Part shown: positions 1-64,000 of the stretch, one piece after another
How the letters are laid out: every line of letters starts with the position of its first letter
Position numbering within the stretch: position 1 is the first letter of the stretch
IMG/VR virus record: IMGVR_UViG_2778261638_000005
Span: 1 to 64,000 of that record
DNA: 64,000 bases
DNA from: a virus
Taxonomy: Duplodnaviria > Heunggongvirae > Uroviricota > Caudoviricetes
Reading direction: 5' to 3' (one strand)
Position numbers and translations under genes: made by a program
Notes under the pieces: model-generated
Seen by the model: the letters and a program-made list of their open reading frames with translations, nothing else
The model's database searches: none
Told to the model about the DNA's origin: nothing

Positions 1-2250
1 TCATGATTGGCTCCATGGCAACCACTTACCTTCAATCTTTAGTTGAGTCCAGATTCGCCCATTTACTGGCTCAGACTCATAAAAATTGATAATTCCTATT
101 GATTTATCTTTACTTTTTTCTTTAATAACAAAAATACCGGAAGTAACATTAATTGGTTTTCCTGTCGATTCTGGAAATGCATAATAGAATACTCCTCGTT
201 TTGCTCCATGAATATCCCCATTTGTCCAGTCATAAATATCGGCTGTATCTTTTTTCGACTGTTCGGCCGTAAGGCGTGCTTGACTCCAGAATTCTATGCC
301 GGAACAGAAAGCAGAACCGGTTGATACATTAACAGTAAGAGTATGCCAACCACGAGAGTTGATACGAAGATAGTTGTTAATTTCTGTCTTTGTCGTTGGT
401 TTCAAATAGCCTATGGGCTGATTAACAATATTAAATCCAAAGTTTATCCTCAACATTGAGGTATCATTCGAATATGAAAAATCTCGATTTATATCAAGAG
501 GTTTAGGTGGCATAATATTATTTCCATCAATATAAACATTAACCACCGAACCAGAAGGAACATAAAGGATAGGCCATGCTATAAGCTCATCGCTCTCTGC
601 AAAGAAAGACCATGTTACTCTTTCTCCTGCTGATATATCTAAGCATCGATTGCCAACGATATTATCACCATATGCAAAAGCAGCTTCAGCAGAATTATTA
701 TAGTATTTGTAAATGTCACTGGCTAACCTCGGTGAATTAATTACTATCGGATCGTAAAGTTTTCTGATAGTCAATTGTGAGCCATCAGAAACAACTGTTT
801 TTCGCATTACCAGATCACCGATAAATGCAGCGGCTATCTTAAATCCCCACGCAGAAGATGCATTGAGAACCAAGTGCACCGGATCTCCAAATCGAGTTCC
901 AGCATTAATTGATTGCGTGGCCTCAGCGTAGATATTGTCTCTGTAGCCTGCCATTAGCTCCACACTATCAATAACAGGAATCGAGTACTTATCGGCAAGG
1001 TATTTTAATGCATTCCCCATTTGTTGAACATCAACTCGCTTAACTGTCGGGAATGGATCGCTTGGGCTAGAAGTAGAATAAGTTTCGTATGCTTTATCAA
1101 ATCGCAACGGTAATGGCGTCAACAAAACAACTGGATGCCCCCAAGTTAGCTCCCTAATAATCAGCCTCTCAATCCAGAAAGTGTATTGCTCAATGTTACC
1201 TACTAATGCATAACCGTATTGTGCCGATGCGTCATTAGTACCGAAGTTAATCAACGAAATATCACCAGAATGATTATCCGTAAAAGTTTCAAAAGCATCT
1301 TGCGCGCAGAAACCTGACCTAGCTCGACTTATGGTGGTTACTTTGCCTGCCCCATATGCACTATTCATTGCTACGCGAAATTGAGTCTGGACGTTTTCAG
1401 AGTCTCGTACAGAGTTAGAGTCGCCGTACCAAGTTACAGAAAATACTTTTCCATCACGCAATTTTTTCAAATTTTCAGCTAATAAGTTTCTCTGAATATA
1501 ACTGAACCAGTCAGCATGAGAAAGAGCATCGCCGACTGTATTAGATGGATAAGTCAAATCTCCAGAAAAACCTGATAATCCAGCCCCTGTATTCTTGCCA
1601 AGCTCGATCATAATTTCTGTTGCCGACCCAGAAGGAGGAAGAACAACAATTGCATTACCTGAACTATCAAACACAGGCATTTTATTAGCTCTTTCTTTCG
1701 CTGATGGTAATTGGTTTATAGGCTCAGGAACACGAAGGCTCCTGTTCATATTTCCACTAACCTGTATATCTACATAGTTCTTAGTTGCTGCATCCTGTGG
1801 TTCAGTCGGATCACGCAAATTTTTGATATAATTATCCAGAGCATCATAATACTTTGCCACAAATAATGGTTTTCGAAGTGTAAGGCTGAACAAACTGCGA
1901 ACATGCTGGATTAGCATAGTTAGCTTATCAAAAGCATCCTCATGCACTTCTGCAAAGAACTTACCCTGATTGCGTAGATCAGTTTCCTGCGTAACCGGGA
2001 GTTCTCGTGATATAGAAATCTTATGACCGTTAGCCAATGCCTTTGACACAATTACATTTCCACCGTTGTATCCTCCAGCCCCGGTAACTGTGTAATCAGT
2101 ATCGAGAGCTAGCACAGCGATATTTTCATCAAGGTCAACCACTTGTACTACCAGATCAGATTTCTGGAAAATCCTGAAGGTATAAGGGAATGTCGTTGTA
2201 ACACCGTTACCAATGTATTCGTTGTGGTCAACTTCGGTTGAGACCGTCAT
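1..2250 (-). CDS. Tailspike/tail fibre protein with GDSL/SGNH esterase-like central domain (749 aa); stop codon at window position 1..3
   Basis: N-terminus MTVSTEVDHNEYIGNGVTTTFPYTF resembles conserved phage tail-fibre/tailspike adaptor domains; internal motif VTWYGDSNS fits a GDSL/SGNH hydrolase block I; last gene of the virion module. Confidence 0.6.
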   Translation of the reverse strand: MTVSTEVDHNEYIGNGVTTTFPYTFRIFQKSDLVVQVVDLDENIAVLALDTDYTVTGAGGYNGGNVIVSKALANGHKISISRELPVTQETDLRNQGKFFAEVHEDAFDKLTMLIQHVRSLFSLTLRKPLFVAKYYDALDNYIKNLRDPTEPQDAATKNYVDIQVSGNMNRSLRVPEPINQLPSAKERANKMPVFDSSGNAIVVLPPSGSATEIMIELGKNTGAGLSGFSGDLTYPSNTVGDALSHADWFSYIQRNLLAENLKKLRDGKVFSVTWYGDSNSVRDSENVQTQFRVAMNSAYGAGKVTTISRARSGFCAQDAFETFTDNHSGDISLINFGTNDASAQYGYALVGNIEQYTFWIERLIIRELTWGHPVVLLTPLPLRFDKAYETYSTSSPSDPFPTVKRVDVQQMGNALKYLADKYSIPVIDSVELMAGYRDNIYAEATQSINAGTRFGDPVHLVLNASSAWGFKIAAAFIGDLVMRKTVVSDGSQLTIRKLYDPIVINSPRLASDIYKYYNNSAEAAFAYGDNIVGNRCLDISAGERVTWSFFAESDELIAWPILYVPSGSVVNVYIDGNNIMPPKPLDINRDFSYSNDTSMLRINFGFNIVNQPIGYLKPTTKTEINNYLRINSRGWHTLTVNVSTGSAFCSGIEFWSQARLTAEQSKKDTADIYDWTNGDIHGAKRGVFYYAFPESTGKPINVTSGIFVIKEKSKDKSIGIINFYESEPVNGRIWTQLKIEGKWLPWSQS

Positions 2251-2353
2251 GTTAAATCTCCAGATAGTCGCAGCACCCGTTGCGCCGCATACCCGGCCAT
2301 TTTATTACCTTAAAAACCATATATGTATAGAAATGTCATCAATACGAACAGTA

Positions 2354-2368
2354 TTACCTTTCAGGTAA
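2354..2368. promoter_or_regulatory. Palindrome TTACCTTTCAGGTAA (TTACC-N5-GGTAA), upstream part of a repeated regulatory cassette preceding the tailspike gene
   Basis: Perfect inverted repeat; same motif at 18973..18987, 25564..25578 and 25626..25640. Confidence 0.5.
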
Positions 2369-2444
2369 TTTACAAAACGTGCTGGATAGCAAACAAATTA
2401 TTTGATACTGTATATTCATACAGTTATTGCATGGAGAAGATAAG

Positions 2445-2702
2445 ATGCAGCAGTATCACTATCCACTGGAAGACGGATTTACCGAAAGGGTTCACACGCC
2501 GGGAGGCGTCAGATCACTGGTGGAGGGATCGCACTTGATGAAATTACTCCGGGATCTCGATAAAGATGGATTCAATGTCGATGGCCCACTTGCCGAACTG
2601 ACTGCACTGATTAACTACGTAACCAGCTCACAGATGTCTATGCGGGATCTGCAAACACATCTCGACTATTGTGCCGAACAATTACGAAAACAAATCCGGT
2701 AA
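2445..2702 (+). CDS. Hypothetical small protein (85 aa from ATG; frame opens at TTG 2427), oriented opposite to the flanking virion genes
   Basis: ORF with GGAGAAG RBS about 8 nt upstream of ATG 2445; followed by a GAAA-tetraloop hairpin; no family recognised. Confidence 0.4.
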   Translation: MQQYHYPLEDGFTERVHTPGGVRSLVEGSHLMKLLRDLDKDGFNVDGPLAELTALINYVTSSQMSMRDLQTHLDYCAEQLRKQIR

Positions 2703-2709
2703 ATTTAAA

Positions 2710-2725
2710 GGCCGCGAAAGCGGCC
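2710..2725 (-). terminator. Stem-loop GGCCGC-GAAA-GCGGCC; U-rich tract on the minus-strand side
   Basis: 6-bp GC stem with GAAA loop; minus-strand reading gives hairpin then TTTAAATTT; sits between internal virion protein gene and tailspike gene. Confidence 0.35.
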
Positions 2726-2896
2726 TGTGGCATGTCACGCTCACGTTATGACAAACCTATGTACCCTGGCTACACCAGATAATATCAAAACAACTGCAAC
2801 AGCAAATTCACCATCACCAATGATACATTTACGGTTCATAACGCCAAGTGCAACAAGCGCAAACAAAACAAGAATAAAAGCAATCATTTCTCACCC

Positions 2897-5371
2897 TTAT
2901 TGCGGAGTGACATCCTGCGGTCGCCACCAGTATGTCTGGTTAAACTCTTTCTTCGAACGTTGCTCCATTTTACGCAAATAGCCTGGTGAAAAATACTCCT
3001 GCATCTGGTTAAAGATCATATGATCGAGAGCCGCCTTCAAGTACCAGAGATTCGCACCTGGCATCAGCCCCTTCCCAAGCTTAACCAGATCACCACCAGT
3101 CTGCTCATTCTTCCCTTCCACAGCATTTAACGGTATGCCCTGAGCAATCTTCACTACGTCATCAACCAGACCAGCTACCGGGCCAAACATCGACGCCAGC
3201 GCGCCGCTTCCGTACCTCGTGTGATCTGACAATAAAAAGTCACCGTAAAGGCCAAGACCACCACCTTTCAGCAGAGCACCAAGCCAAAATTTAGCAGCAT
3301 CTTCTCCTGTCATCTCTCGAGGATTACGACCAGACGCAAGGTCGTTAAGTTGCTGCGACAAAGCGCCAAGAATGGTCGTACTGGCAATAAACGTCGCAAT
3401 ATATGCCGCACGCCCACCAGCAGACGGCATACCCATAGCGCGTGACCAGTGACGCATAACCACCGAGATAGGGAACGATTTAAACAGGAAAACACTTCTC
3501 GTTAATTCACCTTTCCATGTTCCACGCTGAATACCAGAACCGGTTATCAGTTGCTCACGTGCTCCCGGTGTAATAACAGCCATATCAACTTCTTCAGTTA
3601 CGGCACCGAGCAGTTTACGCATTGCCTCAAATTTCACGCGTTCAGGCTCACCAAGATGTTTAACTGCTAAATCAGGGATACGCATAATGCTTTCCGGTGT
3701 CAGCATCGTATTATTACCGTTCCCCCAGTCCTCCTGTTGCGCCAGCTTCCATACGCTCCAGTCTGTGTCAGTAATCCCTTTGCTTTTCAGGATACGAAAA
3801 TCAGAGTCATCGAGGCTACGAAGGTCTGGTGTCCGTGACACTACTTCTCCCAGGCTTCCCATCATAGTTACGCCATAGGCGCGCTTGTGCGCATCTGACC
3901 ATGCTGTAAGCCCACTGGCACGCATTACCGCCGTTGCCGCCCAACGAGACACAGACGGCCCCATATTATCCATCGCCCAGCGGTTAACGCTGCCAAGTAG
4001 AGATTCCATCGCCAGACCAGCTCGGCGCGCCCGCGCAAGCTCAGTACGGTTCGTTGGGTCCATAGCTTCAAGCTGGTTGCGGAATAACTGGTTCATTGGA
4101 AGGTTGGTAACCTTCGCAGACAGATACATGGTTCCAAGATCAGAGAACGATGACAGCAACGCGGATCCGAGTCTGCTGGCAACCAGCCAGTTGCGGATAT
4201 TGTCAGACCATCGCGCGATGTGCGGATTCGCTACAGGCTGTGTCTTTCCGGAAATAAAGTTGTACAGATTCTCTGTGTTGTTCGCCAGCCGCTCGACTTT
4301 ACCGGTTTTACTCGGGTTAGCTGTTGCCGTTTCTGCCTTAACCTGATCAAGAAGGGAGCGGAAAACATGATCGGGGTTTGGACCATATGTTTCCACCAGT
4401 GCAATATCTTTACTGATACCTTCCAGGTGACCGACCATGATTTCCCATAGAGAGCGATCGCCATAAAGTTGCTGATATTGCAGATAGGAATCTGCATCTT
4501 TGAAATATATCTGTCGTGATGCATTACCACGGTTAGCACGTGCGCCGGAAATTCGCATTCCGGTATCAGTAAGCTTATTCAGCCCACCAGTAGCGATCGT
4601 GTTATAAGCCTCTCCAAGAAATGCAGACAACTCGGCATCGTTCATCAGTTGTCCATCGGCTCGGATATAATATTTGCGATCCAGCTTACCTATAACATCG
4701 CTAACCCACTTATCCTTTGATACCGCCCCAACCTTTTCCATAGAATGATGTTGAGGGATCCCCCAGTTTTCGAGATAGCCAATGTCCCCACCAGCATCAT
4801 TAAACCGGCGGCGCAGTAGCTCTGTCACTTCTCTCCACGCCTTAGCACCTTTTCTTGCTTTAGCATTGCCAGTATTTTGCCCCCGCATTTCATATACCAG
4901 GTCACGTACGCCCGCTTCATCTTCAAACAGACCAAAAAAGCGAGGATCAACTGCTTCGAATGCCTCCTGCAATTGACTCAATGCATAATCACGGGTGGCT
5001 TTTGTTCTGGATTCAACAGAGAGGAAATTCGATTTACCGTCTGCATTAAAAGCAATAGTACGGTTAAGAGCGCCAAGTTTCCCATCAGCCCCTTGATAGC
5101 TATTGATAAATTTATCCAATCTCTGACGTGCGGCTATAGTGAGGGCCACACGACGTTTCTTTAATGCCGCTTCTCGCTGTAATTCTTCAGATGCCAATTG
5201 TGCTGCACGATATAGCCGCTCTGATTCGGAAAGTTGTCTCCACGACATCGTGTCATCACGAGCAATGGAGCGCATATTTCGATAAATGCGGTCTTCAATG
5301 TTCTGTATTTCTCGCGCCGTTAACGTGCGCTGCGCCGCCTGCTGGACCGCTTGTATACATTCCTGTCTCAT
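2897..5371 (-). CDS. Internal virion / ejection protein (824 aa), T7 gp15/gp16-like position
   Basis: Large ORF in a run of three large genes between the tail tubular genes and the tailspike; coiled-coil-rich N-terminus; assignment by position. Confidence 0.45.
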   Translation of the reverse strand: MRQECIQAVQQAAQRTLTAREIQNIEDRIYRNMRSIARDDTMSWRQLSESERLYRAAQLASEELQREAALKKRRVALTIAARQRLDKFINSYQGADGKLGALNRTIAFNADGKSNFLSVESRTKATRDYALSQLQEAFEAVDPRFFGLFEDEAGVRDLVYEMRGQNTGNAKARKGAKAWREVTELLRRRFNDAGGDIGYLENWGIPQHHSMEKVGAVSKDKWVSDVIGKLDRKYYIRADGQLMNDAELSAFLGEAYNTIATGGLNKLTDTGMRISGARANRGNASRQIYFKDADSYLQYQQLYGDRSLWEIMVGHLEGISKDIALVETYGPNPDHVFRSLLDQVKAETATANPSKTGKVERLANNTENLYNFISGKTQPVANPHIARWSDNIRNWLVASRLGSALLSSFSDLGTMYLSAKVTNLPMNQLFRNQLEAMDPTNRTELARARRAGLAMESLLGSVNRWAMDNMGPSVSRWAATAVMRASGLTAWSDAHKRAYGVTMMGSLGEVVSRTPDLRSLDDSDFRILKSKGITDTDWSVWKLAQQEDWGNGNNTMLTPESIMRIPDLAVKHLGEPERVKFEAMRKLLGAVTEEVDMAVITPGAREQLITGSGIQRGTWKGELTRSVFLFKSFPISVVMRHWSRAMGMPSAGGRAAYIATFIASTTILGALSQQLNDLASGRNPREMTGEDAAKFWLGALLKGGGLGLYGDFLLSDHTRYGSGALASMFGPVAGLVDDVVKIAQGIPLNAVEGKNEQTGGDLVKLGKGLMPGANLWYLKAALDHMIFNQMQEYFSPGYLRKMEQRSKKEFNQTYWWRPQDVTPQ

Positions 5372-5376
5372 TTAAT

Positions 5377-7179
5377 TTAACCTCTCAAGAAACACGCCAC
5401 AGCGACATCAAACAGGCTGGAATCCTGTATTGCCTGCTCACTTTCCCTGTTCGCTTCATCCAGTACTTCACGCGCGCTGCGCGATTGTGGATTACCATCA
5501 TCATCCAGCACGGTGATTATCATGTCCGGAGATTCAAGCAGCGAGTCTTCAGCTATACGCAGATCAATATCTCCTGCCGGATCTGCCATCATTTTTTGTT
5601 CTGTCTGTTGCAATATCTTACCGGGCTCAAAAGGAGCTACTTCGTCTGGCGTCCTGACCTCTGCTGTTTTATAGAATGAAACAGCCTGAGCATTAAGTTC
5701 ACTTTCTGCCTGCTGTCGCCGTGCCAGTTCTGCTCGAGCTTCAAAAAACTGACCGCCAGGCTCATGCGGTGCCAACGCGTTACGGGAAAATTCCAGGCGT
5801 TCTTGTGCCTGCCGGATTCGTTGGTCAATATCGCGAAGTCTGGCCTGTTTATCTGATCGAGCACGAGATAAAGCCTTACCGCTACCGGTTGGCTCTTCTG
5901 CAAGAATTTGTGCGCGCTGTTCAGTGAGATTTTCAATAATTCGTTGGCTATTAGCGATTTCAGACTGGTAAACCTGTCTATCGCCACGCGGCAAAAGCTG
6001 CGCGGCCTGTTCTTCAAGCAACCGATTTTCTATAGCGCGCGCCGTTACTCCATCATCTACAGATGACAGAGCCTCATTAACTGCCTGAGACAGCAGACTC
6101 TTGCGCCCAGGAATTTCACTGAAAGATGCAGACTCAACAATGCTGGCAACGTCTACAGGTCTCCCCTGGCTAACATCAGACATGGCTTTTCGCAGAGCCT
6201 GAATGTGCGAATTACGCGAAAGCACGTTGATCGGAACGCCGGGAGCAATATCAATTTCAGCATGATGAGCGGCATTCGCCGCCAGTGCAGCATCGATATC
6301 AACTGGTGAAAAATTTGGTGCGCTTGTAGGCTCGCCGCGAGAGTTAATAAATCTGCCGACACCACCAAACGCCACCCCAAGAACAGCATCAATAGCAATT
6401 GCCTGTCGATCCAACACATCATACTGGTTAGCCATTTCGCTATAGCCACCATCACGAAGCGTTTTTGCAGTAAGCCCACGCTGTGCCATACCGAACGCAA
6501 TATTTGTACCTGCGGCATAGGCAATATCTGGCGTTGCACGTACTGCTGTTGCTGCGGCGCGTCGCACTGAACTTTCACCCGTCCGCGCAAGCTGAGCCGC
6601 CACACCTTCCGCCAGCGCACCACCAGCACGTAACCCGAGGCTCATAGGGATCAGTGTTCCGGCACCAGCAGTAATACCCTGCACTAATCCCGCTTCCTGC
6701 GCCGTCCTGAAATCAACACCCTGTGCTGTCAGCCGTTCAAACTCAGAAAAACCCTGTAGAGAAGTTACCGCCGCAGCACCTCCGACCGGACCACCGAGCG
6801 TTGTACCGACAACAGCCTGCCCGCCCATATCGAACAACCCATAAAGAACCTGCCCGGCGGTTCCGGTTGTCGCGGCATCAGGCGTCAGCCGCTTAACCTG
6901 CTGCTCTGCTAGTTTTCTCTGCTCAGCAATGTATGAAACTGAAGTGTCATTGAGCGAGGTGTTTTCGTTAACAAACTGAGCAATCGGGGATACGATTTTA
7001 TCCATCCCTGCCCATAGCAACTGATCTGGCTTTGCCACCAGCCCGGAGTACAAACCAGACAATGCCGCTCCTACAGCGTTGTCGAAAAAACCAACATCGC
7101 TGTTAAAGCCAGCTGGATTTGATGCTGCTTCGTCAAGCTGCTGATTCTGGTTTACTGGATTAAGGCCAAAGTAACTCAT
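5377..7179 (-). CDS. Internal virion protein (600 aa)
   Basis: Gly/Ala-rich large ORF, stop/start coupled to neighbours (7176..7179 overlap); position in virion module. Confidence 0.4.
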   Translation of the reverse strand: MSYFGLNPVNQNQQLDEAASNPAGFNSDVGFFDNAVGAALSGLYSGLVAKPDQLLWAGMDKIVSPIAQFVNENTSLNDTSVSYIAEQRKLAEQQVKRLTPDAATTGTAGQVLYGLFDMGGQAVVGTTLGGPVGGAAAVTSLQGFSEFERLTAQGVDFRTAQEAGLVQGITAGAGTLIPMSLGLRAGGALAEGVAAQLARTGESSVRRAAATAVRATPDIAYAAGTNIAFGMAQRGLTAKTLRDGGYSEMANQYDVLDRQAIAIDAVLGVAFGGVGRFINSRGEPTSAPNFSPVDIDAALAANAAHHAEIDIAPGVPINVLSRNSHIQALRKAMSDVSQGRPVDVASIVESASFSEIPGRKSLLSQAVNEALSSVDDGVTARAIENRLLEEQAAQLLPRGDRQVYQSEIANSQRIIENLTEQRAQILAEEPTGSGKALSRARSDKQARLRDIDQRIRQAQERLEFSRNALAPHEPGGQFFEARAELARRQQAESELNAQAVSFYKTAEVRTPDEVAPFEPGKILQQTEQKMMADPAGDIDLRIAEDSLLESPDMIITVLDDDGNPQSRSAREVLDEANRESEQAIQDSSLFDVAVACFLRG

Positions 7180-9689
7180 TGCGGAATATCTCCGGAGAAT
7201 CTCTGACGCTTCTGTGTCAGATTAAGAACAACGGGAGAACCATCATCTTTCAGCAGATAACCAGTACCAAGTTTCACCAGGTACTGACTATCGCCGTAAC
7301 TTTGCAAACCATACTGACCAGGCGGTGTTTTTATCCCGGTGCCGACAACTTGTTCATTCCAAGCCTGATTAACCTGCTTATCGAATTGCTCTGCAGACAT
7401 TCCCCACGGCAAAAGGACATTCCCCATTCCGTTATAGTCATGCACGCCACCTGTAGCTACGTTAACAGCCTGTTTCCAGATATCAGTGTCAATTTCGCCT
7501 GATATCACGCCTTTTTTCGCCATCACACCAGCGTAATAGTCCTTTGCGATCTCGTATGCCATTGATGCCCCCTGAGCATCACCAGCAAATGCATCCTTCA
7601 CCATGTCAGAAAACTCAAGGCGAAGATCAGCATCTTTAGGCATCGGAATACCTTTCGCATCATCAGTACCTTTACGAGCCGCCGCGCCAGCAAGAATTGT
7701 CTGCGCAGCGGTTTCAGGAGACACGGAAACATCCGGATTAAACCAGTTTGTTTCTGCCAAAATACCACCAGGCTTGTCCATCAGTATCCCGGCAACGGCA
7801 GCAGATGGAGCGTTGGCACTGATCTGCTGTAGTGCTGACATATACACCTGCCCACCACCAGTGCTCTGCCTGATGGTATCGAGATATGCTGCCTGTTGGG
7901 AAACTGGAGCATCACGAAAGAAAACACCGATCTGATTGGCCTCGTCTTTGGAAAAGAACGTCAGTGGAGTGCCATATGACTTAGCAAGGTCACTGATCTG
8001 AGCGGCACGCAAGGCAACGCTCTGTCCAAAGTTATCCTTATTGCTCATGTCGATAGGCTTTGCCTGTCCGGAGGCAAGAGAGAACTGCACAGGATCCGAC
8101 TGCCGCTGCTTTATCACCTGATTTGCAGCCGAAACAACGTTGTCATAAAGAGCTGCGCGAGACGCATAACCCTCTCCTGTCTCACCAGTATCCGGGCGTA
8201 ATTGCTCAACATATGCGGTAATGCTGCTTGTCGGCATGTTGCGGAAAGAGCCTATATACTGTCCGGCGATCTGCGTATTTCTGAACTCGGTATATCGCAG
8301 GTTTCCTTCTCTGACGCCATAAGCTGCAATAAAATCATCCTCACCAGGTGGGTTAGGAAATTCAACGCCACGCATATACGCAGCCGTCGCATCGCGAACC
8401 TTGCTGTCAATTATCGTTTTATATTCAGCCTGCTGCTGCCGACGCAGTTGATCCGCCTGTCGCATAAAACTTGCCTGAGCCTCAGGAGATGCCGCATCGA
8501 ATGCTGCATTACCGGTATAGCGTTTGGTGTTGGTTGGAATTGTTGATAAACCAAGTGCTGCACTGACACCAGCAGTTAACTGCTGATCACTGTATGGCTG
8601 GCTACCGTTCTCATGATGGATAATGGCTGCACAAAGCGCCTTCAGGGTATCAGGATTAGATGCATCGAGAGGATCATCAGCAGAAACGCCAAGTTGTTCG
8701 CACACTGCTTTGATATACGACATAGTATCATTTTTATCAGTAGGCGGTGCCCAGCGATTAATTATCTCGCTGACGGTATCAATACCCTGCCTCTGATACG
8801 ACATCAGGTTTCGCCCTAATGCACGAATCCCGTGTTCAGGTGTTTCGAATTTAGCAAATCGACCATCATCACCGGTCTGGCCTACCCACGGATTAGTTTT
8901 GCTGTATTCGAGATTTCCTGGGTTATTGTTGCGTATGCCACGGGCACGCTCGGAAGAGTCACTATCTGCTACAGCACGGCGAGCTCCAGCAGCAGTATCA
9001 CTTAACTCGCCATTATTTTGGATGAATGCGGTCGCATTGTTTGCCGACCACTGGGACAATGCGGCATCAGCAACCTTCTCTTTAAACTCGATTTTCTTGG
9101 CCTGGATTTGCTCGTCGCTCCAGCCATGCGCAATGCCGTAATCCTCAATTTGCTGGAAAGTTTGCTTATTAGCCAATACATATGCGGCATTGTCGCCATA
9201 CAATGCTGCGGCATTTTTACCATTATTCAGCAGCGTCGCCTGAAACTGACCTTCTTCGTAGGCATTAATTTGCCCTATCTCGTGCCGCCCGGCCTGCGTA
9301 GTGAACTGAATGCGCTGCTGCTGCGCCTGCTGCATGAAAGCATTACGAGTCTGTTCATCCGGCAGCGACATAGCCAGTTGCTCGACCTGGGCATCAAACT
9401 GCTGCGTATACTCCTGACCTTTTCCAATAGCATTTTTCCCTTTCAGGTTAAGCAAACCTGTTTCAGGGTTATTCAGCAGATCGCTGCTTATCTGGCTTAA
9501 GCTAAGAGAAGCATCCTGAGCCATAGCAACATTCGCACGCTGTTTTGCCTGCGCAATAATACCTGCATATTGCTCTGCAACATCGCCAAGTACATCACCG
9601 ACATTTGGTGTCTGAAACGATGAGAATCCCTGCGTCGAAATCCCTCTGCTCTGAACCTGACGGCCCGATGTTGTTGGTACAACTGGCAT
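7176..9689 (-). CDS. Internal virion protein with putative peptidoglycan-hydrolase domain (837 aa)
   Basis: Motif GIRNNNPGNLEYSKTNPWVGQ...FAKFETPEHGIRA resembles virion-associated muralytic domains of podovirus structural proteins; recollection, not a search hit. Confidence 0.45.
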   Translation of the reverse strand: MPVVPTTSGRQVQSRGISTQGFSSFQTPNVGDVLGDVAEQYAGIIAQAKQRANVAMAQDASLSLSQISSDLLNNPETGLLNLKGKNAIGKGQEYTQQFDAQVEQLAMSLPDEQTRNAFMQQAQQQRIQFTTQAGRHEIGQINAYEEGQFQATLLNNGKNAAALYGDNAAYVLANKQTFQQIEDYGIAHGWSDEQIQAKKIEFKEKVADAALSQWSANNATAFIQNNGELSDTAAGARRAVADSDSSERARGIRNNNPGNLEYSKTNPWVGQTGDDGRFAKFETPEHGIRALGRNLMSYQRQGIDTVSEIINRWAPPTDKNDTMSYIKAVCEQLGVSADDPLDASNPDTLKALCAAIIHHENGSQPYSDQQLTAGVSAALGLSTIPTNTKRYTGNAAFDAASPEAQASFMRQADQLRRQQQAEYKTIIDSKVRDATAAYMRGVEFPNPPGEDDFIAAYGVREGNLRYTEFRNTQIAGQYIGSFRNMPTSSITAYVEQLRPDTGETGEGYASRAALYDNVVSAANQVIKQRQSDPVQFSLASGQAKPIDMSNKDNFGQSVALRAAQISDLAKSYGTPLTFFSKDEANQIGVFFRDAPVSQQAAYLDTIRQSTGGGQVYMSALQQISANAPSAAVAGILMDKPGGILAETNWFNPDVSVSPETAAQTILAGAAARKGTDDAKGIPMPKDADLRLEFSDMVKDAFAGDAQGASMAYEIAKDYYAGVMAKKGVISGEIDTDIWKQAVNVATGGVHDYNGMGNVLLPWGMSAEQFDKQVNQAWNEQVVGTGIKTPPGQYGLQSYGDSQYLVKLGTGYLLKDDGSPVVLNLTQKRQRFSGDIPQ

Positions 9690-9701
9690 CTTATTATCCC
9701 C

Positions 9702-10241
9702 TTATCGACCGGTTGGAGTGCCAACAGCAGCAGAAATCGGCGCAGCCTTCTGAGAGAATGGGCTCCACGTTCCTCCGCCCATCTGGTATGCACCGTATGC
9801 TTTTAGTGGTGCCGTTAACAAAGTGCTGGTCATCGATGATTTAGCAGCCGACTGAGCAGCAGCCCCCTGTGCCTGAGCATTCATTCCCTGAACCTGATAC
9901 CCATATGCCTCACGCTGAGCATTATTCACTGTCGTTAACGCATCAAGAGTGCCGAACTGAGCATTATCCGCAAAAACGTCAAGAGCTGTTCCGCTACTTA
10001 ATTCCGCACCGGTAGCCCCCATAGTGGCCGCCGCAGTGCCTGAGCGTTGACGCATTTCACGACGACGCTGATCCGCTTCAATATTCCCACGATTGATTGA
10101 ATCCTGTGCCTGAGCTTCAGCAATTTCAGTATTCCGATCAGCTATGGCTGACTGGTATTTTGCCTGCTTGCTCTGGCTGTACATTGACGCGGCTGTGGAT
10201 GCCACTGTGACGGCAACCAAAGCGATGGCTGGGTTACACAT
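9702..10241 (-). CDS. Small internal virion protein (179 aa), T7 gp14-like position
   Basis: Hydrophobic N-terminus, Ala/Gln-rich; position after the tail tubular genes. Confidence 0.35.
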   Translation of the reverse strand: MCNPAIALVAVTVASTAASMYSQSKQAKYQSAIADRNTEIAEAQAQDSINRGNIEADQRRREMRQRSGTAAATMGATGAELSSGTALDVFADNAQFGTLDALTTVNNAQREAYGYQVQGMNAQAQGAAAQSAAKSSMTSTLLTAPLKAYGAYQMGGGTWSPFSQKAAPISAAVGTPTGR

Positions 10242-10705
10242 TATTTTCTCTCCATGTGAAATCTGTGGAAATTAAGACCAAGAGCACCATAAGGCGCGGC
10301 TTCTTCAAGCCTGAATCCAAGCCAGTGCAGCCATGCTTTGGCAACATGGTTTCGCTCGTCGACGTAGTTTTCCAGGCGCGGATAAACTGCCAGCATCTGC
10401 TGCAATACAGGGCGGCAGTGGCGAAGAAATGTCTTCTGATATTTTTCAATACGGCTGGTTCCGACCAGCCAGGGCGTACCATTGCCACCAATCATTGACG
10501 CCGGAGATACACCAAACATGGTTACCAGTTCTCCGTTTGCAAATCCTGACCAGGCCATGGTCGCAGTGCGCAGACCAACACGCAGCGCATCTTCGGTAGT
10601 CATCAGCGATACAGCATACAGTTCGTCAATATCAGCCTGACGAACATCCGGCAAAATCATCTGAAGATGCTCTTCGGTTGCGGGAATAATTTGAACATCG
10701 ATCAT
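10241..10705 (-). CDS. Virion assembly/internal protein (154 aa), T7 gp13-like position
   Basis: ATGA stop-start overlap with the upstream gene at 10705; position. Confidence 0.35.
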   Translation of the reverse strand: MIDVQIIPATEEHLQMILPDVRQADIDELYAVSLMTTEDALRVGLRTATMAWSGFANGELVTMFGVSPASMIGGNGTPWLVGTSRIEKYQKTFLRHCRPVLQQMLAVYPRLENYVDERNHVAKAWLHWLGFRLEEAAPYGALGLNFHRFHMERK

Positions 10706-13176
10706 CAGAATCCCCCAACAGTAAGGCGAGGAATAACGGCAAGAACAGACAGCGGCAACGGATCAAGCTGACGGATTTTTACACGTCCGTTTTTGCCCCA
10801 GTTACTGTCCAGTTTCACTTCTACTTTTCCGGTAGCGTCATCAACAGGATCATCGTAGAACTCGAATTCACGCTGTGGATATTCGTACCATTTACCGCCG
10901 GGAGTAGTCGCCCAGATGCCGCGACTGGCATTCACAACCAGAGTAACGGACGGGATCACCTGTTTTTTGTCCAGCAGCGTTTCCTGTCCGTTAATGTTGA
11001 TATCCAGTGTTTCGAATTCAGCAGTTATTGGCAGGCCGATGTGCACTACAGCCCCTGGTGATTCAAGCGTGACGGCACCTCCGGAAACTACTTTCTGTGG
11101 TTCCACGTTCGCATCAGAGAGGATGTTTACGGTCTGACCTTCAAGATGAGACAAGCCGCCAAATGCCCGGCGCGCCATCTGCCAGTTCGTGGTGGCCACA
11201 TTCCTGAGGGATGGCGGGACGTTCCTGTTAGCACGAACCACTACAGCGGTGTTGCTGGTTACAGAAATAATGTCGCAACGTAATTCTTTTGACACTTCAT
11301 CGCCAGTATCAGGATCAGTTCCGGTATAAGGGAACTGTAGTTGCGCACCGACATCACTACTGGTGAAGTACGCACCACCAGAAATACTGATTGTATATTC
11401 CGCGCGGTAATCCCATTCGCCAGAACCACCAGTGATGGTCATCGTTCTGTCAGACGTATTTCTTCCATCATAGCTAAGGCCAGAATCAACAAAGAAAGCA
11501 TCTTCATCGCTGGTAAATAAACGGCTGGACAGCCGCTCGATGTATCTCACTGTTTGCCCGTTAACGGTTCGGTTAACGACGAAATACACCGCATCTTCAT
11601 TGCCTTCGCTGATACTGCATGTGCTTTCATATTTTCCGGTACTGGATTGTGGTGCCCATGCAAAAACCTGCTGATCACGCAAATAGGTCATCACCAGTAA
11701 TTTACCGTCATCACGAATGCAGAAGGCGCTGGAGTAAGGGACAATAGAGAAGCACCAGTCAACAATGCTGTGCTTCTGAAAAAGATGATTGGCAAGGATG
11801 GTCAGGTCGTTCCCCTGATAGCCGTCAACATCGAATGAGTAGGCCAAATCACGGACAACACTGCCTTTCTCCTGGACGAACAGAGCAATATTCGCCACGG
11901 CAATTGGTGGGACATTGCTCGAGCCATTTGATCCCTGAGAGCTGAATGCAAATGATGATGGGGTTAACACTTTGTTCTGGTCGCCGGTGATGACGTACTC
12001 ACCTCCGGAAGTCAGTGCCACCAGCGAACCGACATCAATCAGGTGGCGGATCTCATTAACCTGACGCCCGGCATAGGTGTAGATAATTCTGTCGTCATCC
12101 TGCGTAGGATTGCTTTTGCCAAAATCCTTATAATCCCCGGTACGGCTGGCCCAGATAGTCTGAGGGAACGCAGTCGATGCGGCGAAGTAAAGACGTTGTT
12201 GATAATAAACAACAGTGCCAGGATAACCATTAACACTGTTCCAGGTATATTTAGCCCATTTATAGCTGGCATTATCCTCGCCAACTACCTGCGAAGGGAT
12301 ATAGGAAATCACCTCGGCAGTTGCAGTAGTTCCATTTGCAGCAGTGATACGGGCAATGCCAAAACCACTGTGCAGATATTCCCACTCAATGCCAGTATCA
12401 TCATCACCGGATCCGCCCCAGCCATCCCATGATGTGCCTTCTGTATGCGAAGGGCGCAAAGTACCTGTTTTGCCTGCTGTAACGGCGCGATAGTAGTTAC
12501 TGTCTGCACGGCGAATATCGCCAATCGACGTACTCTTACTGGTTTCCCATACCGGCACTGAATCCACTGCAGGCTGTTCCAGATAGAACAATTTTCCTAC
12601 CTGCTCCGCGCCAAAAATAGAGGCGCTTGCCGTTAACGTAATTGTCCCGGTGCTGGCGCTGGCATAAACCGTCACTGACTCGTCAATATTGATATCTTCA
12701 AATGGCCCGTTCTTCGTTACCACATCAACCAGTTGCCAGTTGTCATGAGCATATCGGCGCAACTCTTTCGGCGGGTATGCCGGGTGAACCAGCGTAAGCA
12801 CGTCGGCGCTTTGCGTGAATTTAATTCGGAACAGATCGGCTTCAGTATATGGCGTGGCAATTTCATAAATAACATTGCTGCTGTTCAGCACCAACGCACC
12901 ATCTTTGATAACGCGCATGTACTGGTGTCCGAACTCCAGAGCATAGGTCTGAACCGTCGAGAACTGGAACGGGATCAGGCGGCATTTCCGATTTGGGTAT
13001 TTGGCGGCACCGACAAAACGCGTACCAGGTCGATTCTCAACGCCGCCATACTGCCGCACGATAAAGTTATCGCACTTGCGCAATGCCACCTGGTACTTCG
13101 CCATGTCAATACGCCCGTACAACGACGGTCCAATCTCACCACCGGCAAAGCTGGGCTGGATCCAACTGATAGCCAT
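10705..13176 (-). CDS. Tail tubular protein B-like (823 aa)
   Basis: Size and position match T7 gp12-type nozzle protein immediately after the tubular-A-like gene. Confidence 0.5.
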   Translation of the reverse strand: MAISWIQPSFAGGEIGPSLYGRIDMAKYQVALRKCDNFIVRQYGGVENRPGTRFVGAAKYPNRKCRLIPFQFSTVQTYALEFGHQYMRVIKDGALVLNSSNVIYEIATPYTEADLFRIKFTQSADVLTLVHPAYPPKELRRYAHDNWQLVDVVTKNGPFEDINIDESVTVYASASTGTITLTASASIFGAEQVGKLFYLEQPAVDSVPVWETSKSTSIGDIRRADSNYYRAVTAGKTGTLRPSHTEGTSWDGWGGSGDDDTGIEWEYLHSGFGIARITAANGTTATAEVISYIPSQVVGEDNASYKWAKYTWNSVNGYPGTVVYYQQRLYFAASTAFPQTIWASRTGDYKDFGKSNPTQDDDRIIYTYAGRQVNEIRHLIDVGSLVALTSGGEYVITGDQNKVLTPSSFAFSSQGSNGSSNVPPIAVANIALFVQEKGSVVRDLAYSFDVDGYQGNDLTILANHLFQKHSIVDWCFSIVPYSSAFCIRDDGKLLVMTYLRDQQVFAWAPQSSTGKYESTCSISEGNEDAVYFVVNRTVNGQTVRYIERLSSRLFTSDEDAFFVDSGLSYDGRNTSDRTMTITGGSGEWDYRAEYTISISGGAYFTSSDVGAQLQFPYTGTDPDTGDEVSKELRCDIISVTSNTAVVVRANRNVPPSLRNVATTNWQMARRAFGGLSHLEGQTVNILSDANVEPQKVVSGGAVTLESPGAVVHIGLPITAEFETLDININGQETLLDKKQVIPSVTLVVNASRGIWATTPGGKWYEYPQREFEFYDDPVDDATGKVEVKLDSNWGKNGRVKIRQLDPLPLSVLAVIPRLTVGGF

Positions 13177-13781
13177 CAGGACAACCTCGCAATGGTAAAC
13201 TCATCAACCGGTGGCTGTGGTTCCTGTGATTCATTCTGGCTATGCGAGCCAGCACTAAGAATCACGCGATTGTACATATTGAGGGCAAACGTACCGAGGT
13301 CTGCATTCCCAGTCAGCGCCATGTTAATAGCTGCCGCAAGACGCCAGGCCAACGCCTCCATAAAAATGGCATCAAACATGTTCACATCTGTAACGCGAGA
13401 GACATACTTGAGCCATGCCTGAGGCTGGTCTGTGTAGATCAACTTTCCTGTTCCGTTGGTGTCTGCACCAACTTCGTACTGAACGCGCATTGCTGCTGTT
13501 GGATTGCGTACACCAGGAAGCATAATTTCAGTAATGCGCAGACAATCGGACGGGTACTGATACGCATATTCCCAGTCAGGCGGTGGATTGCTCGTATCTG
13601 CAAGCGACACGCGTTTGGTAGCAAAGTTCCAGTCAAAATCAGAAAGCACAGCATCACGGCAGGCCTCAAAGTGCAGCGAACATTCCCCCGCTTCCTTGCT
13701 GGCTTCCGTCAGGCTGTTAATGCTGCGGCTATTGCCAATATTGGACAGCGCACGATTGCAGATCTCTACTACAGAGGCCAT
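13176..13781 (-). CDS. Tail tubular protein A-like (201 aa)
   Basis: About 200 aa, N-terminal pattern NRALSNIGNS reminiscent of T7 gp11-family adaptor proteins; precedes the 823-aa gene. Confidence 0.5.
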   Translation of the reverse strand: MASVVEICNRALSNIGNSRSINSLTEASKEAGECSLHFEACRDAVLSDFDWNFATKRVSLADTSNPPPDWEYAYQYPSDCLRITEIMLPGVRNPTAAMRVQYEVGADTNGTGKLIYTDQPQAWLKYVSRVTDVNMFDAIFMEALAWRLAAAINMALTGNADLGTFALNMYNRVILSAGSHSQNESQEPQPPVDEFTIARLS

Positions 13782-14104
13782 TACTCACCCCCATTGCCGT
13801 ACAGGGTTTCAGCCGCTGATTTTTCTACATCCCCGGAAACAGGAGCGATCGCCATATCAGTGATCTGCAGATCGGCGCTGCGATTAACACCATCGTCAGT
13901 TTCTCTGGCAGACAGGCCTCGAATAACAGCCTTTGCAGTTATCATCACTTCTGTTCCGACGCCCTGAGGTTGCGCCTTCAGCTTATTCAATGTGTCGTTA
14001 TTAAGAGTGATGCACAGCCCCCACGGGTATTCATCGCGAGTTCTGGTTTCTCCGCTCTCATCCTGGTAGCTGTCAGTGCCGGTTTTGAGGTTTACGAGTT
14101 CCAT
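13781..14104 (-). CDS. Hypothetical virion protein (107 aa from ATG 14104; frame opens at GTG 14110)
   Basis: AGGAG RBS 6 nt upstream of ATG; in virion module. Confidence 0.4.
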   Translation of the reverse strand: MELVNLKTGTDSYQDESGETRTRDEYPWGLCITLNNDTLNKLKAQPQGVGTEVMITAKAVIRGLSARETDDGVNRSADLQITDMAIAPVSGDVEKSAAETLYGNGGE

Positions 14105-14116
14105 ATACACTCCTGC

Positions 14117-14137
14117 AATAAAGGGGCCGAAGCCCCT
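14117..14137 (-). terminator. Hairpin AGGGGC-UUCG-GCCCCU followed by U-rich tract (minus strand)
   Basis: 6-bp GC stem with UUCG tetraloop then TTATTGC on the minus strand, between the 114-aa and 107-aa genes. Confidence 0.45.
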
Positions 14138-14154
14138 TATCTGATTCGCGAGGC

Positions 14155-14499
14155 TTACACGCCCAGTTCTTTACGCTTATCTGCGATCTTCTCGCGGAGC
14201 GTTTCGGCTTTGGCGTTATGGTGTGGCTTCTCGTTAAAGAGCAATTCGTACTCTTCACGGAGCTTATCCAGTTCACCATCATCTGACACATCGTTGATGA
14301 TTTTGGTGCTGGTTGCTGCCATAGACACCTTTCCTGCTACCTTTGCTTTTGCCTGTCTGGCTGCATCGTTAACAGGTTCCAGTGCGCTACCAGGCTCACC
14401 TTCGTATTCGATTTCTGCCCCCTCCGGCCACAGTGTGTTATGGATATGAGAGAGGCGCAGAACGCGGTATCTTGGTTTCTCACCTGACATCGATATCAC
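14155..14499 (-). CDS. Hypothetical protein (114 aa)
   Basis: ORF in virion module, charged C-terminal half. Confidence 0.35.
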   Translation of the reverse strand: MISMSGEKPRYRVLRLSHIHNTLWPEGAEIEYEGEPGSALEPVNDAARQAKAKVAGKVSMAATSTKIINDVSDDGELDKLREEYELLFNEKPHHNAKAETLREKIADKRKELGV

Positions 14500-14500
14500 C

Positions 14501-14938
14501 TTAACCAGTTACTTTTGAGCGGATCGGATACGGCGTATTGGCATCAACATCAAGACTGATACCAGCAGTGAATTCGCCAGCCGTTAGTGGGCCAGTTGCG
14601 ACGGAGTAGTTAACACGCAGATATCGCTTAACACCGGCAGGCACCTTTGCAGAAACAATTCGTTTACCTGCTGTCAGGGCGGTCTTTGCCAGTGCGCCAC
14701 TATCATAAATAGTGGTCCATGAGCTGTTATTCTCACTCGTCTGCAACTGGATGTTTACAGTTGCATCACCGCTTGCCGCGGCGGCTGTGTTAACCAGCGC
14801 CCAAAACTCAAGCGGGTAACCCACGCCGATATCACGATGTTTTCCGTCAATTGGACCGAGATCGATTACGTCAGTAGAAGCCGCGGTATTCGTAACCGCC
14901 TGAGCTTCGGAGAACATCAACAGTTTGTCGGTGATCAT
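14501..14938 (-). CDS. Putative capsid decoration / head-associated protein (145 aa)
   Basis: Immediately downstream of major capsid gene; Thr/Ala/Ser-rich beta-type composition. Confidence 0.35.
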   Translation of the reverse strand: MITDKLLMFSEAQAVTNTAASTDVIDLGPIDGKHRDIGVGYPLEFWALVNTAAAASGDATVNIQLQTSENNSSWTTIYDSGALAKTALTAGKRIVSAKVPAGVKRYLRVNYSVATGPLTAGEFTAGISLDVDANTPYPIRSKVTG

Positions 14939-14953
14939 CTTCTTTCTCCATTA

Positions 14954-14973
14954 GTGGGTCTGTTACGACCCAC
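14954..14973 (-). other. Stable stem-loop GTGGGTC-N6-GACCCAC between capsid gene and next gene (possible processing or attenuation site)
   Basis: 7-bp stem, no U-tract; location analogous to the T7 post-gene-10 structure. Confidence 0.3.
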
Positions 14974-14989
14974 AGGTTAATAACAGGCG

Positions 14990-15982
14990 TTACACCACGC
15001 GGGCTTCTGTTTCCAGAAGCGCATCAGTTTCACGGATTGGTACACCACGGAATGAAGTCCACCACTCGCCTTCTGTCTCTTTTACGCTGATCGCCAGAGA
15101 TGTTTTCTCCAGAGATTGCAGATCAAGAGCCTGGCCTACAGTGCGGTTCATGTAGAACACTGGGCGCCCCATGCCACGGTTTGGAATGCGATGCAGTGCT
15201 TTAACCATCAACTTCGCAATATTTGCGGCAGAGGAAGGTTCTGAAAGATTGCTGACATCGATGTTTGCAATGCGAACGACATAACGCCAGTCACGCAGAG
15301 CAAGTCCGTTATCCCATTTGTAATGGGTACGGTAGCCTTCGTACTTGCCGCCATTAGCATCTTCCAGTGTCACTTGGCCTTTATCTTCCATCTGAATGCC
15401 AGCCTTCTGCCCTTTCGGGAAGATGCCATGCACGGTGTTTTCGCCCCACACCACTAACCAGATTGAGGTGTTATCTGTACCCGTGCCACCAGCATCAATG
15501 ATGTTCTGAGCATTACCCGCAGACAGGCTGGAATAGCGGGAGGACAGTCCCATAAACTGCTGAGGGTTAACGCTGGAATCACCATAAAACAGCGTCTGCG
15601 CCATCTGCTGATTCATCGCTTCAATAAATGCTCGGTCTTCAGACAGGCGGAATTCGGCGGTATTGCCGTTCAGATCAGCCAGTGACTTATCGACCTCAGC
15701 ATAGGTTTCCAGCATGCCAACGGAATCGGTGACCTGCACTGTGGTTGATTTGCTTGGCTGTACGCCATAGTTCAGCAAACGCCAGGTAGCTGAAGGTAAA
15801 CCAGAACGAATGGTGGTTCGGTGTCCGGTAGGAAGGTTCCCTTCGACAAAAGGCATATCCTGAAGGATCGGGTTAGTTTGACCGAGAAGCTCGATAATCT
15901 TATCGACTTTCCCGTTTGGATCGACGCGCTTACCCCAGTCAGCCAGCGTTAGCGCAGTTAAGCCTTTAACAGCCATTGTCAT
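14990..15982 (-). CDS. Major capsid protein (330 aa)
   Basis: Follows scaffold gene; size and composition typical of T7/epsilon15-type HK97-fold capsid proteins. Confidence 0.7.
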   Translation of the reverse strand: MTMAVKGLTALTLADWGKRVDPNGKVDKIIELLGQTNPILQDMPFVEGNLPTGHRTTIRSGLPSATWRLLNYGVQPSKSTTVQVTDSVGMLETYAEVDKSLADLNGNTAEFRLSEDRAFIEAMNQQMAQTLFYGDSSVNPQQFMGLSSRYSSLSAGNAQNIIDAGGTGTDNTSIWLVVWGENTVHGIFPKGQKAGIQMEDKGQVTLEDANGGKYEGYRTHYKWDNGLALRDWRYVVRIANIDVSNLSEPSSAANIAKLMVKALHRIPNRGMGRPVFYMNRTVGQALDLQSLEKTSLAISVKETEGEWWTSFRGVPIRETDALLETEARVV

Positions 15983-15990
15983 TTCCTCTC

Positions 15991-16692
15991 TTATTTGCCA
16001 TAGAGCACTTCGGCCGCACTACGCTGGCCTTCATTACCACCGGTGACCATGCCATCTTCAGACATCGCCTTTCCGATTTTCACGAACGTTTTGACCAGAT
16101 CAGGGTGATTACCCAGCCCGGTGGCGTTCAGATACTCTTTGAGTTCAGGTGTCCCGAACTGGTCAAGCGCACGCTGTGCGGCGCTAAGGTTAGAAATCAA
16201 CTTGTCGCCACCGATTTCTTTGTCAGCTTTTACATCCGCAGCCCACTGCTCGGTTGTTTTCTGCCAGGCTTCTGCCTGGCGCTGCTGAACACCTGCCAGA
16301 ATCTTCGGATAAGCATCAACCAGCTTTTGCGCTTGCTCGTTGGTCAGGTTAAGTTCTCGCGCCACCGGCTCGAATTCCTTCAACGCTTCTGTATCCAGCT
16401 CTACGCCTTCGGCAGCCTGAAACTCGTACTTCTCAGGCGCACCCTCCGGTTTATCGCCGTCCTTTTTTTCACCCTGCTTATCGCTTTCAGGCTTTTTGTC
16501 ATCAGCAGGTTTATCGCCATCAGCAACAGGTTGTGTCTTATCACCTTCCTGTTGTGATGGATCACCAACTGGAGCAGGGTTATCACCTGCAGGCGCTGAC
16601 GGTTCTGACGCAGCCGGAGCTGCTCCACCATCGACTGGTTGCTCATTGCAAAGACGGCGATACAGCAAACGCTCAAATAAATTCATGATCAC
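15991..16692 (-). CDS. Scaffolding protein (233 aa)
   Basis: Highly acidic, Pro/Ala/Glu/Lys-rich low-complexity N-half and helical C-half; between portal and capsid. Confidence 0.6.
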   Translation of the reverse strand: MIMNLFERLLYRRLCNEQPVDGGAAPAASEPSAPAGDNPAPVGDPSQQEGDKTQPVADGDKPADDKKPESDKQGEKKDGDKPEGAPEKYEFQAAEGVELDTEALKEFEPVARELNLTNEQAQKLVDAYPKILAGVQQRQAEAWQKTTEQWAADVKADKEIGGDKLISNLSAAQRALDQFGTPELKEYLNATGLGNHPDLVKTFVKIGKAMSEDGMVTGGNEGQRSAAEVLYGK

Positions 16693-16985
16693 TCCTGTTC
16701 ACTGGCCTCTTTGGCCATCTTCAAATACTGTTCAGGGCAATGCGCCATAACGCGCTGAAACAGTTCCAGCGCCAGATTGCGTTGCCCCTCATTAAATGCC
16801 ATTGCCATAGCGTCCATCGGTGAGATAGCGGAAAACACACGGCCTTTCTCCAGCACCGACCAGACAACGCGACGCCCCTGTTCACTGCTCATGACAAAGC
16901 GAATGTCATCAATTTCACGCTGCGCCATGTCACGTTGCTTACGGGCGTTTTCTTCTTTCAGTTGATCGTCTTCGTAATCTGTCAT
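16689..16985 (-). CDS. Hypothetical protein (98 aa)
   Basis: ORF translationally coupled between portal and scaffold genes. Confidence 0.4.
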   Translation of the reverse strand: MTDYEDDQLKEENARKQRDMAQREIDDIRFVMSSEQGRRVVWSVLEKGRVFSAISPMDAMAMAFNEGQRNLALELFQRVMAHCPEQYLKMAKEASEQE

Positions 16986-18661
16986 TGTGATTGCCCACCC
17001 TGACCACTAACTGCATTCGCCATAGCTGACAAAACACTCGGATCCGAAGTTTTAGCTTCGCTTAGCGTCTTGGCACCCTGTGCCGCCGCCATCCCCATCG
17101 CCATCATTTGTTGCTGCTGTTGTTGCTGTGCCCGTTGCTGGCGAGTCTGCTCAACCTGTTCCTGCGGAACAATGACGGTTGGAGACACTCCGGACATATC
17201 AGCGAATGCATCGATCGCCTGATCAACGTTGAGTTTGTCGAGAGCTTCTGGTTTCGCTTGCGCAAGTTGACCAATGAAGTTGACCGTAGACGCCAGACTG
17301 GACAGGCCGATAGACTTCTGCGCCTGAGCCATGACGGAAATGTATTCGACCTTCAGGGGCATACCTTCCATCGCGTCAGGCGGTGGCGGCAGCATTTTTT
17401 TACGCACCATCATCGAGAAAGCGCGGTCAATGAGAGGATTAAGACATTCGTCGTTCAGACGCTCCAGAACCGGCCCCAACATCAGAAGTTTTTCTTCTTT
17501 CATTTCGATCACCGCTTCAACAGGCATCGAGCGGGTATTGATGTTCTGCAACATCATGAACAGATCGACAAAGTAGGCGCTGTTAATGATTTGGCGAGTG
17601 TCCTGAATGTCTGCTACCAGATCTGCTGTACTGGGGTTAACCAGATAAGCAGGCCTGAAACCATCCTGACCAGTAATCTGATCGATATACGTGATGTCGC
17701 CAGGAAGAAGGGAGGCGCGCTGATTCTTGAGGGAAGTCGGAGCAACCATCGGCGGATTGGTGGCTTTATCAATCAACTGCGACTTGCGCTTCTGGAGAAG
17801 CTGCAATGCCTTAACAGGTCCAAGCGCCAGCATACCCGGGCATGATGATCCATAAACATCTTCGCCGTTAACTTCCCAGCGCGGAGCCATAATTGGAAAC
17901 TCATCGAATCCGGACTCACGCAACAACTTGTCGTTATCGCCACCAACCTCGTAATAAACCGATTTGAATGGCTTGTTCTTGCTATCCAGCTTCGATGTAT
18001 CGCGGTCAATGTTCGGGTAAACCGAATGCATCACTTCAATCCACTTCTCGTAGGTGCCGCTTTCCCACATGCTTTTTACGGATTCGCTGACGTTATTTAG
18101 CCCGAACTCCTGAACAAGCTGACGAACAGTCATAGAGAACTTGCGAAAACAGGTGTCCACACTGCCACGAGGTGAGTTAGCCAGGTAGTAACTGCCTATC
18201 GGGAATGGCATTGTGCGAATGATGTCCTCGTCATCCTCCAGCACTGCCATTGCACCAGTGCTGTATGTGCCGAGGCTTCCGTATAACTGCGGCAGAGACT
18301 GATAGAGATTCGACTTATTGAACATATCGTTCATGCGGTTCTGCACCGCCTCAAGCCACAACTTAACAGGGCCATAATCCATCATTTCAGGATCTGGCGT
18401 AGCCAGGCGAAACCACGGACGCGCGGGGCTTGTGATGCCTGACATCATGCCGCTGGCGAGAGTGCGCGCCGCCATAGTCCCGGTCGAATCAATAATGCGT
18501 GTATTGCGTCGATCGTTACGGTTGACCTCAGAAGTCAGAAAGCGGGAACCACGCGGGTTGATGTAATCACTCAACTCGCGCCAGTGCGGCTCGAACGACT
18601 GACGCTCGCTTTCAAGTTGTGCGAACTGTTTGTTCAATCGCTCTTTAGTTGTTTCCGCCAT
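16982..18661 (-). CDS. Portal (head-to-tail connector) protein (559 aa)
   Basis: Size and position upstream of scaffold/capsid; Gln-rich C-terminal tail typical of T7-type portals. Confidence 0.7.
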   Translation of the reverse strand: MAETTKERLNKQFAQLESERQSFEPHWRELSDYINPRGSRFLTSEVNRNDRRNTRIIDSTGTMAARTLASGMMSGITSPARPWFRLATPDPEMMDYGPVKLWLEAVQNRMNDMFNKSNLYQSLPQLYGSLGTYSTGAMAVLEDDEDIIRTMPFPIGSYYLANSPRGSVDTCFRKFSMTVRQLVQEFGLNNVSESVKSMWESGTYEKWIEVMHSVYPNIDRDTSKLDSKNKPFKSVYYEVGGDNDKLLRESGFDEFPIMAPRWEVNGEDVYGSSCPGMLALGPVKALQLLQKRKSQLIDKATNPPMVAPTSLKNQRASLLPGDITYIDQITGQDGFRPAYLVNPSTADLVADIQDTRQIINSAYFVDLFMMLQNINTRSMPVEAVIEMKEEKLLMLGPVLERLNDECLNPLIDRAFSMMVRKKMLPPPPDAMEGMPLKVEYISVMAQAQKSIGLSSLASTVNFIGQLAQAKPEALDKLNVDQAIDAFADMSGVSPTVIVPQEQVEQTRQQRAQQQQQQQMMAMGMAAAQGAKTLSEAKTSDPSVLSAMANAVSGQGGQSQ

Positions 18662-18675
18662 TTCAATGACTCCGG

Positions 18676-18882
18676 TTACTGACCAAGTAGCGTTTTACCG
18701 CTGGTATTAGCGGTTGATGTGTCGCCCTGAGAACCGGTAAGCAGCGTAGAACTACGACCAGCAGCAGCGCGACGGCGACGAGTTTCTTCGTCGCGGGCAT
18801 CAACAACGGCGGCATCCTGCTCCTGTGGTGCTGCCTGAACTTCTGGTGTTGCAGGCACTGATGGTGAGCTACCCATGCACAT
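18676..18882 (-). CDS. Small hypothetical protein (68 aa), low-complexity
   Basis: ORF just upstream of portal gene; may not be real. Confidence 0.25.
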   Translation of the reverse strand: MCMGSSPSVPATPEVQAAPQEQDAAVVDARDEETRRRRAAAGRSSTLLTGSQGDTSTANTSGKTLLGQ

Positions 18883-18972
18883 ATCAATGACTCCGTACGC
18901 AATTAAATTATTACCAATTTAACCACATATGATTTATTTATCGTAGTCGGTTGACATTTAACGCACGAATTA

Positions 18973-18987
18973 TTACCTTTCAGGTAA
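18973..18987. promoter_or_regulatory. Palindrome TTACCTTTCAGGTAA, second copy of the regulatory cassette (upstream of portal-region genes)
   Basis: Identical 15-mer to 2354..2368; nearby CATATGTGGTTAAATTGGTAA element at 18911..18931. Confidence 0.5.
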
Positions 18988-19309
18988 CCAAAAAGTTCAT
19001 TCCGGTTACTAACCTGACTGGCTTGTCGTTAAATTGAACAGGTGGAGTGAGCTTTTATTTTGAGCAGTACGGCGTATGGCACATGCGCCGATAGCGGCCT
19101 GGATACGTTTAAGGGGCACCCTCCCTTGCTCGGGCAAACGAACCAGGTAGCCGGAATGTGCAAGTCGAGCGGTTTTATTCCGCGCACGGGGATTCACCAT
19201 CCCGGCGATTCGGTGTGACGCCTCGGAAGAGACGAGGGTACAACGATGAGAGCATTTATGGAGCCGCGACAAAGTGTGGTGCCTTAACAGGCTAAGTGCT
19301 CTCAGCGTT

Positions 19310-19386
19310 GTGGCATTAGCTCAGTCGGACAGAGCAACCGCCTTCTAAGCGGTTGGTCGCAGGTTCGAATCCTGCATGCCACGCCA
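19310..19386 (+). tRNA. tRNA-Arg (anticodon UCU), phage-encoded
   Basis: Cloverleaf by eye: acceptor GTGGCAT/ATGCCAC, D-arm GCTCAGTCGGACAGAGC, anticodon arm ACCGC-CTTCTAA-GCGGT, T-arm GCAGG-TTCGAATC-CTGC, 3' GCCA. Confidence 0.85.
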
Positions 19387-19548
19387 GAATCACGCCTAAG
19401 GACCGTGATGCCAGAAGTTCCAGTGCTTGGCGGTGATGGTTTCCCTTGAAGGACTATCACCGCACTTTTTACAGCAGGACGCCATTGCGATGACTTCATG
19501 CTGTAAACCCGTACAGCCACGGAAGGAAGAACTCATTGCTTCCAGTTC

Positions 19549-19572
19549 GCCCGGTTCGCCGGGCATTTTTTT
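19549..19572 (+). terminator. Intrinsic terminator GCCCGG-UUCG-CCGGGC + U7 downstream of tRNA, 12 nt upstream of the Gp49-like start
   Basis: GC stem, UUCG loop, run of 7 T. Confidence 0.6.
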
Positions 19573-19583
19573 AAGGTGAGATT

Positions 19584-19940
19584 ATGAACGACCAGCAAAT
19601 CGAAAAAGAAATCGTTGAGAAAGGCAAAACGGCACCGCGAGTTACGCCTCAATATATCGAAAGCATCATTCTTGAAGAGCATTTCTTTACTGCTTATGAC
19701 GGCATTCGTGCCGCCAATATGGGCGTTGGCGATTCATGGACAGCGCATAACTCTACAGACCTCCTGACTTTCTGCGTACTGGTGCTGAAGAATGGCTTCA
19801 CCGTCACCGGAGAGAGTGCCTGTGCAAGCCAGGAAAACTTTGATGCAGAAATTGGTCGGAAGATTGCCCGGCAGAATGCTGTAAACAAAATCTGGATGCT
19901 CGAAGGTTACTTGCTGAAGCAGAAGCTAAGCGAGCAATAA
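19584..19940 (+). CDS. Gp49-like (N4 gp49 / Sf6 gene 66 family-like) protein, 118 aa
   Basis: Sequence resembles the small prophage protein family common in enterobacterial prophages (recollection); AAGGTGAG RBS; opposite strand to flanking genes. Confidence 0.5.
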   Translation: MNDQQIEKEIVEKGKTAPRVTPQYIESIILEEHFFTAYDGIRAANMGVGDSWTAHNSTDLLTFCVLVLKNGFTVTGESACASQENFDAEIGRKIARQNAVNKIWMLEGYLLKQKLSEQ

Positions 19941-19960
19941 CACCGTGACATGTCACAAAC

Positions 19961-19987
19961 AGCCAGCCGATGAGCTGGCTTTGTTTT
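19961..19987 (+). terminator. Intrinsic terminator AGCCAGC-N6-GCTGGCT + UUGUUUU after Gp49-like gene
   Basis: 7-bp stem followed by T-rich tract; lies between convergent genes. Confidence 0.5.
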
Positions 19988-20030
19988 ATCCTCACCAGAG
20001 GATATCAGCAGCATTATCCCCTCCAACGGA

Positions 20031-21506
20031 TTAAGCATAGGGATCGTAATCTGTGATGGCCTTGCCTTGCTGGTTCTGCTGCCCGGGAATTCGCAGACGC
20101 TTCGACACAGGGAACGCAAACGTCAGCAGTAGCGCATCGCCTTTACCCGGCGAACGCCCAAGCCGCTCCTTGATATCTTCCTTCGGTTCGATAACGATTT
20201 TACCGTCCACTCGAACTTTGTACTCAGCCGCCGACAGGTCGTCCGCTGTTTCCTGGTCATCAAGCATGCCACCCAGCCTCAGCCATGTCTTGCATGAGTT
20301 GAACATCTCCCCACGCTTGTTGAGCATCTGCGGGTCAGTAGACGCGCCACCGAACGGAACAAGTTGCCATGTACGACCCCAGCCGTCACCGATTGACTTC
20401 AGACCAGTTCCGTAACCGAAGTCGATGAACACTGCGTCAGCCTGGTACTGGTCTTCAAAGTCAGCGATACGCTTCGCCATAATCAGATCGTCAGTGGTCT
20501 TGTTGCCAGTCCACAGCACCTTACTGTGCAGCCCCTGCCGCAGGTATATCACAGCGTCATCAACGCCGGAGTATGCCGGGTCAACGCCGATTATCACCGG
20601 AGCATGTGCAACCTGCGCAGCGGTTACCACCCGTTTCATTGCCTCGTCAGTAAGGCCAGTAGGGATAAACTGCAATTCAGATGCATCCGGGAATATGCCG
20701 CGCACACGGATTTTAACGAAGTCGCTGTCTTCCCCGTAGTCATCAACCCATTTCTGCAACTGCTGTTTGTTAGTGCCTTCCACCGTCCGGCTGTCAATCT
20801 GCGCACACTTCCAGCGGTGTTTGTACTTGCGGAAACATTCACGGAAACGCCCGGTGTTACGCGTCGGGTTTCCGAACGCCACCCAGATAATCTCAGTGTC
20901 TTCGTCCGTTAGCGCACCCTCGGCAACTTCCCACACCAGATCCGCAATGTTCGACGCTTCATCGAATACCACGATGATGCGTTTGCGCTCGTTGTGTAGT
21001 CCGGCGAATGCCTCAGTGTTGTGCTCAGACCAGGGGATTGCGTCAGCTCGCCACCGCTTGTCGTGCCCAGGGTCATTGCTGTACATCGCGGTAGCGGTAC
21101 AGGTAAACCAGTCTTTCGTGATAGCAAGGTTCGACCACTTGATAATTTCCGGCCAAGTCTTCGTTCGTAGCTGGTTGTCGGTGTTGGCGGTCACCACGAC
21201 CTTACAATCCTCGCAAGTGGACATGCCCCAGTTGATCAGCATTGAGATGAATGCGGATTTACCAATACCGTGACCCGAAGCACGTGCCAGCATAAGCGGC
21301 TGATAGCGCGTCTCTGGATTCTGCAGGTGATCACGTATCTCTCGGAACGCATCAGCCTGCCACTGACGTGGACCGGTGGCATGTGCTAATTCAGTCCCCT
21401 CTTCCCCCCACGGGAACGCATAGAGGGCATAGCCAAGCGGATCGTGAGTGAACCCTGCAATATCCTCGATCAACTGCTCTTCAGGAGATAACGCTGTATC
21501 TGTCAC
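20031..21506 (-). CDS. Terminase large subunit (491 aa)
   Basis: N-terminal ATPase with Walker A-like GHGIGKS, C-terminal nuclease-type acidic residues; overlaps small-subunit gene. Confidence 0.85.
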   Translation of the reverse strand: MTDTALSPEEQLIEDIAGFTHDPLGYALYAFPWGEEGTELAHATGPRQWQADAFREIRDHLQNPETRYQPLMLARASGHGIGKSAFISMLINWGMSTCEDCKVVVTANTDNQLRTKTWPEIIKWSNLAITKDWFTCTATAMYSNDPGHDKRWRADAIPWSEHNTEAFAGLHNERKRIIVVFDEASNIADLVWEVAEGALTDEDTEIIWVAFGNPTRNTGRFRECFRKYKHRWKCAQIDSRTVEGTNKQQLQKWVDDYGEDSDFVKIRVRGIFPDASELQFIPTGLTDEAMKRVVTAAQVAHAPVIIGVDPAYSGVDDAVIYLRQGLHSKVLWTGNKTTDDLIMAKRIADFEDQYQADAVFIDFGYGTGLKSIGDGWGRTWQLVPFGGASTDPQMLNKRGEMFNSCKTWLRLGGMLDDQETADDLSAAEYKVRVDGKIVIEPKEDIKERLGRSPGKGDALLLTFAFPVSKRLRIPGQQNQQGKAITDYDPYA

Positions 21507-22099
21507 TGATTACCATCCTGACGTTCTTTGAGTCGCTTCCTGGCTGCTGCTATGCGATCAGCAATTGTCACATTCACATTAACATCCAGACGTTCTTTGA
21601 ACGCGTTGACATCAACATGCTTACCAATCAGCTCAAGGTTCTTCACCTTGTCAGGCCATTTAATTTTTTTGAGGATTGTCTCTATCGAATCCTCGTTCAT
21701 GTTCATGATGGTCGATGACAGATCAAAGCCACTAAGCGTAGTGCGCCAAATTTTCGGCCACTCACGGATTGGTTTAAGGCTCCCATCGTCGTTGAGGATG
21801 TCGATCACGTCCATCTGGTCGATCTCCACCAGGCGCATGAGAACGTAATCAGCACTGACGCGCATTCGTTTGTTGCGCTCCTCCATCAACTCGGCAATCC
21901 GTTTTTGAATGCGTTCATCGCGCATCATGACACTGGCTTTAACTGCCGCTGTATTTGGGGAGAATCCTGCGTTAATCGCTGCCTGAGTCTGGTTTTCAGG
22001 CGTTTTGATGTATGACTGGCAATAAGCCTCCTGCATTGCTGTTAGTGGCTTAAATTGCGTTGATTTGCGTTTATAGGTTTTAGGTTCAGCAGGCATCAT
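21503..22099 (-). CDS. Terminase small subunit (about 198 aa; start set at MMPAEPK)
   Basis: Precedes and overlaps large subunit; upstream part of the long ORF contains a terminator hairpin, so the internal ATG is preferred. Confidence 0.6.
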   Translation of the reverse strand: MMPAEPKTYKRKSTQFKPLTAMQEAYCQSYIKTPENQTQAAINAGFSPNTAAVKASVMMRDERIQKRIAELMEERNKRMRVSADYVLMRLVEIDQMDVIDILNDDGSLKPIREWPKIWRTTLSGFDLSSTIMNMNEDSIETILKKIKWPDKVKNLELIGKHVDVNAFKERLDVNVNVTIADRIAAARKRLKERQDGNQ

Positions 22100-22150
22100 A
22101 ACCACCGTGGTAATAGTTACCGTTGTGGTAATAGTATCATGCAAAATAAA

Positions 22151-22168
22151 GCCGCCATAGTTGGCGGC
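22151..22168 (-). terminator. Hairpin GCCGCCA-N4-TGGCGGC + UUUAUUUU (minus strand) upstream of terminase operon
   Basis: 7-bp stem and U-tract when read on the minus strand. Confidence 0.5.
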
Positions 22169-22217
22169 AGTATTCAAAACCCATCAAATTCATCATGCAT
22201 AATCTACTCGTGACATG

Positions 22218-22556
22218 TCACACTATTAATTTCGTTTCATGCCAGCCTTTAGTCACCCAGCATTGCGAGTCACCATTACACGGGCATGAATTAACTGGAA
22301 CTCTCTCGCCGCACTTACCGCAACGTTTTCTGCTGATCGATTTTATACGCCCGCGCACGCGTGCATCATCCTGGCGGATCAGTAACGCTATATACTCACC
22401 AAATTCGTAAGGCGCACGCCCGGGGCGACGCGTGGCACAGTTACGCTCCAGCATTTCAATTTCCTGAGCATCAAGCACAATTTCCAGCTTACGCACACCA
22501 GATGCAGCTTGTCTGGCTCTCTGAGCGGCTTTGCGCTCTGCTGATGATTTAGCCAT
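22218..22556 (-). CDS. Hypothetical protein with C-terminal Cys-rich zinc-ribbon-like motif (112 aa)
   Basis: CGKCG...CPCNGDSQC motif; basic N-terminus. Confidence 0.4.
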   Translation of the reverse strand: MAKSSAERKAAQRARQAASGVRKLEIVLDAQEIEMLERNCATRRPGRAPYEFGEYIALLIRQDDARVRGRIKSISRKRCGKCGERVPVNSCPCNGDSQCWVTKGWHETKLIV

Positions 22557-22917
22557 TCTGATTTTCCTGCATCATGAGAAATACAATCATGGCGGCGCGG
22601 AGTGGGTTGTTGTCTATGGTAATAAATTCACAAAATCTATCCGCCTCCCACCAATATTCATTCTTCATTCCAGGATTATTTCTTTCGTATGCACATATGC
22701 TGATCTGATGTTTTGCGATTACAGGCCATGAGGCGCTCGGATCATTGCAGTAGTCAGGTAAAGGGTTTAATGGCTCAAAAGTTGTATCAGCATTTCCGTA
22801 ATACCATTTGTTGGTGTTATTCCCTGATGTTTCCGGTTTACATGCCCAAAGGCCTTTAAAAATTATGTCTCCTACCATTCTGTTAATTTCAAAATCACTT
22901 AACTGTGAATAGTCCAT
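22549..22917 (-). CDS. DUF2591-like phage protein (122 aa from MDYSQLSDFEINRMVGDI)
   Basis: N-terminus resembles the DUF2591 family seen in enterobacterial prophages (recollection); TAATG stop-start overlap with upstream gene. Confidence 0.45.
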   Translation of the reverse strand: MDYSQLSDFEINRMVGDIIFKGLWACKPETSGNNTNKWYYGNADTTFEPLNPLPDYCNDPSASWPVIAKHQISICAYERNNPGMKNEYWWEADRFCEFITIDNNPLRAAMIVFLMMQENQNG

Positions 22918-23300
22918 TACTTCACCTCCTGCGGCGGTTCTGGTAGCGGCATCCAATTGATTACATCGCATTCAGGGATGCTGATATCATCACCAAGCCA
23001 CCCTTGACCTTCAGACCAGCATTGCACGTAATACCCGTATTCTGTGTTCACTACGCACCACTGCGCGTCGTCCGGCATTTGCTCACTACAGCTTATCCAA
23101 TCATCCGGAGTTACCGGAGAGTTGCCCGATAGCTGGTTCAACTTGTAAGTTTGGCTTACAGGTTCTGCTTCCAGCGATGCCAGTGCAATTCGTGCCAGCT
23201 CTTCCGCTTCTTCTGCTGGCAGTACAACGTTGCTACCAGGTCCGTATGTTTCGCGCCACTGCTTGATTGTCAGCAGTCGCTCTTTGGTTATAGTGGTCAT
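22917..23300 (-). CDS. DUF551-like phage protein (127 aa)
   Basis: C-terminal W/C-rich motif WISCSEQMPDD...WCVV...W typical of DUF551 (recollection). Confidence 0.5.
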   Translation of the reverse strand: MTTITKERLLTIKQWRETYGPGSNVVLPAEEAEELARIALASLEAEPVSQTYKLNQLSGNSPVTPDDWISCSEQMPDDAQWCVVNTEYGYYVQCWSEGQGWLGDDISIPECDVINWMPLPEPPQEVK

Positions 23301-23557
23301 TTGTTAATCCTCAAAACTTTATGCCCGGGCGCAAAAGCACGCGTTTTGTCTTTGCTTATTCGCCAGCCATCCTTGCGCGCCTCTTTTGCACAGCCAGCCC
23401 ATGACGTACCTATATACTCACCGAAGTCTGGCGACTTATATTTGCCATCTGTACATTGGAGGCAATCACAATAGAGATGCATGGTGTAACTTGCAGCGAT
23501 AGCCATATCACTCTCCTTTAGTGCGCAAGTGGTTTTTCCAGCGGTTTTGCGCCGCAC
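23297..23557 (-). CDS. Hypothetical Cys-rich protein (86 aa; start uncertain)
   Basis: ORF coupled to downstream gene; several Cys. Confidence 0.3.
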   Translation of the reverse strand: MRRKTAGKTTCALKESDMAIAASYTMHLYCDCLQCTDGKYKSPDFGEYIGTSWAGCAKEARKDGWRISKDKTRAFAPGHKVLRINK

Positions 23558-23865
23558 TGGGCTTTTTGCAACAGCTGTGACCCATCACCCCGCAACACCC
23601 CGTCAACCTCACTCGTCTGTTACTAATCCTCAACCATCGCCAGACCCCAACACCGTTTCTGCTAGCTAACAGAATTTTTGCCTTACGGTTTTTCATCGTT
23701 TTGTTCTCCTGCGTTTCCTTGCTGCTCGTTTCGCCGCTGCAACGCCTGTACGGCGTTTCGGTGCCGGAATGATGCTGTCAGCCATCAGGACATACGGCTT
23801 TGCAATTAGCGCAGAAGCCCAAAAACGAGTCGGGTACGGTAACAAGCCGATACATGCCACACGCA

Positions 23866-24537
23866 TTACTCACCTCCTTTGATGCGAATGCCTGCGGCGC
23901 GTGGCACATTAACTTCCACGATGCGCACTGTTGGTTTGTACATCTCAATCGCTGTCAGCCAGTCAGCTCCTGTCATGCGCTTTTCCGCATCGCCATTAGT
24001 CCACTGAACCGGTACACCAATAGCCTTCATCGCAATTTCTATTTCCCCGGCAATGGCGCTTTTCCCGCAACCAGTAAAACCAGATACAACGACAAGAACT
24101 TCGCCTTTGGCTGGTTTTATTTCCCGAGCTTCCAGTTCTGCTATGCGCTTACTTCCATCCGCGATTACTCCCTCGTAATACTCACGCTGCTCGTTGAGTT
24201 TTGATTTTGCTTCCTCAAGCTCAACACGCAGTTCCCTTACCGTTAGCGCAATTTCCTCGTTCTCCTGGTCACGGCTTTTGATGTATTGCTGGTTTCTTTC
24301 CCGTTCATCCAGCAGCGCCTGCACTACTTCAGGGTTGAAATCTGCGATATAACGAGCGTTGTTCTCTGCGTTTTTCTGCCCATCAAAGCCGGGCCATTTG
24401 ATAACGTCTTCACATCGTTTATCACCAGGTGTATGCACCGCATATGTACCAGTACCAGACGAAATAAATGCGACCCATTCACCCTGTGTTGCCAGTTGCG
24501 CCGCTTCACGCAGTGCCTGATAGTCAATCTTGCTCAC
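23866..24537 (-). CDS. Ea22-like (ead/Ea22 family) protein, 223 aa
   Basis: N-terminus MSKIDYQALREAAQLATQGEW matches the Ea22-like signature (recollection); coiled-coil middle. Confidence 0.55.
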   Translation of the reverse strand: MSKIDYQALREAAQLATQGEWVAFISSGTGTYAVHTPGDKRCEDVIKWPGFDGQKNAENNARYIADFNPEVVQALLDERERNQQYIKSRDQENEEIALTVRELRVELEEAKSKLNEQREYYEGVIADGSKRIAELEAREIKPAKGEVLVVVSGFTGCGKSAIAGEIEIAMKAIGVPVQWTNGDAEKRMTGADWLTAIEMYKPTVRIVEVNVPRAAGIRIKGGE

Positions 24538-25154
24538 TGGTTGCCTCCTTTGCGAAGCTGGGCGGCGATATCTTCGAGAACGCCATCAGAGAATGAACGG
24601 TCAAAATCGCCTTCCGGCGCATTAGCCATAAACTCAGTAGAGGTAAGAATCATCCGGGCAATATCAGCGGCGTTCTTCGCAGTATCATCAATAAAACCAG
24701 CTTCCCAGGCAGCCAGCATTCTGTTCGCCACAAAGTAAGCGCCCTCCTTGCGTGCTTCAGTCTTCACTTCAGCCAAGAAAGCGTCGGTGGCTGGGGTTTT
24801 TATTTCGTTAAGTGCATCACTGAATCCACCTCTCTCCATACCTAGCTCTGCTTCGTAATCGGCATCGAATGCAGCGTCTTTGCAGAACTTCTTCAGCTTT
24901 GCATTCTCCGCTGCCAGCGCCGAAAACTTCTCGTGTGCCAACTTAACAGCTGCATCAGCCTGCTTAATTGACTCAATCGCTCTCTGGTGGTCTTCGGCCA
25001 GCGCATTAGCACGCACCAGTTGCACTTCCAATTGCGTTGCCAAATTGCTGATCAGCTTTGCCACACTACGCATATCAACGGCCCCACATTCTGCTTTCAG
25101 TTCCGAAGCCATCTCATGCCCGGCGGAAACTAACCCTTTGATATTACTTTCCAT
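24534..25154 (-). CDS. Ea22-like/coiled-coil phage protein (206 aa)
   Basis: Coiled-coil protein coupled to the downstream Ea22-like gene. Confidence 0.4.
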   Translation of the reverse strand: MESNIKGLVSAGHEMASELKAECGAVDMRSVAKLISNLATQLEVQLVRANALAEDHQRAIESIKQADAAVKLAHEKFSALAAENAKLKKFCKDAAFDADYEAELGMERGGFSDALNEIKTPATDAFLAEVKTEARKEGAYFVANRMLAAWEAGFIDDTAKNAADIARMILTSTEFMANAPEGDFDRSFSDGVLEDIAAQLRKGGNQ

Positions 25155-25215
25155 CTTTACCCTCGCTTATCCACATAACTTATTGATTACATTGATAACT
25201 AAAAAGATCGTCGAT

Positions 25216-25560
25216 TCAGAACTCTTCGATATTCCAGCCGCCACCTGCTTTCTTTGGCTTAACCGTTACCCCGATGATTCGGAACGGATACTGATCTGCG
25301 GCGACTTTGGTTTTCACCCTGGCGTCGTCGGTCCAGAAACCTTTCACTTCATGCAGTTCCATCTCACCAGTGGCGAGCATCACAGCGAAATCTGGCGTAT
25401 AGAACGTGTTGTCAGCCAGCCGCAGCTTGATACCCTCGAACCGATACCAGGCGATTTCCCCTGCACGTTTACGCTGCTCAAGGTGCTGGCAATACGCAGA
25501 TTCTGTTTTGTTCATCTGGCCTGTTTTGAGTCGACCAAGAGCCTGTATCTGCTTTCTCAT
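25216..25560 (-). CDS. DUF1064-like phage protein (114 aa)
   Basis: Sequence resembles the DUF1064 family common in lambdoid nin regions (recollection). Confidence 0.5.
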   Translation of the reverse strand: MRKQIQALGRLKTGQMNKTESAYCQHLEQRKRAGEIAWYRFEGIKLRLADNTFYTPDFAVMLATGEMELHEVKGFWTDDARVKTKVAADQYPFRIIGVTVKPKKAGGGWNIEEF

Positions 25561-25563
25561 GAT

Positions 25564-25640
25564 TTACCCCTGAGGTAATTAAAAACCACATAAGACACGA
25601 AATCAATAGATTTTAGAATATTTCATTACCCAGAAGGTAA
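25564..25640. promoter_or_regulatory. Third copy of regulatory cassette: palindromes TTACCCCTGAGGTAA (25564..25578) and TTACCCAGAAGGTAA (25626..25640) flanking a TTGATT-17-TTTAAT promoter-like element
   Basis: Minus-strand reading: TTGATT, 17 nt, TTTAAT, then the palindrome overlapping the leader/RBS of the DUF1064-like gene. Confidence 0.5.
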
Positions 25641-25785
25641 TTATTGAGGCGTAAAAAAATGCGCTATCGCGCTGGTATTACTTGATAAATCCTGCCGCCT
25701 TTCCCCGCCTGTATTCCTCCATCAGCCACTGCGCCGGTGTTATTCCCCCCAGGGTGGCGGCGTTAGGCATGCACTAAAGCGCGCA

Positions 25786-25859
25786 AAATCATTTGATACC
25801 GTTTTGAATTTTTTTTGATACCACCCAAAACGGCACAACGAAAAATTATTTGATACTAA
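25786..25859. repeat. Right-end transposase-binding-type repeats (ATTTGATAC motif x3)
   Basis: AAATCATTTGATAC 25786..25799, TTTTGATACC about 25814..25823, AAATTATTTGATACT 25843..25857; inverted relative to the left-end copies. Confidence 0.6.
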
Positions 25860-26593
25860 TCGGGAGTGCTTTTAGGGTATGGCTGAACCCTGAATAGCTT
25901 AGTATTTAGCCGCTTCCTTGCTCGCTTGTTCAGGAACCTGATGTAGCGATACTGATTAAATTTGTGCACCACGGCACGCTCTTTATTAGCCCGTAAATAC
26001 ACGCCTCGTTGTCCACCGCGCTTAATTGCGTTCATCGTTATCTCGTGATACCACTCACCATCCAGCTCGTAGAACGTGCTTTCATGGCTGCCAATAAAAT
26101 CAAAATTCGACGCCTGATACACAACGCCTGCGCGTCCGCAGCGTTCGTCAGCAAAGGACTGAACCCACTCCACTGACGGATACAGTAATCTGATAACTTT
26201 CAGCGCGTAGCTGATGGCCCGTGATTCAGAGTTGCGGGGCATGTCGTCGTGTAGCCACATGCGATTCAACTCCATATAGCCCCGGTTATCCGTTTCAAGC
26301 ACGACACGACGACCTGAGTTGGGGTTAAGGGCATATCCCCACTGGAGAACGCCAACCAGATCGCGTCCGCTGAATACTCCCAGGTGGAGGTAAGAGTTAT
26401 TCACAAAACGGCGGGAATAGTGCTTTGTCTGAATAATTGTGCGGGCCAGCCAGCAGGATATGGTTTCAACGCGCAGCTCCTTTGAACCATAGCCAACAAT
26501 CTGGCCTTCATACTCAATAACGCACGGTTTCGTCAGAATGCGTGATTTTTTCTCTTTTCCCACAATGTTTCTCCGTGGGATGCTCGCAGGCAT
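25856..26593 (-). CDS. mom: Mom DNA-modification protein (start codon uncertain)
   Basis: Directly downstream of and overlapping com, last gene before the element end as in Mu; about 245-aa ORF. Confidence 0.7.
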
Positions 26594-26702
26594 TCAGCAT
26601 TATGATGTGACGTTTGCAACGCGGACACCTGATTTCAATGTGATCAAAGGAATCCGCCTTAAATAACAGTTTGTTGCAGTTTTTACAGCGAATTGATTTC
26701 AT
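26514..26702 (-). CDS. com: Com zinc-finger translational activator of mom (62 aa)
   Basis: [32 protein letters not shown]..., Cys4 zinc finger, 62 aa, overlaps mom start; matches my recollection of Mu Com. Confidence 0.85.
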
Positions 26703-26776
26703 CTCACCTCCTTTGCATCAATTCGCCACTATCTTAAAAAACATCATGGGTTGAGTGTGGTTATTGGGGCATAATC

Positions 26777-26811
26777 GATCTGTATTACCGATCGATTTAA
26801 TTGATTCGATC
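26777..26811. promoter_or_regulatory. Cluster of three GATC (Dam) sites upstream of com-mom (Mu Pmom-type regulatory region)
   Basis: GATC at 26777, 26790 and 26808 within 35 bp; in Mu the equivalent cluster governs methylation-sensitive repression of mom. Confidence 0.65.
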
Positions 26812-27378
26812 GTCGTTTTCTATATGCGCTCGTTTCGCGGGGTGTTTTTTATACAGAGTTGACAGGGCCACATCGTAGATCAATGCAACCTGCTTGCGGG
26901 GGATTCCTTGTGCTAATAAACGCCCGGCCTGCTCCCATTCCGCTTTGGTTAGTTTAGGTGGTCGCCCACCAATACGGCCTTTATTTCTGGCGGCAGCAAG
27001 TCCAGCCATCGTTCGCTCGATGATTAGTTCTCGTTCCATTTCAGCCAGGGCACCCATAACGTGGAAGAAAAAACGCCCCATTGGAGAAGATGTGTCTATG
27101 CTGTCGGTCAGACTGCGAAAATTAATCCCTCGCTCCCGTAGTTCCCCGACGAGAGAAATCAGATGTTTCATGCTTCGCCCGAGGCGATCCAGTTTCCAGA
27201 CAACCAGCGTGTCACCTTTTTGAAGGCGCTTTAAAGCGCGTTTTAATCCCGGTCGGTCTGTCTTTGTCCCGCTTAATTTATCTTCAAATATTTGTTCACA
27301 TCCTGCACAAACAAGAGCGTTTCGTTGCAGGTCTGTATTCTGGTCATTTGTTGATACCCTTACATAGCCAATCAGCAC
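26797..27378 (-). CDS. gin: Serine DNA invertase, Gin/Hin/Pin/Cin family (193 aa)
   Basis: N-terminus MLIGYVRVSTNDQNTDLQ with catalytic Ser, C-terminal HTH; adjacent to invertible fibre segment. Confidence 0.9.
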   Translation of the reverse strand: MLIGYVRVSTNDQNTDLQRNALVCAGCEQIFEDKLSGTKTDRPGLKRALKRLQKGDTLVVWKLDRLGRSMKHLISLVGELRERGINFRSLTDSIDTSSPMGRFFFHVMGALAEMERELIIERTMAGLAAARNKGRIGGRPPKLTKAEWEQAGRLLAQGIPRKQVALIYDVALSTLYKKHPAKRAHIENDDRIN

Positions 27379-27432
27379 TCTGGATCTCCCGTTTAAAAGC
27401 GCAAATCATGCCATGCAGGCCGGAAACAACCA

Positions 27433-27460
27433 TTATCTAAAACCTCGGTTTACAGGAAAC
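27433..27460. repeat. gix-type recombination site (left inverted repeat) TTATCTAAAACCTCGGTTTACAGGAAAC
   Basis: 26 of 28 nt identical to the reverse complement of 30496..30523; fits gix/hix-type crossover sites. Confidence 0.8.
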
Positions 27461-28463
27461 GGTAAACAGGGCTGGTAACGCCGTTCAAAAGACAGGCGAT
27501 ACCTTATCCGGTGGGCTTACTTTTGAAAACGACTCAATCCTTGCCTGGATTCGAAATACTGACTGGGCAAAGATTGGATTTAAAAATGATGCCGACAGCG
27601 ACACAGATTCATACATGTGGTTTGAAACAGGCGACAACGGCAATGAATATTTCAAATGGAGAAGCAAACAAAGCACCACAACAAAAGACCTGATGAATCT
27701 TAAATGGGATGCTTTGTCTGTTCTTGTTAAAGCCCTTTTCAGCAGTGAAGTAAAAATATCGACAGTCAATGCACTGAGGATATTTAATTCATCTTTTGGT
27801 GCCATTTTTCGCCGTTCTGAAGAATGCCTGCATATCATCCCTACACGAGAGAATGAGGGGGAAAATGGTGATATAGGGCCACTACGTCCCTTTACGCTTA
27901 ATCTCAGAACTGGCCGCATAACTATGGGGCATGGTCTGGATGTTACAGGAGATATAACAACTAACGCCTGGGTGTATGCAAACAGGTTTGCTATTAATAG
28001 TGGCTCAACCTCATGGATTGATATGCGAAACCAGAATGTCATTTTTGGTAGAAACGCAGTATCAACAAGTTCTGCGCAGGCTTTGTTAAGACAAGACCAT
28101 GCAGAACGCAAATTTTTTGTCGGTGGACTTGGTAACTACCAGTTTGGTTTTTACATGATTAATAACTCAAGGACAGCCAATGGCACCGATGGTCAGGCGT
28201 ACATGGATAATAACGGTAACTGGCTTTGTGGCTCGCAAGTTATTCCTGGCAACTATGGCAATTTTGATTCCAGATATGTGAGAGATGTTCGCCTGGGTAC
28301 GCGAGTTGTTCAATTGATGGCGCGTGGTGGTCGTTATGAAAAAGCCGGACACGCAATTACCGGATTAAGAATCATTGGTGAAGTAGATGGCGATGATGAA
28401 GCCATCTTCAGGCCAATACAAAAATACATCAATGGCACATGGTATAACGTCGCACAGGTGTAA
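27441..28463 (+). CDS. Alternative tail-fibre C-terminal segment (Sv'-like), promoterless in the present orientation
   Basis: Frame is open back through the gix site (starts NLGLQETVN, the same junction peptide found in the expressed fibre); ends ...INGTWYNVAQV like the expressed fibre. Confidence 0.7.
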   Translation, partial: NLGLQETVNRAGNAVQKTGDTLSGGLTFENDSILAWIRNTDWAKIGFKNDADSDTDSYMWFETGDNGNEYFKWRSKQSTTTKDLMNLKWDALSVLVKALFSSEVKISTVNALRIFNSSFGAIFRRSEECLHIIPTRENEGENGDIGPLRPFTLNLRTGRITMGHGLDVTGDITTNAWVYANRFAINSGSTSWIDMRNQNVIFGRNAVSTSSAQALLRQDHAERKFFVGGLGNYQFGFYMINNSRTANGTDGQAYMDNNGNWLCGSQVIPGNYGNFDSRYVRDVRLGTRVVQLMARGGRYEKAGHAITGLRIIGEVDGDDEAIFRPIQKYINGTWYNVAQV

Positions 28464-28994
28464 ATGATGCAGCATTTAAAAAATATTAAGTCTGGAAATC
28501 CTAAAACGAAAGAACAATATCAGCTAACAAAGAATTTTGATGTTATCTGGTTATGGTCCGAAGACGATAAAAACTGGTATGAGGAAGTGAAAAACTTTCA
28601 GCCAGACACAATAAAGATTGTTTACGATGCAAATAATATTATTGTCGCCATCACTAAAGATGCCTCCACGCTTAACCCTGAAGGTTTTAGCGTCGTTGAG
28701 GTTCCTGATATTACAGCCAACCGCCGCGCTGATGATTCAGGAAAGTGGATGTTTAAGGATGGAGCTGTAGTTAAACGGATTTATACGGCAGACGAACAGC
28801 AACAACAGGCCGAATCACAAAAGGCCGCATTGCTTTCCGAAGCTGAATCAGTCATCCAGCCGCTGGAACGCGCTGTCAGGCTGAATATGGCAACAGACGA
28901 GGAACGCACACGACTGGAAGCATGGGAACGCTACAGTGTTCTGGTCAGCCGTGTGGATACGGCAAATCCTGAATGGCCACAAAAGCCTGAATAA
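28464..28994 (+). CDS. Tail-fibre assembly protein (U'-like), 176 aa
   Basis: Paralog of 29023..29556 (shared motifs [36 protein letters not shown]). Confidence 0.75.
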
Positions 28995-28999
28995 AAATT

Positions 29000-29019
29000 A
29001 AGGCCCGCTATCGGGCCTT
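29000..29019. terminator. Bidirectional hairpin AAGGCCCG-CTAT-CGGGCCTT between convergent tail-fibre assembly genes
   Basis: 8-bp stem; A/T-rich flanks on both sides. Confidence 0.5.
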
Positions 29020-29022
29020 GTC

Positions 29023-29556
29023 TCATTCAGGTTGTTCGGGAAATGTTACTGGCAGGCTGGAGGTGTCTGTAGATTCGACTTTCTGCGCATAGAGCATCCA
29101 CTCAGTTAATTTTTGTTTATTCTCGTCGGAAATGATGCCCAGCCGTAGCTGTGAGTCCCATAGCTGGGTTTTATCCCTGACAAGTTGCAACAGGCTTTGT
29201 TTTTCATTCTCTGCCTGCTGCCTTTGTTCCTCCTCGGTATAAGTTCGCTTTATCACTACGCCATCTTTGAACATCCATTTACCCGAAATATCAGCCCGGC
29301 GATTTGCTGTAATATCAGGAACCTCAACGACGCTTGCGCCTTCTGGATTAATTGCTGAAACATCCTTTTCAATACAAATAATAACGTCGTTGTGGTCATA
29401 GACCATTTTCAACGTATCAGGCTGAAAGTTCTTTTGTTCCTCATACCAGTTTTTCCCATCCTCTGTATAAAGCCATTTGATGTTAAATTGTTTCGTTAGC
29501 TGGTATTGCTCTTTTGTTTTAGGGTTGCCAGCAGTAATGTTTTTTAAGTGCATCAT
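29023..29556 (-). CDS. Tail-fibre assembly protein (U-like), 177 aa
   Basis: Follows the expressed tail-fibre gene; paralog of the + strand copy. Confidence 0.8.
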   Translation of the reverse strand: MMHLKNITAGNPKTKEQYQLTKQFNIKWLYTEDGKNWYEEQKNFQPDTLKMVYDHNDVIICIEKDVSAINPEGASVVEVPDITANRRADISGKWMFKDGVVIKRTYTEEEQRQQAENEKQSLLQLVRDKTQLWDSQLRLGIISDENKQKLTEWMLYAQKVESTDTSSLPVTFPEQPE

Positions 29557-29558
29557 CG

Positions 29559-31019
29559 TTAAATACTCCCCGCGTTATACCACGTCCCATTAATGCAATA
29601 CTGAATTGGCCTTGCCTGAGTTGTATCAATTAATTCATCACGGTTTCCGTTAACTGAACCTGTAACGACATAACCTGACCTGTCAGACCAGCCGGGACCA
29701 TTCCATGTCTGAACAGATGACAGACCGCCCAGGCGAATACCTGTAATAAACCTTGAGTTACATTCTGCCTGCGTATATGCACCAACATCCCCCGCAGAGG
29801 GTTTGCGGGTTGTGGTGTAAAACTCTGACCAGTTAGCTTCAAAGCCATAACCATCACGCGCTGAACGATAAAAGATACCGCCGTTCTTATAATTCACGCG
29901 GAACTGTACAGCAGGGCAACTCCCCGCATTCATATTGAAGTGGAGGATTAATGTCGATGCGCCACTGATATCTGCATCATAAACGCCGCTATTCCAGTTC
30001 CAGCCAACAGCTTTATCATTTGCAACCCTGCTTCCTGTTTGCCCTAAAGCAAATGCAGGCTGCTGGTTTTTCGTGTTGTAGTCTCTTCGCCAGCCAGGAG
30101 CATAAGCATCACCATGATTAATATAAGTGAATTGAGCGTTAGTAATTCCGCCACCGCTGGACGTGCTCGGGGTGGTTACACGGATGGTCATGGCTCCTTT
30201 ATTACCCATAACCTCAATAACGCAACCTGCAAGATGAATAGTTCCACAGCCAGTATCGGTAATAATTTTATTATTGCCGTATGACCATGAACATTTGCAC
30301 ATCCAGTATGGGTGATTGAATGCCCCTTGAGAATCCAGCCATTCAATCAATTGTGCCGTCGTCCAGTTTCCTGCACCTGTGCTAATAGCACTGTGAAAAG
30401 CGCGACATGCACCAATATTTTTTGTGAAAGTATCTTTTCCTGGAATATCTGCGCCGTTCTGGTTTTTCTGTAATGCGCCAGAAGCCTGATTTACCGTTTC
30501 CTGTAAACCGACGTTTTGGATAAACAGCGGCTTATTGGGAATATCTGCTCCGTTCCGGTCTTTTGCCAGACGGGCATTGGCATTATCCATCGCAATTTTC
30601 ACCGCTTTTGCGGTGGCTGCCAGCGTTTCACTGGGGCTGTCAGTGGCACTGGTTAGCTGAACGAGTCCTTTTTTGTTCAGGCTGGCATCATAGATATCCA
30701 GATTTTCACGTGCTGTACGCTGTGCTGATGCCCCGGCAGTTTTAATTTCACTGAGGTTATTTTTTATCAGCAGCGCGTTATTGCTCATAATGGCTTTAAT
30801 GGACAGTGCAAGCTGGTTTAATTTTGTTTTATCCGGTTGAATACCGGCTTCTTCCAGCGTGTTTAATAACTCCGCCTGCACAATATTAAACCAGTCCATG
30901 CCGGGCCATGTGATAACATTATTCCCGTCACCTTCTGAAAACCAGCGAACGATAGCACTACGCTGGGCGGATACGGGCGGCATGACGGTTACGCCGCTGT
31001 CGTTATCAATATAAAACAT
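29559..31019 (-). CDS. Tail fibre protein (S-like), 486 aa; constant N-terminus outside and variable C-terminus inside the invertible segment
   Basis: gix site lies in codons for GLQETVN at 30496..30523; repeated NGADIP(N/G)K motifs. Confidence 0.8.
   Translation of the reverse strand: MFYIDNDSGVTVMPPVSAQRSAIVRWFSEGDGNNVITWPGMDWFNIVQAELLNTLEEAGIQPDKTKLNQLALSIKAIMSNNALLIKNNLSEIKTAGASAQRTARENLDIYDASLNKKGLVQLTSATDSPSETLAATAKAVKIAMDNANARLAKDRNGADIPNKPLFIQNVGLQETVNQASGALQKNQNGADIPGKDTFTKNIGACRAFHSAISTGAGNWTTAQLIEWLDSQGAFNHPYWMCKCSWSYGNNKIITDTGCGTIHLAGCVIEVMGNKGAMTIRVTTPSTSSGGGITNAQFTYINHGDAYAPGWRRDYNTKNQQPAFALGQTGSRVANDKAVGWNWNSGVYDADISGASTLILHFNMNAGSCPAVQFRVNYKNGGIFYRSARDGYGFEANWSEFYTTTRKPSAGDVGAYTQAECNSRFITGIRLGGLSSVQTWNGPGWSDRSGYVVTGSVNGNRDELIDTTQARPIQYCINGTWYNAGSI
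30496..30523. repeat. gix-type recombination site (right inverted repeat) inside the tail-fibre gene
   Basis: GTTTCCTGTAAACCGACGTTTTGGATAA, inverted copy of 27433..27460. Confidence 0.8.
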
Positions 31020-31561
31020 TAGTTATCTCCGTCATGGTAAACAAATTTATAAATCTGATGTGCGGGTTTATATTTCTCCAGTAAACATTCCAGCGCACCC
31101 GATTCATAAACACGTAACGGCGTCAGAACATTATCCAGCACCGTTGCGTTGCGATAATTTTTAATACCGTAAATATTGACCTGCGTAACCCACTGGCCTT
31201 CTGTGGAATCCGTCAGCCTGACGGTAAAACCGTACTGTGCAGCCAGCCATTCATAAAAGCGCCGACTCAGATTGCCGGTCATACGCATTTTATTCGCGGC
31301 AGCCCGCTGGCGTTCGGACAAGGTGCCGTTTTCGCTGGTACAGTCCGGCAACCCCAGAAATGATTCCCACTCCCCCAGATACCAGCGGGATGTGGACGGG
31401 AAACGCTCCCGCAGCATTTGCCGCGCATCATCCGCCGCAGTGGCAATCACGTCGCTGATGGCCTGCGCCAGCGCAGATAATTTGCTGTCGGGGCTTTTAT
31501 TCCAGGCAAGCCCTGACGGCAGTAATTGCAGAAAGGCCGTCTGATAGGGTGTTACAGCCAT
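31019..31561 (-). CDS. Mu gp48-like tail protein (180 aa)
   Basis: Position between baseplate J and fibre; family resemblance to YmfQ/gp48 (recollection). Confidence 0.6.
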   Translation of the reverse strand: MAVTPYQTAFLQLLPSGLAWNKSPDSKLSALAQAISDVIATAADDARQMLRERFPSTSRWYLGEWESFLGLPDCTSENGTLSERQRAAANKMRMTGNLSRRFYEWLAAQYGFTVRLTDSTEGQWVTQVNIYGIKNYRNATVLDNVLTPLRVYESGALECLLEKYKPAHQIYKFVYHDGDN

Positions 31562-32634
31562 TCAATTGTCCCCGGTGTTAACAGTTCCGTATTCTCCGAA
31601 CGCTGGATCTCTGTCGGGAAACGCACTTCAAAATCATCCAGACCGGTAACACCTGCCACCGCACGGATAATACGGGAGGGGGCAAGTGCGCCGCCCGGCG
31701 TCACCTCATTAAAAAACATGGTATTAATGGCGTGGGTAATAGCCTGTTTCAGTTCGGCTGTCTTCGGTGATATATAAATCCGTGGATTTACCGGCTTTGC
31801 CTTTGGCGCAAATACAGTGACATTTACACCGTCAGGCTGTCCGACAATCAGACCGGTGATCGGGTCAGTATGACCGGCGATATAATCTGCCACGCGTTCC
31901 ACGTCTGCCGGTTGTGGAAAAATATTGCTCCGGTTATCCATAACAAACGTCACCCCGACTGTGCCACCGCCTTTCCATGTCGGAAAACACCAGGCACGGG
32001 TAACGCCGCTGACTTCACGTGCCCAGCGGACGTAATCAAACTGATTACCGCCGAACGGAGGATACTGGACACGATATTCCAGCCGTGACAGCAGCTCCGC
32101 TGCACTCTCAATATCAGCCCCACCGGAAAACCCTTTTACAGTGATGGCATCGGAAACAACACAGGCAACCGGGGTGATCAACGTTAAAAGGGTATTCTCA
32201 CCGGTATTTCCTGCTTCACCGGCAGCCAGTGCGGTAACGGTAATTTCCGTCGTTCCTGCACGGTCAATCACAATGGCATCAGCCAGGCTGTAAACCACAC
32301 CATCAGCACGCTGCCAGCGTGTACCGGCAGGAATGGTGGTCGCTGCCGATGTGGTGACAGTCAGCGGGCCGCTGGCGGCTGTCGCCTGTTTGCGGCGCAC
32401 GCCCCAGAACCGGCAGTGCTCCAGCAACTCATCTTCATCTGCTGTCGACGGGATAATCTGCCGTCCAACCCATGAAATATGCTCGTGACAACCGGCAGCA
32501 AGGCCCGCCTGAGCATAAGCAATGGCACTCAGCGTTTTTTCACGGGCCTGAGGCCAGCTACCCGGCAGGCGCTGTTCAATATTCTGTTCTGTACGGGCAA
32601 TCAGCGATGATAATGTCGGTGGTGAATAAGCCAT
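31552..32634 (-). CDS. Baseplate J-like protein (Mu gp47-like), 360 aa
   Basis: Size and position in Mu-type baseplate cluster. Confidence 0.7.
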   Translation of the reverse strand: MAYSPPTLSSLIARTEQNIEQRLPGSWPQAREKTLSAIAYAQAGLAAGCHEHISWVGRQIIPSTADEDELLEHCRFWGVRRKQATAASGPLTVTTSAATTIPAGTRWQRADGVVYSLADAIVIDRAGTTEITVTALAAGEAGNTGENTLLTLITPVACVVSDAITVKGFSGGADIESAAELLSRLEYRVQYPPFGGNQFDYVRWAREVSGVTRAWCFPTWKGGGTVGVTFVMDNRSNIFPQPADVERVADYIAGHTDPITGLIVGQPDGVNVTVFAPKAKPVNPRIYISPKTAELKQAITHAINTMFFNEVTPGGALAPSRIIRAVAGVTGLDDFEVRFPTEIQRSENTELLTPGTIEWL

Positions 32635-33072
32635 TTAAACCCCGTTAAATGCTGCTTTAAACTCATAAGGAATAACGGAACCATCCGGTAATGTCAGTGC
32701 AATGTAGAGGTATAACCAGCCCTGATGTAACTGTTCCGCTCTGATGTTAATCGCACTTACCCGGCCCGCTGTTTTCAGCCATTCCAGCGCCTCTTCGGCA
32801 TACCCTCTGGCGCGTTCCAGCGTATCCGGTGTGGCTTTTTCACGTGATAACAGCCATAACCGCGAACCGATGGGGCGGTCGCGGTAACTGTCACCCCACC
32901 ATCCACGGCGATCATCTGAACCATCCGGCAGCGTGTCAGAATCCAGCGCGCGCCGGTCTGTAAACAGGGAGATTGTCACATCGGTTGTCAGGCTGTCGTC
33001 GGTCAGCATATCAATGCCATCCTGTGCAATATCGCCGCGTCCGTTCGTCCAGATAATGGCTAAATCGGTCAT
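32635..33072 (-). CDS. Baseplate wedge protein (gp25/W-like; Mu gp46-like), 145 aa
   Basis: Size and position. Confidence 0.6.
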   Translation of the reverse strand: MTDLAIIWTNGRGDIAQDGIDMLTDDSLTTDVTISLFTDRRALDSDTLPDGSDDRRGWWGDSYRDRPIGSRLWLLSREKATPDTLERARGYAEEALEWLKTAGRVSAINIRAEQLHQGWLYLYIALTLPDGSVIPYEFKAAFNGV

Positions 33073-33662
33073 TGCATTGGCCCCGTGGTTCCGCCGCTGT
33101 CGCCACGGTGGATATGCTTATCCGTCGATTTGCCATTGATGATGGCATCCGGGGCAGTAATATTGCTGTCGAACTGGCTTTTACCTTTAACGCCCAGACC
33201 TTTCTGGATCTCAACGTCGCCGGTAAACGTGGTTCTGGGTGTGTCAACGGTCATACTTTCATCAGCGTAAACCTCAACCGTTTTACAGGTAATGATGCAG
33301 CGTCCGTCCTTTGTCAGCCTGATACGATGCCCCTCGTGGTGGTAAATGCCTGCATCACCCGGTTCAAGATTTGTCGGGCGGTAGCGGCGGTCTTCCACCA
33401 CAACGGCAATCCCCTGATCACGTTGTGCGCCTACACAGGCAATCAGCGCCTCTGCGCCCGGCAGGGGAACGCTGAAATGCCCGTAATTTTGCAGGCGCTC
33501 CACTTCATCAGATTCCTCATCATCCAGCAGGCCGACCTGCAGGTTCTGAACCTTTCGCCCGTCGTTAATCACGTTAACAACAGCGCGCGCAAGCATCAGG
33601 CGCACACGACGCATCAGCGGCGTCAGCAGGCGGTTCAGGGCGGAATCATTTACTCTTTCCAC
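33069..33662 (-). CDS. Baseplate assembly/spike protein V-like (Mu gp45-like), 197 aa
   Basis: Size and position. Confidence 0.6.
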   Translation of the reverse strand: MERVNDSALNRLLTPLMRRVRLMLARAVVNVINDGRKVQNLQVGLLDDEESDEVERLQNYGHFSVPLPGAEALIACVGAQRDQGIAVVVEDRRYRPTNLEPGDAGIYHHEGHRIRLTKDGRCIITCKTVEVYADESMTVDTPRTTFTGDVEIQKGLGVKGKSQFDSNITAPDAIINGKSTDKHIHRGDSGGTTGPMQ

Positions 33663-34789
33663 GGCGGCGTTTTCTCCGGGTGTCTGCGATAATAATCTTC
33701 AACCAGCGCATCAATACCGCCGTTACTGTCGCCGCCTTTCCTGTTTTTACGGTCGCTTTCAACCGGCACCAGAAAGCCTTCGCGTGGTGCAAGGCTGACG
33801 CGGGTTTTCAGCCCGTCCTGGTCATTCAGTATCAGGGTGACTTTGCTGACCAGTAATTCCGTGGTTTTGATGGCATATTTCGAGGCATCAATAGTGACCA
33901 GCAGGTTCGGCATCCAGAGTTGCCCGTCCTTGCGAGTCCATCCGTCAATTTCAGCCTCAAAGGTGATGGATTTTGCCAGTCTGCGGCGTTGCTCACGCAG
34001 GGCGCGGGCCTGTGCATCCTTCGCCGTAATTTTGCTGTCAGCAATGATGATCATCGGTCTGTAACGGGTTACATCACTGTCAGTGGCGGTCCCTTTCCGG
34101 GAGACGATACTTTTCGCATCAATATCATCACCCTCAGCACCGTTTGCGCGGGCATACCCCTTGACGGTGTATTCGCTGAACCGGTCGCGGAAGTCTTCCT
34201 CAAAATCCAGTGTCAGCAGATTTTCTCCGAGAACCAGCTCATCAGTGGCTGTGCTGGCAGCCCGGCTGAATACCAGCTCTCCTGCGGCATTGCTGGTCAT
34301 CAGTACACCGCGTGCGCGGGAGGCACGCACCAGCGCCTCATAAACGGTTTCTGAATGGTCCAGCGTGAAGCCGGGAAAAGCTGCCGAACTTTCCTTATCG
34401 GAAAGCTCCCAGCGAACGGTAACGCCATAAGGAGCGCACAGGTCACGCGCAATCTGCTCCAGTGTGCGGTTTTTCCACTGTCCGCCACTGTAAACGGCAG
34501 CACAGTCAATCAGGTCAGCCGTTTTGTCACGTCCGGCGATAGTGATTTTCATGCTGTCAGCGGTCATCTGGCGTCGCCGCGAATCGATATAACCGGTGCA
34601 GACAATCTGCCCGTCGATTTCCAGCGTGAACGCCTTCCCCGGTGCCAGCCCGGATAAATCTGTACCCGGTGGCACATTCACCCCCAGCTCAAAATATCCG
34701 GCTACGGATTCAATGGAGCGGGTGACAGAGACTGACGTCCAGCCGGTAAAAAGCCTGCCATCCGTTCGCAGCGTGACGGTATTACTCAT
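33650..34789 (-). CDS. Baseplate hub / late control D-like tail protein (Mu gp44-like), 379 aa
   Basis: Size and position after DNA-circularisation-protein gene. Confidence 0.65.
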
Positions 34790-36269
34790 TAATCACCTCA
34801 ATACTGACACCACCGGGAACAAACAACGGGTTGCTGATACCGTTCCTGCGGGCCAGCCGTTGCCAGTTCCGGCTGTTTCCTGTGTAACGGTACAGAGCCA
34901 CCATTGCAGGCATCGTCTCCGGCAGGCGGTGCGTTTCACTGCCCGCCAGTTGCAGCCCGCGTTTTTCCAGGTCGGCAACAACCAGCAGACGCAGTTGCGT
35001 AAGCTGAACGCTGTCTGTCGAAAAGCCCTGCTCAGATGCCGTCAGAATGACGGTATCCAGCGCTGCCCCCAGCATGGTGGCTGTTTTTCCGATATCGGAC
35101 ACACTTTCAAATACCGGGGGCGTGGCTGTACCACTGTCTGAAAAGGATACCTGTGAAAAGCCGCCGTCCGGGGTTATGGCAGTTAACTGTAACTGTCCCT
35201 GTGTGACGGTAGCAGATGTGCTGCTGGCCCCGCTGGCTGTGCCGGTTGTGGTGGACGGAGCATCCAGTACAGGTGCACGGGCGGCATTATCCATCCGGCG
35301 ACTGAAATCCAGTGCCGCAGTCAGTGCCTGGCTTGCTGCCTCCGCCCGGTATGTCTGCGCCGCTGCCAGCATGACGTAGTTCAGTGTGGCAATATTTTTT
35401 TCTGCAACCGGACTGTTGTACGAGGTTGTGATTGTCCCCTGTCTGCCTGTGGTGGCGGCATGGCGACGTTCGAATCGCTGCGCCAGACGGTTCCAGGTGG
35501 AAAATGCTGTCCGGGTATCGCATAACGATGAAACGCCGGACAGCGCCCCCATCAGCGAGGAGGCCAGCATGGCAGGCTGGTTAATCAGGCTGGTCACAGA
35601 GCCTTTCATCGCAGAAAGCGATCCCATCAGACCGCTGACAGTCTGCGTAACCCCCAGATTGTCCACCGCATCACTGATATCATCGATGACACCGGTTACA
35701 GCTTCCATCACGGCGGTTGCCGCCGCAGTGCCATCTTTTACGGTCTGCCAGACAGAGGACAGCGTATCTCCCAGAGAACCGGTTACAGCAACGGCCTGTG
35801 CCGGTACGGCTGCACTGGTGTCTGTCTCTGAGTCCGGGGCAGTATCCTGCAACGACGGATAAACGGTAACGGTGAACGCGTAATAATTCAGTTCATCCGC
35901 TTTAGTGCGGCATTCCCATGAATCCACCATGACGTCCACAGTGCCGAAATCAGGATGTACCAGCTCACCGCTACCCGGAGCATCAAGAGCATCCATCAGC
36001 GCACCCGCTTCATCTCTGGCTGTTTCTGCGTTGCTGTTCAGAATGCAGGCGCTGAATGTACGGGAGCGAAGCTTTTTCCCCAGGTCATTGACGCCGCCGG
36101 TATCACGTAACGGGTACTCGCGTTTAACCAGGCGACGTCCGCCAGCCTGTTTTTGCTCCTCGATGACGAGAAACGGCACGTTACGAAACGTGCCTTTGCC
36201 GGTTGTTTTCTTACCACCGCTGATTTTATCCCGGACAGCATTAACGGCATTTAAAGCATCTTCAAACAT
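34782..36269 (-). CDS. DNA circularisation protein N-like (Mu gp43-like), 495 aa
   Basis: Position after tape measure; Ala/Thr-rich middle typical of the family. Confidence 0.65.
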
Positions 36270-36273
36270 GGTT

Positions 36274-38346
36274 TTACCAGCCTGTAATGTAGTTATCGCC
36301 CGCGTAAATATTCAGCCCCATACCGTCCTCGGTGACGCGGGAACTGGTCAGACGTAACCCCTCGCCAAGTTCGACGCGCAGCGAGGCTTCCGCATTCACT
36401 TTTTGTTCCTGCGGTTCCTTATCCGGGGCCGTCCATTTCTGATACAGGTCGGTTACAAAACCGCCCAGATACTCCCCGGCGACACTGCCCAGCGTGGCAC
36501 CGGCAACCGTACCCAGCGGTCCGGCAAGGCTGCCAACGGCACCGCCGAGCCATGCACCGGCTGTACTGCCAATTGCGCCTGCTTTTTCATGGGTTGACGC
36601 CTGCTCATCCATCAGGACGGGGGCAAGCTGGAGTGCCCCCATTACCGGGCCACCCAGACGTGACAACGCACGACCGGCACCTTTCCCCATCCAGCCCAGC
36701 GCCCCGGCACCTTTTGTCACAACCCGACCGATCGCACTGCCTGCAAGTTTGTTTCCGATACCGGAAAACCACCCGCCAACAGCACGCCCGGCATCAGCCA
36801 GCTTTCCGACCGTTCCCGTAACCAGTTGCCCGGCAGCACTGCCTGCAAGCCTGCTCAGAAGACCGGATTTACCGGGTAAAGGTAATGGTGCAGGCCGTGC
36901 TGTTACCGGTACGCCGGGTGGGGGTAATGCCAGTACAGGGCGTGGTGCAGGTAATGCCAGCGGCTGTGGCCCGGACAGCAATAACGGCTGGCGGGGTAAC
37001 AGCGGGGCCATTCTTCCGCCGCTCCGTCCGCGACGACCGCCGCCACTCCCGTAGCCACCAAATCCACGGGGCCAGTTGATGACAAACACACGCTGAATGC
37101 CAATACCCTGCAACAGCGTCTCAGACGTCATGGCATCCGGGACCGGCAGACCTGCCTGCCCACGTTTGCGGTTTCGCATCCAGCGCCACATACGACGCCC
37201 GGTTTTAAACGGATAACTGGCAACCTGCCATGAGGGTTTTGCCACGGCCCAGCCTGCTCTCAGGGCTTTATTGGCAAGCCAGACAGACACCAGAACAGCA
37301 GCCAGTTTTTTCAGGCTGACAATATTCTGGTCAACCCATGCCAGCGCATCTTTACCCGGTTTCAGCCAGCGCCATAATTCCTGCGCCGCGATTTTTACCG
37401 TTCTGAACGTGGTCAGAAATTTCTGACCAATGTTTTCTGCCAGTGCATCAAGTTCCCCGGATTTATCCGCCATGTCGTGCCAGTTAAGCACCCGGCGCAT
37501 CTCGTTCTTGATTTCTTCAAAGGGGCCGCTGTTTGCCACCTTTATGCGAAATTCAAGCAGGTTGGCTTCCATCTGGGCGAACATCCCGTCCCAGGAGTTC
37601 ATCGCACTGGCCTGTGCACCTTTTGACTGTTCTGACAGCGTACTGAATACCGTCAGAATGGATTTCATGCCCAGCTTGCCCTTTGTACCCAGATCACGGA
37701 TTTTTTTAACGTCCGTTCCCGTTGCATCCGCCAGCGCCTGATAAACGTTGATACCGTAACCGGTCAGCAGGTTGGCATCCGCCGCTGTGATTTGCTGGCG
37801 GGCAAACATCTGTTTCAGTTGCAGTGAGGCACCCTGTGCAGTGGGTAAATCCCAGCCGTGCATGGCCCCCTGATCCTGCAACATGGTGATGAACTGTTTC
37901 GTCTGTTCATCCGTCATGCCGAAGCCTTTCGACGAACGGATCTCATCAAGAACACCACTCAGCCCCCACGTGGTGTCCTTCGCGTTCTGCTTCGCCCAGG
38001 CCATCATGGCCTGCGCTCTGACCTTATCGCCGTGATACAGCGAGTTCATGGCGATGATCTGCTGCTCACGCTGGGCGGCTGCACCAATAAACAGTTTATT
38101 GGCGGTGTAACCCACGCCAGCGATACCCAGCGCCCCGGCTGACAGCATTCGGAATGTACGGGTTGACAGTGAACCCATTCTGTCAATGGCACCAGAAACG
38201 CGCACAACCTCCATACGCAGGGCACGAAGGGAACTTTGCCCGCTACGGGACAGGGCGTTTATCTGGTTCGAATACTGGCGGGAACGCCGGGAAAGATTGC
38301 CATTAAGATCAATAATGACAGACGCCTTTAAGCGTTTCCCGGTCAT
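36274..38346 (-). CDS. Tail tape measure protein (690 aa)
   Basis: Long helical N-half, Gly/Ala/Pro-rich C-half; between tail chaperone and baseplate genes. Confidence 0.7.
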
Positions 38347-38490
38347 AGAGATTTCCTGATTTAACGGTGATATTGAGAGAGGGTTTTAGCCTGCTGGCAG
38401 TGCCGGAAAAAGCGGGACAGCGGGAGAGACAAGGCCCATTCCGGGCCACTTTTCAGAATAACGCCAATCGCTGTCGCCGCTTTCTCAATA

Positions 38491-38925
38491 TCATTCCGGC
38501 ACCGCAGCCACTCGCCCCCGTTCTTGTGTCAGCGATGCTGCCACAGCCATGTCGTACATTTCTGTAGCCAGCGACAGACGCTGGAAGTCATCAACAGACA
38601 GCTTGCGCATCAGCGCCAGCGATAACGGGCCTTTGATGCAACCCACGCTGGCAATCTGTCGGCGCAGCATTTCCAGTCCCATCCGGGACGGGGAACTGAC
38701 CAGCACCGGGCCTTCCTTGCTCATTACCAGCTTTTCAGCAGCCGCCTGGGCATCAATCAGATCGCCTGCGGTCAGTTCACGCAGCGTCACGTCATACTGC
38801 ATTTCAGTCTCGTCACCGGTGCCGAACGGCAGGCCGTCTTTCAGTTTCAGCACGCCGGACTGAATTTCTGCCACAATGCTGTCATGCAGTTCCTGTGCTT
38901 CAGGACCTAAATTCATTTCGTCCAT
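38491..38925 (-). CDS. Tail assembly chaperone-like protein (Mu gp41-like), 144 aa
   Basis: Position between tube and tape-measure genes. Confidence 0.5.
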   Translation of the reverse strand: MDEMNLGPEAQELHDSIVAEIQSGVLKLKDGLPFGTGDETEMQYDVTLRELTAGDLIDAQAAAEKLVMSKEGPVLVSSPSRMGLEMLRRQIASVGCIKGPLSLALMRKLSVDDFQRLSLATEMYDMAVAASLTQERGRVAAVPE

Positions 38926-38934
38926 TGTTTCCCC

Positions 38935-39291
38935 TTATGCAATGCGTTTGCTTTGTTTTGCCATCAGTACCAGCGAAATTTCGCCGCCGTCGTTTTTCGG
39001 TTCATCTGCCTGCCAGGCATTCGCCATCATCCAGGTTTCACCGGTGTCTGCCTGAAACTCTGCCGTGATGTTTTCCCAGCCGATGATTTCATCCAGACCG
39101 ATATCACCACCGCCCGGAATTTTGCATTCCAGCTTTGCGGCACGTGGTTTACCTTTCCAGCCATAAACCCGCGAGCCGGTCACTTCTTCACGGGTGATAC
39201 CGGAAGGCGTGAAGGAGGCACCTTCCATCGTTTCAAGCTCCATGCCATTGACACGGATGAACGCCACCCCCTGACGCTGATTTCCAGCCAT
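38935..39291 (-). CDS. Tail tube protein (Mu M/gp40-like), 118 aa
   Basis: Size and position directly after sheath gene. Confidence 0.7.
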   Translation of the reverse strand: MAGNQRQGVAFIRVNGMELETMEGASFTPSGITREEVTGSRVYGWKGKPRAAKLECKIPGGGDIGLDEIIGWENITAEFQADTGETWMMANAWQADEPKNDGGEISLVLMAKQSKRIA

Positions 39292-39300
39292 AAATGCTCC

Positions 39301-40788
39301 TTACAGAATGAACTGAACTTGTGCCGCGAAAATGCGGAACTGGTTAATCAGATTCGGGCCGCACAGCACATCAAGACGGTCTTTGTCGTCCTTGTTACGT
39401 GCCACATACAGCTCCTCTTTGAACGTGTCGAAATCCTCGACCAGTCCGGCGTTTTCCCATTCTTCAAACAGTGCCAGCAGCTCCGTTTTGATCACGGATG
39501 GCGTCACCACGGCCTGACCGGTGGCAAAGCGGGTGCCATCACTTGCCAGCTTGTAGTTCGGGAATTTCTGCGTGATGCGGGTTCGCAGTGAATAACGCAG
39601 ATAACTCAGCGTGGCGATGGTATTCACGTTCAGATAAGACGGATCACTGTCACCGTACTTGTTTGTGCGGTACATCGTGATCATGCGTTCAATCTGCATT
39701 TCACCACCATCATTCACGTTAAACGTGGAGATGCCGTCAAACAGCAGCGCATTACGTTCTGACCAGGTGAAACGATCCCCCACCGCAGGCGGCATTCTTC
39801 CGGGCAACGTCAGCGTCTGGAGAGGACGCGCCGGGTCGATGGAAAGCGCCTGGCTGGCAACGGCACACAGTGTGGCGGCGTACAGATATGACGGTTCCGG
39901 TGCACCGGCAATCCCCATACAGGAGATCAGATGATCATTACGACTGACACCAAACGTGGAAATATCCCCATACGTGCCGGACAGCACTGTCACGGCAAAG
40001 CCATCAGCCTGATTGACCGGTCCCCAGCGTTCCTGCAATTCAGTGCGTAACAGATTCAGGTTCGGTTCATCGGTATAGGGCATCACAATATATTTGTATT
40101 GCAGATCGCCCATTCCCGCGATACTTGCGCTGATATCCGGGTTGCCATTTTTCCCGGAGGCGGCTTTGAATGCCGTGATAATCCCGTAAGGGGTGGTTTC
40201 ACCCGCGTAATAGTTCCAGCGCACATCCACGGCAGATAATGCACCCGTAAATTTTGCACTCAGAACCACATCTGCATGGGTGTCATCATCCCCGCTGTCT
40301 GCGCGAACTTCTGCCGTCACCGGTAAATCCGGCTGGCCTTTGATTCGGGCAACCAGCAGGTCAGCCAGCGCCGCTCCCGTTGCACCTGCTGCGACAGATA
40401 CCGCCAGTCGCTGACCGGCAATGTAAGTCACAAGCGAGCCGTTTTCGCCTGCCGTTCCTGACAGTGAAATTTCACCGACAGCAGCATTACCGGTGCCGTT
40501 CCCCTGCGGAATACACCACAGCTCCGCCACGCGGTTAGCGTTCAGGAATGCATCTGCCATCAGTGCCAGCATGGAACCCTGACCAAACGCCGCACTGGCC
40601 TGTGAGCCGGAACGGATACGGACAGGCACGTCTGGTGCCGCACTGGCTTTACTTCCGCTTTGCCCGAACATCAGCACGCGCTGACGGGGTGCCGGTGTTC
40701 CGCTGACGGCATTACTGTTATCAAATTCGATATACGTCAGAGGAACGCGAACATCTGACGGGATCGCGTTAAATGAAATATCGCTCAT
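39301..40788 (-). CDS. Contractile tail sheath protein (Mu L/gp39-like), 495 aa
   Basis: Size and position; myovirus sheath-type composition. Confidence 0.8.
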
Positions 40789-40991
40789 TTCGATTTACTC
40801 CGTTTTTTCGGCGCAGCGTCGGTATCATCCGCCGTGTTTTCGGTGCTCCCGACTTCAACCACATCACCGGCTGCAAGGCGACGTATCCAGAAACTGTTAC
40901 GGGGCTTTTCTTCTCCCTCCGGAGCCAGTAATTTCATCGTGAGCGGGTCACGGATGGCTTTTCCCGCTGCGGGTTTAATTTTCAGCATCAT
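40785..40991 (-). CDS. Small Mu gp38-like protein (68 aa)
   Basis: Position, translational coupling. Confidence 0.45.
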
Positions 40992-41523
40992 GATCCTTTT
41001 CCTGATTCACATTGATATGTGCGGCAAATTCCGGGGTTTCGTCCGGGAATTTCCAGGTCTGCCAGTGACGCTCGTAATCATCCAGCGAATCCATGTCCAC
41101 CACGGACGGCAGCGGGGTAGTGCCACTGAACAGAACGCCGTAAAGCACCACACCGGCATTGATACGGTTGTCGTCACAAAGATTTCTGACCTGCGTCAGG
41201 CTCATCCCGGTGGTCGGGCCAAACGTCTGACCGTTAACGCCGGCAATCAGTCGCTCCACAATCTGATAAATACCGGGCCGGTTTACCGGTTCCCCGTTCA
41301 GCAACTCCGCCACGACAAAAAATGCCCAGCGACTTTCAACTTCCCGACGCGTACGCCCCTCACCACAGCCCATCCATGCCAGAAATACCGATGGCGGGGC
41401 CAGAAAGAGACGGTGCACATCCTCGTTAGTCCATGTGCCGGTAAGGGGTTCCACCTGCCGCAGGGTTGCCCCAAACGACTCACGAACGCGCGCCAGCAGT
41501 GCGGCTTCGGTTTCTTCCAGCAT
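40975..41523 (-). CDS. Mu gp37-like head-tail joining protein (182 aa)
   Basis: Position in Mu order. Confidence 0.55.
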   Translation of the reverse strand: MLEETEAALLARVRESFGATLRQVEPLTGTWTNEDVHRLFLAPPSVFLAWMGCGEGRTRREVESRWAFFVVAELLNGEPVNRPGIYQIVERLIAGVNGQTFGPTTGMSLTQVRNLCDDNRINAGVVLYGVLFSGTTPLPSVVDMDSLDDYERHWQTWKFPDETPEFAAHINVNQEKDHDAEN

Positions 41524-41948
41524 CAGATAAACCCCTTCTGTTTTCGTGAAAAAACAGGCGGATCAGACTGAACCTGCACAAGATCCTCTCCCTCCGGCGA
41601 CGCTGCCGTTCTGCTTTCCACGCCGGGATCTGTTTTGCCATCGCGCACCTGTTCCAGCCAGCGCACCGTGTCCCTGTAAGTTGCGGTGATCTGCTCGGTG
41701 GGTTGTGATTCATTCAGATAAAACCAGGCCACCACGCAACACTGCCGTTTCAGCAGTGAGGGGACGACGGTAAGCGGCAGAACAAAGCGCGCGGCGAGAT
41801 AGCCATCAATAAAAGCCGAAGCATCTGCCAGTGCCTGTTCTGCCACGGCATCATCCGGCTGCCCGTCCGCTGTTTTAGGGCGGGTGAGAATATCCAGCCG
41901 CGTACGTGTATAGCGGGCGCACAGGTCATTTACCGTCGCGTAATTCAT
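41523..41948 (-). CDS. Mu gp36-like protein (141 aa)
   Basis: Position in Mu order. Confidence 0.55.
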   Translation of the reverse strand: MNYATVNDLCARYTRTRLDILTRPKTADGQPDDAVAEQALADASAFIDGYLAARFVLPLTVVPSLLKRQCCVVAWFYLNESQPTEQITATYRDTVRWLEQVRDGKTDPGVESRTAASPEGEDLVQVQSDPPVFSRKQKGFI

Positions 41949-42355
41949 GCATCCGCCTCAGCCAGCGCCGCTTTGATTTGCGCACTGCTCACCGGTTCCC
42001 CCAGCGCCGCACTGACGGCTTTCACTTTGGGTTCTCCCCCTGCGGTAAAGTGCTCCGGGTTTGCCTTATCCAGACCGGCAACGGTCGCACGGATACGGGT
42101 ATTCAGATCGCCCACACCCAGAACGTCCAGCCCCCCAGCCTCAGCGAGCGTTTCTGCTGACGATGCAGATACCACAGACAGCACGCTGTCGGCACGAATG
42201 ATCGCCAGTTGTTCTTCGGTGACTTCCACGGTGTTTTCGCCACGCGTAAAGGCGATTCCGGCGCGGCGGTAGACCGGACGAAGGCATTTAATAATCGCCG
42301 TGCAAGTGATGCGAGAAGTGTCCAGCCGTTGTGAATTAAGCGAAGTGCCTGACAT
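41945..42355 (-). CDS. Mu gp35-like protein (start uncertain)
   Basis: ORF downstream of major head gene. Confidence 0.4.
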   Translation of the reverse strand: MSGTSLNSQRLDTSRITCTAIIKCLRPVYRRAGIAFTRGENTVEVTEEQLAIIRADSVLSVVSASSAETLAEAGGLDVLGVGDLNTRIRATVAGLDKANPEHFTAGGEPKVKAVSAALGEPVSSAQIKAALAEADA

Positions 42356-42389
42356 AACACATGCTCCTCCTTTTCCTTTAAATCAGGTT

Positions 42390-42413
42390 AAAAGGCGGTC
42401 TGAACCGCCTTTT
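42390..42413 (-). terminator. Strong hairpin AAAGGCGG-N6-CCGCCTTT immediately after the major head gene
   Basis: 8-bp perfect stem with U/A-tracts on both sides. Confidence 0.55.
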
Positions 42414-42421
42414 AATGACGG

Positions 42422-43339
42422 TTACAGGTAGTCAGCGACAACCAGTTGCAGCTTGCCCTTCATCTCGTTGGAGACGGTGGTATTGCCATCCGCGAACAGT
42501 TCACGGTTAAGCAGTTGCTCTGCGGCTTTTTCCAGCCCGACCGGTACAACGATATGCGTCGGCTTCAGGCCCAGCTTCTTACCGCCATCACCTTCAAAAG
42601 ATCGCATCAGTTGCCAGCCCTTCCAGAGGTTATCCAGCGTCAGATCGCCTTTTACCGCGACAGCCATCTGCCAGAAGCCGTAACCGGCAGCACGGCGGGC
42701 GCTGGCACCAAACAGGAACTCGTTATCCATAAAAACGTGGTCGTCATCGATACGGGTACGTGCGACCAGCTCCGGTTTGCGGCGCTCCTGGAAAATCAGC
42801 GGTTTGACTGCGCGGGAGCAGTCCAGCAGATAGAACGGCAGACCGCTGAAGCTGTCCTGCTCAACGATGTTGGAGGTATTAACCGCGCTGCCCGTGCCGT
42901 CCACATTCGGATATACCGGATGCTCCTTGTCGAAGAAGTTCTGACCGTCATAGCACGGCTGGGTAAAGCCATCTTTCAGAAGTTTAAAAATCAGCTCATC
43001 CGGCTGAACTGCCGCAGAACGGCCCATCTCCTGAAAAATCGGCGCATAAATACCCAAATTGTCATCGTCAAAGTCATCGCGGGAAATACCCACGGTGCCT
43101 TCAAACGTTTTATTGGCGATGGAGTAGCCATGCGCTTCCATTTGCTGAATGGTTCGCTTACCCACCCATTCTTTCAGGGTCGGGAATTTACCCAGCCAGC
43201 CATAGGTATTACTGCGGGTGGAAGAGTTCACCACCATTGCAATTTTGCTGTACTGCGACGGGGCGTCTTCAAGACCGCCCTGAAAATCCTTACGCCAGGA
43301 GGTCATCAGGGCTTTAATGGATGCCGGGGTGACAATCAT
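42422..43339 (-). CDS. Major head subunit (Mu T/gp34-like), 305 aa
   Basis: Follows protease/scaffold gene; followed by a strong terminator. Confidence 0.8.
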   Translation of the reverse strand: MIVTPASIKALMTSWRKDFQGGLEDAPSQYSKIAMVVNSSTRSNTYGWLGKFPTLKEWVGKRTIQQMEAHGYSIANKTFEGTVGISRDDFDDDNLGIYAPIFQEMGRSAAVQPDELIFKLLKDGFTQPCYDGQNFFDKEHPVYPNVDGTGSAVNTSNIVEQDSFSGLPFYLLDCSRAVKPLIFQERRKPELVARTRIDDDHVFMDNEFLFGASARRAAGYGFWQMAVAVKGDLTLDNLWKGWQLMRSFEGDGGKKLGLKPTHIVVPVGLEKAAEQLLNRELFADGNTTVSNEMKGKLQLVVADYL

Positions 43340-44421
43340 TTTTCTTGTTCCTGTTTCATTTTCAGATACTCAGCCTCAGTAATGCCGAGCGCCTTCACTG
43401 CTGCCTGTTCATCAGCAGACAGCACCGCCACCGCCGGTTTTTCCTGCGACGGGATTTTCGCTGTGGTGGTCTGCATGGCAGATAACGCAGCGATGGGCTG
43501 TTTTTTCTCAAGCTGTGCCGACAGTGCCGCCACGCCAATCTGACCGCCAAGCTGTTCCAGATAGGTACGTTCGCTTTTGAAAATGCGGCCTTCCTGTTCC
43601 GCCTTGTCCAGAACGGCGCTCAGGCTGGCTGTGGCGCTTTGTGCAGTCGCCTGTGCCAGTTCATCACGCAGGGCGTTGTAGCTTTCCACAGGGACGTATT
43701 TCGTCAGGTCAACGGCGGCTTTCTGTGCCTTTTCCAGTTCGGCGGATAACGACGCCACTTTTCCGGCATCTGTTTCGAGCGCATCAAGCGCACTCAGGGC
43801 CGCGCTGGCCTGTTCATCGGTGATGTCTGCATTTTCGGGGACAGTCACCCCAAGACGCGCAAGCAGCTTGCGCAGCGTTTCATTCATGGGTTTGTTCTCC
43901 TGTTGAAGGATGTCGGGAAGGTCTGCCGCCAGTGCGGTCAGCTTTTTCATGCCGGTGGCACCGGGGTCATTGGTCAGCGCAGCAAGGCGGATTTGCAGCA
44001 CCGCACCGGAGGCGGTGTCATACGGAAAAACAGCAGAGAGATAACCAAATTCGCCGTCATCGATGCGCTGCTGGGCCGCCGCCGTCCAGCGTGGGTGGAT
44101 AAATAACCCTTCACCTTCACGCCACTGCATTTCATCGGCGTTAAACCAGCCAGCCGCGACGAGTTGTTCCGGGGGTAATCCTTTGTCCTTACGTAGCTGG
44201 TTATGCTCGTAATCAATCAGCACGTCCTGGTTGAGCGCGCGAACGCCTTCAACCAGACGCCCGGCAATCTCACCGTCGATGAACCACCCCTGACCACCTG
44301 TCACATCAAACGGGCGACCATCACGGGCACTGAAATGACCGGCAGGCAATAGCTGGCACCAGCCGTCATCGTCAATGGACAGCGCATTCAGTGCGGCAAT
44401 GCCAATCGCGTGTTTTTTCAT
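43336..44421 (-). CDS. Head maturation protease / scaffold (Mu I/Z-like), 361 aa
   Basis: Ala/Glu-rich helical C-terminal half (scaffold) after an N-terminal protease-sized domain. Confidence 0.75.
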   Translation of the reverse strand: MKKHAIGIAALNALSIDDDGWCQLLPAGHFSARDGRPFDVTGGQGWFIDGEIAGRLVEGVRALNQDVLIDYEHNQLRKDKGLPPEQLVAAGWFNADEMQWREGEGLFIHPRWTAAAQQRIDDGEFGYLSAVFPYDTASGAVLQIRLAALTNDPGATGMKKLTALAADLPDILQQENKPMNETLRKLLARLGVTVPENADITDEQASAALSALDALETDAGKVASLSAELEKAQKAAVDLTKYVPVESYNALRDELAQATAQSATASLSAVLDKAEQEGRIFKSERTYLEQLGGQIGVAALSAQLEKKQPIAALSAMQTTTAKIPSQEKPAVAVLSADEQAAVKALGITEAEYLKMKQEQEK

Positions 44422-44617
44422 GTCCTGCTGCTCATCATGGTTTGTGAGCAGTCAGTTTGCGGGAGGTGCGGGAAAATCTGGGGTTATGCTATTTGAGTAC
44501 TGGAGAAAGAAAGTGGAAGGAAGATAAAACGGGATTCATACACCGTTAAATACCGGTTTAAAAATCCCGTGGCGCGTTTTAAAAAATCTGTGCGGCTGAT
44601 TTCATGTCTGATTCCGT

Positions 44618-45088
44618 TTATTGCCTCAGAGCGGCGCTGACGCGTTTTCTGATGGCATCAAAAATTTCCTGTTCCCCGGTCTTATCCAGCCCCATATAAG
44701 GACGCGCAGGAACGCCTGCCGGGCGGGGTGCCATATCGGGTGTACCGCCCCACTGATGAATGGCAGCATAAATTTTTGGCGAACCAATCAGGGCATAATC
44801 CTGTCCATAATCGGTGGTAATGCTGCGCGCCAGATCGCCATGCAGGGTAAGAATACTGCCCGGAACAAATCCATGATCCTGACGCCATGCCTGCCACGAA
44901 TCGCTCCATGCTTCCCAGCCTTTCCCTGTATCCGGGTCTGCCTGCCGTTCAAATGCCTGTTCCGTGGATGACAGCAGCGCCGCAGCCATCACACGGGGAA
45001 TGGCGCGGTCACGTGTAACGGTTCCCAGTTCATCCAGTGCAAGCTGAATACGTCGCACATCCACGGCAACGTTCATATCAAGACTCAC
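44618..45088 (-). CDS. Virion morphogenesis protein (Mu G/gp31-like), 156 aa
   Basis: Position after F. Confidence 0.65.
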   Translation of the reverse strand: MSLDMNVAVDVRRIQLALDELGTVTRDRAIPRVMAAALLSSTEQAFERQADPDTGKGWEAWSDSWQAWRQDHGFVPGSILTLHGDLARSITTDYGQDYALIGSPKIYAAIHQWGGTPDMAPRPAGVPARPYMGLDKTGEQEIFDAIRKRVSAALRQ

Positions 45089-46404
45089 TTATTCACCTCC
45101 ACATGCCCCTCCAGTACGTCAATCATCCCGTCAGCAATCGCGGCTTCAAGCGACTGTGCAGATACGCGGCTGATACTGACCAGCACATCCGCACGGTCAT
45201 TCTGCCTGCCGACTGTCTGTGATGTTCTGACCACAATCCGGGCCATGCCGTCACGGGTTGCCACAACATACAGCAACTGGTGGTTCTCCCTGTCCCACAA
45301 TACCGCCTGTGGTTTTGCCATCAACGACGGCAGACGCTGTAAATCCTCCGGTTTCAGGGCGGCATCAGCAGTGGTCGCCAGACTTTTTCCATTCATTACA
45401 AGCAGACGGGCGGGCATATTCCCGGTGCGCTGATATACGGCCTTCGCCACGGATCCCGTCATAAACCCCAGCGCCCGGATTTCATGTCCGGCCCGGCGTG
45501 ATTTCGCCAGACGTTTAAGCCAGAGGGAAAAAGCAAGCTGACGCTCCCGGCTGTTATTCAGTGTCTGCACAACCTGCTCACGCAGCTGCGCGTCGTGAAT
45601 TTCCACCAGTTTTCGAATCAGTGCCTGATCCGTACCAAACGCCGCCGAACCCGGGTTATATGACCAGCCCACATCCGGCGTCATTTTTACCCGACCGTTG
45701 TCAAACGTGGTTGACGATGTGCGGAAAATCTCTCCGGTGCTTTCATCCGTACCGGCATCCACTTCGCGGGTATTCATGAATGATGCACCATAACTGACCT
45801 GTAGCCCTGGTTCTTTCATGCGGGCCGCAGACAGCGCCCGGACGCGACAGCGGCAGTTCCAGCCATTGGGCGGGTAATGCGTCTGCCAGAAAATGTCGTC
45901 ATACCGGAAAACCATATTGTGCAGCCGCGCATGTTCCGGGCGTGTTCTGCCATCCATAACGGCAACGTACTGCCAGTACGGATACAAATCTGCGGTATTC
46001 ATCATCTGTGCATAACGTCCCGCCCCGTACGCTGTACGGGTATTGACGTTATAAATGGTTGCCAGACGACGCGGACTGCCCAGTTCGATTTCCTTCGCGT
46101 TTCCCTCTGCATCCACGATGATTTGTTTTCCCCACCATCCGAGTTTTTGCAGCCGGGGGGCCAGTGTGCGGGTAAATTCCTCACGGGTGATGCCTTCACT
46201 GACAGCCCGCTCCACTTCCTCACGGATTGTGGTCAGGACATCCATCCGGGTGGCTTTGGCAACGGTAAAGGCGCGGGCGTGCGCGTCTGCCAGTTGTTCG
46301 TACCAGTTCCAGGTGATGTTGTAGCCTTTGGCGCGGAAATACGCGACAGCCTCCTTTGGCGGGAGGCGTGCGGCATACGCCAGATCAATGGTCTGCTGCG
46401 GCAT
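45085..46404 (-). CDS. Minor head protein (Mu F/gp30-like); ATG at 46404 preferred over GTG at 46440
   Basis: Position after portal; G-rich RBS before the ATG. Confidence 0.7.
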   Translation of the reverse strand: MPQQTIDLAYAARLPPKEAVAYFRAKGYNITWNWYEQLADAHARAFTVAKATRMDVLTTIREEVERAVSEGITREEFTRTLAPRLQKLGWWGKQIIVDAEGNAKEIELGSPRRLATIYNVNTRTAYGAGRYAQMMNTADLYPYWQYVAVMDGRTRPEHARLHNMVFRYDDIFWQTHYPPNGWNCRCRVRALSAARMKEPGLQVSYGASFMNTREVDAGTDESTGEIFRTSSTTFDNGRVKMTPDVGWSYNPGSAAFGTDQALIRKLVEIHDAQLREQVVQTLNNSRERQLAFSLWLKRLAKSRRAGHEIRALGFMTGSVAKAVYQRTGNMPARLLVMNGKSLATTADAALKPEDLQRLPSLMAKPQAVLWDRENHQLLYVVATRDGMARIVVRTSQTVGRQNDRADVLVSISRVSAQSLEAAIADGMIDVLEGHVEVNK

Positions 46405-47923
46405 CCAGACGCCCCCATATATCGGCAACAAAAATGGCACGGGTCAGCATGTCGATAAGTTCTGCATCATCCATCTGCGGATATAATGAAGCGGCTTTGT
46501 TCATGGCGGCTTCCGGGCCATCTTTCAGCACAGAAAAAATGACGGGTTTCAGCAGGGGATCAACCGAACGCTGCCAGTCTTCCGGTGAGACGCCCATCCG
46601 GTCGATATCATCCTCCTGCGGGATATCTTCAGCGGATAATGCGGCCTCTTTCTGCGGACCGTTATCCATGACGACCGGTTGAGCAGTAAACACGGCTTCA
46701 TCACCGACCGGTTGTGGAATATGGAGTTTTTCCTGTATCCAGGAGACCGGAATACGCATTCCCGCCGCCAGTTTCGGAATGGCGTCAGACAGTGCCGTAA
46801 TATCACCCGCTTCACTGGTATCAAATACAATGCCCGGCAGGCGGTTAATATCAATGGTGCTGTCACTGTTCAGTGCCAGCAGGGGATAAATCAGGTCACG
46901 GTTAATACTGCGGGCAAGCTGGCCCACATCCGCATTACGGATTTCCCGGCGAACCTCATCATGCACTTCACCCAGCGACCGCGCACCTTTATCGCCAGCC
47001 TCTGTGGTCAGGGTGCCGCCCAGAATGGCTTTTGAAATCGCTTTTTCTGCCCAGCCAATCATCGCCATAAAAGGGTCTGACTGACCATCTGCGGCGCTCT
47101 GAAAATCCAGCGTCATCCCCATCGGAATAATGCCACCGGCACGTCGCCCGATATCCATCACGGCCTGCATCAGCGTGGCTTTCTCGCGGTTCGTTGAGCC
47201 GGTCGGATATTTACCGACGCGCATGGGGAGTCCGTAAATTTCCAGAAACTCTGCAAAATCACGCACGGAATAGTTTTTAAAAATAAAAGGCCAGATAAGC
47301 GTGCGCACAAGGCCATTGGTGCCGACATACCCGGTGCGGGATTTGGCCCGGTGCATAAACCAGCCGAACGGTTGCAGCTCCAGCCCGTGATAAGACGCAT
47401 CACGCAGGCGTAATTCGTTCAGATTGTCGGGGTTCGCGCAGAACAGCGCCGGATCGCGATGATGCAGCGCCACCGGCACGCGCATTTTCCCCAGCCAGCC
47501 CCATTCAATCTCCTGCATGGAATAGCCCTTGAGAATGGCATCACCGGCATCAAACAGGGCATCTTCAAACCACGCCGCATCATGCAGATATTCATTCAGC
47601 ATGTCGGCGTCTTTTTTCTCCTGTGCGCTGGCATCACGTGCCGGAGCGATGCGCCATTCCAGCGCCTGAATGGCAAGGCGGCGTTTGCTCAGTTCGGAAA
47701 AAAGGTGGGTGTCCTTTTCTTCCATATCAAAGGCCAGGTCAGCCTGTGCTGTCAGATCACCGCGTTCGGCATCACGCAGCATCTGCGCGGCCCGGTTCGG
47801 CGTCACACCACTGGAAGGATGCTCCTGCGTACGCTTCATGACCATTGCCAGCTCATCGCTGCGGGTCTGCATTTCATCGTCAAAATCAAACGGCTGCCCG
47901 GAAATATCCAGAATACGGCCCAT
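46385..47923 (-). CDS. Portal protein (Mu H/gp29-like), 512 aa
   Basis: ATGA overlap with terminase large-subunit stop; size. Confidence 0.8.
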   Translation of the reverse strand: MGRILDISGQPFDFDDEMQTRSDELAMVMKRTQEHPSSGVTPNRAAQMLRDAERGDLTAQADLAFDMEEKDTHLFSELSKRRLAIQALEWRIAPARDASAQEKKDADMLNEYLHDAAWFEDALFDAGDAILKGYSMQEIEWGWLGKMRVPVALHHRDPALFCANPDNLNELRLRDASYHGLELQPFGWFMHRAKSRTGYVGTNGLVRTLIWPFIFKNYSVRDFAEFLEIYGLPMRVGKYPTGSTNREKATLMQAVMDIGRRAGGIIPMGMTLDFQSAADGQSDPFMAMIGWAEKAISKAILGGTLTTEAGDKGARSLGEVHDEVRREIRNADVGQLARSINRDLIYPLLALNSDSTIDINRLPGIVFDTSEAGDITALSDAIPKLAAGMRIPVSWIQEKLHIPQPVGDEAVFTAQPVVMDNGPQKEAALSAEDIPQEDDIDRMGVSPEDWQRSVDPLLKPVIFSVLKDGPEAAMNKAASLYPQMDDAELIDMLTRAIFVADIWGRLDAAADH

Positions 47924-49578
47924 TACCAGCCCCCTCGTTCAAACTGGTGATAATCATCAAAATCATCGTTATCAACATCATCACCACGGTGGCGTGGTGG
48001 CAGCGCCTGTATGCTGTCCTCGTCGATAACAAAACCATTCATATAAGACGCTCTGACAGCCATACAGAGCGCCACGGCAAAGTCGCCATGTCGTCGGCCT
48101 TTACCGCCTTCATCTTTTGTGCGCCCCTTATCAATCTGCGGAATACCTTTGTCCACCTTGATATGAAGCAGGTCATCAAGTGTGGTCTGGTGCCGGGCAA
48201 TCGTGATGTTCTGCGCTTCAAACTCGCCTTTCAGTTTTGGCATCCACTCCTGATACCAGGATGCGGTCAGATTCACACAGTCGATCATCTCCGGGCCATA
48301 AATCAGACGGGCGGCTTCTGCCAGATAACCGCCGTTACCGGTGGCATCAAATGCAGCGCCGGTAAAACGGGGCAAACGGGACAGAATGAATAAAAGGATT
48401 TGTCGCTGCTGGTCATAGGTCACATTACGCAGCTCCACGCGGAAACATTCGCGTTTGCGTAAGTCAGGCGTGATGGCAAGTGGCACAAACACCGTCAGGT
48501 CGCCACGGCGTGCAAAGTCTTCGCCCAGTACGTGTTTATTGAGCGGCGACAGCGCATCGAGCAACGGGAGCAGCTCCTGTTCACACCAGTCCTGAACGAT
48601 GCCGTGGCGCATTTGTGGTGTCAGCGATTCAAAATCGTCCGGTGCTTCAAAACGCAGAATCGGGATATCCCGCGCTGGCGTCATGGCGGCTTCAATCAGC
48701 ACGCGTGACAGATAAGCGCCCCCGGATTTTTTAGGAATGCAGCCGTATTCCTCGTCGGCACTCTCTTTATTCGGCGCATTCCGGTACAGGCCATCACGCC
48801 AGGCTTTTTCCGCTTCCGGCGACCACGGCTGATTCGTGACGTAACAGATACGTCGGTACAACCCGTCAGCGATGGCATCATCCAGCGTGATGCGGTGAAC
48901 GCTGTAATCCTTGCGCCCCTCGCGCGCATCCTGAATGTACTGATTAAACAGATTATCGACGCCGTTATGTGTCGATATGATCCGCACGCGGGCACCCCAC
49001 ATGGTGAGAGCAAAAGCCGCTTTCAGGAGTTCGTCCAGGGCTTCATGAAATGCCGCCTCATCAATCACCACGTCCCCCTGCAAACCACGCAGGTTAGACG
49101 GACGGCTTGACAGCGCCTGCACCTTAAATCCGCTGTTAGGGAAACGGATCATATAAGTGAGGATTTCTTCTTTTTTGTCGCTGTCCCAGAAGGTCTGCTC
49201 CCATACGTCAGCCTTTGCCAGTTGGTTAAAGGCGCGGGCAAACAGGGCACAGGCGGCAATGTATTCCAGCGCCATTTCCTGACGGGACCCCACATAAAAG
49301 ACGTTGCGACCACCGCGACGCCTCGGCTTTGCGGCCGTCATGACATTGCGGCCCGCTTCGGCCCATGTCAGACCGGTACGACGGGATTTTTCAGCAATAC
49401 AAATCTGGCTTTCATCCTCAAACCAGCGGCGCTGATAACCCAGAAAAACCGGTTCATTGCGAGGCTGTGCTTCCCCGATATCGGTAACGATATTCACGCC
49501 CAGCAGTTCGGCTTCCTCACGCAGGTCGATTTTTCGGGGGGCATGAAGGGCTTTAAGATTGTTTTCTCTGGTGTTCAT
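47923..49578 (-). CDS. Terminase large subunit (Mu gp28-like), about 551 aa from MNTRENN
   Basis: GAGAGGG RBS before ATG 49578, four nt after small-subunit stop; C-terminal acidic nuclease-type region. Confidence 0.8.
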   Translation of the reverse strand: MNTRENNLKALHAPRKIDLREEAELLGVNIVTDIGEAQPRNEPVFLGYQRRWFEDESQICIAEKSRRTGLTWAEAGRNVMTAAKPRRRGGRNVFYVGSRQEMALEYIAACALFARAFNQLAKADVWEQTFWDSDKKEEILTYMIRFPNSGFKVQALSSRPSNLRGLQGDVVIDEAAFHEALDELLKAAFALTMWGARVRIISTHNGVDNLFNQYIQDAREGRKDYSVHRITLDDAIADGLYRRICYVTNQPWSPEAEKAWRDGLYRNAPNKESADEEYGCIPKKSGGAYLSRVLIEAAMTPARDIPILRFEAPDDFESLTPQMRHGIVQDWCEQELLPLLDALSPLNKHVLGEDFARRGDLTVFVPLAITPDLRKRECFRVELRNVTYDQQRQILLFILSRLPRFTGAAFDATGNGGYLAEAARLIYGPEMIDCVNLTASWYQEWMPKLKGEFEAQNITIARHQTTLDDLLHIKVDKGIPQIDKGRTKDEGGKGRRHGDFAVALCMAVRASYMNGFVIDEDSIQALPPRHRGDDVDNDDFDDYHQFERGGW

Positions 49579-49585
49579 AACCCTC

Positions 49586-50176
49586 TCATGCCTTACCCAG
49601 CAGCACATCACGGATACGCTGCTCCAGCTCTTCGCTGATGCCATCCTGCCCGCGCAGTTCTTCACTGACGGCGTTTGCCGCTTCTTCTGCGAATGCCTGG
49701 CGGATTTCTTTCTCGCGCCGGTGGCTGGACATTGCCGTGGATTCCAGACGCTGTGCCGCCAGCATGGCATTTTTCAGCAGGTCAATATCCACGTCAGATT
49801 CCGGGTTTTCGATTTGCCGCATCATGGCCTTAAAAAGCTGGCTGCGGGCCATTTCCAGAATCAGCTTTGTGGTTTCTCCCATTGGCTTGTCACCAAGTTC
49901 TGCGGTCAGTGCTGACGTCATTTCACGCATCTGTCGCAGGTTATGGCCTACCTGCTCGACGTTCGTCGCGTAACGGTTCAGACCGGAACGGGAGAGTTTC
50001 ATCTCATCCGGCAGGCCAGCGTCTTCAATCAGTACGTTAATTTCTTCCAGAATGCGGGCCTGTGGGATCGCTTTATCACGCAGCATTTCATGCAGCGTTT
50101 TACGTACGTTTTCCGGCAGTAAATCCACTTTTGAAGCCCGGCCCCGTGTTTTCCTGTCCATCACGCCTCCTGTCAT
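49586..50176 (-). CDS. Terminase small subunit (Mu gp27-like), 196 aa
   Basis: Position before the large subunit; helical DNA-binding-type N-terminus. Confidence 0.65.
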   Translation of the reverse strand: MTGGVMDRKTRGRASKVDLLPENVRKTLHEMLRDKAIPQARILEEINVLIEDAGLPDEMKLSRSGLNRYATNVEQVGHNLRQMREMTSALTAELGDKPMGETTKLILEMARSQLFKAMMRQIENPESDVDIDLLKNAMLAAQRLESTAMSSHRREKEIRQAFAEEAANAVSEELRGQDGISEELEQRIRDVLLGKA

Positions 50177-50463
50177 GCACGGGGACGAGGACGCTTGACA
50201 CCGGCAACGCGGGCACGACCTTCCGCCACATCCTGACCTCGGGAGGTCAGCGTTACGACATAAAAGCCGCGCAGGTTTTCCACGGTGACCAGTTGCTGCT
50301 CTGCCAGCCAGTCAATCTGGCCGCGAACCACATCGCGGGAAACGTTGTGTCCGTATGCATCCAGACAGTCCTGAAGGATGGATTCGTTTGCTTCGTTATT
50401 GCAGTCCATCAGGGAACGCAGGATGACCAGACGACGGTCTTCGGTCAGAATATCGTTAATCAT
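50173..50463 (-). CDS. Mu gp26-like protein (96 aa)
   Basis: Position. Confidence 0.45.
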   Translation of the reverse strand: MINDILTEDRRLVILRSLMDCNNEANESILQDCLDAYGHNVSRDVVRGQIDWLAEQQLVTVENLRGFYVVTLTSRGQDVAEGRARVAGVKRPRPRA

Positions 50464-50777
50464 GAATTACTCCGGTTTACTGCGTTTTCAAGCAGCAGCT
50501 CCAGTTGATGGGAAAATGACTGCACCCGCTGGGACAGCACCCGGATATCGCCGGACAGCTCTGCAATTCGCAGGCGCATTTCGTGTACATCTTCTGTGCC
50601 AGGGATGCTGGCGTAGCGGGTTTCCATTTCGGTCATCCGGTTTTCAAGACGCTCCACACGCTCAGTGCTGGCAAAACTACGACGCATTGCCCAGACGGCC
50701 CCACCGGCCACAACAGGCAACAGGTAAGGCCATAACGCTAAAACTGAAATCAAATCCATTATTCTGCTCCACGGCAC
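50460..50777 (-). CDS. Mu gp25-like membrane protein (105 aa), possible lysis accessory (releasin-like)
   Basis: N-terminal hydrophobic segment ISVLALWPYLLPVVAGGAVWA then coiled coil; position in lysis region. Confidence 0.45.
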   Translation of the reverse strand: MPWSRIMDLISVLALWPYLLPVVAGGAVWAMRRSFASTERVERLENRMTEMETRYASIPGTEDVHEMRLRIAELSGDIRVLSQRVQSFSHQLELLLENAVNRSNS

Positions 50778-50953
50778 CAGTGGCAGTAGTTCGCCATCGG
50801 CTGCTGTCTCAGCACATCAGGCCGCAGCTCACGACCGCAACCGGCACACAATACAGGCGGGTCATACGCCGCCGGGCGGGGAATATCACGGGTATCCCCC
50901 TGCCAGAGTTCAGCGAGCAGCAGCGCCACCGCCCGGTTCTGGTCTTCGTTCAT
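50759..50953 (-). CDS. C4 zinc-finger protein (TraR/DksA-like, Mu gp24-like), 64 aa
   Basis: CxxC...CxxC motif. Confidence 0.45.
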   Translation of the reverse strand: MNEDQNRAVALLLAELWQGDTRDIPRPAAYDPPVLCAGCGRELRPDVLRQQPMANYCHWCRGAE

Positions 50954-51251
50954 AAATTTCTTTCCTTCGGGTCTCCTGTTCCCGGACTGATGCCTTGTCG
51001 CGGTTGCACTGCCCGAGCGCCATCAACAGGTCAGCATTCCAGAGAAGGGATGCTCCCCACGTCAGGGGCTGTGGCATGGGCGGAACGGGCGTTGCTTCCG
51101 TCAGTTCTGCATCAGTTTCGGGCAGGATCACCACCGATGGCACGGGTGCGTTTTTCGAGTTCCCGCAACCTGTCAGCAGCAACGGCAGGCACAGGACGAG
51201 TGCTGCAATTGTCACCGGTAATGGCGGTTGTAATTTTTTGTTTTGCATCAT
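50910..51251 (-). CDS. o-spanin (Rz1-like outer-membrane lipoprotein), about 113 aa, overlapping the i-spanin gene in another frame
   Basis: Signal peptide with lipobox LLLTGC, proline-rich mature part; starts inside Rz-like gene. Confidence 0.6.
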   Translation of the reverse strand: MMQNKKLQPPLPVTIAALVLCLPLLLTGCGNSKNAPVPSVVILPETDAELTEATPVPPMPQPLTWGASLLWNADLLMALGQCNRDKASVREQETRRKEIYERRPEPGGGAAAR

Positions 51252-51498
51252 GATGTTCTGTCTCGTCTGCCAGCCGCGCGGCACGATTTGCGGCACGGAT
51301 AGCGGAAAATACCTGCATCGTCTGTTCCTGACCGTGTAACAACCATTCAGCCGTGTTGCGGGCCTGTTGCTCCGTCTGTAATTCACGGCGCAGCGTCTGG
51401 TTATCGTGGCGGGTGCTGTCCAGCCTGTGCCACAACACCCCGGACAGAACGGCGGCAAACACGGCTGCCAGCAGTAAACTTTTACTGGCGAAGGTCAT
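51112..51498 (-). CDS. i-spanin (Rz-like), 128 aa
   Basis: N-terminal TM helix then coiled-coil; directly after the endolysin gene. Confidence 0.65.
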   Translation of the reverse strand: MTFASKSLLLAAVFAAVLSGVLWHRLDSTRHDNQTLRRELQTEQQARNTAEWLLHGQEQTMQVFSAIRAANRAARLADETEHHDAKQKITTAITGDNCSTRPVPAVAADRLRELEKRTRAIGGDPARN

Positions 51499-52000
51499 CC
51501 GCCCCCCTGATATTCCAGATAGCCATTTCCACTTCGCGACGGTTCATCAGTCCTTTCCATTTATGGCCTGCGGCAAACACCCAGCGGGCCATCTGGTCAC
51601 GCGCTCCGGCGTAATCACCGGCATTGAGTTTTTTCAGCAGCGTTGATTTACTGAATGCGGTAACACCGGTGTTGAAAATAAACGTTGCCAGCGCCGTTTT
51701 CTGATATGGCGTCAGCGGCACCCTGACAAGACGATCGATTGCCGCATAAACCGGTTTTAAATCACTGTCGAGAAGAGCCATACACTCCGCATGGCTGTAA
51801 CGGCGCATTTCGATATCCGGCCCGGTATGTCCCACACAGACCGTAAGCACACCGGCAATATCGCGGTAAGGCATATAAGCGATATTTTCCAGATGGATCA
51901 GAGACTGACGGGTCATTTCCTGATAACCACCCACACCGCCACCGGCAATCGTTGCCGCCAGCAGTGCGGCTTTCAGTTTTTTTGGTATCCCCGCCATCAT
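51482..52000 (-). CDS. SAR endolysin (T4-lysozyme-like muramidase with N-terminal signal-arrest-release helix), 172 aa
   Basis: N-terminal Gly/Ala-rich weakly hydrophobic helix followed by E...D...T catalytic spacing (ENIAYMPYRDIAGVLTVCVGHTG). Confidence 0.75.
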   Translation of the reverse strand: MMAGIPKKLKAALLAATIAGGGVGGYQEMTRQSLIHLENIAYMPYRDIAGVLTVCVGHTGPDIEMRRYSHAECMALLDSDLKPVYAAIDRLVRVPLTPYQKTALATFIFNTGVTAFSKSTLLKKLNAGDYAGARDQMARWVFAAGHKWKGLMNRREVEMAIWNIRGADDLRQ

Positions 52001-52091
52001 GCTTCCCTGAAAAAATGCGCTGATGGCAGTCTAAAAAATCAGATGGCAGGTGCGGGATTATGGTGACAGGAAATAACCGGCAGGATGCCGG

Positions 52092-52514
52092 TTATTTTGG
52101 GCTTTCAGGTGAGAACAGATCAGGCTGATGACGTCGTGTATGCAGCTTTCTCTGGCGGGCAATAATCTGGTAGATCTGCGGCTGGGACAGGCGGTACTGG
52201 CGACGCAGTTCTTCCATGTTACGACCATTAAACTGGCAGTAAAGCAAATCGTCACGTAACGCGGTCAGGATCGTATCGCCGCAGGGGATGTAAAACTGCC
52301 GTCCGCCCAGAAAACAGGACAGGGCAACGGCCTGTTTACGGGCAAGCTCACGGGGATTGCTGACGTTCTGGCGTTTCAGTTCGTTTTCCAGAACATCAAT
52401 CAGATCAACCACCGAACGGGGCCAGCGTGATTCCAGTTCCGGGGCCGGGATGTTATCAATATGTCCGATTAACTGGCGAATTGCCGGATCGTGTTCAAAT
52501 AAATCATGCTGCAT
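52092..52514 (-). CDS. Late-gene transcriptional activator C (Mor/C family), 140 aa
   Basis: Paralog of 53493..53882; C-terminal HTH; position directly upstream of lysis genes as in Mu. Confidence 0.7.
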   Translation of the reverse strand: MQHDLFEHDPAIRQLIGHIDNIPAPELESRWPRSVVDLIDVLENELKRQNVSNPRELARKQAVALSCFLGGRQFYIPCGDTILTALRDDLLYCQFNGRNMEELRRQYRLSQPQIYQIIARQRKLHTRRHQPDLFSPESPK

Positions 52515-52526
52515 ATTTTCCCCCGG

Positions 52527-52646
52527 TTAACAGACAGAAAGATACACCACGGCACTGATGGTTATCAGAACCACAAGGGCAATCACTTTTATCGCACTCA
52601 TCAGCGTGGACGGCCCGAAACATTCATCACTGAATTTTCTGTACAT
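52527..52646 (-). CDS. Possible 39-aa single-pass membrane peptide (MYRKFSDECFGPSTLMSAIKVIALVVLITISAVVYLSVC)
   Basis: Short ORF in the gap between GH108-like gene and C; one hydrophobic helix; weak RBS. Confidence 0.25.
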   Translation of the reverse strand: MYRKFSDECFGPSTLMSAIKVIALVVLITISAVVYLSVC

Positions 52647-52849
52647 GGTATTTTTCTCTGTAGCGCCGGCAATGGTGGATAATTTCTGGCATATCAACGG
52701 ACTGCCAGCCTTTCATGTAATAGCTCCCGTGGGTGCCATCGTGCCCTGTGTAATCCATTGGCTTTGGTGGCGGGCCTCCGGCCTCCCGATGTAATACCTC
52801 CTGTTGTAAACGTTCGCGCCTGCCGAACTGAAAGGACGCATCCCACCCT

Positions 52850-53410
52850 TTACCCATGCAGAACCTCCCGACAGGCGCTGGCGAGCAGATCCAGACGGTT
52901 AAACCAGCCATTCAGATATTTCCCCTGCGAGGCACTGGATTTGATAATCCCTGCGTAATAGCGGGAACGACGCAGGAAGCACTGCAACAGCAGCCAGTCA
53001 GTATCGGCACGCAGAACGGCTGCGCGTGTGTTTTTACCGACGATGCCATCATCATCAACACCTGCTGCCGCCTGGAGGATCTGAATCGCGCGTTTAACAC
53101 CGAGCTGAACGGCAGCATCAAAAACGAATAAGGAAACGCCATCAGGCCATTCGTTACACTTTGCCGCCAGCCAGTAATCACGCCAGTAGATCTGCGCCGC
53201 CTGCTCGCGGGTTAAATCCTTAATGCGGGTATCAGGTTTTCCGTCACCGTTAACATCGGTTTTGCCATCAATAACGCCGTCGCGACGGTCAGAGATACCG
53301 TATTTCGTTTCGCCGCCACGGTCAGTGGGATCATCAACATATCCACCTTCAACATCAGGTCGTATAACGAAATTCAGCGAATGAAGGAATGCAGGGGAAA
53401 ACTCAGGCAT
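52850..53410 (-). CDS. Glycoside hydrolase family 108-like muramidase with C-terminal peptidoglycan-binding domain (186 aa)
   Basis: Motif EGGYVDDPTDRGGETKYGI (GH108 signature) and DGIVGKNT (PG_binding_3-like). Confidence 0.65.
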   Translation of the reverse strand: MPEFSPAFLHSLNFVIRPDVEGGYVDDPTDRGGETKYGISDRRDGVIDGKTDVNGDGKPDTRIKDLTREQAAQIYWRDYWLAAKCNEWPDGVSLFVFDAAVQLGVKRAIQILQAAAGVDDDGIVGKNTRAAVLRADTDWLLLQCFLRRSRYYAGIIKSSASQGKYLNGWFNRLDLLASACREVLHG

Positions 53411-53492
53411 GTTGCCCTCCAGTCATGAACGTTTTGTCGTCACAACAGAATATTGAGGGCGTAAAAAAAGCCGGATTAACCGGCTTTACTGT

Positions 53493-53882
53493 TTACAGAA
53501 GTGAAGGCTGGTACTGGCGGTATTTCAGCCGTCGCATCCGGCGAATGGCCTTGTAAACCGTATTGAAAGTGACACCATAACGGGTGGTCAGTTCGCTGAC
53601 GTTGCGACCGTTAAAATCATTCCAGATACGCAAATCCCGAATCAGCGAGTCCAGAACCTGACCGCGCGGAATGTAGACCTGACCGCCCCCCAGATGCTTA
53701 CAGATAGCCACAACAATCTCCAGTGAATGAGCAGGATCAACACCCAGCCGGGACAATTCCCCGCGCAGTAAATCGTTCAGCTCCGCCAGCAGTGCCGGAA
53801 AGCGTGACGTATCCTCTGCGGGATTGTCAAGATGTGCCAGGATGGTGTCATCCTGCAAATCACCAAATAAATCTTCCGTCAT
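53493..53882 (-). CDS. Middle-operon regulator Mor (Mor/C family), 129 aa
   Basis: Paralog of C with conserved C-terminal HTH block; position after gemA. Confidence 0.7.
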   Translation of the reverse strand: MTEDLFGDLQDDTILAHLDNPAEDTSRFPALLAELNDLLRGELSRLGVDPAHSLEIVVAICKHLGGGQVYIPRGQVLDSLIRDLRIWNDFNGRNVSELTTRYGVTFNTVYKAIRRMRRLKYRQYQPSLL

Positions 53883-54430
53883 TGTGCCATCCTCCGCGTC
53901 TTTCTGGCATGGGCATAAGCCGCCGTCATGGCATCATAGCCGCGCAGTTCACGACCGGACGGACTGACCGGCAATGGAAGCCCGTGACGGGAAAAGGCTT
54001 CACGAATACAGCGGATGTGCCACTGCTTGAGTGTTTCGAGGACTGTCAGCAGCGTGTCGCCATGACACCACGCCAGTGTGGAAACGCCCTGTCCGCCGTT
54101 GCGTTTCGCGGTCAGGCGTTGAACATATCTGTCCAGCGCCACATCACCGCCATCGGTAATAAAACCGTCTTCTGCCATCTGCTGCCAGATTTTATACACC
54201 TTCTCGCGGGGTGTGACATGCCCCTTAAACCGACGGCGTGGGTGTTTATTCTGCTTCTTAAAGCCGCGTTCTTTCATGGCATCGAGCACCTGTTTCAGTT
54301 GCGTAACCGTAAGCTCGCGGCAACTGATTTTGCCCGTTTTCTGCATCAGAAAAGCGCGGTAAGTGTCGTCGTCGAGTTGTAGATCACGACGGGCGACATG
54401 AATTAATTTAATCAGGGATGTGCGACTCAT
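53879..54430 (-). CDS. GemA-like regulatory protein (about 183 aa from MSRTSLIKL)
   Basis: GGAGG RBS before ATG 54430; position before mor. Confidence 0.6.
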   Translation of the reverse strand: MSRTSLIKLIHVARRDLQLDDDTYRAFLMQKTGKISCRELTVTQLKQVLDAMKERGFKKQNKHPRRRFKGHVTPREKVYKIWQQMAEDGFITDGGDVALDRYVQRLTAKRNGGQGVSTLAWCHGDTLLTVLETLKQWHIRCIREAFSRHGLPLPVSPSGRELRGYDAMTAAYAHARKTRRMAQ

Positions 54431-54503
54431 GATCGTACCTCCGGAAAGGGGGCGGTGCTGCAACACCGCCTGTACTATTGATAACACTGAAAATGGAGAC
54501 AAC

Positions 54504-54743
54504 ATGTCTGTAGAAAACAATGCGTCAATCACTTTTAACCTGGTTTCAGGTCTGATGGTGAAACTTGTTCGTAACAAGATTCTGACAAAGTGGGAAGCTC
54601 AATCCATACTGGCCTCTGCAATTCTTGAAAACGTTCAGAACCAGGAGGGGGTTACTGATTCGGATCTTGATGCACTTCGTCTGAAACTTGCTATGTCGGA
54701 TTTCAGCGTTGAAAAAGAGCCTCCACAAGACGATCAGGCGTAA
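54504..54743 (+). CDS. Hypothetical 79-aa protein on the strand opposite to the Mu early operon
   Basis: ATGGAGACAAC-ATG (GGAG RBS) at 54504; overlaps the 3' end of the minus-strand gene 54703..54999. Confidence 0.4.
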   Translation: MSVENNASITFNLVSGLMVKLVRNKILTKWEAQSILASAILENVQNQEGVTDSDLDALRLKLAMSDFSVEKEPPQDDQA

Positions 54744-54999
54744 TCACGTCTGATGGTTTAAGTCCCAGCCTGCGGCGAATAAATGCGTCGCGGGCTTTTT
54801 TGTTATCCAGTGAAACTTCATCTGCAATAATATTAATTTCATGCTGGATAATATTCACAGTAACACGAGCAGAAAGCCCTTCACGGATAGCAATATCAAT
54901 AATATCGCGCATACGCTCAAGCATTTTAGCTTTCACCAGTTCTTCATCCAGGTCTTTAGGCGTAAATTTAGTTTCATTATTCATATTATTCACCTTCAC
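54703..54999 (-). CDS. Hypothetical early protein (98 aa)
   Basis: ORF in Mu semi-essential early region. Confidence 0.4.
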   Translation of the reverse strand: MKVNNMNNETKFTPKDLDEELVKAKMLERMRDIIDIAIREGLSARVTVNIIQHEINIIADEVSLDNKKARDAFIRRRLGLKPSDVITPDRLVEALFQR

Positions 55000-55168
55000 A
55001 ATTCATGCACGCCGTGTCATCGCCCATATCGCAGTGGTTGCATTTCAGCCCGCCACAATGAGGGCACTCTTTCAGATATTCAGGGGCTTCATTACCGCAG
55101 GTCGGACATGCCTGTTTCACCGTGGTAAATTTCCCCAGCCACGAATACGATGTTTCATTGTTTTCCAT
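54986..55168 (-). CDS. Hypothetical zinc-ribbon protein (60 aa)
   Basis: CPTCG...CPHCG...CNHC...CMNC motifs. Confidence 0.4.
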   Translation of the reverse strand: MENNETSYSWLGKFTTVKQACPTCGNEAPEYLKECPHCGGLKCNHCDMGDDTACMNCEGE

Positions 55169-55706
55169 TGTTTACCCCCGCCTGTTCCAGTGCCATAACT
55201 GGTGCGTCAGAACAGTCAAGAATGAGATAGCGCAGTACATGGTCGGTGATATTCCATGCGTTTGAGCTGCAAATAAAACGCCCTGGCCGGATATCAATAT
55301 AAGCCATCACAAAACGGGGCATTCCCTGTTCGCACATCCTGTTATCCACTTCTGCAACGATGTGAACGGATTCACAGGTCAGCACGCCCGTTGCAAACTC
55401 TTTTGCCAGCGCGGGGATGGTATTACCTTCCACCCAGGGTAATGAGCGACGCCAGTTGCACCACACCGCATCATCAACAGCAGGCTGCTCAGTTGCGTTT
55501 CGTCTTACAGGCGGCGTCGGACGTGGGCGCGGAACGTCATAAAATCCGTTGCATTCGGTGAGAACACCGGCATCAACCGCATCACGCAGGAAATACACCA
55601 TTGACGAGGGCAGCATATTCATTTTTTCAGCCAGAACCCCGCAGGTCAGACGCCCGTAAGCCCGTAATAATGTGCTGACACCATTCAGAACTTTTGCATC
55701 AATCAC
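55155..55706 (-). CDS. Hypothetical early protein (183 aa)
   Basis: ORF, translationally coupled. Confidence 0.45.
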   Translation of the reverse strand: MIDAKVLNGVSTLLRAYGRLTCGVLAEKMNMLPSSMVYFLRDAVDAGVLTECNGFYDVPRPRPTPPVRRNATEQPAVDDAVWCNWRRSLPWVEGNTIPALAKEFATGVLTCESVHIVAEVDNRMCEQGMPRFVMAYIDIRPGRFICSSNAWNITDHVLRYLILDCSDAPVMALEQAGVNNGKQ

Positions 55707-55709
55707 CGG

Positions 55710-56264
55710 TTATTCCTCCGTCAGCGCCACAAATTCAGAATGTTTAATGCGCTGGCATTCGGCGGGAACCGGTCCCTTCACTTCGCCAGCCAGAAGGTAC
55801 ACCGCAAACAAAATGCTGAATCCGTCACGGCTGTGGTGCATTTTCCACACGGACCTGATGTCAAACAGGTCAACGTCGGTAGCCACGTTAAGTTCATTGC
55901 ACAGCCAGCGCGGAAAATCCGGGTTTTTTTCGAGCTGATTTTCACAGTCCCGGATGAGCTTCCCGTACTCACGGCCTGCCGGTATTGTCATATCCGGCAT
56001 TGCGCCCCATAACTGAATATCACCAATGAAAAGTGTCCTTGATTTAATCTCCCATCCTTCCGGTGGTAAGTAGCTAAACCAGACATGCGTAACCCTCTCA
56101 GGCCCTTTGTCACCAGACAAAGACACACCGATTGCTTTCACTGATTGCTGTAATGACTCAATAATCTCACCACGCTTAACAGAAACCTCTTTCAGCCAGC
56201 GAATCGTATAACCGTTAGCGGCTGTGTCACTCAGTTTAAAATAAGCACATGCTTTCATTTTCAT
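55710..56264 (-). CDS. Hypothetical early protein (184 aa)
   Basis: ORF downstream of gam. Confidence 0.45.
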   Translation of the reverse strand: MKMKACAYFKLSDTAANGYTIRWLKEVSVKRGEIIESLQQSVKAIGVSLSGDKGPERVTHVWFSYLPPEGWEIKSRTLFIGDIQLWGAMPDMTIPAGREYGKLIRDCENQLEKNPDFPRWLCNELNVATDVDLFDIRSVWKMHHSRDGFSILFAVYLLAGEVKGPVPAECQRIKHSEFVALTEE

Positions 56265-56355
56265 TCTCTCCGGTTCTGATTAAGGCGCGAGTAGTCCTCT
56301 GACGCATCGCGCCATAATTAAACGAATGTGAATTAATTAAATATTAATGGTGGTA

Positions 56356-56880
56356 TTAAATACCGGCTTCCTGTTCAAACGGAATAATGGAAAAATCTTC
56401 AATTCCCGATTTAACCGTAATTCCGGCAACACCTGCGACGGCTTTTGGTTCCAGTAAAATCGCCTCCTTGTTGATTTCCTGCTTCGTGCGAATAAAGCGT
56501 TGCAGGCCAAGACGCTCCAGCGTTTCCATCACTGCATCCATACCACGAATACTTACTGATGGTGGACGGACCCGCCACGATACATCACCGGTGACAAGAT
56601 TCGCCGTCTTCACTTTGCCGCCGTTCGTCAGTTCGTCGCGGTTCGCTTCACACCATCCCTGAACGCCTTTTGAAAGGGTTTCAATATCGGTTTTAATCGG
56701 TGCAATTCGGGCCGCAAATTTCTCCGTAATTTCCGCGATGGCATCATTCATTTCCGTTTCCAGACGTGATGCTTCGCGCTGTAAATCCCCGATGCGTTTA
56801 ATATCGGTAATCACCGCATCGCGGTTTTGTGGCACATAAGCCGCTGCGGCACTCTTGATACGTTTTGCTGGTTTAGCCAT
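56356..56880 (-). CDS. gam: Gam host-nuclease inhibitor (Mu Gam-like), 174 aa
   Basis: Size, coiled-coil N-half, position in Mu early region. Confidence 0.75.
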   Translation of the reverse strand: MAKPAKRIKSAAAAYVPQNRDAVITDIKRIGDLQREASRLETEMNDAIAEITEKFAARIAPIKTDIETLSKGVQGWCEANRDELTNGGKVKTANLVTGDVSWRVRPPSVSIRGMDAVMETLERLGLQRFIRTKQEINKEAILLEPKAVAGVAGITVKSGIEDFSIIPFEQEAGI

Positions 56881-56899
56881 AAATTAAAGCTCCTGTTAA

Positions 56900-57199
56900 T
56901 TAATATCCGCTGTATACAATGCTGGATACAGCTCGATTGCTTAATTCCATCTTTCGGGCAATGACATGAATATCCAGTCCTTCTTTATAAAGTTCACGAC
57001 ATAAATATTTGTCGTGTTCACTGATTCGGTATACACACAATGATATTCCGTGCCTTCTGGCATGTGCCCGGAGGGCGGTTGTGGCGACTTTCAGTTTTTC
57101 CGCCATTTCTTCAACGGTCATTTTCCCGACGTTGGCTTCGATAAATTCCCGGTCTTCGCGTGACCAGCGCTTACGATTATACTTCATGTCAGCCACCAT
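56900..57199 (-). CDS. Hypothetical HTH-like early protein (99 aa)
   Basis: Two helix-turn-helix-like segments. Confidence 0.4.
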   Translation of the reverse strand: MVADMKYNRKRWSREDREFIEANVGKMTVEEMAEKLKVATTALRAHARRHGISLCVYRISEHDKYLCRELYKEGLDIHVIARKMELSNRAVSSIVYSGY

Positions 57200-57619
57200 T
57201 CAGTACAGCAGAGGCTCGCGCAGTGATGCCGGAATATGCCGCAGCGATAACTGAACCGCTTTCAGGGCAAGCGAGGAATAACAGCAGCGCGCCCAGCCTT
57301 TTGCCATTAACCGGTAATCGCGCCAGATACGCTGCCACATTTCACGGGCTTCAGGGTCTGATGCGCAGATGTATTCCCGGTCCATGACGTACTCCCATAA
57401 ATCCACGTTGAACGCACCGCCAAATGCAATGGCGCGGGATATGCTTTCGCCGCAATAACGCGCACAGATGCTGTAATGGTCGAAAGCAATCAGGTAAGTC
57501 TTTTCACCACAATCATCAACTTTTCGGGCGCAAATAAACTCGCGTAATTCACCACCGTTGTTATTGCGTTCCTGAATTCGGATTAATGCCTGAATTTCAT
57601 TTCGGATTTTGACGTTCAT
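57200..57619 (-). CDS. Hypothetical early protein (139 aa), Cys-rich
   Basis: ORF between B and gam (kil-region position). Confidence 0.4.
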   Translation of the reverse strand: MNVKIRNEIQALIRIQERNNNGGELREFICARKVDDCGEKTYLIAFDHYSICARYCGESISRAIAFGGAFNVDLWEYVMDREYICASDPEAREMWQRIWRDYRLMAKGWARCCYSSLALKAVQLSLRHIPASLREPLLY

Positions 57620-57639
57620 TGTCAGCGTTCCTTTGCGAA

Positions 57640-57909
57640 TTAATGTTTAACCACATTCACCGGACGTGGTACTAAATCACATTCAGCTTCCATACCCACT
57701 TTCTTCATAGTGGTCAGCATCTCATCTTTGGCCTTTTTAATAATTTCAGGAGCCATAGTCAGGACTATATTTGCCAGTAAATCATGAGGCCCGGTATTTT
57801 CCGTTGGCGAGATATCTGCAAGACATGCTTTTGCATCCAGAACTTCTCTGCGCCCATTGCAACTGTCACTACTTTCCAGCCATGTAAACTCAAAGATAAC
57901 CTTTGCCAT
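57640..57909 (-). CDS. Hypothetical early protein (89 aa)
   Basis: ORF. Confidence 0.35.
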   Translation of the reverse strand: MAKVIFEFTWLESSDSCNGRREVLDAKACLADISPTENTGPHDLLANIVLTMAPEIIKKAKDEMLTTMKKVGMEAECDLVPRPVNVVKH

Positions 57910-57929
57910 TTTTCTTCTCCTTATTGATT

Positions 57930-58175
57930 CTAAATAACTGCGCTGGCTTTTACCTTCGCGCCTTTTACCTGCTTAAAGAAAACTGCGCTGCACCACGGAC
58001 AACATGTCAGGGAATCCCGAATTTCCTTTTCGGGTGAGCATTGCGTCATAATCTGTTCACCGCATCCTGGGCATTTATATGTCGTCAGCGGCACCCCGTG
58101 GCACTGACAGTGTTTAACCCATTCAATATATTTTTCAGCTTTAATACACATCGTTATCTCCAGATAATCTGGCAA
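57930..58175 (-). CDS. Hypothetical Cys-rich early protein (81 aa)
   Basis: ORF with CPGCG and CCPWC motifs. Confidence 0.35.
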
Positions 58176-58381
58176 CCATTAAGACGGGCCGTCCATACAG
58201 AACGGGCCACCCCGGACTTATGCTCCATAATTCTGACCGCGTTTTTTACCAGTTCCACCGGTGGGTAAGTGATTTCAAGAATCGGACGCGCCACGCCGAG
58301 ATATGATTCATTTACATGACTCCCGCGCGCCTGTAACCAGTTCTGCGCATCCGTTGCCATTTTTATATTTCGTGACATCAT
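58154..58381 (-). CDS. Hypothetical early protein (75 aa)
   Basis: ORF directly downstream of B. Confidence 0.35.
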
Positions 58382-58392
58382 TATTTATCCCC

Positions 58393-59325
58393 TTACCACC
58401 AGTTCAGTAATTTCGGGTTGCTGTAAACCTCTTTAAAAGCTGCTTTAATGTAGCCTTTGGATAGAGGAACGCCTTTCCCGCTGGCAGCCAGCCACGCCTG
58501 ATTCAGCGTATGAGTTAATACACGTAATGCACCTGGTTTTTCCGCGATGCTCTGCATGAGTGATAATTCATCTTCGCCCTCAATGCCCCAGGCTTTCGCA
58601 ATTGCCACCACGTCAGCCTTTTTGGCTTTACGTAGTTGCTTTGTTCTGGCGAAACGACTGAACAAACGTGCAAGGTCATCTGTTCCCCGGTGTGTGGCTT
58701 TGGCTAACTGGTGTGGGTTGCCAATCAATACCATCCCGACGCCGGTTGCATCCTGAATGGCGCGTAACTGCTCCAGCCCGTCCATGCTCAGGTGGTCAGC
58801 TTCATCCACAATAACCAGACCGCGTGTGCCATTCAGTTTTTTGCGAATGGCGCGGGTCAATGCGCCTTTATTCCTTTGCGGATTATCAATTCCCAGCGCG
58901 TCTGCCAGCTCCAGCAGACACTCAGTCACTGTTGAGTGTGCAGGGGAAAGGGTCACCATCCAGGTATTAGATACACGGTTACTGTATTCACGGGCCGCAA
59001 CGGTTTTACCAACACCCGGCACACCAACCAGAACGCTGATACAGCCCATAACACGCACGGTCTGAAACAGCTCGCGCAAATCACGGAGGGTTTGTGTTTC
59101 CACAAGTTGTGGTGCGCCAGGTAACTCCAGACTTTTTTGCCAGCTCTGATGCCACATCAGTAATTTGTCATGCATCCCTTCGGTATCACCTTTGTAACGG
59201 CCTTTGCGAAGTTCAGAAAGAGTGGCCTCCGACACCCCCGCTTCTTTAGCAATAGCGCTTTGTGTTTTTACGCCGTCAGTAATAAGTGTGTTAATCGTGT
59301 TGAAAACATCATTAATATCGGTCAT
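58393..59325 (-). CDS. Transposition ATPase B (MuB-like AAA+), 310 aa
   Basis: N-terminal HTH, Walker A GVPGVGKT, Walker B VIVDEADHL; follows A. Confidence 0.85.
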   Translation of the reverse strand: MTDINDVFNTINTLITDGVKTQSAIAKEAGVSEATLSELRKGRYKGDTEGMHDKLLMWHQSWQKSLELPGAPQLVETQTLRDLRELFQTVRVMGCISVLVGVPGVGKTVAAREYSNRVSNTWMVTLSPAHSTVTECLLELADALGIDNPQRNKGALTRAIRKKLNGTRGLVIVDEADHLSMDGLEQLRAIQDATGVGMVLIGNPHQLAKATHRGTDDLARLFSRFARTKQLRKAKKADVVAIAKAWGIEGEDELSLMQSIAEKPGALRVLTHTLNQAWLAASGKGVPLSKGYIKAAFKEVYSNPKLLNWW

Positions 59326-59398
59326 ATTATTCTCCGTTTATTCAAATCAGCTTTGTTTCCTTCGTTTAACAGTCCGTTCCCGCGGACTGTTTTTTTAT

Positions 59399-61486
59399 TC
59401 AGGCCAGCGGATCATCCTGTTCCTGTATGGCTACAAGCTTCTGCAAACCCAGCCTGAAATCGCGTTCATAATCTTCGTCGTAATCCTCCTCATAATCCTG
59501 TTGCTGGATGGTTACCGTATTGCCAACCGGGCGATAAACATTATCCAGCCAGGGTTCAGCCTGTTTGTGCTCCAGTATCTGAATGCCTTCATCCTCAGCA
59601 TCACGAATTTTTTCCTCAGCACGTTTGCGCATTCCTTTAATACGCTGCTGTTGTTTGTGATATTCAGCACTGACAGCAAAGGCTGCGCGTTTATTGCCGT
59701 TCCATATCGCCTCACAGATAAAGCTGCCGTCCTTGCGACGTACCGTAATTCGCTCGGCGTCATGAATGTCATAACTGATAAGTACTTTGCGACCGTGTTC
59801 GTCACGCAACTCCGGCGCGTAGTAAATATTGTTCAGCCACTGAATTTCGCACCGTCTTACCGGGCGTTCCACCATCGGGCGGAACATGTCGCGCAGCTCA
59901 AGATCACTCAGCCACTCAATTTCGGTGCCTTCTTCTGCCAGGCGTTTTTTTCTGAACTCTGCCGGGCTGTAATGCCGCCCGTTCGGTTTCATTGGCAGCT
60001 CAGAATGCGGGCGGTTGTTGTACCATTCCACGCCTTCACGAATAGCCTCAATAAGCTCCGCCCACGATGGTAGCTCGCGCATTGCAGCTTTCTGGCGGTC
60101 GTTCAGAGGCTTGTCCTGTTGCATGGCGTTAAACGCTGAACGCAGATCACGGTTAAGTACACGCAACGATTCCCGGTCAGCACCCTTGCCAAAATAGGTG
60201 CGATACCTCCTGGCTATACGCATCGGCAGTGTCCGGTTCAGGCGTTCAATAATGCCGCGCCCCTGTGGATTACCGGCAATACCGGTAGGGTGTTTAATCC
60301 CCAGGCGGGGCAGAATACCCACGATCTCTTTGTCCAGTATGTCAGCCGTTTCACCAGAACCATTATCCGAGTAATACAGAAACGGTTTTCCGTGGTTGCG
60401 AATGCCGTGCTGTATCGCACCGGCAACGGCGAACACGTTCTCGGCAAGGTCAAGACTCCAGCCAACAACAAACCGGGTTCCACCGTCGATCACAAATGTA
60501 ACTTCCGGTGAGAATGGACGCCCGTGGATCGGATGTGCACATTTCAGCTTCATACCGTGACCGTCACCAATCCAGACATAATTCACCGGCATAGCTGTCC
60601 AGTCGCGGCGGGTGAATCCTTCAAGCTGACGGTATTCACTGCCGGTAACGCGCCCTTTTTGTTTCACCACTTCCGGCAGTTTTTTCATGGCATACCGGAC
60701 AACATCATAGGAAGGCATCACCTCCAGCATGTATGGTTCGTCCGCATGGCGACGCTGCCAATCAGCGACAAAATCCTCATAGGCTTCAGACATAGGCCTG
60801 CCGTTAGCCTGACGATACTGCGCCAGAAATTCAGGCAGCCAGCTAATTTCTTCCGGTTTTATTTCGTCGCGCTTTCCTGGTGCCAGTAACAGCAGTCGTT
60901 CTGCGGCATTCTGTGCTTTGTTAAACGCAGCTATCCAACGTTTGAGCGTAATTGCGCTCAGAGTTCGCTCTTTTCCTTTACGGGCATTAGCAGTAATGAC
61001 CAAAGATTCCAGGCGTTCTTCCAGGTTACCCTGCGCTAACCGCGACACAATAAAACGTATAGCGCTGGCACAACTGAATCCCGGCTCCTGGCTAATTCGT
61101 AGAACTTCACAGACAAGAGCAATGCGCGCTTCTGCAACTTTACGTTGATTTTCCGTAAGCGCATTCAGACGCTCTTCTACCAATTGTGGCGAACCGCGAT
61201 ATGCCTCAACAGGCTGTACAACATTTTGTTTGCGTTCACGCTTTACAGGAGGCTGGGTAGTTATCTCCCGCGGGGCGCTTGCCATCAGTTGAGCTACATG
61301 TCGCTCACGTAACGCCCGTTGTGTAACCGGAGGGAGGCAGTCGATGCTGTATTCAATGGTTTTTGAACCCGCACGTTTGCGCCTGAAATGCTCAGATGAG
61401 GCCAGTTTCCTTATGGAATACCGCACCCCTTGCGCAGTTCCCGGCATACCTGGTAACCCTACAAGCTCATTAACTGATACAAACAT
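59399..61486 (-). CDS. DDE transposase A (MuA-like), 695 aa
   Basis: Size, position after ner, N-terminal end-binding-type domain, acidic C-terminus. Confidence 0.85.
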   Translation of the reverse strand: MFVSVNELVGLPGMPGTAQGVRYSIRKLASSEHFRRKRAGSKTIEYSIDCLPPVTQRALRERHVAQLMASAPREITTQPPVKRERKQNVVQPVEAYRGSPQLVEERLNALTENQRKVAEARIALVCEVLRISQEPGFSCASAIRFIVSRLAQGNLEERLESLVITANARKGKERTLSAITLKRWIAAFNKAQNAAERLLLLAPGKRDEIKPEEISWLPEFLAQYRQANGRPMSEAYEDFVADWQRRHADEPYMLEVMPSYDVVRYAMKKLPEVVKQKGRVTGSEYRQLEGFTRRDWTAMPVNYVWIGDGHGMKLKCAHPIHGRPFSPEVTFVIDGGTRFVVGWSLDLAENVFAVAGAIQHGIRNHGKPFLYYSDNGSGETADILDKEIVGILPRLGIKHPTGIAGNPQGRGIIERLNRTLPMRIARRYRTYFGKGADRESLRVLNRDLRSAFNAMQQDKPLNDRQKAAMRELPSWAELIEAIREGVEWYNNRPHSELPMKPNGRHYSPAEFRKKRLAEEGTEIEWLSDLELRDMFRPMVERPVRRCEIQWLNNIYYAPELRDEHGRKVLISYDIHDAERITVRRKDGSFICEAIWNGNKRAAFAVSAEYHKQQQRIKGMRKRAEEKIRDAEDEGIQILEHKQAEPWLDNVYRPVGNTVTIQQQDYEEDYDEDYERDFRLGLQKLVAIQEQDDPLA

Positions 61487-61488
61487 TT

Positions 61489-61725
61489 TTATGCCACCTT
61501 ACGAGCGTAACGGCTGGGCCAGATCTCCTCCGGCGCAACACCAATAGCATCAGCAATAATGCGCTCATATTTTGGGCATTTGCGGTACAGGGCATTCTTT
61601 AAAGAATCCTGGTTTAAACCGGCTTCAATGGACAGAGAGCGTAAAGTAAAACCTTTTACATGCACCGCCGCGACAACATGCGCGGGGTGCCAGTCCTGTT
61701 TAACAACTTCATTTATAGACATCAT
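61489..61725 (-). CDS. ner: Ner-like DNA-binding regulator (78 aa from MMSINEV)
   Basis: C-terminal ...EEIWPSRY matches the Ner signature; AAGGA RBS before ATG 61725. Confidence 0.8.
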   Translation of the reverse strand: MMSINEVVKQDWHPAHVVAAVHVKGFTLRSLSIEAGLNQDSLKNALYRKCPKYERIIADAIGVAPEEIWPSRYARKVA

Positions 61726-61865
61726 TCGTTTATCCTTAAAAGTTATCTGCGCGGATAACACCGCCGGATAATCTCTACAGATAAATATTTGATCACTACA
61801 AAAGAAAAGTAAAGGTGTTTTATCTCTTTCTTTGGTTGTTTTTATCTACAAAAGGATATTTCTTT
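61726..61865. promoter_or_regulatory. Divergent early/repressor control region with repeated TTATC/GATAA half-sites (putative operators)
   Basis: TTATCTGCGCGGATAA palindrome at 61733..61748 and further GATAA/TTATC repeats between ner and c. Confidence 0.5.
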
Positions 61866-62450
61866 ATGAATCATATGGTTAACAGAAAAGAAAGAAGCAC
61901 TGAAAAAGAAAGTGATTTTTCTTTTCCTGTGTTTCAAAAAGAAAGCATTAAAGAGCGCCTAGCCATGCTAATGCGCGGGCGCTCCAAGACTGCCGTGGCG
62001 AAGGCGTGGGGGCTACCGTTCTCAACACTTAACAACTACTTTGAGAAAGATGCGACACCATCTCTACAAGTAGCTAGTCAGATTGCTTTTGCAGAAGGGG
62101 TGAGCATTGATTGGCTTGTTTTTGGCAAGGAGGATATAGAACCAATATCACCTAAAATAGATGAAAACGTCCAATTGCCCCTAGATATAACGCTACAGCG
62201 CCTTCTTGCTATACTAAGTGCTTTAGAAGCATCAGAGGCAGAGCGATTATCAAAAATCCTCGCGCTAAATGGAGCTAAGTACTTGTCACGGTTACTTGAA
62301 CCAGAGAATCAAGAACTAATCCAACTTGAAGGACGAAAACGTGCAGCAGCTCTACTTTTAGATCATTTATCGGATGAAAGAGTTAGAGAGATTTTGGCAG
62401 AAATTGAAAGCGATAAACTCTCAAGTAGTTTAGAATCGAAGGCGGGCTAA
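61866..62450 (+). CDS. Repressor c (Mu Rep-like), 194 aa from MNHMVNRK
   Basis: Divergent from ner at the element left end; N-terminal HTH-like segment; AAAGGA RBS. Confidence 0.6.
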   Translation: MNHMVNRKERSTEKESDFSFPVFQKESIKERLAMLMRGRSKTAVAKAWGLPFSTLNNYFEKDATPSLQVASQIAFAEGVSIDWLVFGKEDIEPISPKIDENVQLPLDITLQRLLAILSALEASEAERLSKILALNGAKYLSRLLEPENQELIQLEGRKRAAALLLDHLSDERVREILAEIESDKLSSSLESKAG

Positions 62451-62507
62451 TTCCAATAGCCCGCGGCTGGTTTTTTAACCTGTTTAAAACGTTAAAATCG
62501 CAGAAAT

Positions 62508-62672
62508 CAGTAGTATCAAATATTTTTTCGTTTTTAGCTTTCTTTGCGACAGTAGTATCAAATCACATGTTGTGCGCATAACACTGTTTTACGTCATAAC
62601 TGTTTGTTTTATCCCATCAAATCCCGTTTGATCCACTTTCCTCCCGGATTTTTCAGCAGTATCAAATGATTT
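62508..62672. repeat. Left-end transposase-binding-type repeats (CAGTAGTATCAAAT x3)
   Basis: Copies at 62508..62521, 62550..62563 and 62654..62667 (third is CAGCAGTATCAAAT); reverse complement of the motif at the right end. Confidence 0.6.
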
Positions 62673-63391
62673 ACCTCTCTATAGCACCCGAAACTTCGCC
62701 CTGGTGGATGGTAAACGTCTCTCCCTGTTTCCGGAGGCGTACTCATGGGTTCTGGCTTTGCCTGTATGCTGATCACCGGATCGGGTATCTGCTGTCCGGA
62801 AGCCACCTTTTTCGCCCAATCATCGAGCAGCCTGCGCGCGTGTTTCTCAACCTCAATCTCGCTAAGCTGGCGCTGATACATTGCACGGCGGGTATCACAT
62901 ACGACCCAGTACATAACCGGATGCCGCCACGGGAATCTTTCGGGACCACCAGGATATAAACTTTTTTCCTTGCTGTACCGGTGAAACTCCGTCATCACAT
63001 CGTCAATGGTGACGCCAAGAACCATCTTGCTGTCTTTGCACCACTTGATGAATTGCCCTGGCGACGGCCAGAACGGAGAATCACTGGCGCGGGCGTGGCG
63101 CATACCAGCAGAAACCTGTTCACGGGTTCGGATCCCCCCTTCAGCAAACGCAGCAATCCACTGCTGTTTTGCAGCAACTTCCTGCTCTGGCGTCTTCAGG
63201 TTGGTTACCACTGCCGCCGGAAACAGTTGTTTCAACTGTTTGAAAAGGGCATCAACAAGCCTCTCTGCTGACATGTTCACTACGTTGTCATTGTTGGTGT
63301 ACTGATGCTCATAACCTGACATGCGAGAAAGGGCCTCTCCGTCACGGTTTTGTATTGCGGTAAAAACGTTGTTCACAAGAAATCCTCCCAT
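62609..63391 (-). CDS. Lambda P-like replication protein (helicase loader); 3'-terminal about 25 codons derive from the Mu-like end
   Basis: VSAGMRHARASDSPFWPSPGQFIKWCKD aligns with lambda P VNAGMRVARRQNRPFLPSPGQFVAWCRE (recollection); reading frame runs across the inferred insertion junction. Confidence 0.7.
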   Translation of the reverse strand: MGGFLVNNVFTAIQNRDGEALSRMSGYEHQYTNNDNVVNMSAERLVDALFKQLKQLFPAAVVTNLKTPEQEVAAKQQWIAAFAEGGIRTREQVSAGMRHARASDSPFWPSPGQFIKWCKDSKMVLGVTIDDVMTEFHRYSKEKSLYPGGPERFPWRHPVMYWVVCDTRRAMYQRQLSEIEVEKHARRLLDDWAKKVASGQQIPDPVISIQAKPEPMSTPPETGRDVYHPPGRSFGCYREVNHLILLKNPGGKWIKRDLMG

Positions 63392-64000
63392 GCTTCAGGG
63401 CTGTTCCAGTGCGGAACGTTGTTATCAGGTAATGTTGATTGCTTCTGTCTGCTAATCTGCAGCCGCCTTGCCAGCTTCTGCTCCCACTGTGCCTGATGGT
63501 ATGCCTTACCCTCAGCCATCCAGTAAATTCTGAACTCTGCAAGTTCCTGTGCCGTTGGCAGACTGTCCAGGTAGATCCCCTGCAATGAGCTTTTCCGAAG
63601 AAAGTCATCTGATGGCTGCCATTGTTCATGCATGACAAATTTGCCTAATTGCCCTGGCCCACCAGGAGGAACAAAGTTATTCATCACGGCGTTGTTTGCG
63701 CCGGGGTCATGAGGCACAGAATTCCCGTTTTTTGTCCTGCTCTCCCTCTCTTGGTTAAATGACTGGTTATATGACTGGTTCTGGATCCCGTTTTTGGGAT
63801 CATTCAACATCCCGTTTTTGGGATCATTCAACATCCCGTTTTTGGTTATATTACCGTTTTCGGGAACATTACCGTTTTCGGGTTCATTCCCCCCTTCCCG
63901 GTTGCCTTTAATGTTCCCGTTTTTGGTTATATTAAGAGAGAAAACCCGCACTCTTTTCGTCGCTCCCTTTCTCTCTTCGGTATCTGAAATAAGCCCCATT
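63373..64000 (-). CDS. Lambda O-like replication initiator, C-terminal part (5' end outside window)
   Basis: Immediately upstream of P-like gene; coding region contains iteron array; Asn/Gly-rich repeats encoded by the iterons. Confidence 0.55.
   Translation of the reverse strand, partial: MGLISDTEERKGATKRVRVFSLNITKNGNIKGNREGGNEPENGNVPENGNITKNGMLNDPKNGMLNDPKNGIQNQSYNQSFNQERESRTKNGNSVPHDPGANNAVMNNFVPPGGPGQLGKFVMHEQWQPSDDFLRKSSLQGIYLDSLPTAQELAEFRIYWMAEGKAYHQAQWEQKLARRLQISRQKQSTLPDNNVPHWNSPEAWEDFL
63722..63936. repeat. Iteron array (ori-lambda-type) inside the O-like gene
   Basis: Core CCCGTTTTT(G)G about six times; two full 24-bp units (C/G)ATCCCGTTTTTGGGATCATTCAA at 63785..63832, each an ATCCC...GGGAT inverted repeat; A/T-rich on the low-coordinate side. 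Confidence 0.65.

Follow-up and report, generated by a model that had tools for sequence, protein, structure and literature searches.

A candidate Rep-controlled cassette with paired palindromic operators ahead of the post-replication operon of an epsilon15-type prophage

The window, that is, the whole stretch of 64,000 nucleotides (64 kb) that was analysed, combines two prophages. Its left 25.8 kb is, as judged from the sequence, a podovirus prophage of the epsilon15/phiV10/SPC32H type (Uetakevirus), whose portal protein shows 99% identity to Uetakevirus-type E. coli phages and about 80% to Salmonella phage SPC32N. A Mu-like transposable prophage is inserted in its replication gene P. An uninterrupted relative, found in E. 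coli WP3-S18-ESBL-09 and referred to below as L001, is 99.9% identical to the window over positions 25100-25769 and shares its gene order; it adjoins guaA and encodes capsid staple and cement proteins of the epsilon15 type. The stretch 25100-25769 itself is present in 531 of 5426 complete E. coli genomes, about one in ten. Between the end of P and the next gene lies a short regulatory cassette, and the features of this region, in the order in which they are read on the minus strand, are the following.

62684-63391, minus strand: 5′ part of gene P (Pfam Phage_lambda_P, E 1.6e-56; alignment to intact P)
25775-62683, no strand: Mu-like transposable prophage of 36.9 kb (mom, com, gin ... transposase, ner, repressor) that interrupts gene P
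25678-25774, minus strand: 3′ fragment of P (lambda-P-type), its last 32 codons including the stop (alignment to intact P in L001)
25678-25680, minus strand: stop codon of P, its position conserved among 12 cassettes
25653-25672, minus strand: hairpin GCGC-N4-GCGC plus seven T, invariant in 12 cassettes, probable weak intrinsic terminator after P
25626-25640, no strand: putative distal operator TTACCCAGAAGGTAA, exact TTACC-N5-GGTAA match, about -69 to -55 from the predicted start site
25601-25606, minus strand: -35 hexamer TTGATT, with a TATTGA core invariant in the 12-cassette alignment
25584-25600, minus strand: spacer of 17 nt, variable in sequence among the 12 cassettes
25578-25583, minus strand: -10-like hexamer TTTAAT (TTTAAT or TTAAAT in the cassettes), A/T-rich and weak, at 17-nt spacing from the -35
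25564-25578, no strand: putative proximal operator TTACCCCTGAGGTAA, exact TTACC-N5-GGTAA match, spanning about -7 to +8
25558-25560, minus strand: start codon of the DUF1064 gene, which in the cassettes lies 1-5 nt past the operator
25216-25560, minus strand: DUF1064 gene (Pfam PF06356, E 3.4e-7; ORF list), first of the operon that the cassette is predicted to drive

The cassette thus runs from a weak hairpin through the distal operator, the -35, 17 nt and the -10 to a proximal operator lying over the predicted start site and the ribosome binding site (RBS), and the operon behind it extends from the DUF1064 gene through an Ead/Ea22-like gene and small genes as far as the terminase region. An earlier sequence-only reading of this DNA had drawn attention to palindromes at 25564..25578 and 25626..25640, and both are exact matches to the motif at these coordinates. 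It had also let the proximal palindrome overlap the leader and RBS of the DUF1064-like gene, in agreement with the Shine-Dalgarno-like GGGG (25567-25571, plus strand) that we find inside the palindrome and with the 3 nt that separate its end from the ATG (25560). The TTTAAT -10 and the proximal operator share one base (the last T of the former, the first base of the latter), so that the operator covers the predicted start site as well as the RBS.

The termini of the Mu-like prophage (25775 and 62683) are common to independent E. coli insertions in ydcV/patD, glpT and ydcO. The cassette region had been described as the immediate flank of this insertion, and the element does abut it, with its end at 25775 by comparison with the independent insertions and not at about 25769 as had been supposed. 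The insertion point is 97 nt upstream of the end of the P stop codon. A 4-bp direct repeat, GCAC, flanks the element (25771-25774 and 62684-62687), and the frame arithmetic of the split gene (97 + 708 - 4 = 801) agrees with a 4-bp duplication. The element starts with TAAAGCGCGC and ends with CTCTCTATA, giving TA...TA ends, and carries repeated ATTTGATAC motifs near both of them; Mu itself differs in having TG...CA ends and a 5-bp target duplication. The junction between Mu-like DNA and P was absent from the complete E. coli genomes of the collection.

Positions 25678-25774 are the coding 3′ end of P, a gene whose homologs carry the annotation "replication protein P" in 490 records. The 5′ part of P now reads 25 codons into Mu-like DNA. 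Because the insertion split P, the host prophage is probably replication-defective. The proposal that the insertion had cut the genes off from their original upstream context is borne out in part: P is split and the cro-O-P operon has been shifted 36.9 kb away, but an identical cassette is present in uninterrupted relatives (99.9% identity in L001). A comparison with uninterrupted prophages had been put forward as a check, and there the arrangement of terminator, operator, promoter and operator is the same. The DUF1064 operon therefore always had a (predicted) promoter of its own, and its regulatory context is unchanged. Upstream of the cassette, the mom gene now points towards it, and the hairpin at 25653-25672 lies in between.

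In an unbiased census of palindromes of the 5+N+5 form, TTACC-N5-GGTAA ranked first in the window and in 11 relatives. Five exact matches are present in the 64-kb window against 0.05 expected, a number reached in none of 100 shuffles, and when one mismatch is allowed there are six against 0.9 expected. All of them lie below position 25641, that is, within the non-Mu part, while the Mu-like part (36.9 kb) contains no match at up to one mismatch. Outside the cassette described above, the sites in the window are:

22099-22131, no strand: tandem operators TAACCACCGTGGTAA and TTACCGTTGTGGTAA (from 22099 and 22117), 18 bp apart; epsilon15 homolog 12-27 annotated as repressor site
18973-18987, no strand: operator upstream of the gp3/portal operon, motif match; epsilon15 homolog 2931-2947 annotated as repressor site
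2354-2368, no strand: operator in the gap between the divergent genes for tailspike and ant, motif match; epsilon15 homolog 19895-19911 annotated as repressor site

The cassette after P had been counted as a third copy of an element with two palindromes. The recurrence is real, with the motif found again at the portal, tailspike and terminase genes, but the make-up of the copies differs: the portal (18973) and tailspike (2354) cassettes each hold one full palindrome plus a GGTAAT half-site, and the terminase site is a tandem pair. The tandem operators abut the start codon of the small terminase and are preceded by a strong terminator (22151-22168; -15.8 kcal/mol, z -4.4). No consensus promoter was found by eye in the portal, tailspike and terminase cassettes. 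The first two have a plausible -10 without a good -35, and the small-terminase site lacks a consensus -35/-10 at workable spacing and offers no room for a consensus promoter.

A block of the form ATGTGGTT(T/A)3A occurs upstream of the proximal operator or the GGTAAT half-site at 2290-2320, 18895-18925 and 25579-25597. This ATGTGGTT...GGTAAT arrangement is common to the tailspike, portal and nin cassettes (the last being the one after P), is conserved in epsilon15 and Enterobacter phage Tyrion, and is lacking in most early-left cassettes; it may reflect shared descent of the cassettes or be a binding site for a second factor. In the same part of the prophage, a 112-aa gene just upstream of the small-terminase site (22218-22556) is a homolog of epsilon15 gp49, annotated as "transcriptional regulator", and a tRNA-Arg gene (anticodon TCT, 19310-19386) is situated in the gap between portal and terminase. 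A second LexA-like box, CTGTAAACCCGTACAG (19501-19516), was noticed ahead of a "Gp49 family" gene on the plus strand (19584-19940), at a distance of 68 nt.

With respect to the promoter, the sequence-only reading had proposed TTGATT-17-TTTAAT on the minus strand, and these hexamers are present between the palindromes (25606-25601 and 25583-25578). The element reaches a score of 9/12, and it is omitted by a consensus scanner because its -10 lacks the near-universal A at position 2. The scanner returned one promoter-like site against 1.4 in shuffled sequences, and its sole call was on the plus strand. This call, AAGACA-16-TAGAAT (25592-25619), was rejected as a promoter, its count being at chance level and the site not being conserved in relatives. 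A scanner count about equal to that of the shuffles, together with a sole call on the other strand, would fit the view that palindromes and promoter-like hexamers alike are accidents of an AT-rich intergenic region. That view is contradicted by the five motif matches against 0.05 expected, and by the conservation of position, spacing and arms across about 10 genera and 156 listed cassettes; enrichment and conservation together refute a chance origin, to which we assign practically no probability.

This conservation was assessed in an alignment (A3) of the cassettes of 12 phages from about 10 genera, in which the operator arms, TATTGA and the hairpin are invariant. The proximal operator combines invariant arms with a centre that is variable but purine-rich, as suits an RBS, and the distal operator combines invariant arms with a free centre. 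When viral contigs were scanned for paired motifs, at least 119 of them contained such a pair, most of these being about 40 kb long. Among the matches listed there are 156 distinct viral-contig cassettes, in which the two operators are spaced by 62 bp in 130 cases, 63 bp in 24 and 61 bp in two, and TTGA occurs at the fixed -35 offset in 150 of the 156. The early-left (PL-type) cassettes have an identical geometry with near-consensus hexamers (TTGACA-17-GATTAT or AATTAT) and a strong promoter. From the conservation of the -35 and its spacing and from this early-left geometry, we infer that TTGATT-17-TTTAAT is a real, moderately weak sigma-70 promoter, with its predicted start site inside the proximal operator. 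The hairpin at 25653-25672 folds at -8.4 kcal/mol (z -2.1); its 4-bp stem falls under the scanner's threshold of five pairs and never varies, so that its function in RNA is putative. We take the hairpin for a probable weak intrinsic terminator after P.

Depending on the phage, the cassette is followed by a DUF1064 gene or by one for a RuvC-like resolvase, and because of this exchange it can be regarded as a self-contained module. Examples of the RuvC-like Holliday-junction resolvase behind the cassette are found at 35987-36451 of L002 and 37345-37809 of L003, the counterpart in the window being DUF1064 at 25216-25560; this suggests that the two genes are functional alternatives behind the same cassette. 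A variant occurs in a Pseudescherichia vulneris prophage (L007, 5343-5375), in which the operators are 18 bp apart and the promoter segment between them is absent, an arrangement resembling that of the operators at the terminase gene.

In L001, three 15-mer sites are found in the intergenic region between rep, a gene for a 194-aa HTH repressor, and a divergent cro-like gene, and two more, 62 bp apart, directly follow the repressor gene, in front of the early-left operon. In epsilon15, Tyrion and SPC32H, too, this 15-mer occupies the rep/cro and early-left regions. At up to one mismatch, 15 matches were counted in epsilon15, 14 in Tyrion and 18 in SPC32H, where about 0.6 would be expected (epsilon15 and SPC32H). 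In the viral loci with two operator pairs among the matches listed, a Rep homolog lies between the pairs in 49 out of 49.

These sites also bear on the idea that the palindromes act in RNA, the proximal one being a leader hairpin that masks the RBS of the DUF1064 gene. The proximal palindrome does contain the Shine-Dalgarno-like GGGG, ends 3 nt from the ATG and can form a 6-bp stem. Its predicted fold reaches only -4.2 kcal/mol (z -0.19), with 73 of 200 shuffles folding equally well, and a transcript begun at the predicted start site, which falls within the palindrome, would be without the 5′ arm. Identical palindromes are moreover found where there is no leader, ahead of -35 elements and between rep and cro, and the arms never co-vary but are simply invariant. 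A search against Rfam gave no match. A role in RNA is in our view very improbable, and a role in DNA, as operators, is the reading followed below.

As to the protein that would bind them, the Rep of L001 matches the SPC32H Repressor (PDB 5d50_A, E 4e-42). The rep gene of the prophage studied here would lie outside the 64-kb window, past its right end, as the window stops inside an O-like gene. Reps with only 43% overall identity keep the sequence NLVNRW, presumed to form the recognition helix of Rep, within the DNA-binding domain at the N-terminus, and this invariance matches that of the operator half-site. A genome scan for Rep relatives retrieved 13 loci, of which the enterobacterial ones all share one operator motif; for distant relatives (Hydrogenovibrio and Paraburkholderia, N-terminal domain only) the census found no enriched palindrome. 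Further support comes from the RefSeq record of epsilon15 (NC_004775.2), where features labelled "protein_bind / repressor / lysogeny" mark the nin, terminase, portal, tailspike and early-left positions:

35906-35922 (epsilon15): repressor site between the replication gene and the next gene, homologous to the distal operator of the window cassette
12-27 (epsilon15): repressor site before the small terminase
2931-2947 (epsilon15): repressor site before the portal operon
19895-19911 (epsilon15): repressor site before the tailspike
early-left region (epsilon15): three repressor sites

The repressor-operator geometry seen by the sequence-only reading is thus upheld by the rep/cro and early-left 15-mers of the relatives, by the epsilon15 annotation and by the presence of Rep in all of the listed two-pair loci.

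Nevertheless, Rep has a neighbour that might be the main user of the sites. CI and Cro act on common operators in switches of the lambda type, and the motif discussed here fills the rep/cro intergenic region, where Rep and Cro should both act. The palindromes after P could then serve mainly the Cro-like lytic repressor encoded by a 76-aa gene beside rep in the relatives, turning the promoter down late in lytic growth and leaving Rep a minor role. The Cro-like protein had no Pfam match. Such a role leaves binding by Rep possible; both proteins probably bind, which would add to the Rep model and not replace it. The epsilon15 record names the sites repressor sites, and the 62-bp pairing suits a tetrameric Rep, as described for SPC32H (PMC9638917, PMC9986798), better than a small Cro. 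We consider it unlikely that Cro is the principal ligand here. The reading we prefer, with considerable confidence on the strength of motif, position and conservation, is that both palindromes are putative operators of the prophage's own Rep, of the SPC32H/epsilon15 type, and bracket the predicted sigma-70 promoter of the post-replication operon.

The window also contains the elements expected to relieve such repression:

2408-2423, plus strand: LexA box CTGTATATTCATACAG, a perfect match to the LexA-box pattern
2445-2702, plus strand: antirepressor gene ant, 85 aa (PDB 5d50_E "Anti-repressor protein", E 8.5e-46)

The encoded Ant has about 85% identity to that of SPC32H, and its gene is divergent from the tailspike gene. 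For SPC32H, Rep has been described as a tetramer on palindromic DNA that is dismantled by a tetrameric Ant (PMC9638917), its tetramerisation fold has been named by its describers for DNA looping (PMC9986798), and the synthesis of Ant has been placed after the self-cleavage of LexA upon SOS induction (PMC7380047, citing Kim and Ryu 2013). By analogy, in the lysogen Rep would occupy both operators and block RNA polymerase at the DUF1064 promoter. The two operators would face the same side of the helix, given that 62 bp correspond to about six helical turns, and as the SPC32H Rep is a tetramer, one Rep tetramer may bridge the pair. After DNA damage, LexA would be cleaved and ant (2445-2702) expressed; Ant would then disassemble Rep and allow the DUF1064 operon to be transcribed from its own promoter, while the hairpin and T-run after P probably halt most of the read-through from the early-right operon.

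A wider scheme can be formulated from the distribution of the sites, and we offer it tentatively, as a possibility that we would not favour at present. A single tetrameric Rep, controlled by the antirepressor, would exert direct control over all operons, including those for post-replication, packaging, head and tailspike functions, through stereotyped cassettes of terminator, operator and promoter, with or without a second operator, in place of the lambdoid antitermination cascade. In that case the unusual "trans" Rep tetramer would have the strictly conserved 62-bp pairs as its natural substrate, joining the two sites of a pair and wrapping the promoter. The 62-bp pairing constitutes a testable prediction for tetrameric Rep at natural promoters. 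For annotation, the heads of most transcription units of the prophage can be located from the 15-mer alone, and the Mu-like insertion can be recorded as having inactivated P and not the regulation of the downstream operon.

The regulatory system as such is already known, the Rep/Ant/LexA switch having been characterised in SPC32H and the operators annotated in epsilon15, and since the latter phage has such sites in its existing annotation, the finding is correct but ordinary. Epsilon15 (NC_004775.2) has the same 15-mer at the same genomic positions and the same 62-bp pair (35907/35969). It differs in having a RuvC-like resolvase downstream, compared with DUF1064 here, and in a Rep that is 43% identical to the Rep of the E. 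coli relative, and of its pair the record shows the distal site alone. In SPC32H (PDB 5D50, 5D4Z), the source of the Rep-Ant-LexA switch, the same cassette precedes a DUF1064 homolog, and a single central base distinguishes its proximal operator from that of the window; of the components of the switch, the window has the Ant homolog behind a LexA box and its near-identical uninterrupted relative has the Rep homolog.

The likeness to OL/OR of lambda consists in palindromic operators on a promoter core beside cI-like and cro-like genes, and in nin-type genes that follow a lambda-P-type gene. The means of inactivation are different, the lambda repressor undergoing RecA-stimulated cleavage and the repressor of the present type being inactivated by an antirepressor (as described in PMC7380047). 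The operators differ as well, being triplets of 17-mers in lambda and 15 bp long, in pairs 62 bp apart, in the prophage studied here. In addition, the nin region of lambda depends on antitermination by N, whereas the post-replication operon described here has its own putative repressor-controlled promoter behind a probable terminator.

Many dispersed sites, including sites before late or structural operons, are used by the C1 repressor of P1 and by the repressor of mycobacteriophages L5/L1, and these sites are asymmetric. What those systems (PMC1934351 for L1) share with the present one is a single repressor with scattered sites; their proteins are unrelated to Rep and their sites lack symmetry, whereas the sites found here are symmetric and lie mostly at the heads of operons, just after terminators.

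Follow-up and report, generated by a model that had tools for sequence, protein, structure and literature searches.

A Mu-type prophage of hybrid composition interrupts gene P of a phiV10/epsilon15-like prophage

When Mu-type genes lie between the genes of a second prophage, as they do in the window (the whole stretch of 64,000 nucleotides that was analyzed), the questions raised are whether one phage has been inserted into another, by what route it arrived, and what each partner has kept of its functions. We found that a Mu-type transposable phage forms a 36,909-bp prophage at positions 25775 to 62683 and splits the P gene of a second prophage, which is phiV10/epsilon15-like (Uetakevirus). 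Very probably, this element, itself a hybrid, entered gene P of the resident phiV10-like prophage through DDE transposition. The features of the window are compiled in Table 1.

Table 1. Features of the window, in order of position
Feature	Position	Strand	Basis or remark
Outer phiV10/epsilon15-like (Uetakevirus) late and 'nin-region' part	1..25774	-	Nucleotide identity, PAS61 colinearity
Tailspike	1..2250	-	
tRNA-Arg	19310..19386	+	tRNA search
TerL of outer prophage	20031..21506	-	Pfam
TerS of outer prophage	21503..22177	-	Pfam
NinX	22549..22971	-	Pfam
Ea22	23866..24537	-	Pfam
DUF1064 gene	25216..25560	-	Pfam
Target-site duplication, copy 1, GCAC	25771..25774	.	Uninterrupted site in PAS61; direct reading of window
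Right (mom) end, terminus TAAAGCGCGC, three inward-facing TTTGATAC repeats	25775..25856	+	Direct reading, motif scan
mom, DNA modification gene	25856..26593	-	99.6% protein identity to Mu Mom
com	26514..26702	-	100% protein identity to Mu Com
gin, invertase	26797..27378	-	99.5% protein identity to Mu Gin
Invertible G segment	27433..30523	.	Inverted repeats 27433-27490 and 30466-30523
Sv/U in G segment	27615..28994	+	
U' in G segment	29023..29556	-	
Expressed S fibre gene; Sv' part in G segment, constant 5' part past the repeat	29559..31019	-	
Late genes, baseplate to lysis	31019..52000	-	Full-length tblastn, 95-100% to Mu, untruncated
Tape measure	36274..38346	-	tblastn vs Mu
Sheath	39301..40788	-	tblastn vs Mu
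Head T	42422..43339	-	tblastn vs Mu
Head I	43336..44421	-	tblastn vs Mu
Portal	46385..47923	-	tblastn vs Mu
TerL of Mu-like element	47923..49770	-	tblastn vs Mu
Lysis genes	51482..52000	-	tblastn vs Mu
Middle and semi-essential early genes	52092..58381	-	97-100% to Mu (tblastn)
C	52092..52514	-	
mor	53493..53882	-	
gemA	53882..54430	-	
gam	56356..56880	-	Pfam Gam E=4e-42
kil	58154..58381	-	
B, AAA+ target-DNA activator, non-Mu type	58393..59325	-	Pfam Phage-MuB_C (PF09077) E=5e-24; AAA domains
A, DDE transposase, 695 aa, non-Mu type	59399..61486	-	Pfam Mu-transpos_C (PF09299) E=1.8e-18; HTH_Tnp_Mu_1 (PF02316) E=1.3e-6
ner-like early regulator	61489..61725	-	Pfam HTH_35 E=4e-25; gene call from L023
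Repressor, 194 aa, CI/XRE-type HTH	61866..62450	+	Pfam Phage_CI_repr and HTH_3 only
Left (c) end, terminus ...CTCTCTATA, three TTTGATAC repeats (L1-L3)	62513..62683	-	Direct reading, motif scan
Chimeric P ORF, 255 aa from GTG start	62609..63376	-	Native residues 1-231 plus 24 from Mu-like end
Target-site duplication, copy 2, GCAC	62684..62687	.	Direct reading; empty-site comparisons
O-like initiator/DnaT-domain replication gene, runs past window	63373..64000	-	Pfam DnaT E=7e-16; full 271 aa in L023

The outer part is ~97% identical to PAS61, phiv142-3, and the O157 typing phages 9 and 10 over 83 to 88% of its length; with phiV10 included, the coverage is 79 to 88% of positions 1000 to 25769. 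It is also colinear with PAS61, which gives it both the similarity and the synteny of Uetakevirus. The outer prophage is a phiV10/epsilon15-like podovirus with a lambdoid O/P-type replication module. Virion genes are also found within positions 1 to 25774, the prophage bears a serotype-specific tailspike, and an Rfam scan returned the tRNA as its sole match. The sequence-only reading of this DNA had placed nin-type genes at 25216 to 25560; the protein encoded there belongs to DUF1064, and a NinX homologue is found further away instead.

That a Mu-like prophage is nested within a second one, as the same reading had claimed, was borne out by empty sites. Both flanks are contiguous in PAS61, where the site carries no insertion and reads GGCATGCACCCGAAAC, as well as in E. 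coli genomes, WP3-S18-ESBL-09 among them, while the two flank matches at the empty site of NZ_AP022036 share exactly 4 bp of overlap; in the window, GCAC stands on either side of the element. The proposed comparison with genomes lacking the insertion thus recovered the uninterrupted P site in PAS61 and NZ_AP022036, and the insertion at the 3' end of the P-like gene was confirmed, native residues 1 to 231 being kept and followed by 24 foreign ones. No single phage record was found in which the Mu-like block and the outer-phage flanks are contiguous, an arrangement that would have pointed to one established phage. From the junction anatomy and known Mu biology, we infer that the A transposase and its B partner would have joined both 3' ends of the element (...TA-3') to the target with a 4-bp stagger at GCAC and that gap repair would then have made the 4-bp duplication. 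The element may have arrived in gene P either after infection or as a replicative hop inside the cell.

The ends were fixed by comparing six independent E. coli insertions and the packaged-DNA junction of vB_YpM_5. All six insertions and the vB_YpM_5 virion DNA begin TAAAGCGCGC and stop ...ATA, and the independent insertions move the ends from 25770 and 62686, as originally read, by 5 and 3 bp to 25775 and 62683. The former pair (TG...CA) was ruled out, as it leaves the terminal repeats 2 nt out of register and lacks a duplication (AGGCA versus CCCGA). Every copy of this element type that was compared has TA...TA and not TG...CA termini, and the duplication is 4 bp long in all five intact insertions, which occupy unrelated sites, namely, the P gene, ydcO, the ydcV/patD region, glpT, and an epimerase-family gene adjoining ybjT. 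A 5-bp duplication with one mismatch was discarded, since in each of the five the "mismatch" would be the A or T with which the element itself ends. As a control, the same method returned TG...CA termini and a 5-bp duplication, GCCGC, for the canonical Mu prophage in E. coli W. The elements of TD225-C4, E300082, and FDAARGOS_943 yielded no end pairs, their mom ends being absent where a 36.9-kb element predicts them. For a related Mu-like phage, a duplication of 4 bp is annotated in GenBank (LC727895); apart from this feature annotation, our literature search found no paper describing such a duplication in Mu-like phages and none that mentions the source accessions, and the SfMu paper leaves the duplication length unstated.

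The window contains nine TTTGATAC matches, and six of them fall within the two element ends, three per end and all facing inward. These six are located at offsets 18-25, 40-47, and 75-82 from the mom end (presumed transposase-binding sites R1-R3) and at offsets 18-25, 122-129, and 164-171 from the c end, the outermost site being in identical register at both ends. We presume that both arrays are transposase-binding sites. The spacing at the c end, with one terminal site and two more than 100 bp inside, presumably resembles that of Mu attL.

To compare gene content, all 54 annotated Mu proteins were searched against the window by tblastn. Full-length matches were obtained for kil, gam, gemA, mor, C, lysis, terminase, portal, head, sheath, tube, tape measure, baseplate, S/U/U'/S', gin, com, and mom. 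The proteins encoded from kil to mom are mostly 93 to 100% identical to those of Mu, and the late region shows 95 to 98% megablast identity to SfMu, Mu, and D108. The set and order of the Mu late genes are present together with gin, the G segment, and com/mom; tube and TerS also lie within the Mu-like late block. With A, B, and ner recognized by Pfam, a full Mu gene set does lie between the P-like gene and the genes of the second prophage, and com and gin are as close to Mu as the earlier reading had them. The G segment is 97.2% identical to the C-segment of phage P7, and tblastn places it in the orientation opposite to the Mu reference.

Megablast homology to Mu ends at ~58386, and the c-ner-A-B block (about 58387 to 62683) is without a match. 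At the protein level, (i) A aligns with MuA over its full length by BLASTP at 22% identity (E=9e-14), and it is 97% identical to its vB_YpM_5 counterpart over residues 1 to 660 and 49% identical to that of Pseudomonas phage VW-6B; (ii) B, a MuB-type AAA+ partner whose gene immediately follows that of A, is 44% identical to MuB and 70% identical to the B protein of Mu-like phages that reside in Stx phages; (iii) the ner-like protein is 46% identical to Mu Ner (tblastn); and (iv) for the repressor, tblastn gave no genuine match to Mu c, and the protein is not of the Mu c type, which shares its DNA-binding fold with the N terminus of A. These values agree with the earlier view of B and the repressor as diverged from Mu and of the element as a mosaic. 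A terminator scan also located a terminator-like hairpin at 62442-62474, 3' of the repressor gene. The element is a hybrid that combines Mu late, middle, and semi-essential genes and a P7-like invertible fibre segment with an Sp18-like/vB_YpM_5-like c-ner-A-B module. A module only 22% identical to MuA would then run an otherwise Mu-identical virion genome with other termini and another target stagger. Together with Mu, it offers a natural pair in which to study the determinants of stagger length and of end recognition in Mu-type transpososomes and to learn which portion of A must coevolve with B.

The closest relatives are vB_YpM_5, the prophages of E. coli S6 and 1290, and Sp18-like phages. 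With Mu, D108, and SfMu (Muvirus), the element shares the gene order, the late region, the invertible fibre segment and gin, com/mom, and three transposase-site repeats per end; it differs from them in the early proteins, as described above, and in having TA/TA termini and 4 bp where Mu has TG/CA and 5 bp. The Yersinia phages vB_YpM_5 and vB_YpM_6 (MT374853, MT374854; PMC10434027) match it in left-end type, repressor, ner, A residues 1 to 660, and termini, and their remaining genome is 94 to 98% identical where aligned. However, vB_YpM_5 combines a MuA-type C-terminal segment of 28 residues with a Mu-type B, whereas the window has another A tail and an Sp18-like B; the fibre segments are ~85% identical. 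The prophages of S6 (between ydcV and patD) and 1290 (in ydcO) share the early module (99.9%), the ends, and the 4-bp duplication, but they are sited in ordinary chromosomal genes, and in that of S6 both gin and the invertible segment are missing and the fibre gene is another one. The Sp18-like phages in Stx prophages of CC119 STEC (LC727895, LC727881) resemble our case in that a Mu-like phage is nested in a lambdoid-type prophage and in their B, but both their late genes and their outer phage are different. The 4-bp duplication is annotated in LC727895; this phage has the AATCATTTGATAC end motif in the same register, but its left terminus is TG and not TA. We lean toward the view that c-ner-A-B represents a Mu-type transposition system of its own among enterobacteria, with TA termini and a 4-bp stagger, and that it is freely recombined with Mu late genes, provided that the breakpoints leave the C-terminal tail of A together with its cognate B.

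Could the junctions be an assembly artifact, with two separate prophages misjoined? The source contig, NMKE01000004.1, is a draft, and the junction occurs in none of 5,426 complete E. coli genomes. We nevertheless consider such an error extremely improbable: the breakpoints coincide exactly with the element termini set by other insertions, a 4-bp duplication of the empty-site sequence brackets them, and the flanks are the two halves of a single gene. In addition, the window corresponds to the NCBI assembly GCA_002542025.1 (100% over the 6.4 kb compared), and the c-end junction, the only one with a second assembly, is spanned identically by a separate Logan contig, the reads of which are possibly from the same isolate. 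We also judge it unlikely that the inserted element is a fixed remnant whose mobility has been lost. Its termini are TA instead of the canonical TG/CA, yet every Mu-homologous ORF is full length, and A, B, c, and ner are intact. The early module, 99.9% identical at separate loci in S6 and 1290, argues for recent mobility, and vB_YpM_5, with its matching ends and closely similar A, is a plaque-forming phage (PMC10434027). The hallmarks of the Mu-like functional class were all found: the A domains, an adjacent B, insertion at unrelated sites with a short duplication, and inverted end repeats. The Mu-like phage looks intact and is probably still active.

The consequences for the outer prophage depend on gene P. 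Its frame enters the Mu-like end for 24 codons plus a stop (about 25 had been estimated), so that the last 30 native residues are replaced; these are now displaced to 25681..25770. Exactly this 255-aa GTG-start protein is on record in GCA_002542025.1, and a look-up of the 260-aa ATG-start version found no record. With the lambda P helicase loader (PDB 6BBM, 8V9T), outer P shares the Phage_lambda_P domain (PF06992), which the chimera retains whole (E=1.6e-56, model positions 2 to 162 of 162) and which confirms its description as lambda P-like. Native P has 261 aa against 233 aa in lambda P; in HMMER, residues 1 to 204 align (E=1e-31), those beyond 204, in the longer tail, do not, and lasso homology of the lost 30 residues was not recovered by sequence. 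The C-terminal 57 residues matched only unrelated designed repeat proteins in the PDB. The lasso helix at the very C terminus of lambda P is a principal DnaB contact (PMC12661323). By position, the lost residues would sit where lambda P has this DnaB-binding lasso, here swapped for 24 unrelated residues, and inactivation of P is plausible. P might still function despite a real insertion, with the outer phage disabled by size alone or not at all: the complete Pfam model and the residues that align with lambda P are untouched, and the nonalignable tail may be dispensable. We regard this as rather doubtful in view of the role of the lasso helix in lambda P, the equivalent, extreme C-terminal location of the 30 lost residues, and the origin of their replacement in the fortuitous translation of a transposon end. 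The composite genome of ~76 kb, compared with a normal 39 to 40 kb, is probably too large for the capsid of the outer phage, and precise excision is rare for Mu-type elements. Given loss of the P tail, this genome size, and rare excision, the outer prophage is probably grounded. It would be a clean natural case of one phage "grounding" another, with helicase-loader function and packageable size both probably lost.

Mu-type phages insert nearly at random. The nesting as such is an ordinary event of low novelty, since Mu-like phages inside Stx and other prophages have already been published; in CC119 STEC, 6 of 10 Mu-like phages reside in mobile genetic elements, Stx phages among them (PMC10132054). 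The comparative by-product, TA termini and 4 bp, is more useful. The element lies downstream of the outer O-P operon and is codirectional with it, with no terminator-like hairpin between them. Speculatively, once the outer prophage is induced, c might be transcribed in antisense and ner-A-B in sense, and the Mu-like phage would thereby be induced along with its host phage.

Two phage genomes were found in the window, one nested within the other. The top matches of the outer prophage are the O157 typing phages 9 and 10, vB_EcoP_PAS61 (PAS61), and phiv142-3, and the 36.9 kb between its two parts share 95 to 98% identity with the late regions of SfMu, Mu, and D108. The sequence-only reading had placed this Mu-like transposable prophage, referred to here as the inner element, within gene P of a second prophage, and this was borne out by the presence of GCAC on either side of it and by empty sites in PAS61, a relative with an uninterrupted P, and in Escherichia coli WP3-S18-ESBL-09. 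The coordinates of the individual features are compiled in the table.

The ends of the inner element were set by insertions of the same type in the complete genomes of the E. coli strains 1290, S6, WS1933D, RM8082, 12A, and FDAARGOS_1059; the end-to-end junction in the record of vB_YpM_5, a Yersinia phage with the same left-end type, was also compared. In every insertion as well as in vB_YpM_5, the conserved sequence starts with TAAAGCGCGC (window 25775) and stops with ...ATA (window 62683). Positions 12 to 25 of both termini, so defined, carry the motif AAATCATTTGATAC. The ends at 25770 and 62686 proposed initially, which assumed TG...CA termini, had to be abandoned, since they yield no duplication and place the terminal repeats out of register.

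The uninterrupted site in PAS61 reads GGCATGCACCCGAAAC. In WP3-S18-ESBL-09 (NZ_AP022036), both flanks match with 99.8 to 100% identity, exactly 4 bp being shared by the two matches, and GCAC is present twice in the window, bracketing the inner element. The duplicated GCAC, together with the empty site, is what a genuine transposition leaves behind. This signature at the junctions disposes of the two alternatives to a nested insertion, namely, that the Mu-like block and its flanks form a single contiguous phage genome and that the junctions are assembly artifacts. In addition, the NCBI assembly GCA_002542025.1 (contig NMKE01000004.1) is identical to the window over the overlap compared, and the Logan assembly of SRR3988035 spans the c-end junction with a sequence identical to that of the window. 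In E. coli 12A and FDAARGOS_1059, a related Mu-like element has unrelated genes at its two ends, which in 12A are approximately 400 kb apart; this suggests either that Mu mediated a rearrangement or that two copies recombined.

Features of the nested prophages and of related insertions (coordinates are those of the window)
Feature	Position	Description
Outer prophage parts	1..25774; 62684..64000	All genes on the minus strand; ~97% nucleotide identity to phiV10/epsilon15-like podoviruses (genus Uetakevirus)
Tailspike ORF	1-2250	749 aa; GC content low, 0.39-0.41
tRNA-Arg	19310-19386 (+)	Anticodon TCT
NinX	22549..22971	Outer prophage
Ea22	23866..24537	Outer prophage
DUF1064 protein	25216..25560	Adjoins the insertion
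mom	25856..26593	Inner element
Invertible segment	27433-30523	97.2% identical to phage P7 C-segment
kil	58154..58381	Inner element
B	58393-59325	44% identical to Mu B
A		22% identical to Mu A
A, C-terminal ~35 residues	59399-59503	Co-vary with B
ner		46% identical to Mu ner
Repressor		CI/XRE-type HTH protein; no similarity to Mu c
TTTGATAC repeats, mom end		Offsets 18, 40, 75
TTTGATAC repeats, c end		Offsets 18, 122, 164
Duplication, window (P gene)	25771-25774; 62684-62687	GCAC (4 bp)
Duplication, strain 1290		TCAC (4 bp)
Duplication, strain S6		TTAA (4 bp)
Duplication, strain WS1933D		GGCT (4 bp)
Duplication, strain RM8082		TTCG (4 bp)

When every annotated Mu protein was used as a query in a tblastn search of the window, full-length matches, mostly 93 to 100% identical, extended from kil to mom and included gam, gemA, mor, C, the lysis genes, terminase, portal, head, sheath, tube, tape measure, baseplate, and S/U/U'/S'. 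No truncated Mu-homologous ORF was detected in the inner element by this search, and the full Mu gene set listed in the sequence-only reading is thus present. The invertible segment is in the orientation opposite to that of the Mu reference; its fibre proteins are only 66 to 88% identical to Mu S and S'.

Between kil and B, at approximately window 58386, megablast homology to Mu, D108, and SfMu ends. The mosaic structure proposed earlier was confirmed, in that the early proteins, including B and the repressor, are diverged from Mu while Com and Gin are 100% and 99.5% identical to their Mu counterparts, respectively. The closest phage relative of A is that of vB_YpM_5 (97% over residues 1 to 660), followed by those of Pseudomonas phage VW-6B (49%), Klebsiella phage Kp4852-3 (42%), and D3112-like phages (31%). 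For B, the identity to its counterpart in the Mu-like phages that reside in Stx phages is 70%. The early module (c-ner-A-B) is 99.9% identical in E. coli S6 and 1290, where it is found at loci other than P. Unlike the inner element, the S6 prophage (2421571-2457666) contains neither gin nor the invertible segment, and its only fibre gene, 2.5 kb long, is annotated as "pyocin knob domain-containing protein," which shows that modules have been exchanged at the fibre end as well.

Variation at the C terminus of A follows that of B. In vB_YpM_5 (7900-9000), the last 28 residues of MuA occur together with a Mu-type B, whereas in the inner element a different, acidic A tail occurs together with a non-Mu B of the type found in the Sp18-like lineage of Mu-like phages inserted in Stx prophages. 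Because MuA makes contact with MuB through its C-terminal domain, the recombination breakpoints appear to keep these interacting partners together.

The target duplication was 4 bp in all five intact insertions of the inner-element type, with TA...TA termini. In contrast, when the canonical Mu prophage of E. coli W was analyzed in the same way, its ends were TG...CA and the duplicated sequence was GCCGC (5 bp). A 4-bp "duplication due to insertion," AGAG, is annotated in GenBank record LC727895 for a related Mu-like phage in an Stx1a prophage, and this phage has the same end motif and register as the inner element. Each end of the inner element contains three inward-facing TTTGATAC repeats, a layout that resembles R1-R3 and L1-L3 of Mu, and the repeats would be bound by the transposase. 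Mu-like phages nested in other prophages have already been published, and the present case is a further instance: among CC119 Shiga toxin-producing E. coli (STEC), 6 of 10 Mu-like phages were within mobile genetic elements, and such phages are present in several Stx phages (PMC10132054). The resulting nested Stx/Mu-like records of approximately 93 kb are held in GenBank, and phages with the left-end type of the inner element have been isolated and propagated (PMC10434027). One aspect had no description in the literature searched and is documented solely by GenBank feature annotation: in this A/B lineage, TA termini go together with a 4-bp stagger.

The native P protein comprises 261 amino acids in PAS61. 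Residues 1 to 231 remain after the insertion, and the last 30 (MPNAATLGGITPAQWLMEEYRRGKAAGFIK) give way to 24 residues that the element end encodes, in agreement with the extension of about 25 codons noted from the sequence. The chimeric protein retains the Pfam P domain in full, and the part alignable with lambda P (residues 1 to 204) is untouched. The lasso at the extreme C terminus of lambda P (domain IV, helix 211-227) packs on the DH-LH elements of DnaB, and binding of the loader probably begins with this lasso (PMC12661323). The lost residues hold the equivalent position, and sequence comparison did not establish homology between them and the lasso; on this basis, inactivation of P by the insertion is plausible and, in our judgment, fairly probable. 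Independently of P, the composite measures approximately 76 kb, versus record lengths of 39 to 40 kb for phiV10-like phages, and precise excision is rare for Mu-type elements, so that the outer prophage is very likely unable to produce viable particles. The inner element is co-directional with, and downstream of, the outer O-P operon. Within 61300-62900, terminator-like hairpins were predicted on the plus strand only, after the repressor gene (62442-62474), and the minus strand has no terminator-like site from the truncated P to ner (62600-61725). Given this arrangement, read-through of the O-P transcript from the outer prophage early promoter into ner-A-B is possible, although speculative.

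As to the remaining genes of the outer prophage, the one next to the insertion had been read as nin-type and encodes a DUF1064 protein instead. The tRNA-Arg gene separates the portal region from the terminase region and, unlike its neighbors, is on the plus strand, and a tRNA-Arg is likewise among the features annotated under the window match in O157 typing phages 9 and 10. The tailspike ORF matches the PAS61 tailspike at the nucleotide level only from approximately window 1773 onward and looks like a swapped, serotype-specific receptor-binding module. Relative to window 17906-18443, the PAS61 portal gene appears to contain a tandem duplication of approximately 537 bp (16421-17486), with an annotated protein of 735 amino acids versus a 559-amino-acid ORF in the window, which may be an assembly or annotation artifact in the PAS61 record.

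Follow-up and report, generated by a model that had tools for sequence, protein, structure and literature searches.

Transposable prophages are commonly recognised and delimited by a target-site duplication of 5 or 6 bp and by 5′-TG...CA-3′ ends (PMC8705779). A Mu-like prophage within a 64,000-nucleotide viral sequence (IMG/VR record IMGVR_UViG_2778261638_000005, positions 1 to 64,000; this whole stretch is called the window below) seemed to fit this scheme poorly. A preliminary description, made from the sequence alone, placed its termini at a TG (25770) and a CA (62686). The pentamers next to these positions, AGGCA at 25765-25769 and CCCGA at 62687-62691, are located as it stated and do not form a repeat. 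A second placement, at 25758 and 62702, would make a duplication of the pentamer GGTGG, and either mis-called termini or a rearrangement after insertion was offered as the reason for the missing repeat. Where, then, does the element begin and end, and what did its insertion do to the target?

Junctions, empty site and terminal sites

The initial identification of the locus as a transposable prophage of the Mu kind, with repeats for transposase binding at its ends, is upheld by three predicted sites at each end and by the Pfam matches of its early proteins. The element lies with its mom end on the left and its repressor/transposase end on the right (Table 1). Over most aligned blocks it is 98-99% identical to an annotated copy in strain S6, the tail-fibre region being more diverged, and the gene set of the S6 copy includes Mu-type head, tail, lysis, Mor, Gam and Com/Mom genes. 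On the minus strand, 26797-27378 encodes a Gin/Hin-type invertase, and beside it stand opposed tail-fibre/assembly cassettes at 27615-28994 (plus strand) and 29023-31019 (minus strand). Together they form an invertible host-range segment (26797-31019) like the G segment of Mu, and no other part varies more among the copies compared.

An empty site was sought by joining the flanks at the termini first proposed and searching complete E. coli genomes with the resulting 800-nt query. The query spans 804 nt in 537 records, with a top identity of 99.4%; the proposed termini had therefore taken out host bases. In NZ_AP022036.1, where the replication protein P gene is uninterrupted, the site reads GGCATGCACCCGAAAC, with one GCAC only; across the insertion point the gene runs ...GGCGGCGTTAGGCATGCACCCGAAACTTCGCC.... 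The left flank of the window agrees with this gene as far as 25774 (...GGCATGCAC) and the right flank from 62684 onwards (GCACCCGAAAC...). Host sequence thus continues up to 25774 and is taken up again at 62684, so that a GCAC stands on each side. The flanks are halves of a single gene, which they match base for base once one GCAC is deleted.

These comparisons fix the junctions of the element at 25775 and 62683 and its target-site duplication as the 4-bp GCAC. The true ends lie five bases (left) and three bases (right) inside the termini first proposed, and the tips are 5′-TA...TA-3′ rather than TG...CA. The TGCAC at 25770-25774, which included the supposed left tip, is host sequence found in the empty site. 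Two of the checks suggested at the outset gave an answer: the related prophage with an empty site has a junction that differs from either proposed placement, and homologous ends in other Mu-like elements also put the termini at 25775 and 62683. The guess that the termini had been mis-called was correct, and a perfect repeat appears once they are moved. A rearrangement in the window after insertion is excluded by the empty site, and the insertion was a simple one.

The Mu-like phage is nested in a resident phiV10/epsilon15-like prophage (window positions 1-25774 and 62684-64000), whose joined flanks are 95-97% identical to phiV10. The insertion disrupts a replication gene of its host prophage. 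It removes the last ~30 codons of the minus-strand P gene and has probably left the resident prophage defective in replication. Other prophages have been hit in the same way: the annotation of Stx phage records LC727881 and LC727895 shows Mu-like insertions, and a further one lies in a tape-measure gene (L024).

Table 1. Features of the Mu-like prophage and its insertion site (window coordinates)
Feature	Position	Strand	Details	Basis
Whole Mu-like prophage	25775..62683		36,909 bp; 5′-TAAAGCG...CTCTATA-3′	Eight intact copies, empty site and gene content
Left copy of the 4-bp target-site duplication	25771..25774	.	GCAC	Window equals empty site through 25774
Right copy of the 4-bp target-site duplication	62684..62687	.	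GCAC	Window equals empty site from 62684 on
3′ fragment of host-prophage replication protein P gene	25678..25774	-		Maps onto WP_088376889.1 (L001); 4-bp removal restores frame
5′ fragment of replication protein P gene	62684..63376	-		Empty-site comparison
attR (mom-end) module, predicted sites	25775..25871	+	97 bp; R1 25775-25799 (core 25791-25799); R2 core 25813-25821 (TTTTGATAC, one mismatch); R3 core 25848-25856	
MuB-like AAA+ target-DNA activator	58393..59325	-	310 aa	Pfam Phage-MuB_C, AAA_22
Transposase	59399..61486	-	695 aa	MuA-like N-terminal winged helix, integrase-like DDE core, Mu-transpos_C
Ner-like small HTH regulator	61489..61761	-	90 aa; between repressor and A genes	Pfam HTH_35
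CI-type repressor	61815..62450	+	211 aa	Pfam Phage_CI_repr, HTH_3
attL (repressor-end), predicted sites	62500..62683	-	L3 core 62513-62521; L2 core 62555-62563; L1 62659-62683 (core 62659-62667)	

The terminal sites support the same boundaries. As first described, each end carries three sites of the ATTTGATAC type in inverted orientation, with cores on the plus strand at the left and on the minus strand at the right; all of them point inward, and the outermost copies have AAATCATTTGATAC in common. The exact 9-mer ATTTGATAC occurs seven times in the window against 0.57 expected, a count that none of 100 shuffles reached, and five of the seven fall within the two end regions. The remaining matches, at 2400-2408 in the resident prophage and at 46818-46826 inside the Mu-like element, are isolated and probably due to chance. 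Measured from the inner end of each terminal core, T25775 and A62683 are both 25 nt away and thus in register (TAAAGCGCGCAAAATCATTTGATAC and TATAGAGAGGTAAATCATTTGATAC). The similarity does not extend as far as the TG and the CA, which are out of register with each other: from where the GATAC core ends on its inner side, they are 30 nt and 28 nt away.

Core-to-core spacings are 22 and 35 bp in attR, where R3 overlaps the mom stop codon, and 104 bp (L1-L2) and 42 bp (L2-L3) in attL. The ends of Mu have a similar plan, with L1 followed after a gap of ~100 bp by L2-L3, and with R1 and R2 22 bp apart. The L1-L2 spacer (62606-62655; ...GAAAAATCCGGGAGGAAAGTGGATCAAACGGGATTTGATGGGAT...) is, by eye, ~78% identical over ~46 nt to the attL spacer of the Mu-type prophage in E. 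coli W (L011 37640-37690). The transposase sites that flank the two spacers are unrelated, and the Sp18-like attL discussed below is without the spacer. The shared stretch may serve as a conserved site for DNA bending or for a host factor, or it may be a scar of recombination. Given the Mu-like layout and this similarity, the paired-end complex is probably built as in Mu.

A constant 4-bp duplication in independent insertions

Nine further copies of the window element were read in other genomes, and eight of these are intact. The eight lie in different E. coli genes, and the bases at which they start and end are identical throughout: all start TAAAGCGCGC and all finish ...CTCT(C/T)(T/C)ATA. 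Their 4-bp duplications are TTAA, TCAC, GGCT, TATC, TGCC, TTCG, AACA and CTTA. Just beyond the left repeat the neighbouring base varies among the copies, and the final element base is invariably A, which together exclude a fifth duplicated base. Reading frames agree with this count. In 8/8 interrupted genes, deletion of 4 bp (or of 1 or 7) reopens the frame across the junction, and deletion of 5 never does; taken alone the frame test equates 1, 4 and 7 bp, and it was paired with the visible repeats and with two direct empty-site matches. At the glpT insertion, for example, the flanks joined with a single GGCT give intact glpT at 296 of 296 positions.

More distant relatives behave in the same way. 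Five Sp18-like elements from STEC encode transposases 77.6% identical to that of the window, keep the tip-to-core distance of 25 nt, and have all made 4-bp duplications (GATG, AGAG, TAAT, CCCG and AGAC). Two of the GenBank records involved, LC727881 and LC727895, carry these 4-bp repeats under the depositors' label ‘duplication due to insertion’. The Sp18-type end was found in 231 of 5,426 complete E. coli genomes. Scans of IMG/VR with exact tip patterns returned 3 and 2 contigs only, none with both ends, and these contigs were left out of the counts. A perfect 4-bp duplication is present in all 14 intact insertions (the window, the eight copies and the five Sp18-like elements), and its length is thus constant over 14 independent events.

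This constancy bears directly on whether the element might follow canonical Mu geometry, with 5′-TG...CA-3′ ends and a 5-bp duplication that point mutation or slightly mis-called ends have blurred. Such behaviour is that of phage Mu and of the E. coli W prophage, and a TG and a CA are indeed present at 25770 and 62686. However, that TG belongs to host sequence, the proposed tips are 2 nt out of register with each other, and removing 5 bp breaks the interrupted frames. The fifth base differs between the two sides in 11 of the 14 insertions; in the other three (TTAA, TATC and TAAT) the target itself has an A at that position by chance, so that 5 bp would formally fit as well. Canonical geometry is therefore a very improbable account of the window, and the 5-bp duplication expected at the outset does not hold for this lineage.

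A second alternative supposes that a deletion, an inversion or recombination between copies removed or replaced one flank after insertion. Copies with such a history do exist. The ninth copy (L009, in NZ_CP066032.1) has no duplication (CCTC against TAAT), and it is a rearranged copy because its two flanks belong to different genes, one to an SDR oxidoreductase gene and the other to ycjO. In NZ_CP077479.1 the best matches to the two ends are ~400 kb apart. Both look like chromosome rearrangements, made by the phage or by recombination between copies. For the window such a history is most unlikely, since its flanks fit one uninterrupted gene at 99.4% over 800 nt, minus one GCAC.

The repeats might, thirdly, reflect microhomology at a preferred site, as in site-specific or homology-guided integration, and not a staggered cut. 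Short repeats arise in this manner in other systems, and some weak target bias is possible. All 14 insertions have a purine two positions before the duplication on its left side (G in 10 of them), and at the corresponding position to the right 12 of the 14 have G or C (C in seven), which hints at a weak palindromic preference of the form G-N-[NNNN]-N-C in what is a small sample of 14. Against microhomology, no tetramer recurs among the 14 duplications, the 14 loci are unrelated, and the tips of the element contain none of these tetramers. Moreover, the element has genes for a DDE transposase and for a MuB-like ATPase; no integrase was found among the five early-region proteins scanned, and none is listed in the annotated near-identical copies. 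We give this explanation very little weight. The placement at 25758 and 62702 has practically none: GGTGG does stand at 25753-25757 and 62703-62707, but both copies, along with the bases up to the junction, lie in the uninterrupted gene, so they are ordinary occurrences in gene P and not a duplication.

Cassette exchange on a Mu backbone

The gene plan at the right end follows that of Mu, with the DDE transposase gene adjoining the MuB-like AAA+ gene near one end of the element, downstream of the repressor and ner-like genes. The transposase itself is only 22-24% identical to MuA. Its N-terminus matches Pfam HTH_Tnp_Mu_1 and PDB 1tns, and its central part gives weak matches to rve_3 and to the ASV/RSV integrase cores in Pfam and PDB sequence searches. 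It has no match to PF02914 (DDE_2, the MuA catalytic core), a search in which the MuA of the E. coli W prophage scores 453 bits. Alignment to MuA (D269, D336 and E392) identifies D308, D374 and E414 as the catalytic residues, with 39 residues between the second D and the E, compared with 55 in MuA. The protein falls in PHROG 310. Among phage transposases it is 57% identical to that of Yersinia phage Tongde, ~43% to that of Haemophilus phage SuMu and ~31% to those of the D3112 group, with RcapMu-like and BcepMu-like phages below the last.

The E. coli W prophage offers a natural control. Its transposase is MuA-like (663 aa), its ends are TGAAGCGGCGCACGAAAAACGCG... and ...GAATCAATACA, with tips TGAAGCG and ...CAATACA, and its TG...CA termini are flanked by a 5-bp duplication, GCGGC. 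From 25872 to 58386 the window element is ~97% identical to this prophage wherever the two align, with several diverged patches within. Only two blocks are specific to the window: 25775-25871 (97 bp) and 58387-62683 (4.3 kb), the latter containing B, A, the ner-like gene, the repressor and attL. The end sequences have therefore been inherited together with the transposase gene. That ends 36 kb apart were exchanged along with this gene is good evidence that the transposase works on these end regions.

On the shared backbone the two elements agree in genome plan and in most genes, in having three sites at each end, in a MuB-type partner, and in the MuA-like N-terminal and Mu-transpos_C C-terminal domains of the transposase. 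Their L1-L2 spacers are similar in part, as are the opening bases of the mom-end tip (TAAAGCG in the window, TGAAGCG in the Mu type). They differ in the sequence of the transposase sites, which are of the ATTTGATAC type in the window, in TA...TA as against TG...CA tips, in a duplication of 4 as against 5 bp, and in the repressor, which is of the CI type in the window and the c repressor in Mu. Alignment of the ends with those of E. coli W shows different transposase-site sequences, and MuA sites are absent from the L1-L3 and R1-R3 positions. The marks of Mu proper, namely a PF02914 core, TG...CA termini and a 5-bp duplication, are thus all missing from the window element. It shows instead the traits by which we define an Sp18-like group of cassettes: its transposase belongs to the 695-aa lineage, its sites are of the ATTTGATAC type with the terminal core ending 25 nt from the tip, and its duplication is 4 bp long.

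Which component determines the length of the duplication can be judged from a natural combination. Strain WS1933D pairs a window-type transposase (94% identical) with a B of the Mu type that shares 99.4% identity with its E. coli W counterpart, and its duplication still measures 4 bp. Duplication length thus follows the transposase and the ends and not B, and we infer that the transposase rather than B sets the stagger.

The B gene has been swapped independently of the A gene among the copies. Copy L004 has a B that matches the Mu-type protein of E. coli W at 99.4% identity, and the identical B accession recurs in L009 and L010. The B proteins of the window, L002 and L003 are only 44% identical to that type, which in E. 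coli W is encoded beside a Mu-type A. L005 and L008 encode a third type, 70% identical to the B of the window.

A distinct transposition geometry among Mu-like phages

The reading that we favour, with a probability of about 0.9, is a simple, unrearranged Mu-like insertion at 25775..62683 in a phiV10-like gene P, made by a non-Mu cassette that would cut its target with a 4-bp stagger. This cassette would consist of the 695-aa DDE transposase, the MuB-like ATPase and the three predicted ATTTGATAC-type binding sites at each end. The transposase would bind L1-L3 and R1-R3 and pair the ends, and the terminal sites would position its active sites at the tips. By analogy with the established chemistry of Mu, the 3′-OH of the terminal A of 5′-...TA-3′ would be exposed at both ends. 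The exposed 3′ ends would then be joined to target phosphates staggered by 4 bp, and repair or replication of the gaps would yield the 4-bp duplication. Binding sites, cleavage position and stagger are all read here from genomic scars. MuA depends on a terminal CA, and TA ends might be expected to work poorly. That they do work is argued by the many near-identical copies at different sites and by viable phages.

The viable phages are Yersinia phages vB_YpM_5 and vB_YpM_6, plaque-forming members of Muvirus in which the block from A to attL is 96% identical in nucleotides to that of the window. The transposase of vB_YpM_5 is 97% identical in amino acids, and the tips in its record are those of the window lineage (TAAAGCG... 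and ...CTTCATA), 25 nt from the core. Since both records are of phage isolates, neither can reveal a duplication. The ‘circular’ record of vB_YpM_5 (MT374853.1, L012 9182-9260) links the tips through ~79 nt of unrelated DNA (ggcaggtgttctacaggg...gtgaatat), which is probably host DNA or an assembly artefact of heterogeneous packaged ends. The record of Yersinia phage Tongde likewise has window-type tips 25 nt from the core, with host genes beyond both of them, a single hint that virion DNA in this lineage may have variable host DNA at its two ends, as expected of Mu-like phages. Klebsiella phage Kp4866-3 has TG... and ...TA tips at 25 nt; its record reaches 2-3 nt past each, and no duplication is readable.

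The Sp18-like elements, which comprise Sp18 of E. coli O157:H7 and phages within the Stx phages LC727881 and LC727895, share the transposase lineage and the site type. Their mom-end tip begins with TA, as in the window element. At the repressor end they have a canonical ...CA-3′ tip (TGTAACC...), where the window has ...TA-3′. Their backbone is ~64-74% identical in nucleotides where aligned, and their B protein is 70% identical to that of the window. The element in the window is an ordinary member of a phage lineage common in E. coli and Yersinia.

Among integrase-superfamily enzymes, staggers of 4, 5 and 6 bp occur according to the enzyme. In the PDB search the core of the window transposase came out closer to the ASV/RSV integrase cores than to the MuA core. 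Retroviral integrases differ from it in domain architecture, the window protein having an ATPase partner and multi-site ends, and the likeness is a mechanistic analogy only.

For transposable phages, a 2021 survey gives a duplication of 5 bp for Mu and of 6 bp for B3 (PMC8705779). According to the same source, TG...CA was conserved in all described Mu-like and B3-like phages before Leptospira proved to harbour TA-TA prophages, which make 6-bp duplications, and TA-TA prophages in other bacteria were left to be investigated. By their published description the Leptospira prophages share 5′-TA...TA-3′ termini with the window element; they differ in a B3/Tn552-type transposase, a 6-bp duplication and an unrelated host group (PMC8705779). 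D3112-like (Casadabanvirus) and B3-like Pseudomonas phages have a CI-like repressor and three sites at each end, as here, and the window transposase is nearer to the D3112 group (~31% amino-acid identity) than to MuA. However, D3112-like genomes start 5′-TGT (PMC4378225). Their duplication lengths also differ from the 4 bp seen here, with 6 bp in B3 (PMC8705779) and 5 bp in the D3112-like phage Ab30, in which a shift of five base pairs brings the forward and reverse insertion maps into line (PMC5977238).

No paper on a 4-bp duplication in Mu-like phages was found in the openly searchable literature, where the lengths given are only 5 bp (Mu, D3112-like) and 6 bp (B3, Leptospira). Term searches of the papers on SfMu, the Yersinia phages (PMC10434027), SuMu, PluMu, the Mannheimia phages and O157 Sakai (Sp18) yielded no statements on duplications or ends, and in the CC119 paper behind LC727881 and LC727895 the word ‘duplication’ does not occur. 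The only trace of the 4-bp repeat seems to be in the feature tables of these two records, and the 4-bp/TA geometry seems not to have been written up. On balance, we lean towards regarding this as a third, undescribed enterobacterial transposition cassette. It would combine a 4-bp stagger, a mom end invariably terminating in TA-3′, another end with TA or CA, and an integrase-like core between MuA-like end domains, and it would replace the Mu cassette on a near-identical backbone with either type of B.

A common E. coli lineage breaks both of the rules by which transposable prophages are delimited, and its ends therefore get mis-called, as happened in the window. The finding also answers the question raised by the Leptospira prophages (PMC8705779), as TA-TA prophages do exist outside that genus. 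If the cassette is what we take it to be, nature has carried out a swap experiment, and closely matched E. coli phages could be used to test which region of a Mu-family transposase governs the spacing of the cuts and how strict the need for a terminal CA is. The same backbone occurs with the Mu cassette and 5 bp, with the window cassette and 4 bp, and with a window-type transposase beside a Mu-type B and 4 bp. This natural series would provide a ready system for learning what fixes the stagger and the end dinucleotide in this family of transposases.

Follow-up and report, generated by a model that had tools for sequence, protein, structure and literature searches.

Phage Mu keeps its mom gene under several layers of control, and mom expression is cited as dependent on Dam and OxyR (PMC3378877, PMC2909390). 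The mom promoter has been described as intrinsically poor, owing to a T stretch and suboptimal spacing, dependent on the phage activator C, governed by Dam and OxyR, and further repressed by Fis, with Com being needed for translation (PMC3378877). The target of Com is a hairpin described as 5'-GAAUGCCUGCGAGCAUCCCACGGAG... (PMC6483171), and both the Mu annotation and the literature take a GUG as the mom start, the ten extra N-terminal residues that an ATG start would add being dispensable for activity (PMC13219725). An earlier proposal for the chemistry of Mom involved acetyl-CoA and iron (PMC7261163), whereas the enzyme is now described as transferring glycine from Gly-tRNA(Gly) to adenine N6 within loose SASNY sites of double-stranded DNA, with the adduct rearranging to N6-carbamoylmethyl-adenine; residues W48, H58, Y59, R111, S124, D149, R151, Y159 and W181 are essential or important for this activity (PMC13219725).

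Here, we examined a locus within a 64-kb stretch of viral DNA (64,000 nucleotides, hereafter the window) for which an earlier note had proposed a com-mom DNA-modification operon with a cluster of Dam sites. On the minus strand between 25600 and 27400, the order from 5' to 3' is gin, a 94-nt spacer, com, and a 245-aa mom ORF that overlaps com (Table 1). Judging from the sequence, the segment 25856-26811 (minus strand) is very probably an intact com-mom operon of the Mu type, a near letter-perfect copy of that of phage Mu, which would close the right end of a Mu-like prophage (25775-62683, minus strand) as its last transcription unit. No feature of the sequence speaks against this reading. The operon itself is ordinary, already known biology, with nothing new in it.

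Table 1. Features of the com-mom locus and its carrier prophage, with the target duplications of four insertions
Feature	Position in the window or insertion site	Strand	Description
gin	26797..27378	-	193 aa G-segment invertase, upstream neighbour of the operon; Pfam Resolvase and HTH_7
GATC (Dam) cluster	26777..26811		three sites, at 26808, 26790 and 26777
C-activator binding site core TTATGCCCCAATAACC	26759..26775	-	dyad TTAT-N6-ATAA; identical to Mu
mom promoter core	26711..26760	-	poor -35, T6 run, -10, inferred start, com ribosome-binding site
com	26514..26702	-	62 aa, CCCC zinc-ribbon translational activator of mom; ATG at 26702
Com-binding RNA hairpin region GAAUGCCUGCGAGCAUC	26579..26595	-	sequence equals the Com target quoted in PMC6483171
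Translation-inhibition hairpin CCCACGGAGAAACAUUGUGGG	26559..26579	-	predicted fold; kept in diverged operons
mom	25856..26593	-	adenine-N6 hypermodification enzyme; 245-aa ORF from ATG 26593
Prophage right end (attR)	25775..25858	-	without homology to the Mu right end
C, late transcription activator	52092..52514	-	about 25 kb from the operon, same prophage; Pfam Mor family, E=9e-34
Target duplication GTGC	flanks 62684-62690 and 25768-25774		comparison with the empty phiV10 site
Target duplication AGCC	glpT of E. coli WS1933D
Target duplication GTGA	ydcO of E. coli strain 1290
Target duplication TTAA	at patD in E. coli strain S6

Near-identity with the Mu operon and integrity of mom

We used phage Mu (AF083977) as the reference, counting nucleotide mismatches by ungapped comparison. 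The earlier note had suggested aligning the locus with the Mu mom promoter, com and mom, and this alignment ran for 440 nt (Mu 35643-36082) with 0 mismatches. The matching stretch begins in the last codons of gin, takes in the GATC cluster, the C site, the promoter and the complete com, and reaches 175 nt into mom. At the protein level, Com was identical to Mu Com (62/62), Gin matched Mu Gin at 192 of 193 residues, and Mom matched Mu Mom at 240 of 241 (K235R), followed by a 4-residue C-terminal extension, STPD; C, encoded in the same prophage, was identical to Mu C at 139/140 positions. By megablast, the gin-com-mom region showed 97-99% identity to Mu, D108, SfMu, PhiR68_1 and several Yersinia Mu-like phages.

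Profile searches agreed with the proposal of a Mu-type operon, assigning the 245-aa ORF to the Mom family (PF25680, GNAT fold; E=3e-75) and the 62-aa ORF to Zn_ribbon_Com (E=2.7e-9). As NCBIfam holds no model matching Mom, Com or C, family membership rests on Pfam, PDB and the identity with Mu. The solved structure of Mu Mom (PDB 8BV8) was matched at E=3e-158, the only differences being the engineered S124A and K235R, and the residues required for activity listed above are all present in the window Mom (ATG-based numbering, as in PMC13219725). The ORF contains neither a frameshift nor an internal stop, so that both points on which the note had let its proposal stand or fall, similarity to the Mom family and an intact reading frame, came out in its favour. 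The zinc-finger Com of 62 aa, which it had placed over the start of mom, is also there, with cysteines at positions 6, 9, 26 and 29 and an overlap with mom of 80 nt counted from the ATG, or 50 nt from the GUG.

Codon differences between the window mom and that of Mu comprised 15 synonymous and 1 non-synonymous, and this ratio indicates purifying selection on Mom, with the constraint on the control region even stronger. The 440-nt control region is perfectly kept while the remainder of mom shows 2% silent drift, a small illustration of the tight constraint on the controls of a toxic gene. The operon is intact and almost certainly functional. The alternative is that it is a silent relic in a prophage that is defective or never induced, com-mom looking intact while having no function now, a view that could draw on the mosaic make-up of the prophage, with its foreign transposition and immunity module, and on its nesting within another prophage. 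We regard this as very unlikely, given that none of the Mu-sized ORFs from kil through mom is interrupted and that the 15:1 ratio in mom, together with the unchanged regulatory region, argues for continuing selection; furthermore, nearly identical elements sharing these ends occupy many different sites in E. coli, and also exist as plaque-forming Yersinia phages (PMC10434027), implying that the lineage is active.

For a functional operon, the anti-restriction adenine modification proposed in the earlier note stands as far as the identity of Mom, judged by sequence, is concerned, whereas its chemistry has to be updated to glycyl transfer dependent on Gly-tRNA(Gly) (PMC13219725). Mom, with its GNAT fold, would glycylate adenine N6, and the final N6-carbamoylmethyl-adenine would shield packaged phage DNA from many restriction enzymes. 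The Mu-like prophage is likely to make restriction-resistant DNA once induced, phage or transduced DNA from the strain may resist many restriction enzymes, and the bulky adenine adduct may show in SMRT or nanopore data.

Promoter, GATC cluster and translational control

The string TTATGCCCCAATAACCACACTCAACC, located at window 26774-26749 on the minus strand, had been assigned in the earlier note to the C-activator site region of the Mu mom promoter, and this proved accurate: the string lies inside the annotated late promoter of Mu and in the published mom promoter oligonucleotide (PMC4461284). The Mu annotated late promoter (35693-35759) maps to window 26777-26711, and the window promoter equals the sequence of the 78-mer tin7 oligonucleotide apart from the T-to-G change of tin7 itself, the C-site sequence being present in the mom promoter oligonucleotides (PMC4461284). 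We placed the transcription start from the -58 to +20 coordinates stated for the 78-mer tin7 fragment (PMC3378877, PMC4461284), which puts it near G26724, downstream of a T6 run (26741-26736) and a -10 element, TAAGAT (26736-26731), with the C-site core at about -51 to -35. A consensus sigma-70 scan of 25600-26900 found no promoter, which is uninformative as a negative and fits a weak, activator-dependent promoter.

The three GATC sites lie at 26808-26811, 26790-26793 and 26777-26780 (sites 1 to 3), 75-109 nt upstream of the com ATG (26702) of this minus-strand operon, and their reported positions within 35 bp were exact. Site 1 falls within the last codons of gin, and sites 1 and 2 each form a PvuI palindrome, at a spacing of 18 bp; PvuI digestion of the mom promoter has been reported to yield fragments of 60, 18 and 182 bp, with the same 18-bp spacing (PMC3378877). 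Statistics for the whole window did not single out the cluster: with 189 GATC in 64 kb, 52% of random placements yield at least one triple within 35 bp, so that the clustering is not significant at this scale. Because of this result, we moved the argument for the cluster to homology and comparative conservation, and its decisive support, as judged from these sequences, is homology to the Mu promoter and comparison with related operons rather than statistics.

A second GATC triple, spanning 27 bp (13847-13873), falls within a 109-aa ORF (13781-14110, minus strand) belonging to the phiV10-like prophage that flanks the Mu-like element, and is probably due to chance. Across the Mu-like prophage (25775-62683), GATC is strongly under-represented: base composition would predict about 143 sites, and 79 are present. 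Its density is 2.1 per kb, compared with 4.1 per kb in the flanking prophage.

One could suppose that the cluster upstream of com senses no methylation at all and is a chance or otherwise motivated feature, arising for example from the gin 3' end or from PvuI-like palindromes; triples are expected about half the time somewhere in 64 kb, site 1 is part of the gin coding sequence, and the other triple has no evident role in the coding region where it occurs. We consider this explanation extremely improbable. The cluster is identical to that in the promoter region of Mu, where the dependence of mom on Dam and OxyR is known; the probability of a GATC triple, 0.15 for anywhere in the prophage, drops to about 0.0004 for the particular 109 bp that precede com; diverged operons retain sites 1 and 2 although the bases next to them vary; and GATC is otherwise depleted across the prophage. 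A Mu-like, methylation-dependent arrangement, as the earlier note had envisaged, therefore remains our reading of the cluster, suggested by its identity with the Mu promoter and by the retention of sites 1 and 2 in two diverged operons. A full-text literature search returned no text on three GATC sites together with mom, OxyR and phage Mu.

Translational control can likewise be followed in the sequence. The Com target and the inhibitory hairpin, at window 26595-26559, are identical to those of Mu, and in the predicted fold the CCCACGGAGAAACAUUGUGGG hairpin holds both the Shine-Dalgarno GGAG (26574-26571) and the mom GUG (26563-26561), with the GUG in the stem, in agreement with the description in PMC6483171. 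The 91-nt RNA was no more stable than shuffled sequences (z=-0.59), and because its stability was within the shuffled range we do not take the fold as independent evidence; Rfam contains no family for either of the two RNA hairpins, the Com one or the inhibitory one, and a search against it gave just two chance matches below threshold. Since the GUG and GGAG lie in the inhibitory hairpin, as in the Com model (PMC6483171), the mom start in vivo is most likely GUG 26563, giving a product of 235 aa; the ATG at 26593 falls within the Com hairpin. The 245-aa mom ORF of the earlier note is thus open throughout (25856-26593), while the start that it implied is probably not the one used.

To compare this arrangement with more distant relatives, we scanned one genome per species for Mom; only three loci were returned, and the result is a small comparison rather than a survey. 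It included two diverged enterobacterial operons, from a Scandinavium MAG and from Enterobacteriaceae MGYG-HGUT-00110, with Mom about 82% identical. In both (L008 1150-1560 and L009 1150-1560), GATC sites 1 and 2 remain, as do the Com hairpin and the inhibitory hairpin that contains the GUG, and site 3 is retained in one and lost in the other. The promoter has mostly drifted in these two operons, and the C-site core CAATAAC is partly kept. Within this small sample (n=2), the pattern points to constraint on exactly the elements that the Mu model requires.

Taken as a whole, the elements suggest the following course of events. OxyR bound at the un- or hemimethylated three-GATC region would block the weak mom promoter, and Dam methylation would remove OxyR. 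Host Fis and the intrinsically poor promoter, with its T6 run and poor hexamer spacing, would deepen the silencing. Late in lytic growth, the prophage's own C would bind TTATGCCCCAATAA just upstream of the -35, recruiting and activating RNA polymerase. The com-mom mRNA would give Com first, and Com would bind GAAUGCCUGCGAGCAUC and melt the adjacent hairpin that hides the mom ribosome-binding site and GUG. We infer the operation of the Dam/OxyR, C and Com steps in this host from the identity with Mu, the host dam and oxyR genes being located outside the 64-kb window.

The carrier prophage and its transposition module

The Mu-like element extends from 62683 to 25775 on the minus strand (36,909 bp) and is colinear with Mu from position 4307, just after gene B, to 36598, that is, from kil through mom, at 94-98% identity, barring small replacements and the G segment. 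In the whole-prophage comparison, we found no DNA homology to Mu left of 4307 (left end, repressor, ner, A and B) or right of 36598. The non-Mu parts are found especially at 58390-62683 and 25775-25871, and comprise the repressor, a ner-like gene, transposase A, B and both termini. For the 695-aa transposase A, identity is 24% with the MuA core, 43% with SuMu, about 31% with transposases of the D3112 type and 97% with that of vB_YpM_5; for B, it is 44% with MuB.

At the right end, Mu homology stops precisely at the Mu mom stop codon (window 25872), and the window ORF goes on for four codons. The right end (25775-25858) carries three GTATCAAA repeats, the first of which overlaps the mom stop, and terminates in ...GCGCGCTTTA. 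This end module encodes STPD, the final four residues of Mom, and the first GTATCAAA repeat overlaps the new stop (window 25842-25872). The 81 bp that follow mom are unrelated to the Mu right end; Yersinia phage Tongde has an identical sequence there, and so do several E. coli prophages whose flanks differ.

The termini of the element read 5'-TATAGAGAGG...GCGCGCTTTA-3', with TA ends (62655-62683 and 25775-25800), and can also be given as TATAGAG...GCGCTTTA; a GTATCAAATGATTT repeat is positioned 25 nt from each tip. Phage Mu generates 5-bp target duplications and has CA termini (TG...CA). Here, 4-bp target duplications were present in 4/4 independent insertions, namely, the window compared with the empty phiV10 site and three others (Table 1). 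A 5-bp duplication, with or without shifted element boundaries, fits none of the four junction pairs and was rejected. So was the identification of the carrier as phage Mu proper, as the element departs from the MuA-type transposase, the TG...CA termini with Mu L/R binding sites and the 5-bp duplication that mark Mu. The paper on the Yersinia phages leaves ends and target duplications unmentioned and names the transposase once in passing (PMC10434027), and the SuMu paper contains no end or duplication data for comparison.

We tentatively propose, as a possibility that we rate at somewhat below even, that the prophage represents an undescribed transposition variant among enterobacterial Mu-like phages, in which the Mu kil-mom segment is fused, exactly at the mom stop, to a transposition and immunity module related to SuMu and D3112, with TA termini, 4-bp duplications, and a first right-end binding repeat that overlaps the mom stop and encodes the last four residues of Mom. 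Such a foreign transposition module, with its TA ends and 4-bp duplications, may be of interest to researchers working on transposable phages.

The flanks, 1-25774 and 62684-64000, belong to a phiV10-like prophage (Uetakevirus, epsilon15-type), about 97% identical to phiV10 and to E. coli O157 typing phages 9 and 10. The Mu-like element is inserted in its lambda-P-type replication gene P, producing a nested prophage, and the junction of prophage within prophage was found in no complete E. coli genome of the collection searched.

Several further features set individual segments of the carrier apart. The invertible G segment (27433-30523) is in the opposite orientation to that in the Mu reference record and is partly diverged, with blocks at 87% and about 70% identity. 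One part matches the C segment of phage P7 at 97% identity, which suggests that the tail-fibre specificity differs. Mu homology is also weak or missing in short stretches (52643-53445 and 54472-55209) located between Mor and C and within the semi-essential early region. An example is a 186-aa ORF at 52850-53410, whose counterpart in E. coli WS1933D carries the annotation glycoside hydrolase family 108 protein.

Comparison with known systems

Beyond mom, the closest regulatory parallels are the agn43 switch of E. coli and the gtr switches of Salmonella and P22, which share with the locus the principle that Dam methylation of clustered operator GATC sites prevents OxyR binding (PMC2909390). Whereas agn43 and gtr are heritable phase-variation switches of surface genes of the host and of converting phages, the mom promoter also needs the phage activator C, and the mom message needs Com.

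Among phages, the com-mom region of Mu itself (AF083977, Mu_52/Mu_53 and the late mom promoter) shares with the window the order gin, promoter, com, mom at the right end, and the presence of C in the same phage. It differs in that the window mom carries K235R and 15 silent changes, and in that homology ends exactly at the Mu mom stop, beyond which the window ORF is 4 codons longer (STPD) and is followed by 81 bp of another right end. Phage D108 (GQ357916), 97.6% identical over gin-com-mom, likewise has an annotated mom ORF of 245 aa, and its DNA aligns about 14 nt past the mom stop, down to window 25842; on the basis of ORF length and DNA alignment, the STPD extension is probably common to both. 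However, in D108, mom is followed by the extra gene 56 and then by transposase-binding sites of the Mu type, whereas the window enters the non-Mu right end directly. The Yersinia phages vB_YpM_5, vB_YpM_6 and vB_YpM_Tongde, along with E. coli prophages such as those of strains WS1933D, 1290 and S6, agree with the window in the gin-com-mom region as well as in the non-Mu right end, and differ from it in their insertion sites. Tongde, in addition, differs by single bases in the interval from GATC site 1 to site 2 and in the promoter spacer, where the window matches Mu exactly.

Follow-up and report, generated by a model that had tools for sequence, protein, structure and literature searches.

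Does the pair of short inverted sites bracketing a tail-fibre tip in this prophage belong to a working switch, able to exchange one fibre end and its chaperone for another, or to a switch that has come to rest? The question was addressed in a 64,000-nucleotide stretch (the window: positions 1 to 64,000 of the IMG/VR record IMGVR_UViG_2778261638_000005). The locus is almost certainly a host-range switch of the Mu G-segment kind, carried by a transposable prophage of the Mu family, with the parts listed below.

26797..27378, minus strand: gin, serine DNA invertase, 193 aa, GTG start (Pfam Resolvase 2e-50, HTH_7 2e-17)
27289..27360, minus strand: presumed recombinational (Fis-dependent) enhancer, gin nt 19-90, placed by homology and identity only
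27433-27460: gin-proximal 28-bp site, reading TTATCTAAAACCTCGGTTTACAGGAAAC
27433..27458: gin-proximal gix core, 26 bp, TTATCTAAAACC TC GGTTTACAGGAA, with one mismatch to Mu gix, T at 27438
27445..30511: invertible segment, 3,067 bp from crossover dinucleotide to crossover dinucleotide
27447..28463, plus strand: Sv of S type, the alternative tip, now silent, without its own start codon at the site (Pfam Gp34_trimer)
28464..28994, plus strand: U-type chaperone, 176 aa, now silent (Pfam Caudo_TAP 8e-38)
29000..29019: GC-rich hairpin between the convergent chaperone genes, AAGGCCCGATAGCGGGCCTT then a T-run
29023..29556, minus strand: U'-type tail-fibre assembly chaperone, 177 aa, now expressed (Pfam Caudo_TAP 2e-36)
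29559..30509, minus strand: Sv of S' type, the tip now fused to Sc and expressed
30496-30523: Sc-proximal 28-bp site, reverse complement TTATCCAAAACGTCGGTTTACAGGAAAC
30498..30523: Sc-proximal gix core, 26 bp, reverse complement TTATCCAAAACG TC GGTTTACAGGAA, with one mismatch to Mu gix
30512..31019, minus strand: Sc, constant N-terminal part of tail-fibre gene S, outside the segment (Phage_fiber_2 repeat)

Membership in the Mu family is indicated by transposase A and B, late morphogenesis genes and a gin-com-mom right end, with Pfam matches in the window to Mu-transpos_C, HTH_Tnp_Mu_1, Phage-MuB_C, Phage_Mu_Gp48, Zn_ribbon_Com and Mom. Canonical Mu end sequences were not found in the window at four or fewer mismatches; the element's different ends were located by comparison with RM8082, WS1933D and PAS61. 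The insertion site of the Mu-like prophage is the P gene of a phiV10-like prophage, and 4-bp target duplications are seen. An Rfam scan of the whole window returned only a tRNA.

The 28-bp sites agree at 26 of 28 positions in inverted orientation, as reported in a first-pass annotation whose coordinates all proved accurate. Its reading of them as gix/hix-type crossover sites also proved right: the 26-bp Mu gix core, with up to three mismatches allowed, hits these two sites and no others in the 64 kb, with a single mismatch in each, and had no match in 100 shuffles, so that none is expected by chance. No additional gix-like site, as in the multi-site Min system, was found in the 64 kb at that threshold. 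The Sc-side mismatch is a G adjoining the central dinucleotide (C at 30512 on the plus strand). This dinucleotide is TC at 27445-27446 and GA at 30510-30511, that is, TC in both sites when read from outer to inner. Both differences between the sites lie in the outer half-sites, the inner half-sites being identical. The longest exact inverted repeat between the sites is 22 bp (27445-27466), its outer edge being the known Gin cleavage dinucleotide, and in an inverted-repeat search the pair reaches 58 nt, 78% complementary.

The expressed fibre ORF (29559-31019, minus strand, 486 aa) starts at 31019, with a Mu gp48-type baseplate gene (31019-31561) upstream of Sc, and contains the Sc-proximal gix at residues G171-N177 (GLQETVN). 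At the gin-proximal site a TAA (27438-27440) is followed directly by an uninterrupted frame, 27441-28463, beginning NLGLQETVN. These positions agree with the earlier proposal that one site lies at the GLQETVN codons of the expressed fibre gene, that the other opens into an alternative frame with the same peptide, and that the present orientation yields the 486-aa fibre and the 177-aa assembly protein (29023-29556). The two tip-plus-chaperone cassettes are convergent inside the segment, with the constant fibre N-terminus outside, and the tips are only 38% identical across the final 71 positions of their alignment. Both fibre fusions are open, at 486 aa as observed and 508 aa after in-silico inversion, for which exactly 27445-30511 was reverse-complemented. 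The hairpin between the chaperone genes likely acts as a shared terminator for either orientation. In Mu nomenclature the present orientation is of the G(-) type, not G(+), the state of the Mu reference.

The gin gene is intact. Its product is identical to Mu Gin at 192/193 aa (99.5%; the sole difference is R39K) and retains Ser9, within VRVSTNDQ, which is the catalytic serine of Gin (PMC3575834); the N-terminal resolvase domain with this nucleophilic serine and the C-terminal HTH are those of a small serine recombinase. The first 110 nt of gin are 100% identical to Mu gin and include the region homologous to the Cin enhancers annotated in the P1 and P7 records (cin nt 19-90 and 19-86), and an enhancer is presumed within the gin 5' end. 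A crude scan around gin and gix found no consensus sigma-70 promoter for gin (5 sites vs 8.9 expected).

Both orientations, which the first-pass annotation had suggested seeking in long reads of the same culture and by PCR, were found in public assemblies. The protein collection contains exact copies of both the 508-aa post-inversion fibre and the 486-aa form. The earlier claim that inversion swaps the fibre C-terminus together with its cognate assembly protein is supported; both chaperone ORFs are Caudo_TAP proteins. At the DNA level, not one mismatch in 5,706 bp separates loci L015, L016 and L033 from the in-silico inverted window, and L017, L019, L020, L021 and L024 match the observed form, also with 0 mismatches. 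L014 and L022, which have one chromosomal insertion site in common, are in opposite states; inverting the segment of one leaves no difference from the other in 13,461 bp. Two closed E. coli W assemblies (NC_017635 and NC_017664) have as their sole difference over 7,001 bp an exact inversion of 3,084 bp, both ends of which fall in the gix repeats. Among complete E. coli genomes in the collection, the best junction matches were 95.9% for the observed form and 98.4% for the inverted form. Since public assemblies show the same element in both orientations, we consider the switch real and working; that it is driven by Gin, as first proposed, is supported by the joint presence of invertase, gix pair, a conserved presumed enhancer region, constant N-terminus and two cassettes. 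Near-identical copies of the element occupy at least 13 different insertion sites, and this, together with the two orientations, suggests that the prophage is probably fully active. The window's own flank was found only with the as-window form (L019), and the inverted form was absent from the window's own insertion site (the phiV10-like P gene) among the 9 places listed; the same-site evidence thus comes from another lineage (L014 and L022), and we infer switching in this particular lysogen from its sister lysogens.

A switch locked in its G(-)-type state is very improbable, and this explanation is already largely refuted. The same possibility was raised for the related phage SfMu, where induced and infection-grown lysates had one host range; its authors could not tell whether the G segment inverts, and noted that a C-to-G change beside the crossover could lower or block inversion (PMC4406740). 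The window and SfMu have the identical change beside the crossover and the same orientation. Against a lock stand the exact matches to both forms described above, which carry both variant half-sites; the single insertion-site lineage found in both states; WS1933D, which has the same variant gix sites in the orientation opposite to the window; and the roughly equal numbers of insertion sites per orientation (7 vs 6).

There is an even slimmer chance that the inversions are real but made by host RecA through homologous recombination between the inverted repeats, rather than by Gin. Sequence alone does not name the enzyme responsible for an exchange, and the segment does hold longer diverged inverted homologies (U vs U', 351 nt at 70%). 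The breakpoints, however, speak for Gin. In 14/14 loci the outer half-site variants stay in place, TTATCT...AAAACC on the gin side and AAAACG on the Sc side, while the inner sequence changes over, which confines every exchange to the 22 bp of exact identity. Efficient recombination by RecA in E. coli needs at least that much identity, if not more. On their outer side these 22 bp begin with the dinucleotide that Gin cleaves, the adjoining intact Gin is nearly identical to the biochemically characterised enzyme, and no exchange within the longer U/U' homology was seen among the loci compared. As for the two orientations being assembly artefacts at an inverted repeat, the chance is negligible: most loci are short-read draft assemblies and one contig (L036) ends about 105 nt past the gin-side crossover, but typical assemblers finish with k-mers longer than the 22-bp repeat and could not turn 3 kb around unless reads supported both junctions, closed E. 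coli W genomes are in both states, and the breakpoints are always exact.

For the Gin-driven switch the following course is proposed, in which the 2-bp staggered cut, the subunit rotation and the dependence on Fis and supercoiling are carried over from the established biochemistry of Mu, P1 and Hin. Gin dimers, encoded just outside the segment, would bind the two inverted, imperfectly palindromic 26-bp gix sites, assisted by host Fis on the enhancer in the gin 5' end and, presumably, by supercoiling. Gin would cut both sites at the central 2-bp TC/GA, and strand rotation through 180 degrees followed by religation would flip the 3,067 bp. The late-transcribed fibre gene would begin in Sc (31019 down to 30512) and cross the Sc-proximal gix, so that the orientation would select one of two unrelated C-terminal tips, with the matching chaperone gene following: in the present G(-)-type state the 486-aa S'-class fibre and 177-aa U' chaperone, and in the flipped state the 508-aa S-class fibre and 176-aa U chaperone. 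By analogy, the two tips would confer different host ranges. The Mu inversion mechanism is summarised in PMC3575834, which also treats the Hin/Fis relation, and in PMC4406740; Mu G(+) and G(-) differ in host range (PMC4406740), and P1(S') requires O-antigen (bioRxiv 10.1101/2022.07.24.501295).

The switch is of a kind already known, the Mu G segment, a classical system that has been described in full. Mu (AF083977: S, U, U', S', gin) has the same order: Sc, gix, Sv-U / U'-Sv', gix, gin-com-mom. The likeness is close in Gin, in the gix cores (each 1 nt apart), in the gin 5' end and in the expressed chaperone, which is 98.9% identical to Mu U' (95.5% to P1 U'). The S'-type tip is 88.5% identical to Mu Sv' and 95.6% to P1 Sv' (C-terminal 315 aa), whereas for the S-type tip the identity is just 67.7% with Mu S, against 74.0% with P1 Sv and 97.4% with the tip annotated Sv' in P7. 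The silent chaperone is 94.9% identical to Mu U, 98.3% to P1 U and 100% to the protein annotated U' in P7. Unlike those of Mu, the window's gix sites differ from one another, and the prophage ends and transposase differ as well. The best overall DNA match is SfMu (KP010268; G region ORF49-52 plus Gin), at 92.4% over 95% of 25700-31100, with the same orientation, the same two gix variants, a whole fibre 92.2% identical (486 aa vs ORF49) and Gin 99.0% identical; its silent S-type tip, however, is 76% identical to the window's, and it has Mu-type ends, which the window's element lacks.

The C segments of P1 and P7 (Cin/cix) follow the same logic as the window's switch, with two crossover sites, an invertase and, within its gene, an enhancer. 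Their invertase, however, is Cin (77% identity between the window's Gin and P7 Cin), the cix centre is TT where the window's gix centre is TC, Sc is different, and the segments, whose variable parts are longer, measure about 4.2 kb. Between window 27493-30476 and the middle 3 kb of the P7 C segment the DNA identity is nonetheless 97.2%; the segment interior is thus 97% identical to that of P7, yet sits in a Mu-type Sc/gin frame. This would fit a history in which Mu-like and P1-like phages traded entire host-range cassettes at invertase sites common to both. Further afield, Hin/hix (Salmonella flagellar phase variation), Pin (e14) and Min (p15B) are, like the window's switch, Din serine invertase systems, with 26-bp sites and a Fis enhancer. 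Hin flips a promoter, whereas the window's switch swaps gene ends, and Min has several crossover sites where the window has two only.

The asymmetric gix pair has been kept in the window lineage, SfMu and WS1933D (C-to-G on the Sc side, C-to-T at position 6 on the gin side); the gin-side variant (T at 27438) also occurs in RM8082. The asymmetry could affect switching rate or orientation bias, and hence give a G(+):G(-) ratio unlike Mu's; the C-to-G change beside the crossover in particular could lower the inversion rate. A fuller account, in which the asymmetry is more than neutral drift (tuned switching or an orientation bias) and, separately, Mu-like and P1-like phages trade cassettes, seems to us rather unlikely.

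As a classic case of phage host-range variation by site-specific inversion, the switch brings no new biology. For annotators, the "partial" fibre ORF 27441-28463, whose equivalents RefSeq labels incomplete or pseudogenes, is a functional, alternative exon-like cassette and no pseudogene. The small new result is an answer to the question that the SfMu work left open on the gix variant: judging from the sequences compared here, the 1-bp change beside the crossover dinucleotide is compatible with inversion in nature and does not abolish it.

The 28-bp crossover sites of the segment (27445-30511, 3,067 bp) lie exactly where the first-pass annotation had placed them and agree at 26 of 28 positions; in a repeat search the paired region grew to 58 nt, with 78% complementarity. 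The 26-bp gix core of Mu, searched with up to three mismatches allowed, matched the 64-kb window exactly twice, with one mismatch each, and none of 100 dinucleotide-preserving shuffles. The two mismatches between the sites sit in their outward-facing half-sites, whereas the inward ones show no difference and neither does the central dinucleotide (TC at 27445-27446, GA at 30510-30511). As had been read from the sequence, the right site falls within the ORF of the 486-aa fibre, where residues 171-177 are GLQETVN, and the left site leads into an uninterrupted frame beginning NLGLQETVN, which a TAA stop (27438-27440) precedes. A 26-nt direct repeat (30442-30467 and 30538-30563, 88% identical) flanks the right site and encodes NGADIPNK/NGADIPGK on the two sides of the fibre crossover, so that the same motif flanks the junction in the expressed fibre.

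Features of the segment and its flanks (Sv and Sv', alternative tips; U', assembly chaperone)
25856-26593, minus strand: mom, left of the segment
26514-26702, minus strand: com, left of the segment
26797-27378, minus strand: gin, directly left of the segment (Pfam Resolvase and HTH_7)
27433-27460: left 28-bp site, plus strand reads TTATCTAAAACCTCGGTTTACAGGAAAC
27441-28463: frame open from the left site
29000-29019: strong GC-rich hairpin AAGGCCCGATAGCGGGCCTT, exactly between the two convergent chaperone genes
29559-31019, minus strand: ORF of the 486-aa fibre
30496-30523: right 28-bp site, reverse complement reads TTATCCAAAACGTCGGTTTACAGGAAAC
Right of the segment: constant fibre part (Sc) and a Mu gp48-type baseplate gene
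Expressed tip: 88.5% to Mu Sv', 95.6% to P1 Sv' (whole fibre 92.2% to SfMu ORF49)
Expressed chaperone: 98.9% to Mu U'
Silent tip: 67.7% to Mu S, 74.0% to P1 Sv, 97.4% to a P7 tip annotated Sv'
Silent chaperone: 100% to a protein annotated U' in P7

Gin is identical to Mu Gin at 192 of 193 aa and has the catalytic Ser9 (for its role see PMC3575834). Over its first 110 nt, gin does not differ from that of Mu; this part includes the region homologous to the annotated cin enhancers (P1 nt 19-90, P7 nt 19-86). The enhancer expected of the Din invertase family is a putative one here, recognized only through identity with Mu. The segment itself contains a pair of converging cassettes, both made up of a fibre tip with a Caudo_TAP chaperone after it, and the hairpin between them would serve as fibre-operon terminator in either orientation. 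The cassettes combine, as a mosaic, modules already known from P1, P7 and Mu. Taken as a whole, the segment interior shares 97.2% DNA identity with the middle 3 kb of the C segment in P7. In three sister prophages (public loci L004, L006 and L008), RefSeq/PGAP lists the silent tip beside gin as a 'phage tail protein' that is incomplete or a pseudogene, and so systematically misreads the invertible cassette. Variant segments in relatives suggest that cassettes have been replaced and have decayed at these sites: E. coli MB06231 (L009) has S'-type tip starts (NQAS) beside both gix sites, and E. coli OZ040490 (L006) has a gin-side site with a cix-like inner half (GGTTTACGAGAA), then a truncated tip.

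Among DNA matches, Shigella phage SfMu is the best overall, with 92.4% identity across 95% of 25700-31100, and it has the same orientation as the window. In the Mu reference, by contrast, the segment matches on the strand opposite to that of its flanks, and the NRAG-type tip that lies beside Sc in Mu G(+) lies beside gin here; the strand of the Mu match and the sequence just inside each site thus place the window in the G(-)-type state. Every sequence-testable defining feature of Din/Mu G segment systems was found, the putative enhancer only through its identity with Mu. The system belongs to the Din invertase family, within which it is orthologous to the Mu G segment.

Reverse-complementing 27445-30511 in silico opened a 508-aa fibre, and the public protein collection contains exactly this protein and also the observed 486-aa form. 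Contigs encoding each form were fetched for DNA comparison. Both orientations implied by the proposed switch occur in public assemblies of an otherwise identical element: three loci (L015, L016 and L033) have the sequence of the inverted model across 5,706 bp and five (L017, L019, L020, L021 and L024) that of the observed form, in each case with 0 mismatches. Near-identical copies occupy at least 13 insertion sites, 7 in the inverted state and 6 in that of the window. One insertion site was seen in both states (L014, GCA_017657735.1; L022, GCA_034990305.1), the two loci being identical over 13,461 bp after inversion between the crossover dinucleotides. Closed assemblies of E. coli W (NC_017635 and NC_017664), whose prophage is related to the window element and has canonical gix sites, differ over 7,001 bp only by an exact 3,084-bp inversion. 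At every locus examined, outer half-site variants remain with the flanks while inner sequence swaps, which places the exchange inside the 22-bp identical core 27445-27466; its outer edge is the known cleavage dinucleotide.

For SfMu it was suggested (PMC4406740) that a 1-bp change beside the crossover, in one repeat only, might reduce or abolish inversion, and the window has the same change. Abolition is excluded, because elements with the exact same site pair occur in both states, also within one lineage; the variant gix may nonetheless lower the inversion rate. With a stretch of identity of just 22 bp where the exchange takes place, RecA-mediated inversion is unlikely, and the same short identity, together with closed genomes showing both states, makes an assembly artefact an improbable source of the two orientations.

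One contig (L036, GCA_034990455.1) ends at locus position 8180, ~105 nt past the gin-side crossover, a break typical of an assembler meeting reads in both orientations, which may reflect a mixed population in the sample. Sources of the exact 508-aa fibre (P0001; L011-L016 and L028-L036) name E. coli and also two serovars of Salmonella enterica, Lille and Montevideo, so an essentially identical phage seems present in two genera; those of the 486-aa form name E. coli only.

The segment is carried by a Mu-like prophage of ~36.9 kb (flanks up to 25774 and 62684-63391) that is inserted within a lambda-P-type replication gene belonging to another prophage, one of the phiV10/epsilon15 type (Uetakevirus). 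This outer prophage fills the rest of the window, including 1-25774, and is ~97% identical to O157 typing phages 9 and 10 and to PAS61 and phiV10; the arrangement is a prophage within a prophage, with the replication gene of the outer phage disrupted. A tRNA-Arg(TCT) (19310-19386, plus strand) inside the outer prophage is the sole Rfam/ARAGORN match in the window.

Ends and insertions of the Mu-like element
25775-62683: Mu-like prophage
59399-61486, minus strand: transposase (695 aa), matching Pfam Mu-transposase models only in part
25771-25774 and 62684-62687: 4-bp duplication GCAC (window)
RM8082 (L007/L025): 4-bp duplication CGAA
WS1933D (L008/L026): 4-bp duplication AGCC

The element ends in TA...TA where Mu has TG...CA, and no similarity of its ends to those of Mu or SfMu was found. 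End repeats TTTGATAC / GTATCAAA, in 25775-25860 and 62500-62683, are presumed transposase-binding sites. The first base of the Yersinia phage vB_YpM_5 record falls exactly at window position 25775; this end is therefore common to that phage group as well. Target duplication appears to be 4 bp, as in 3 of 3 insertions examined, against 5 bp for Mu, and the uninterrupted P gene of PAS61 confirms the 4-bp flank overlap.

With the components and a site-centred natural inversion observed, the established Gin mechanism (summarized in PMC3575834 and PMC4406740) is the best explanation. Gin dimers would bind both gix sites, the Fis-bound enhancer in gin would activate a synaptic tetramer, and double-strand cleavage with a 2-bp stagger would be followed by 180-degree subunit rotation and religation. 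Dependence on Fis and supercoiling is to be expected.

The two states probably differ in host range. For the S-type tips of Mu G(+) and P1 C(+) the receptor is the rough LPS core; since the silent tip shares just 68-74% identity with them, what it binds is uncertain. O-antigen-containing LPS serves as receptor for relatives of the expressed tip; SfMu plaques have been reported on S. flexneri serotypes 3b and Y, and LPS-receptor experiments with SfMu are described in PMC4406740. The switch itself was already known, and the sole new point, a small one, is that the variant gix site is compatible with inversion.
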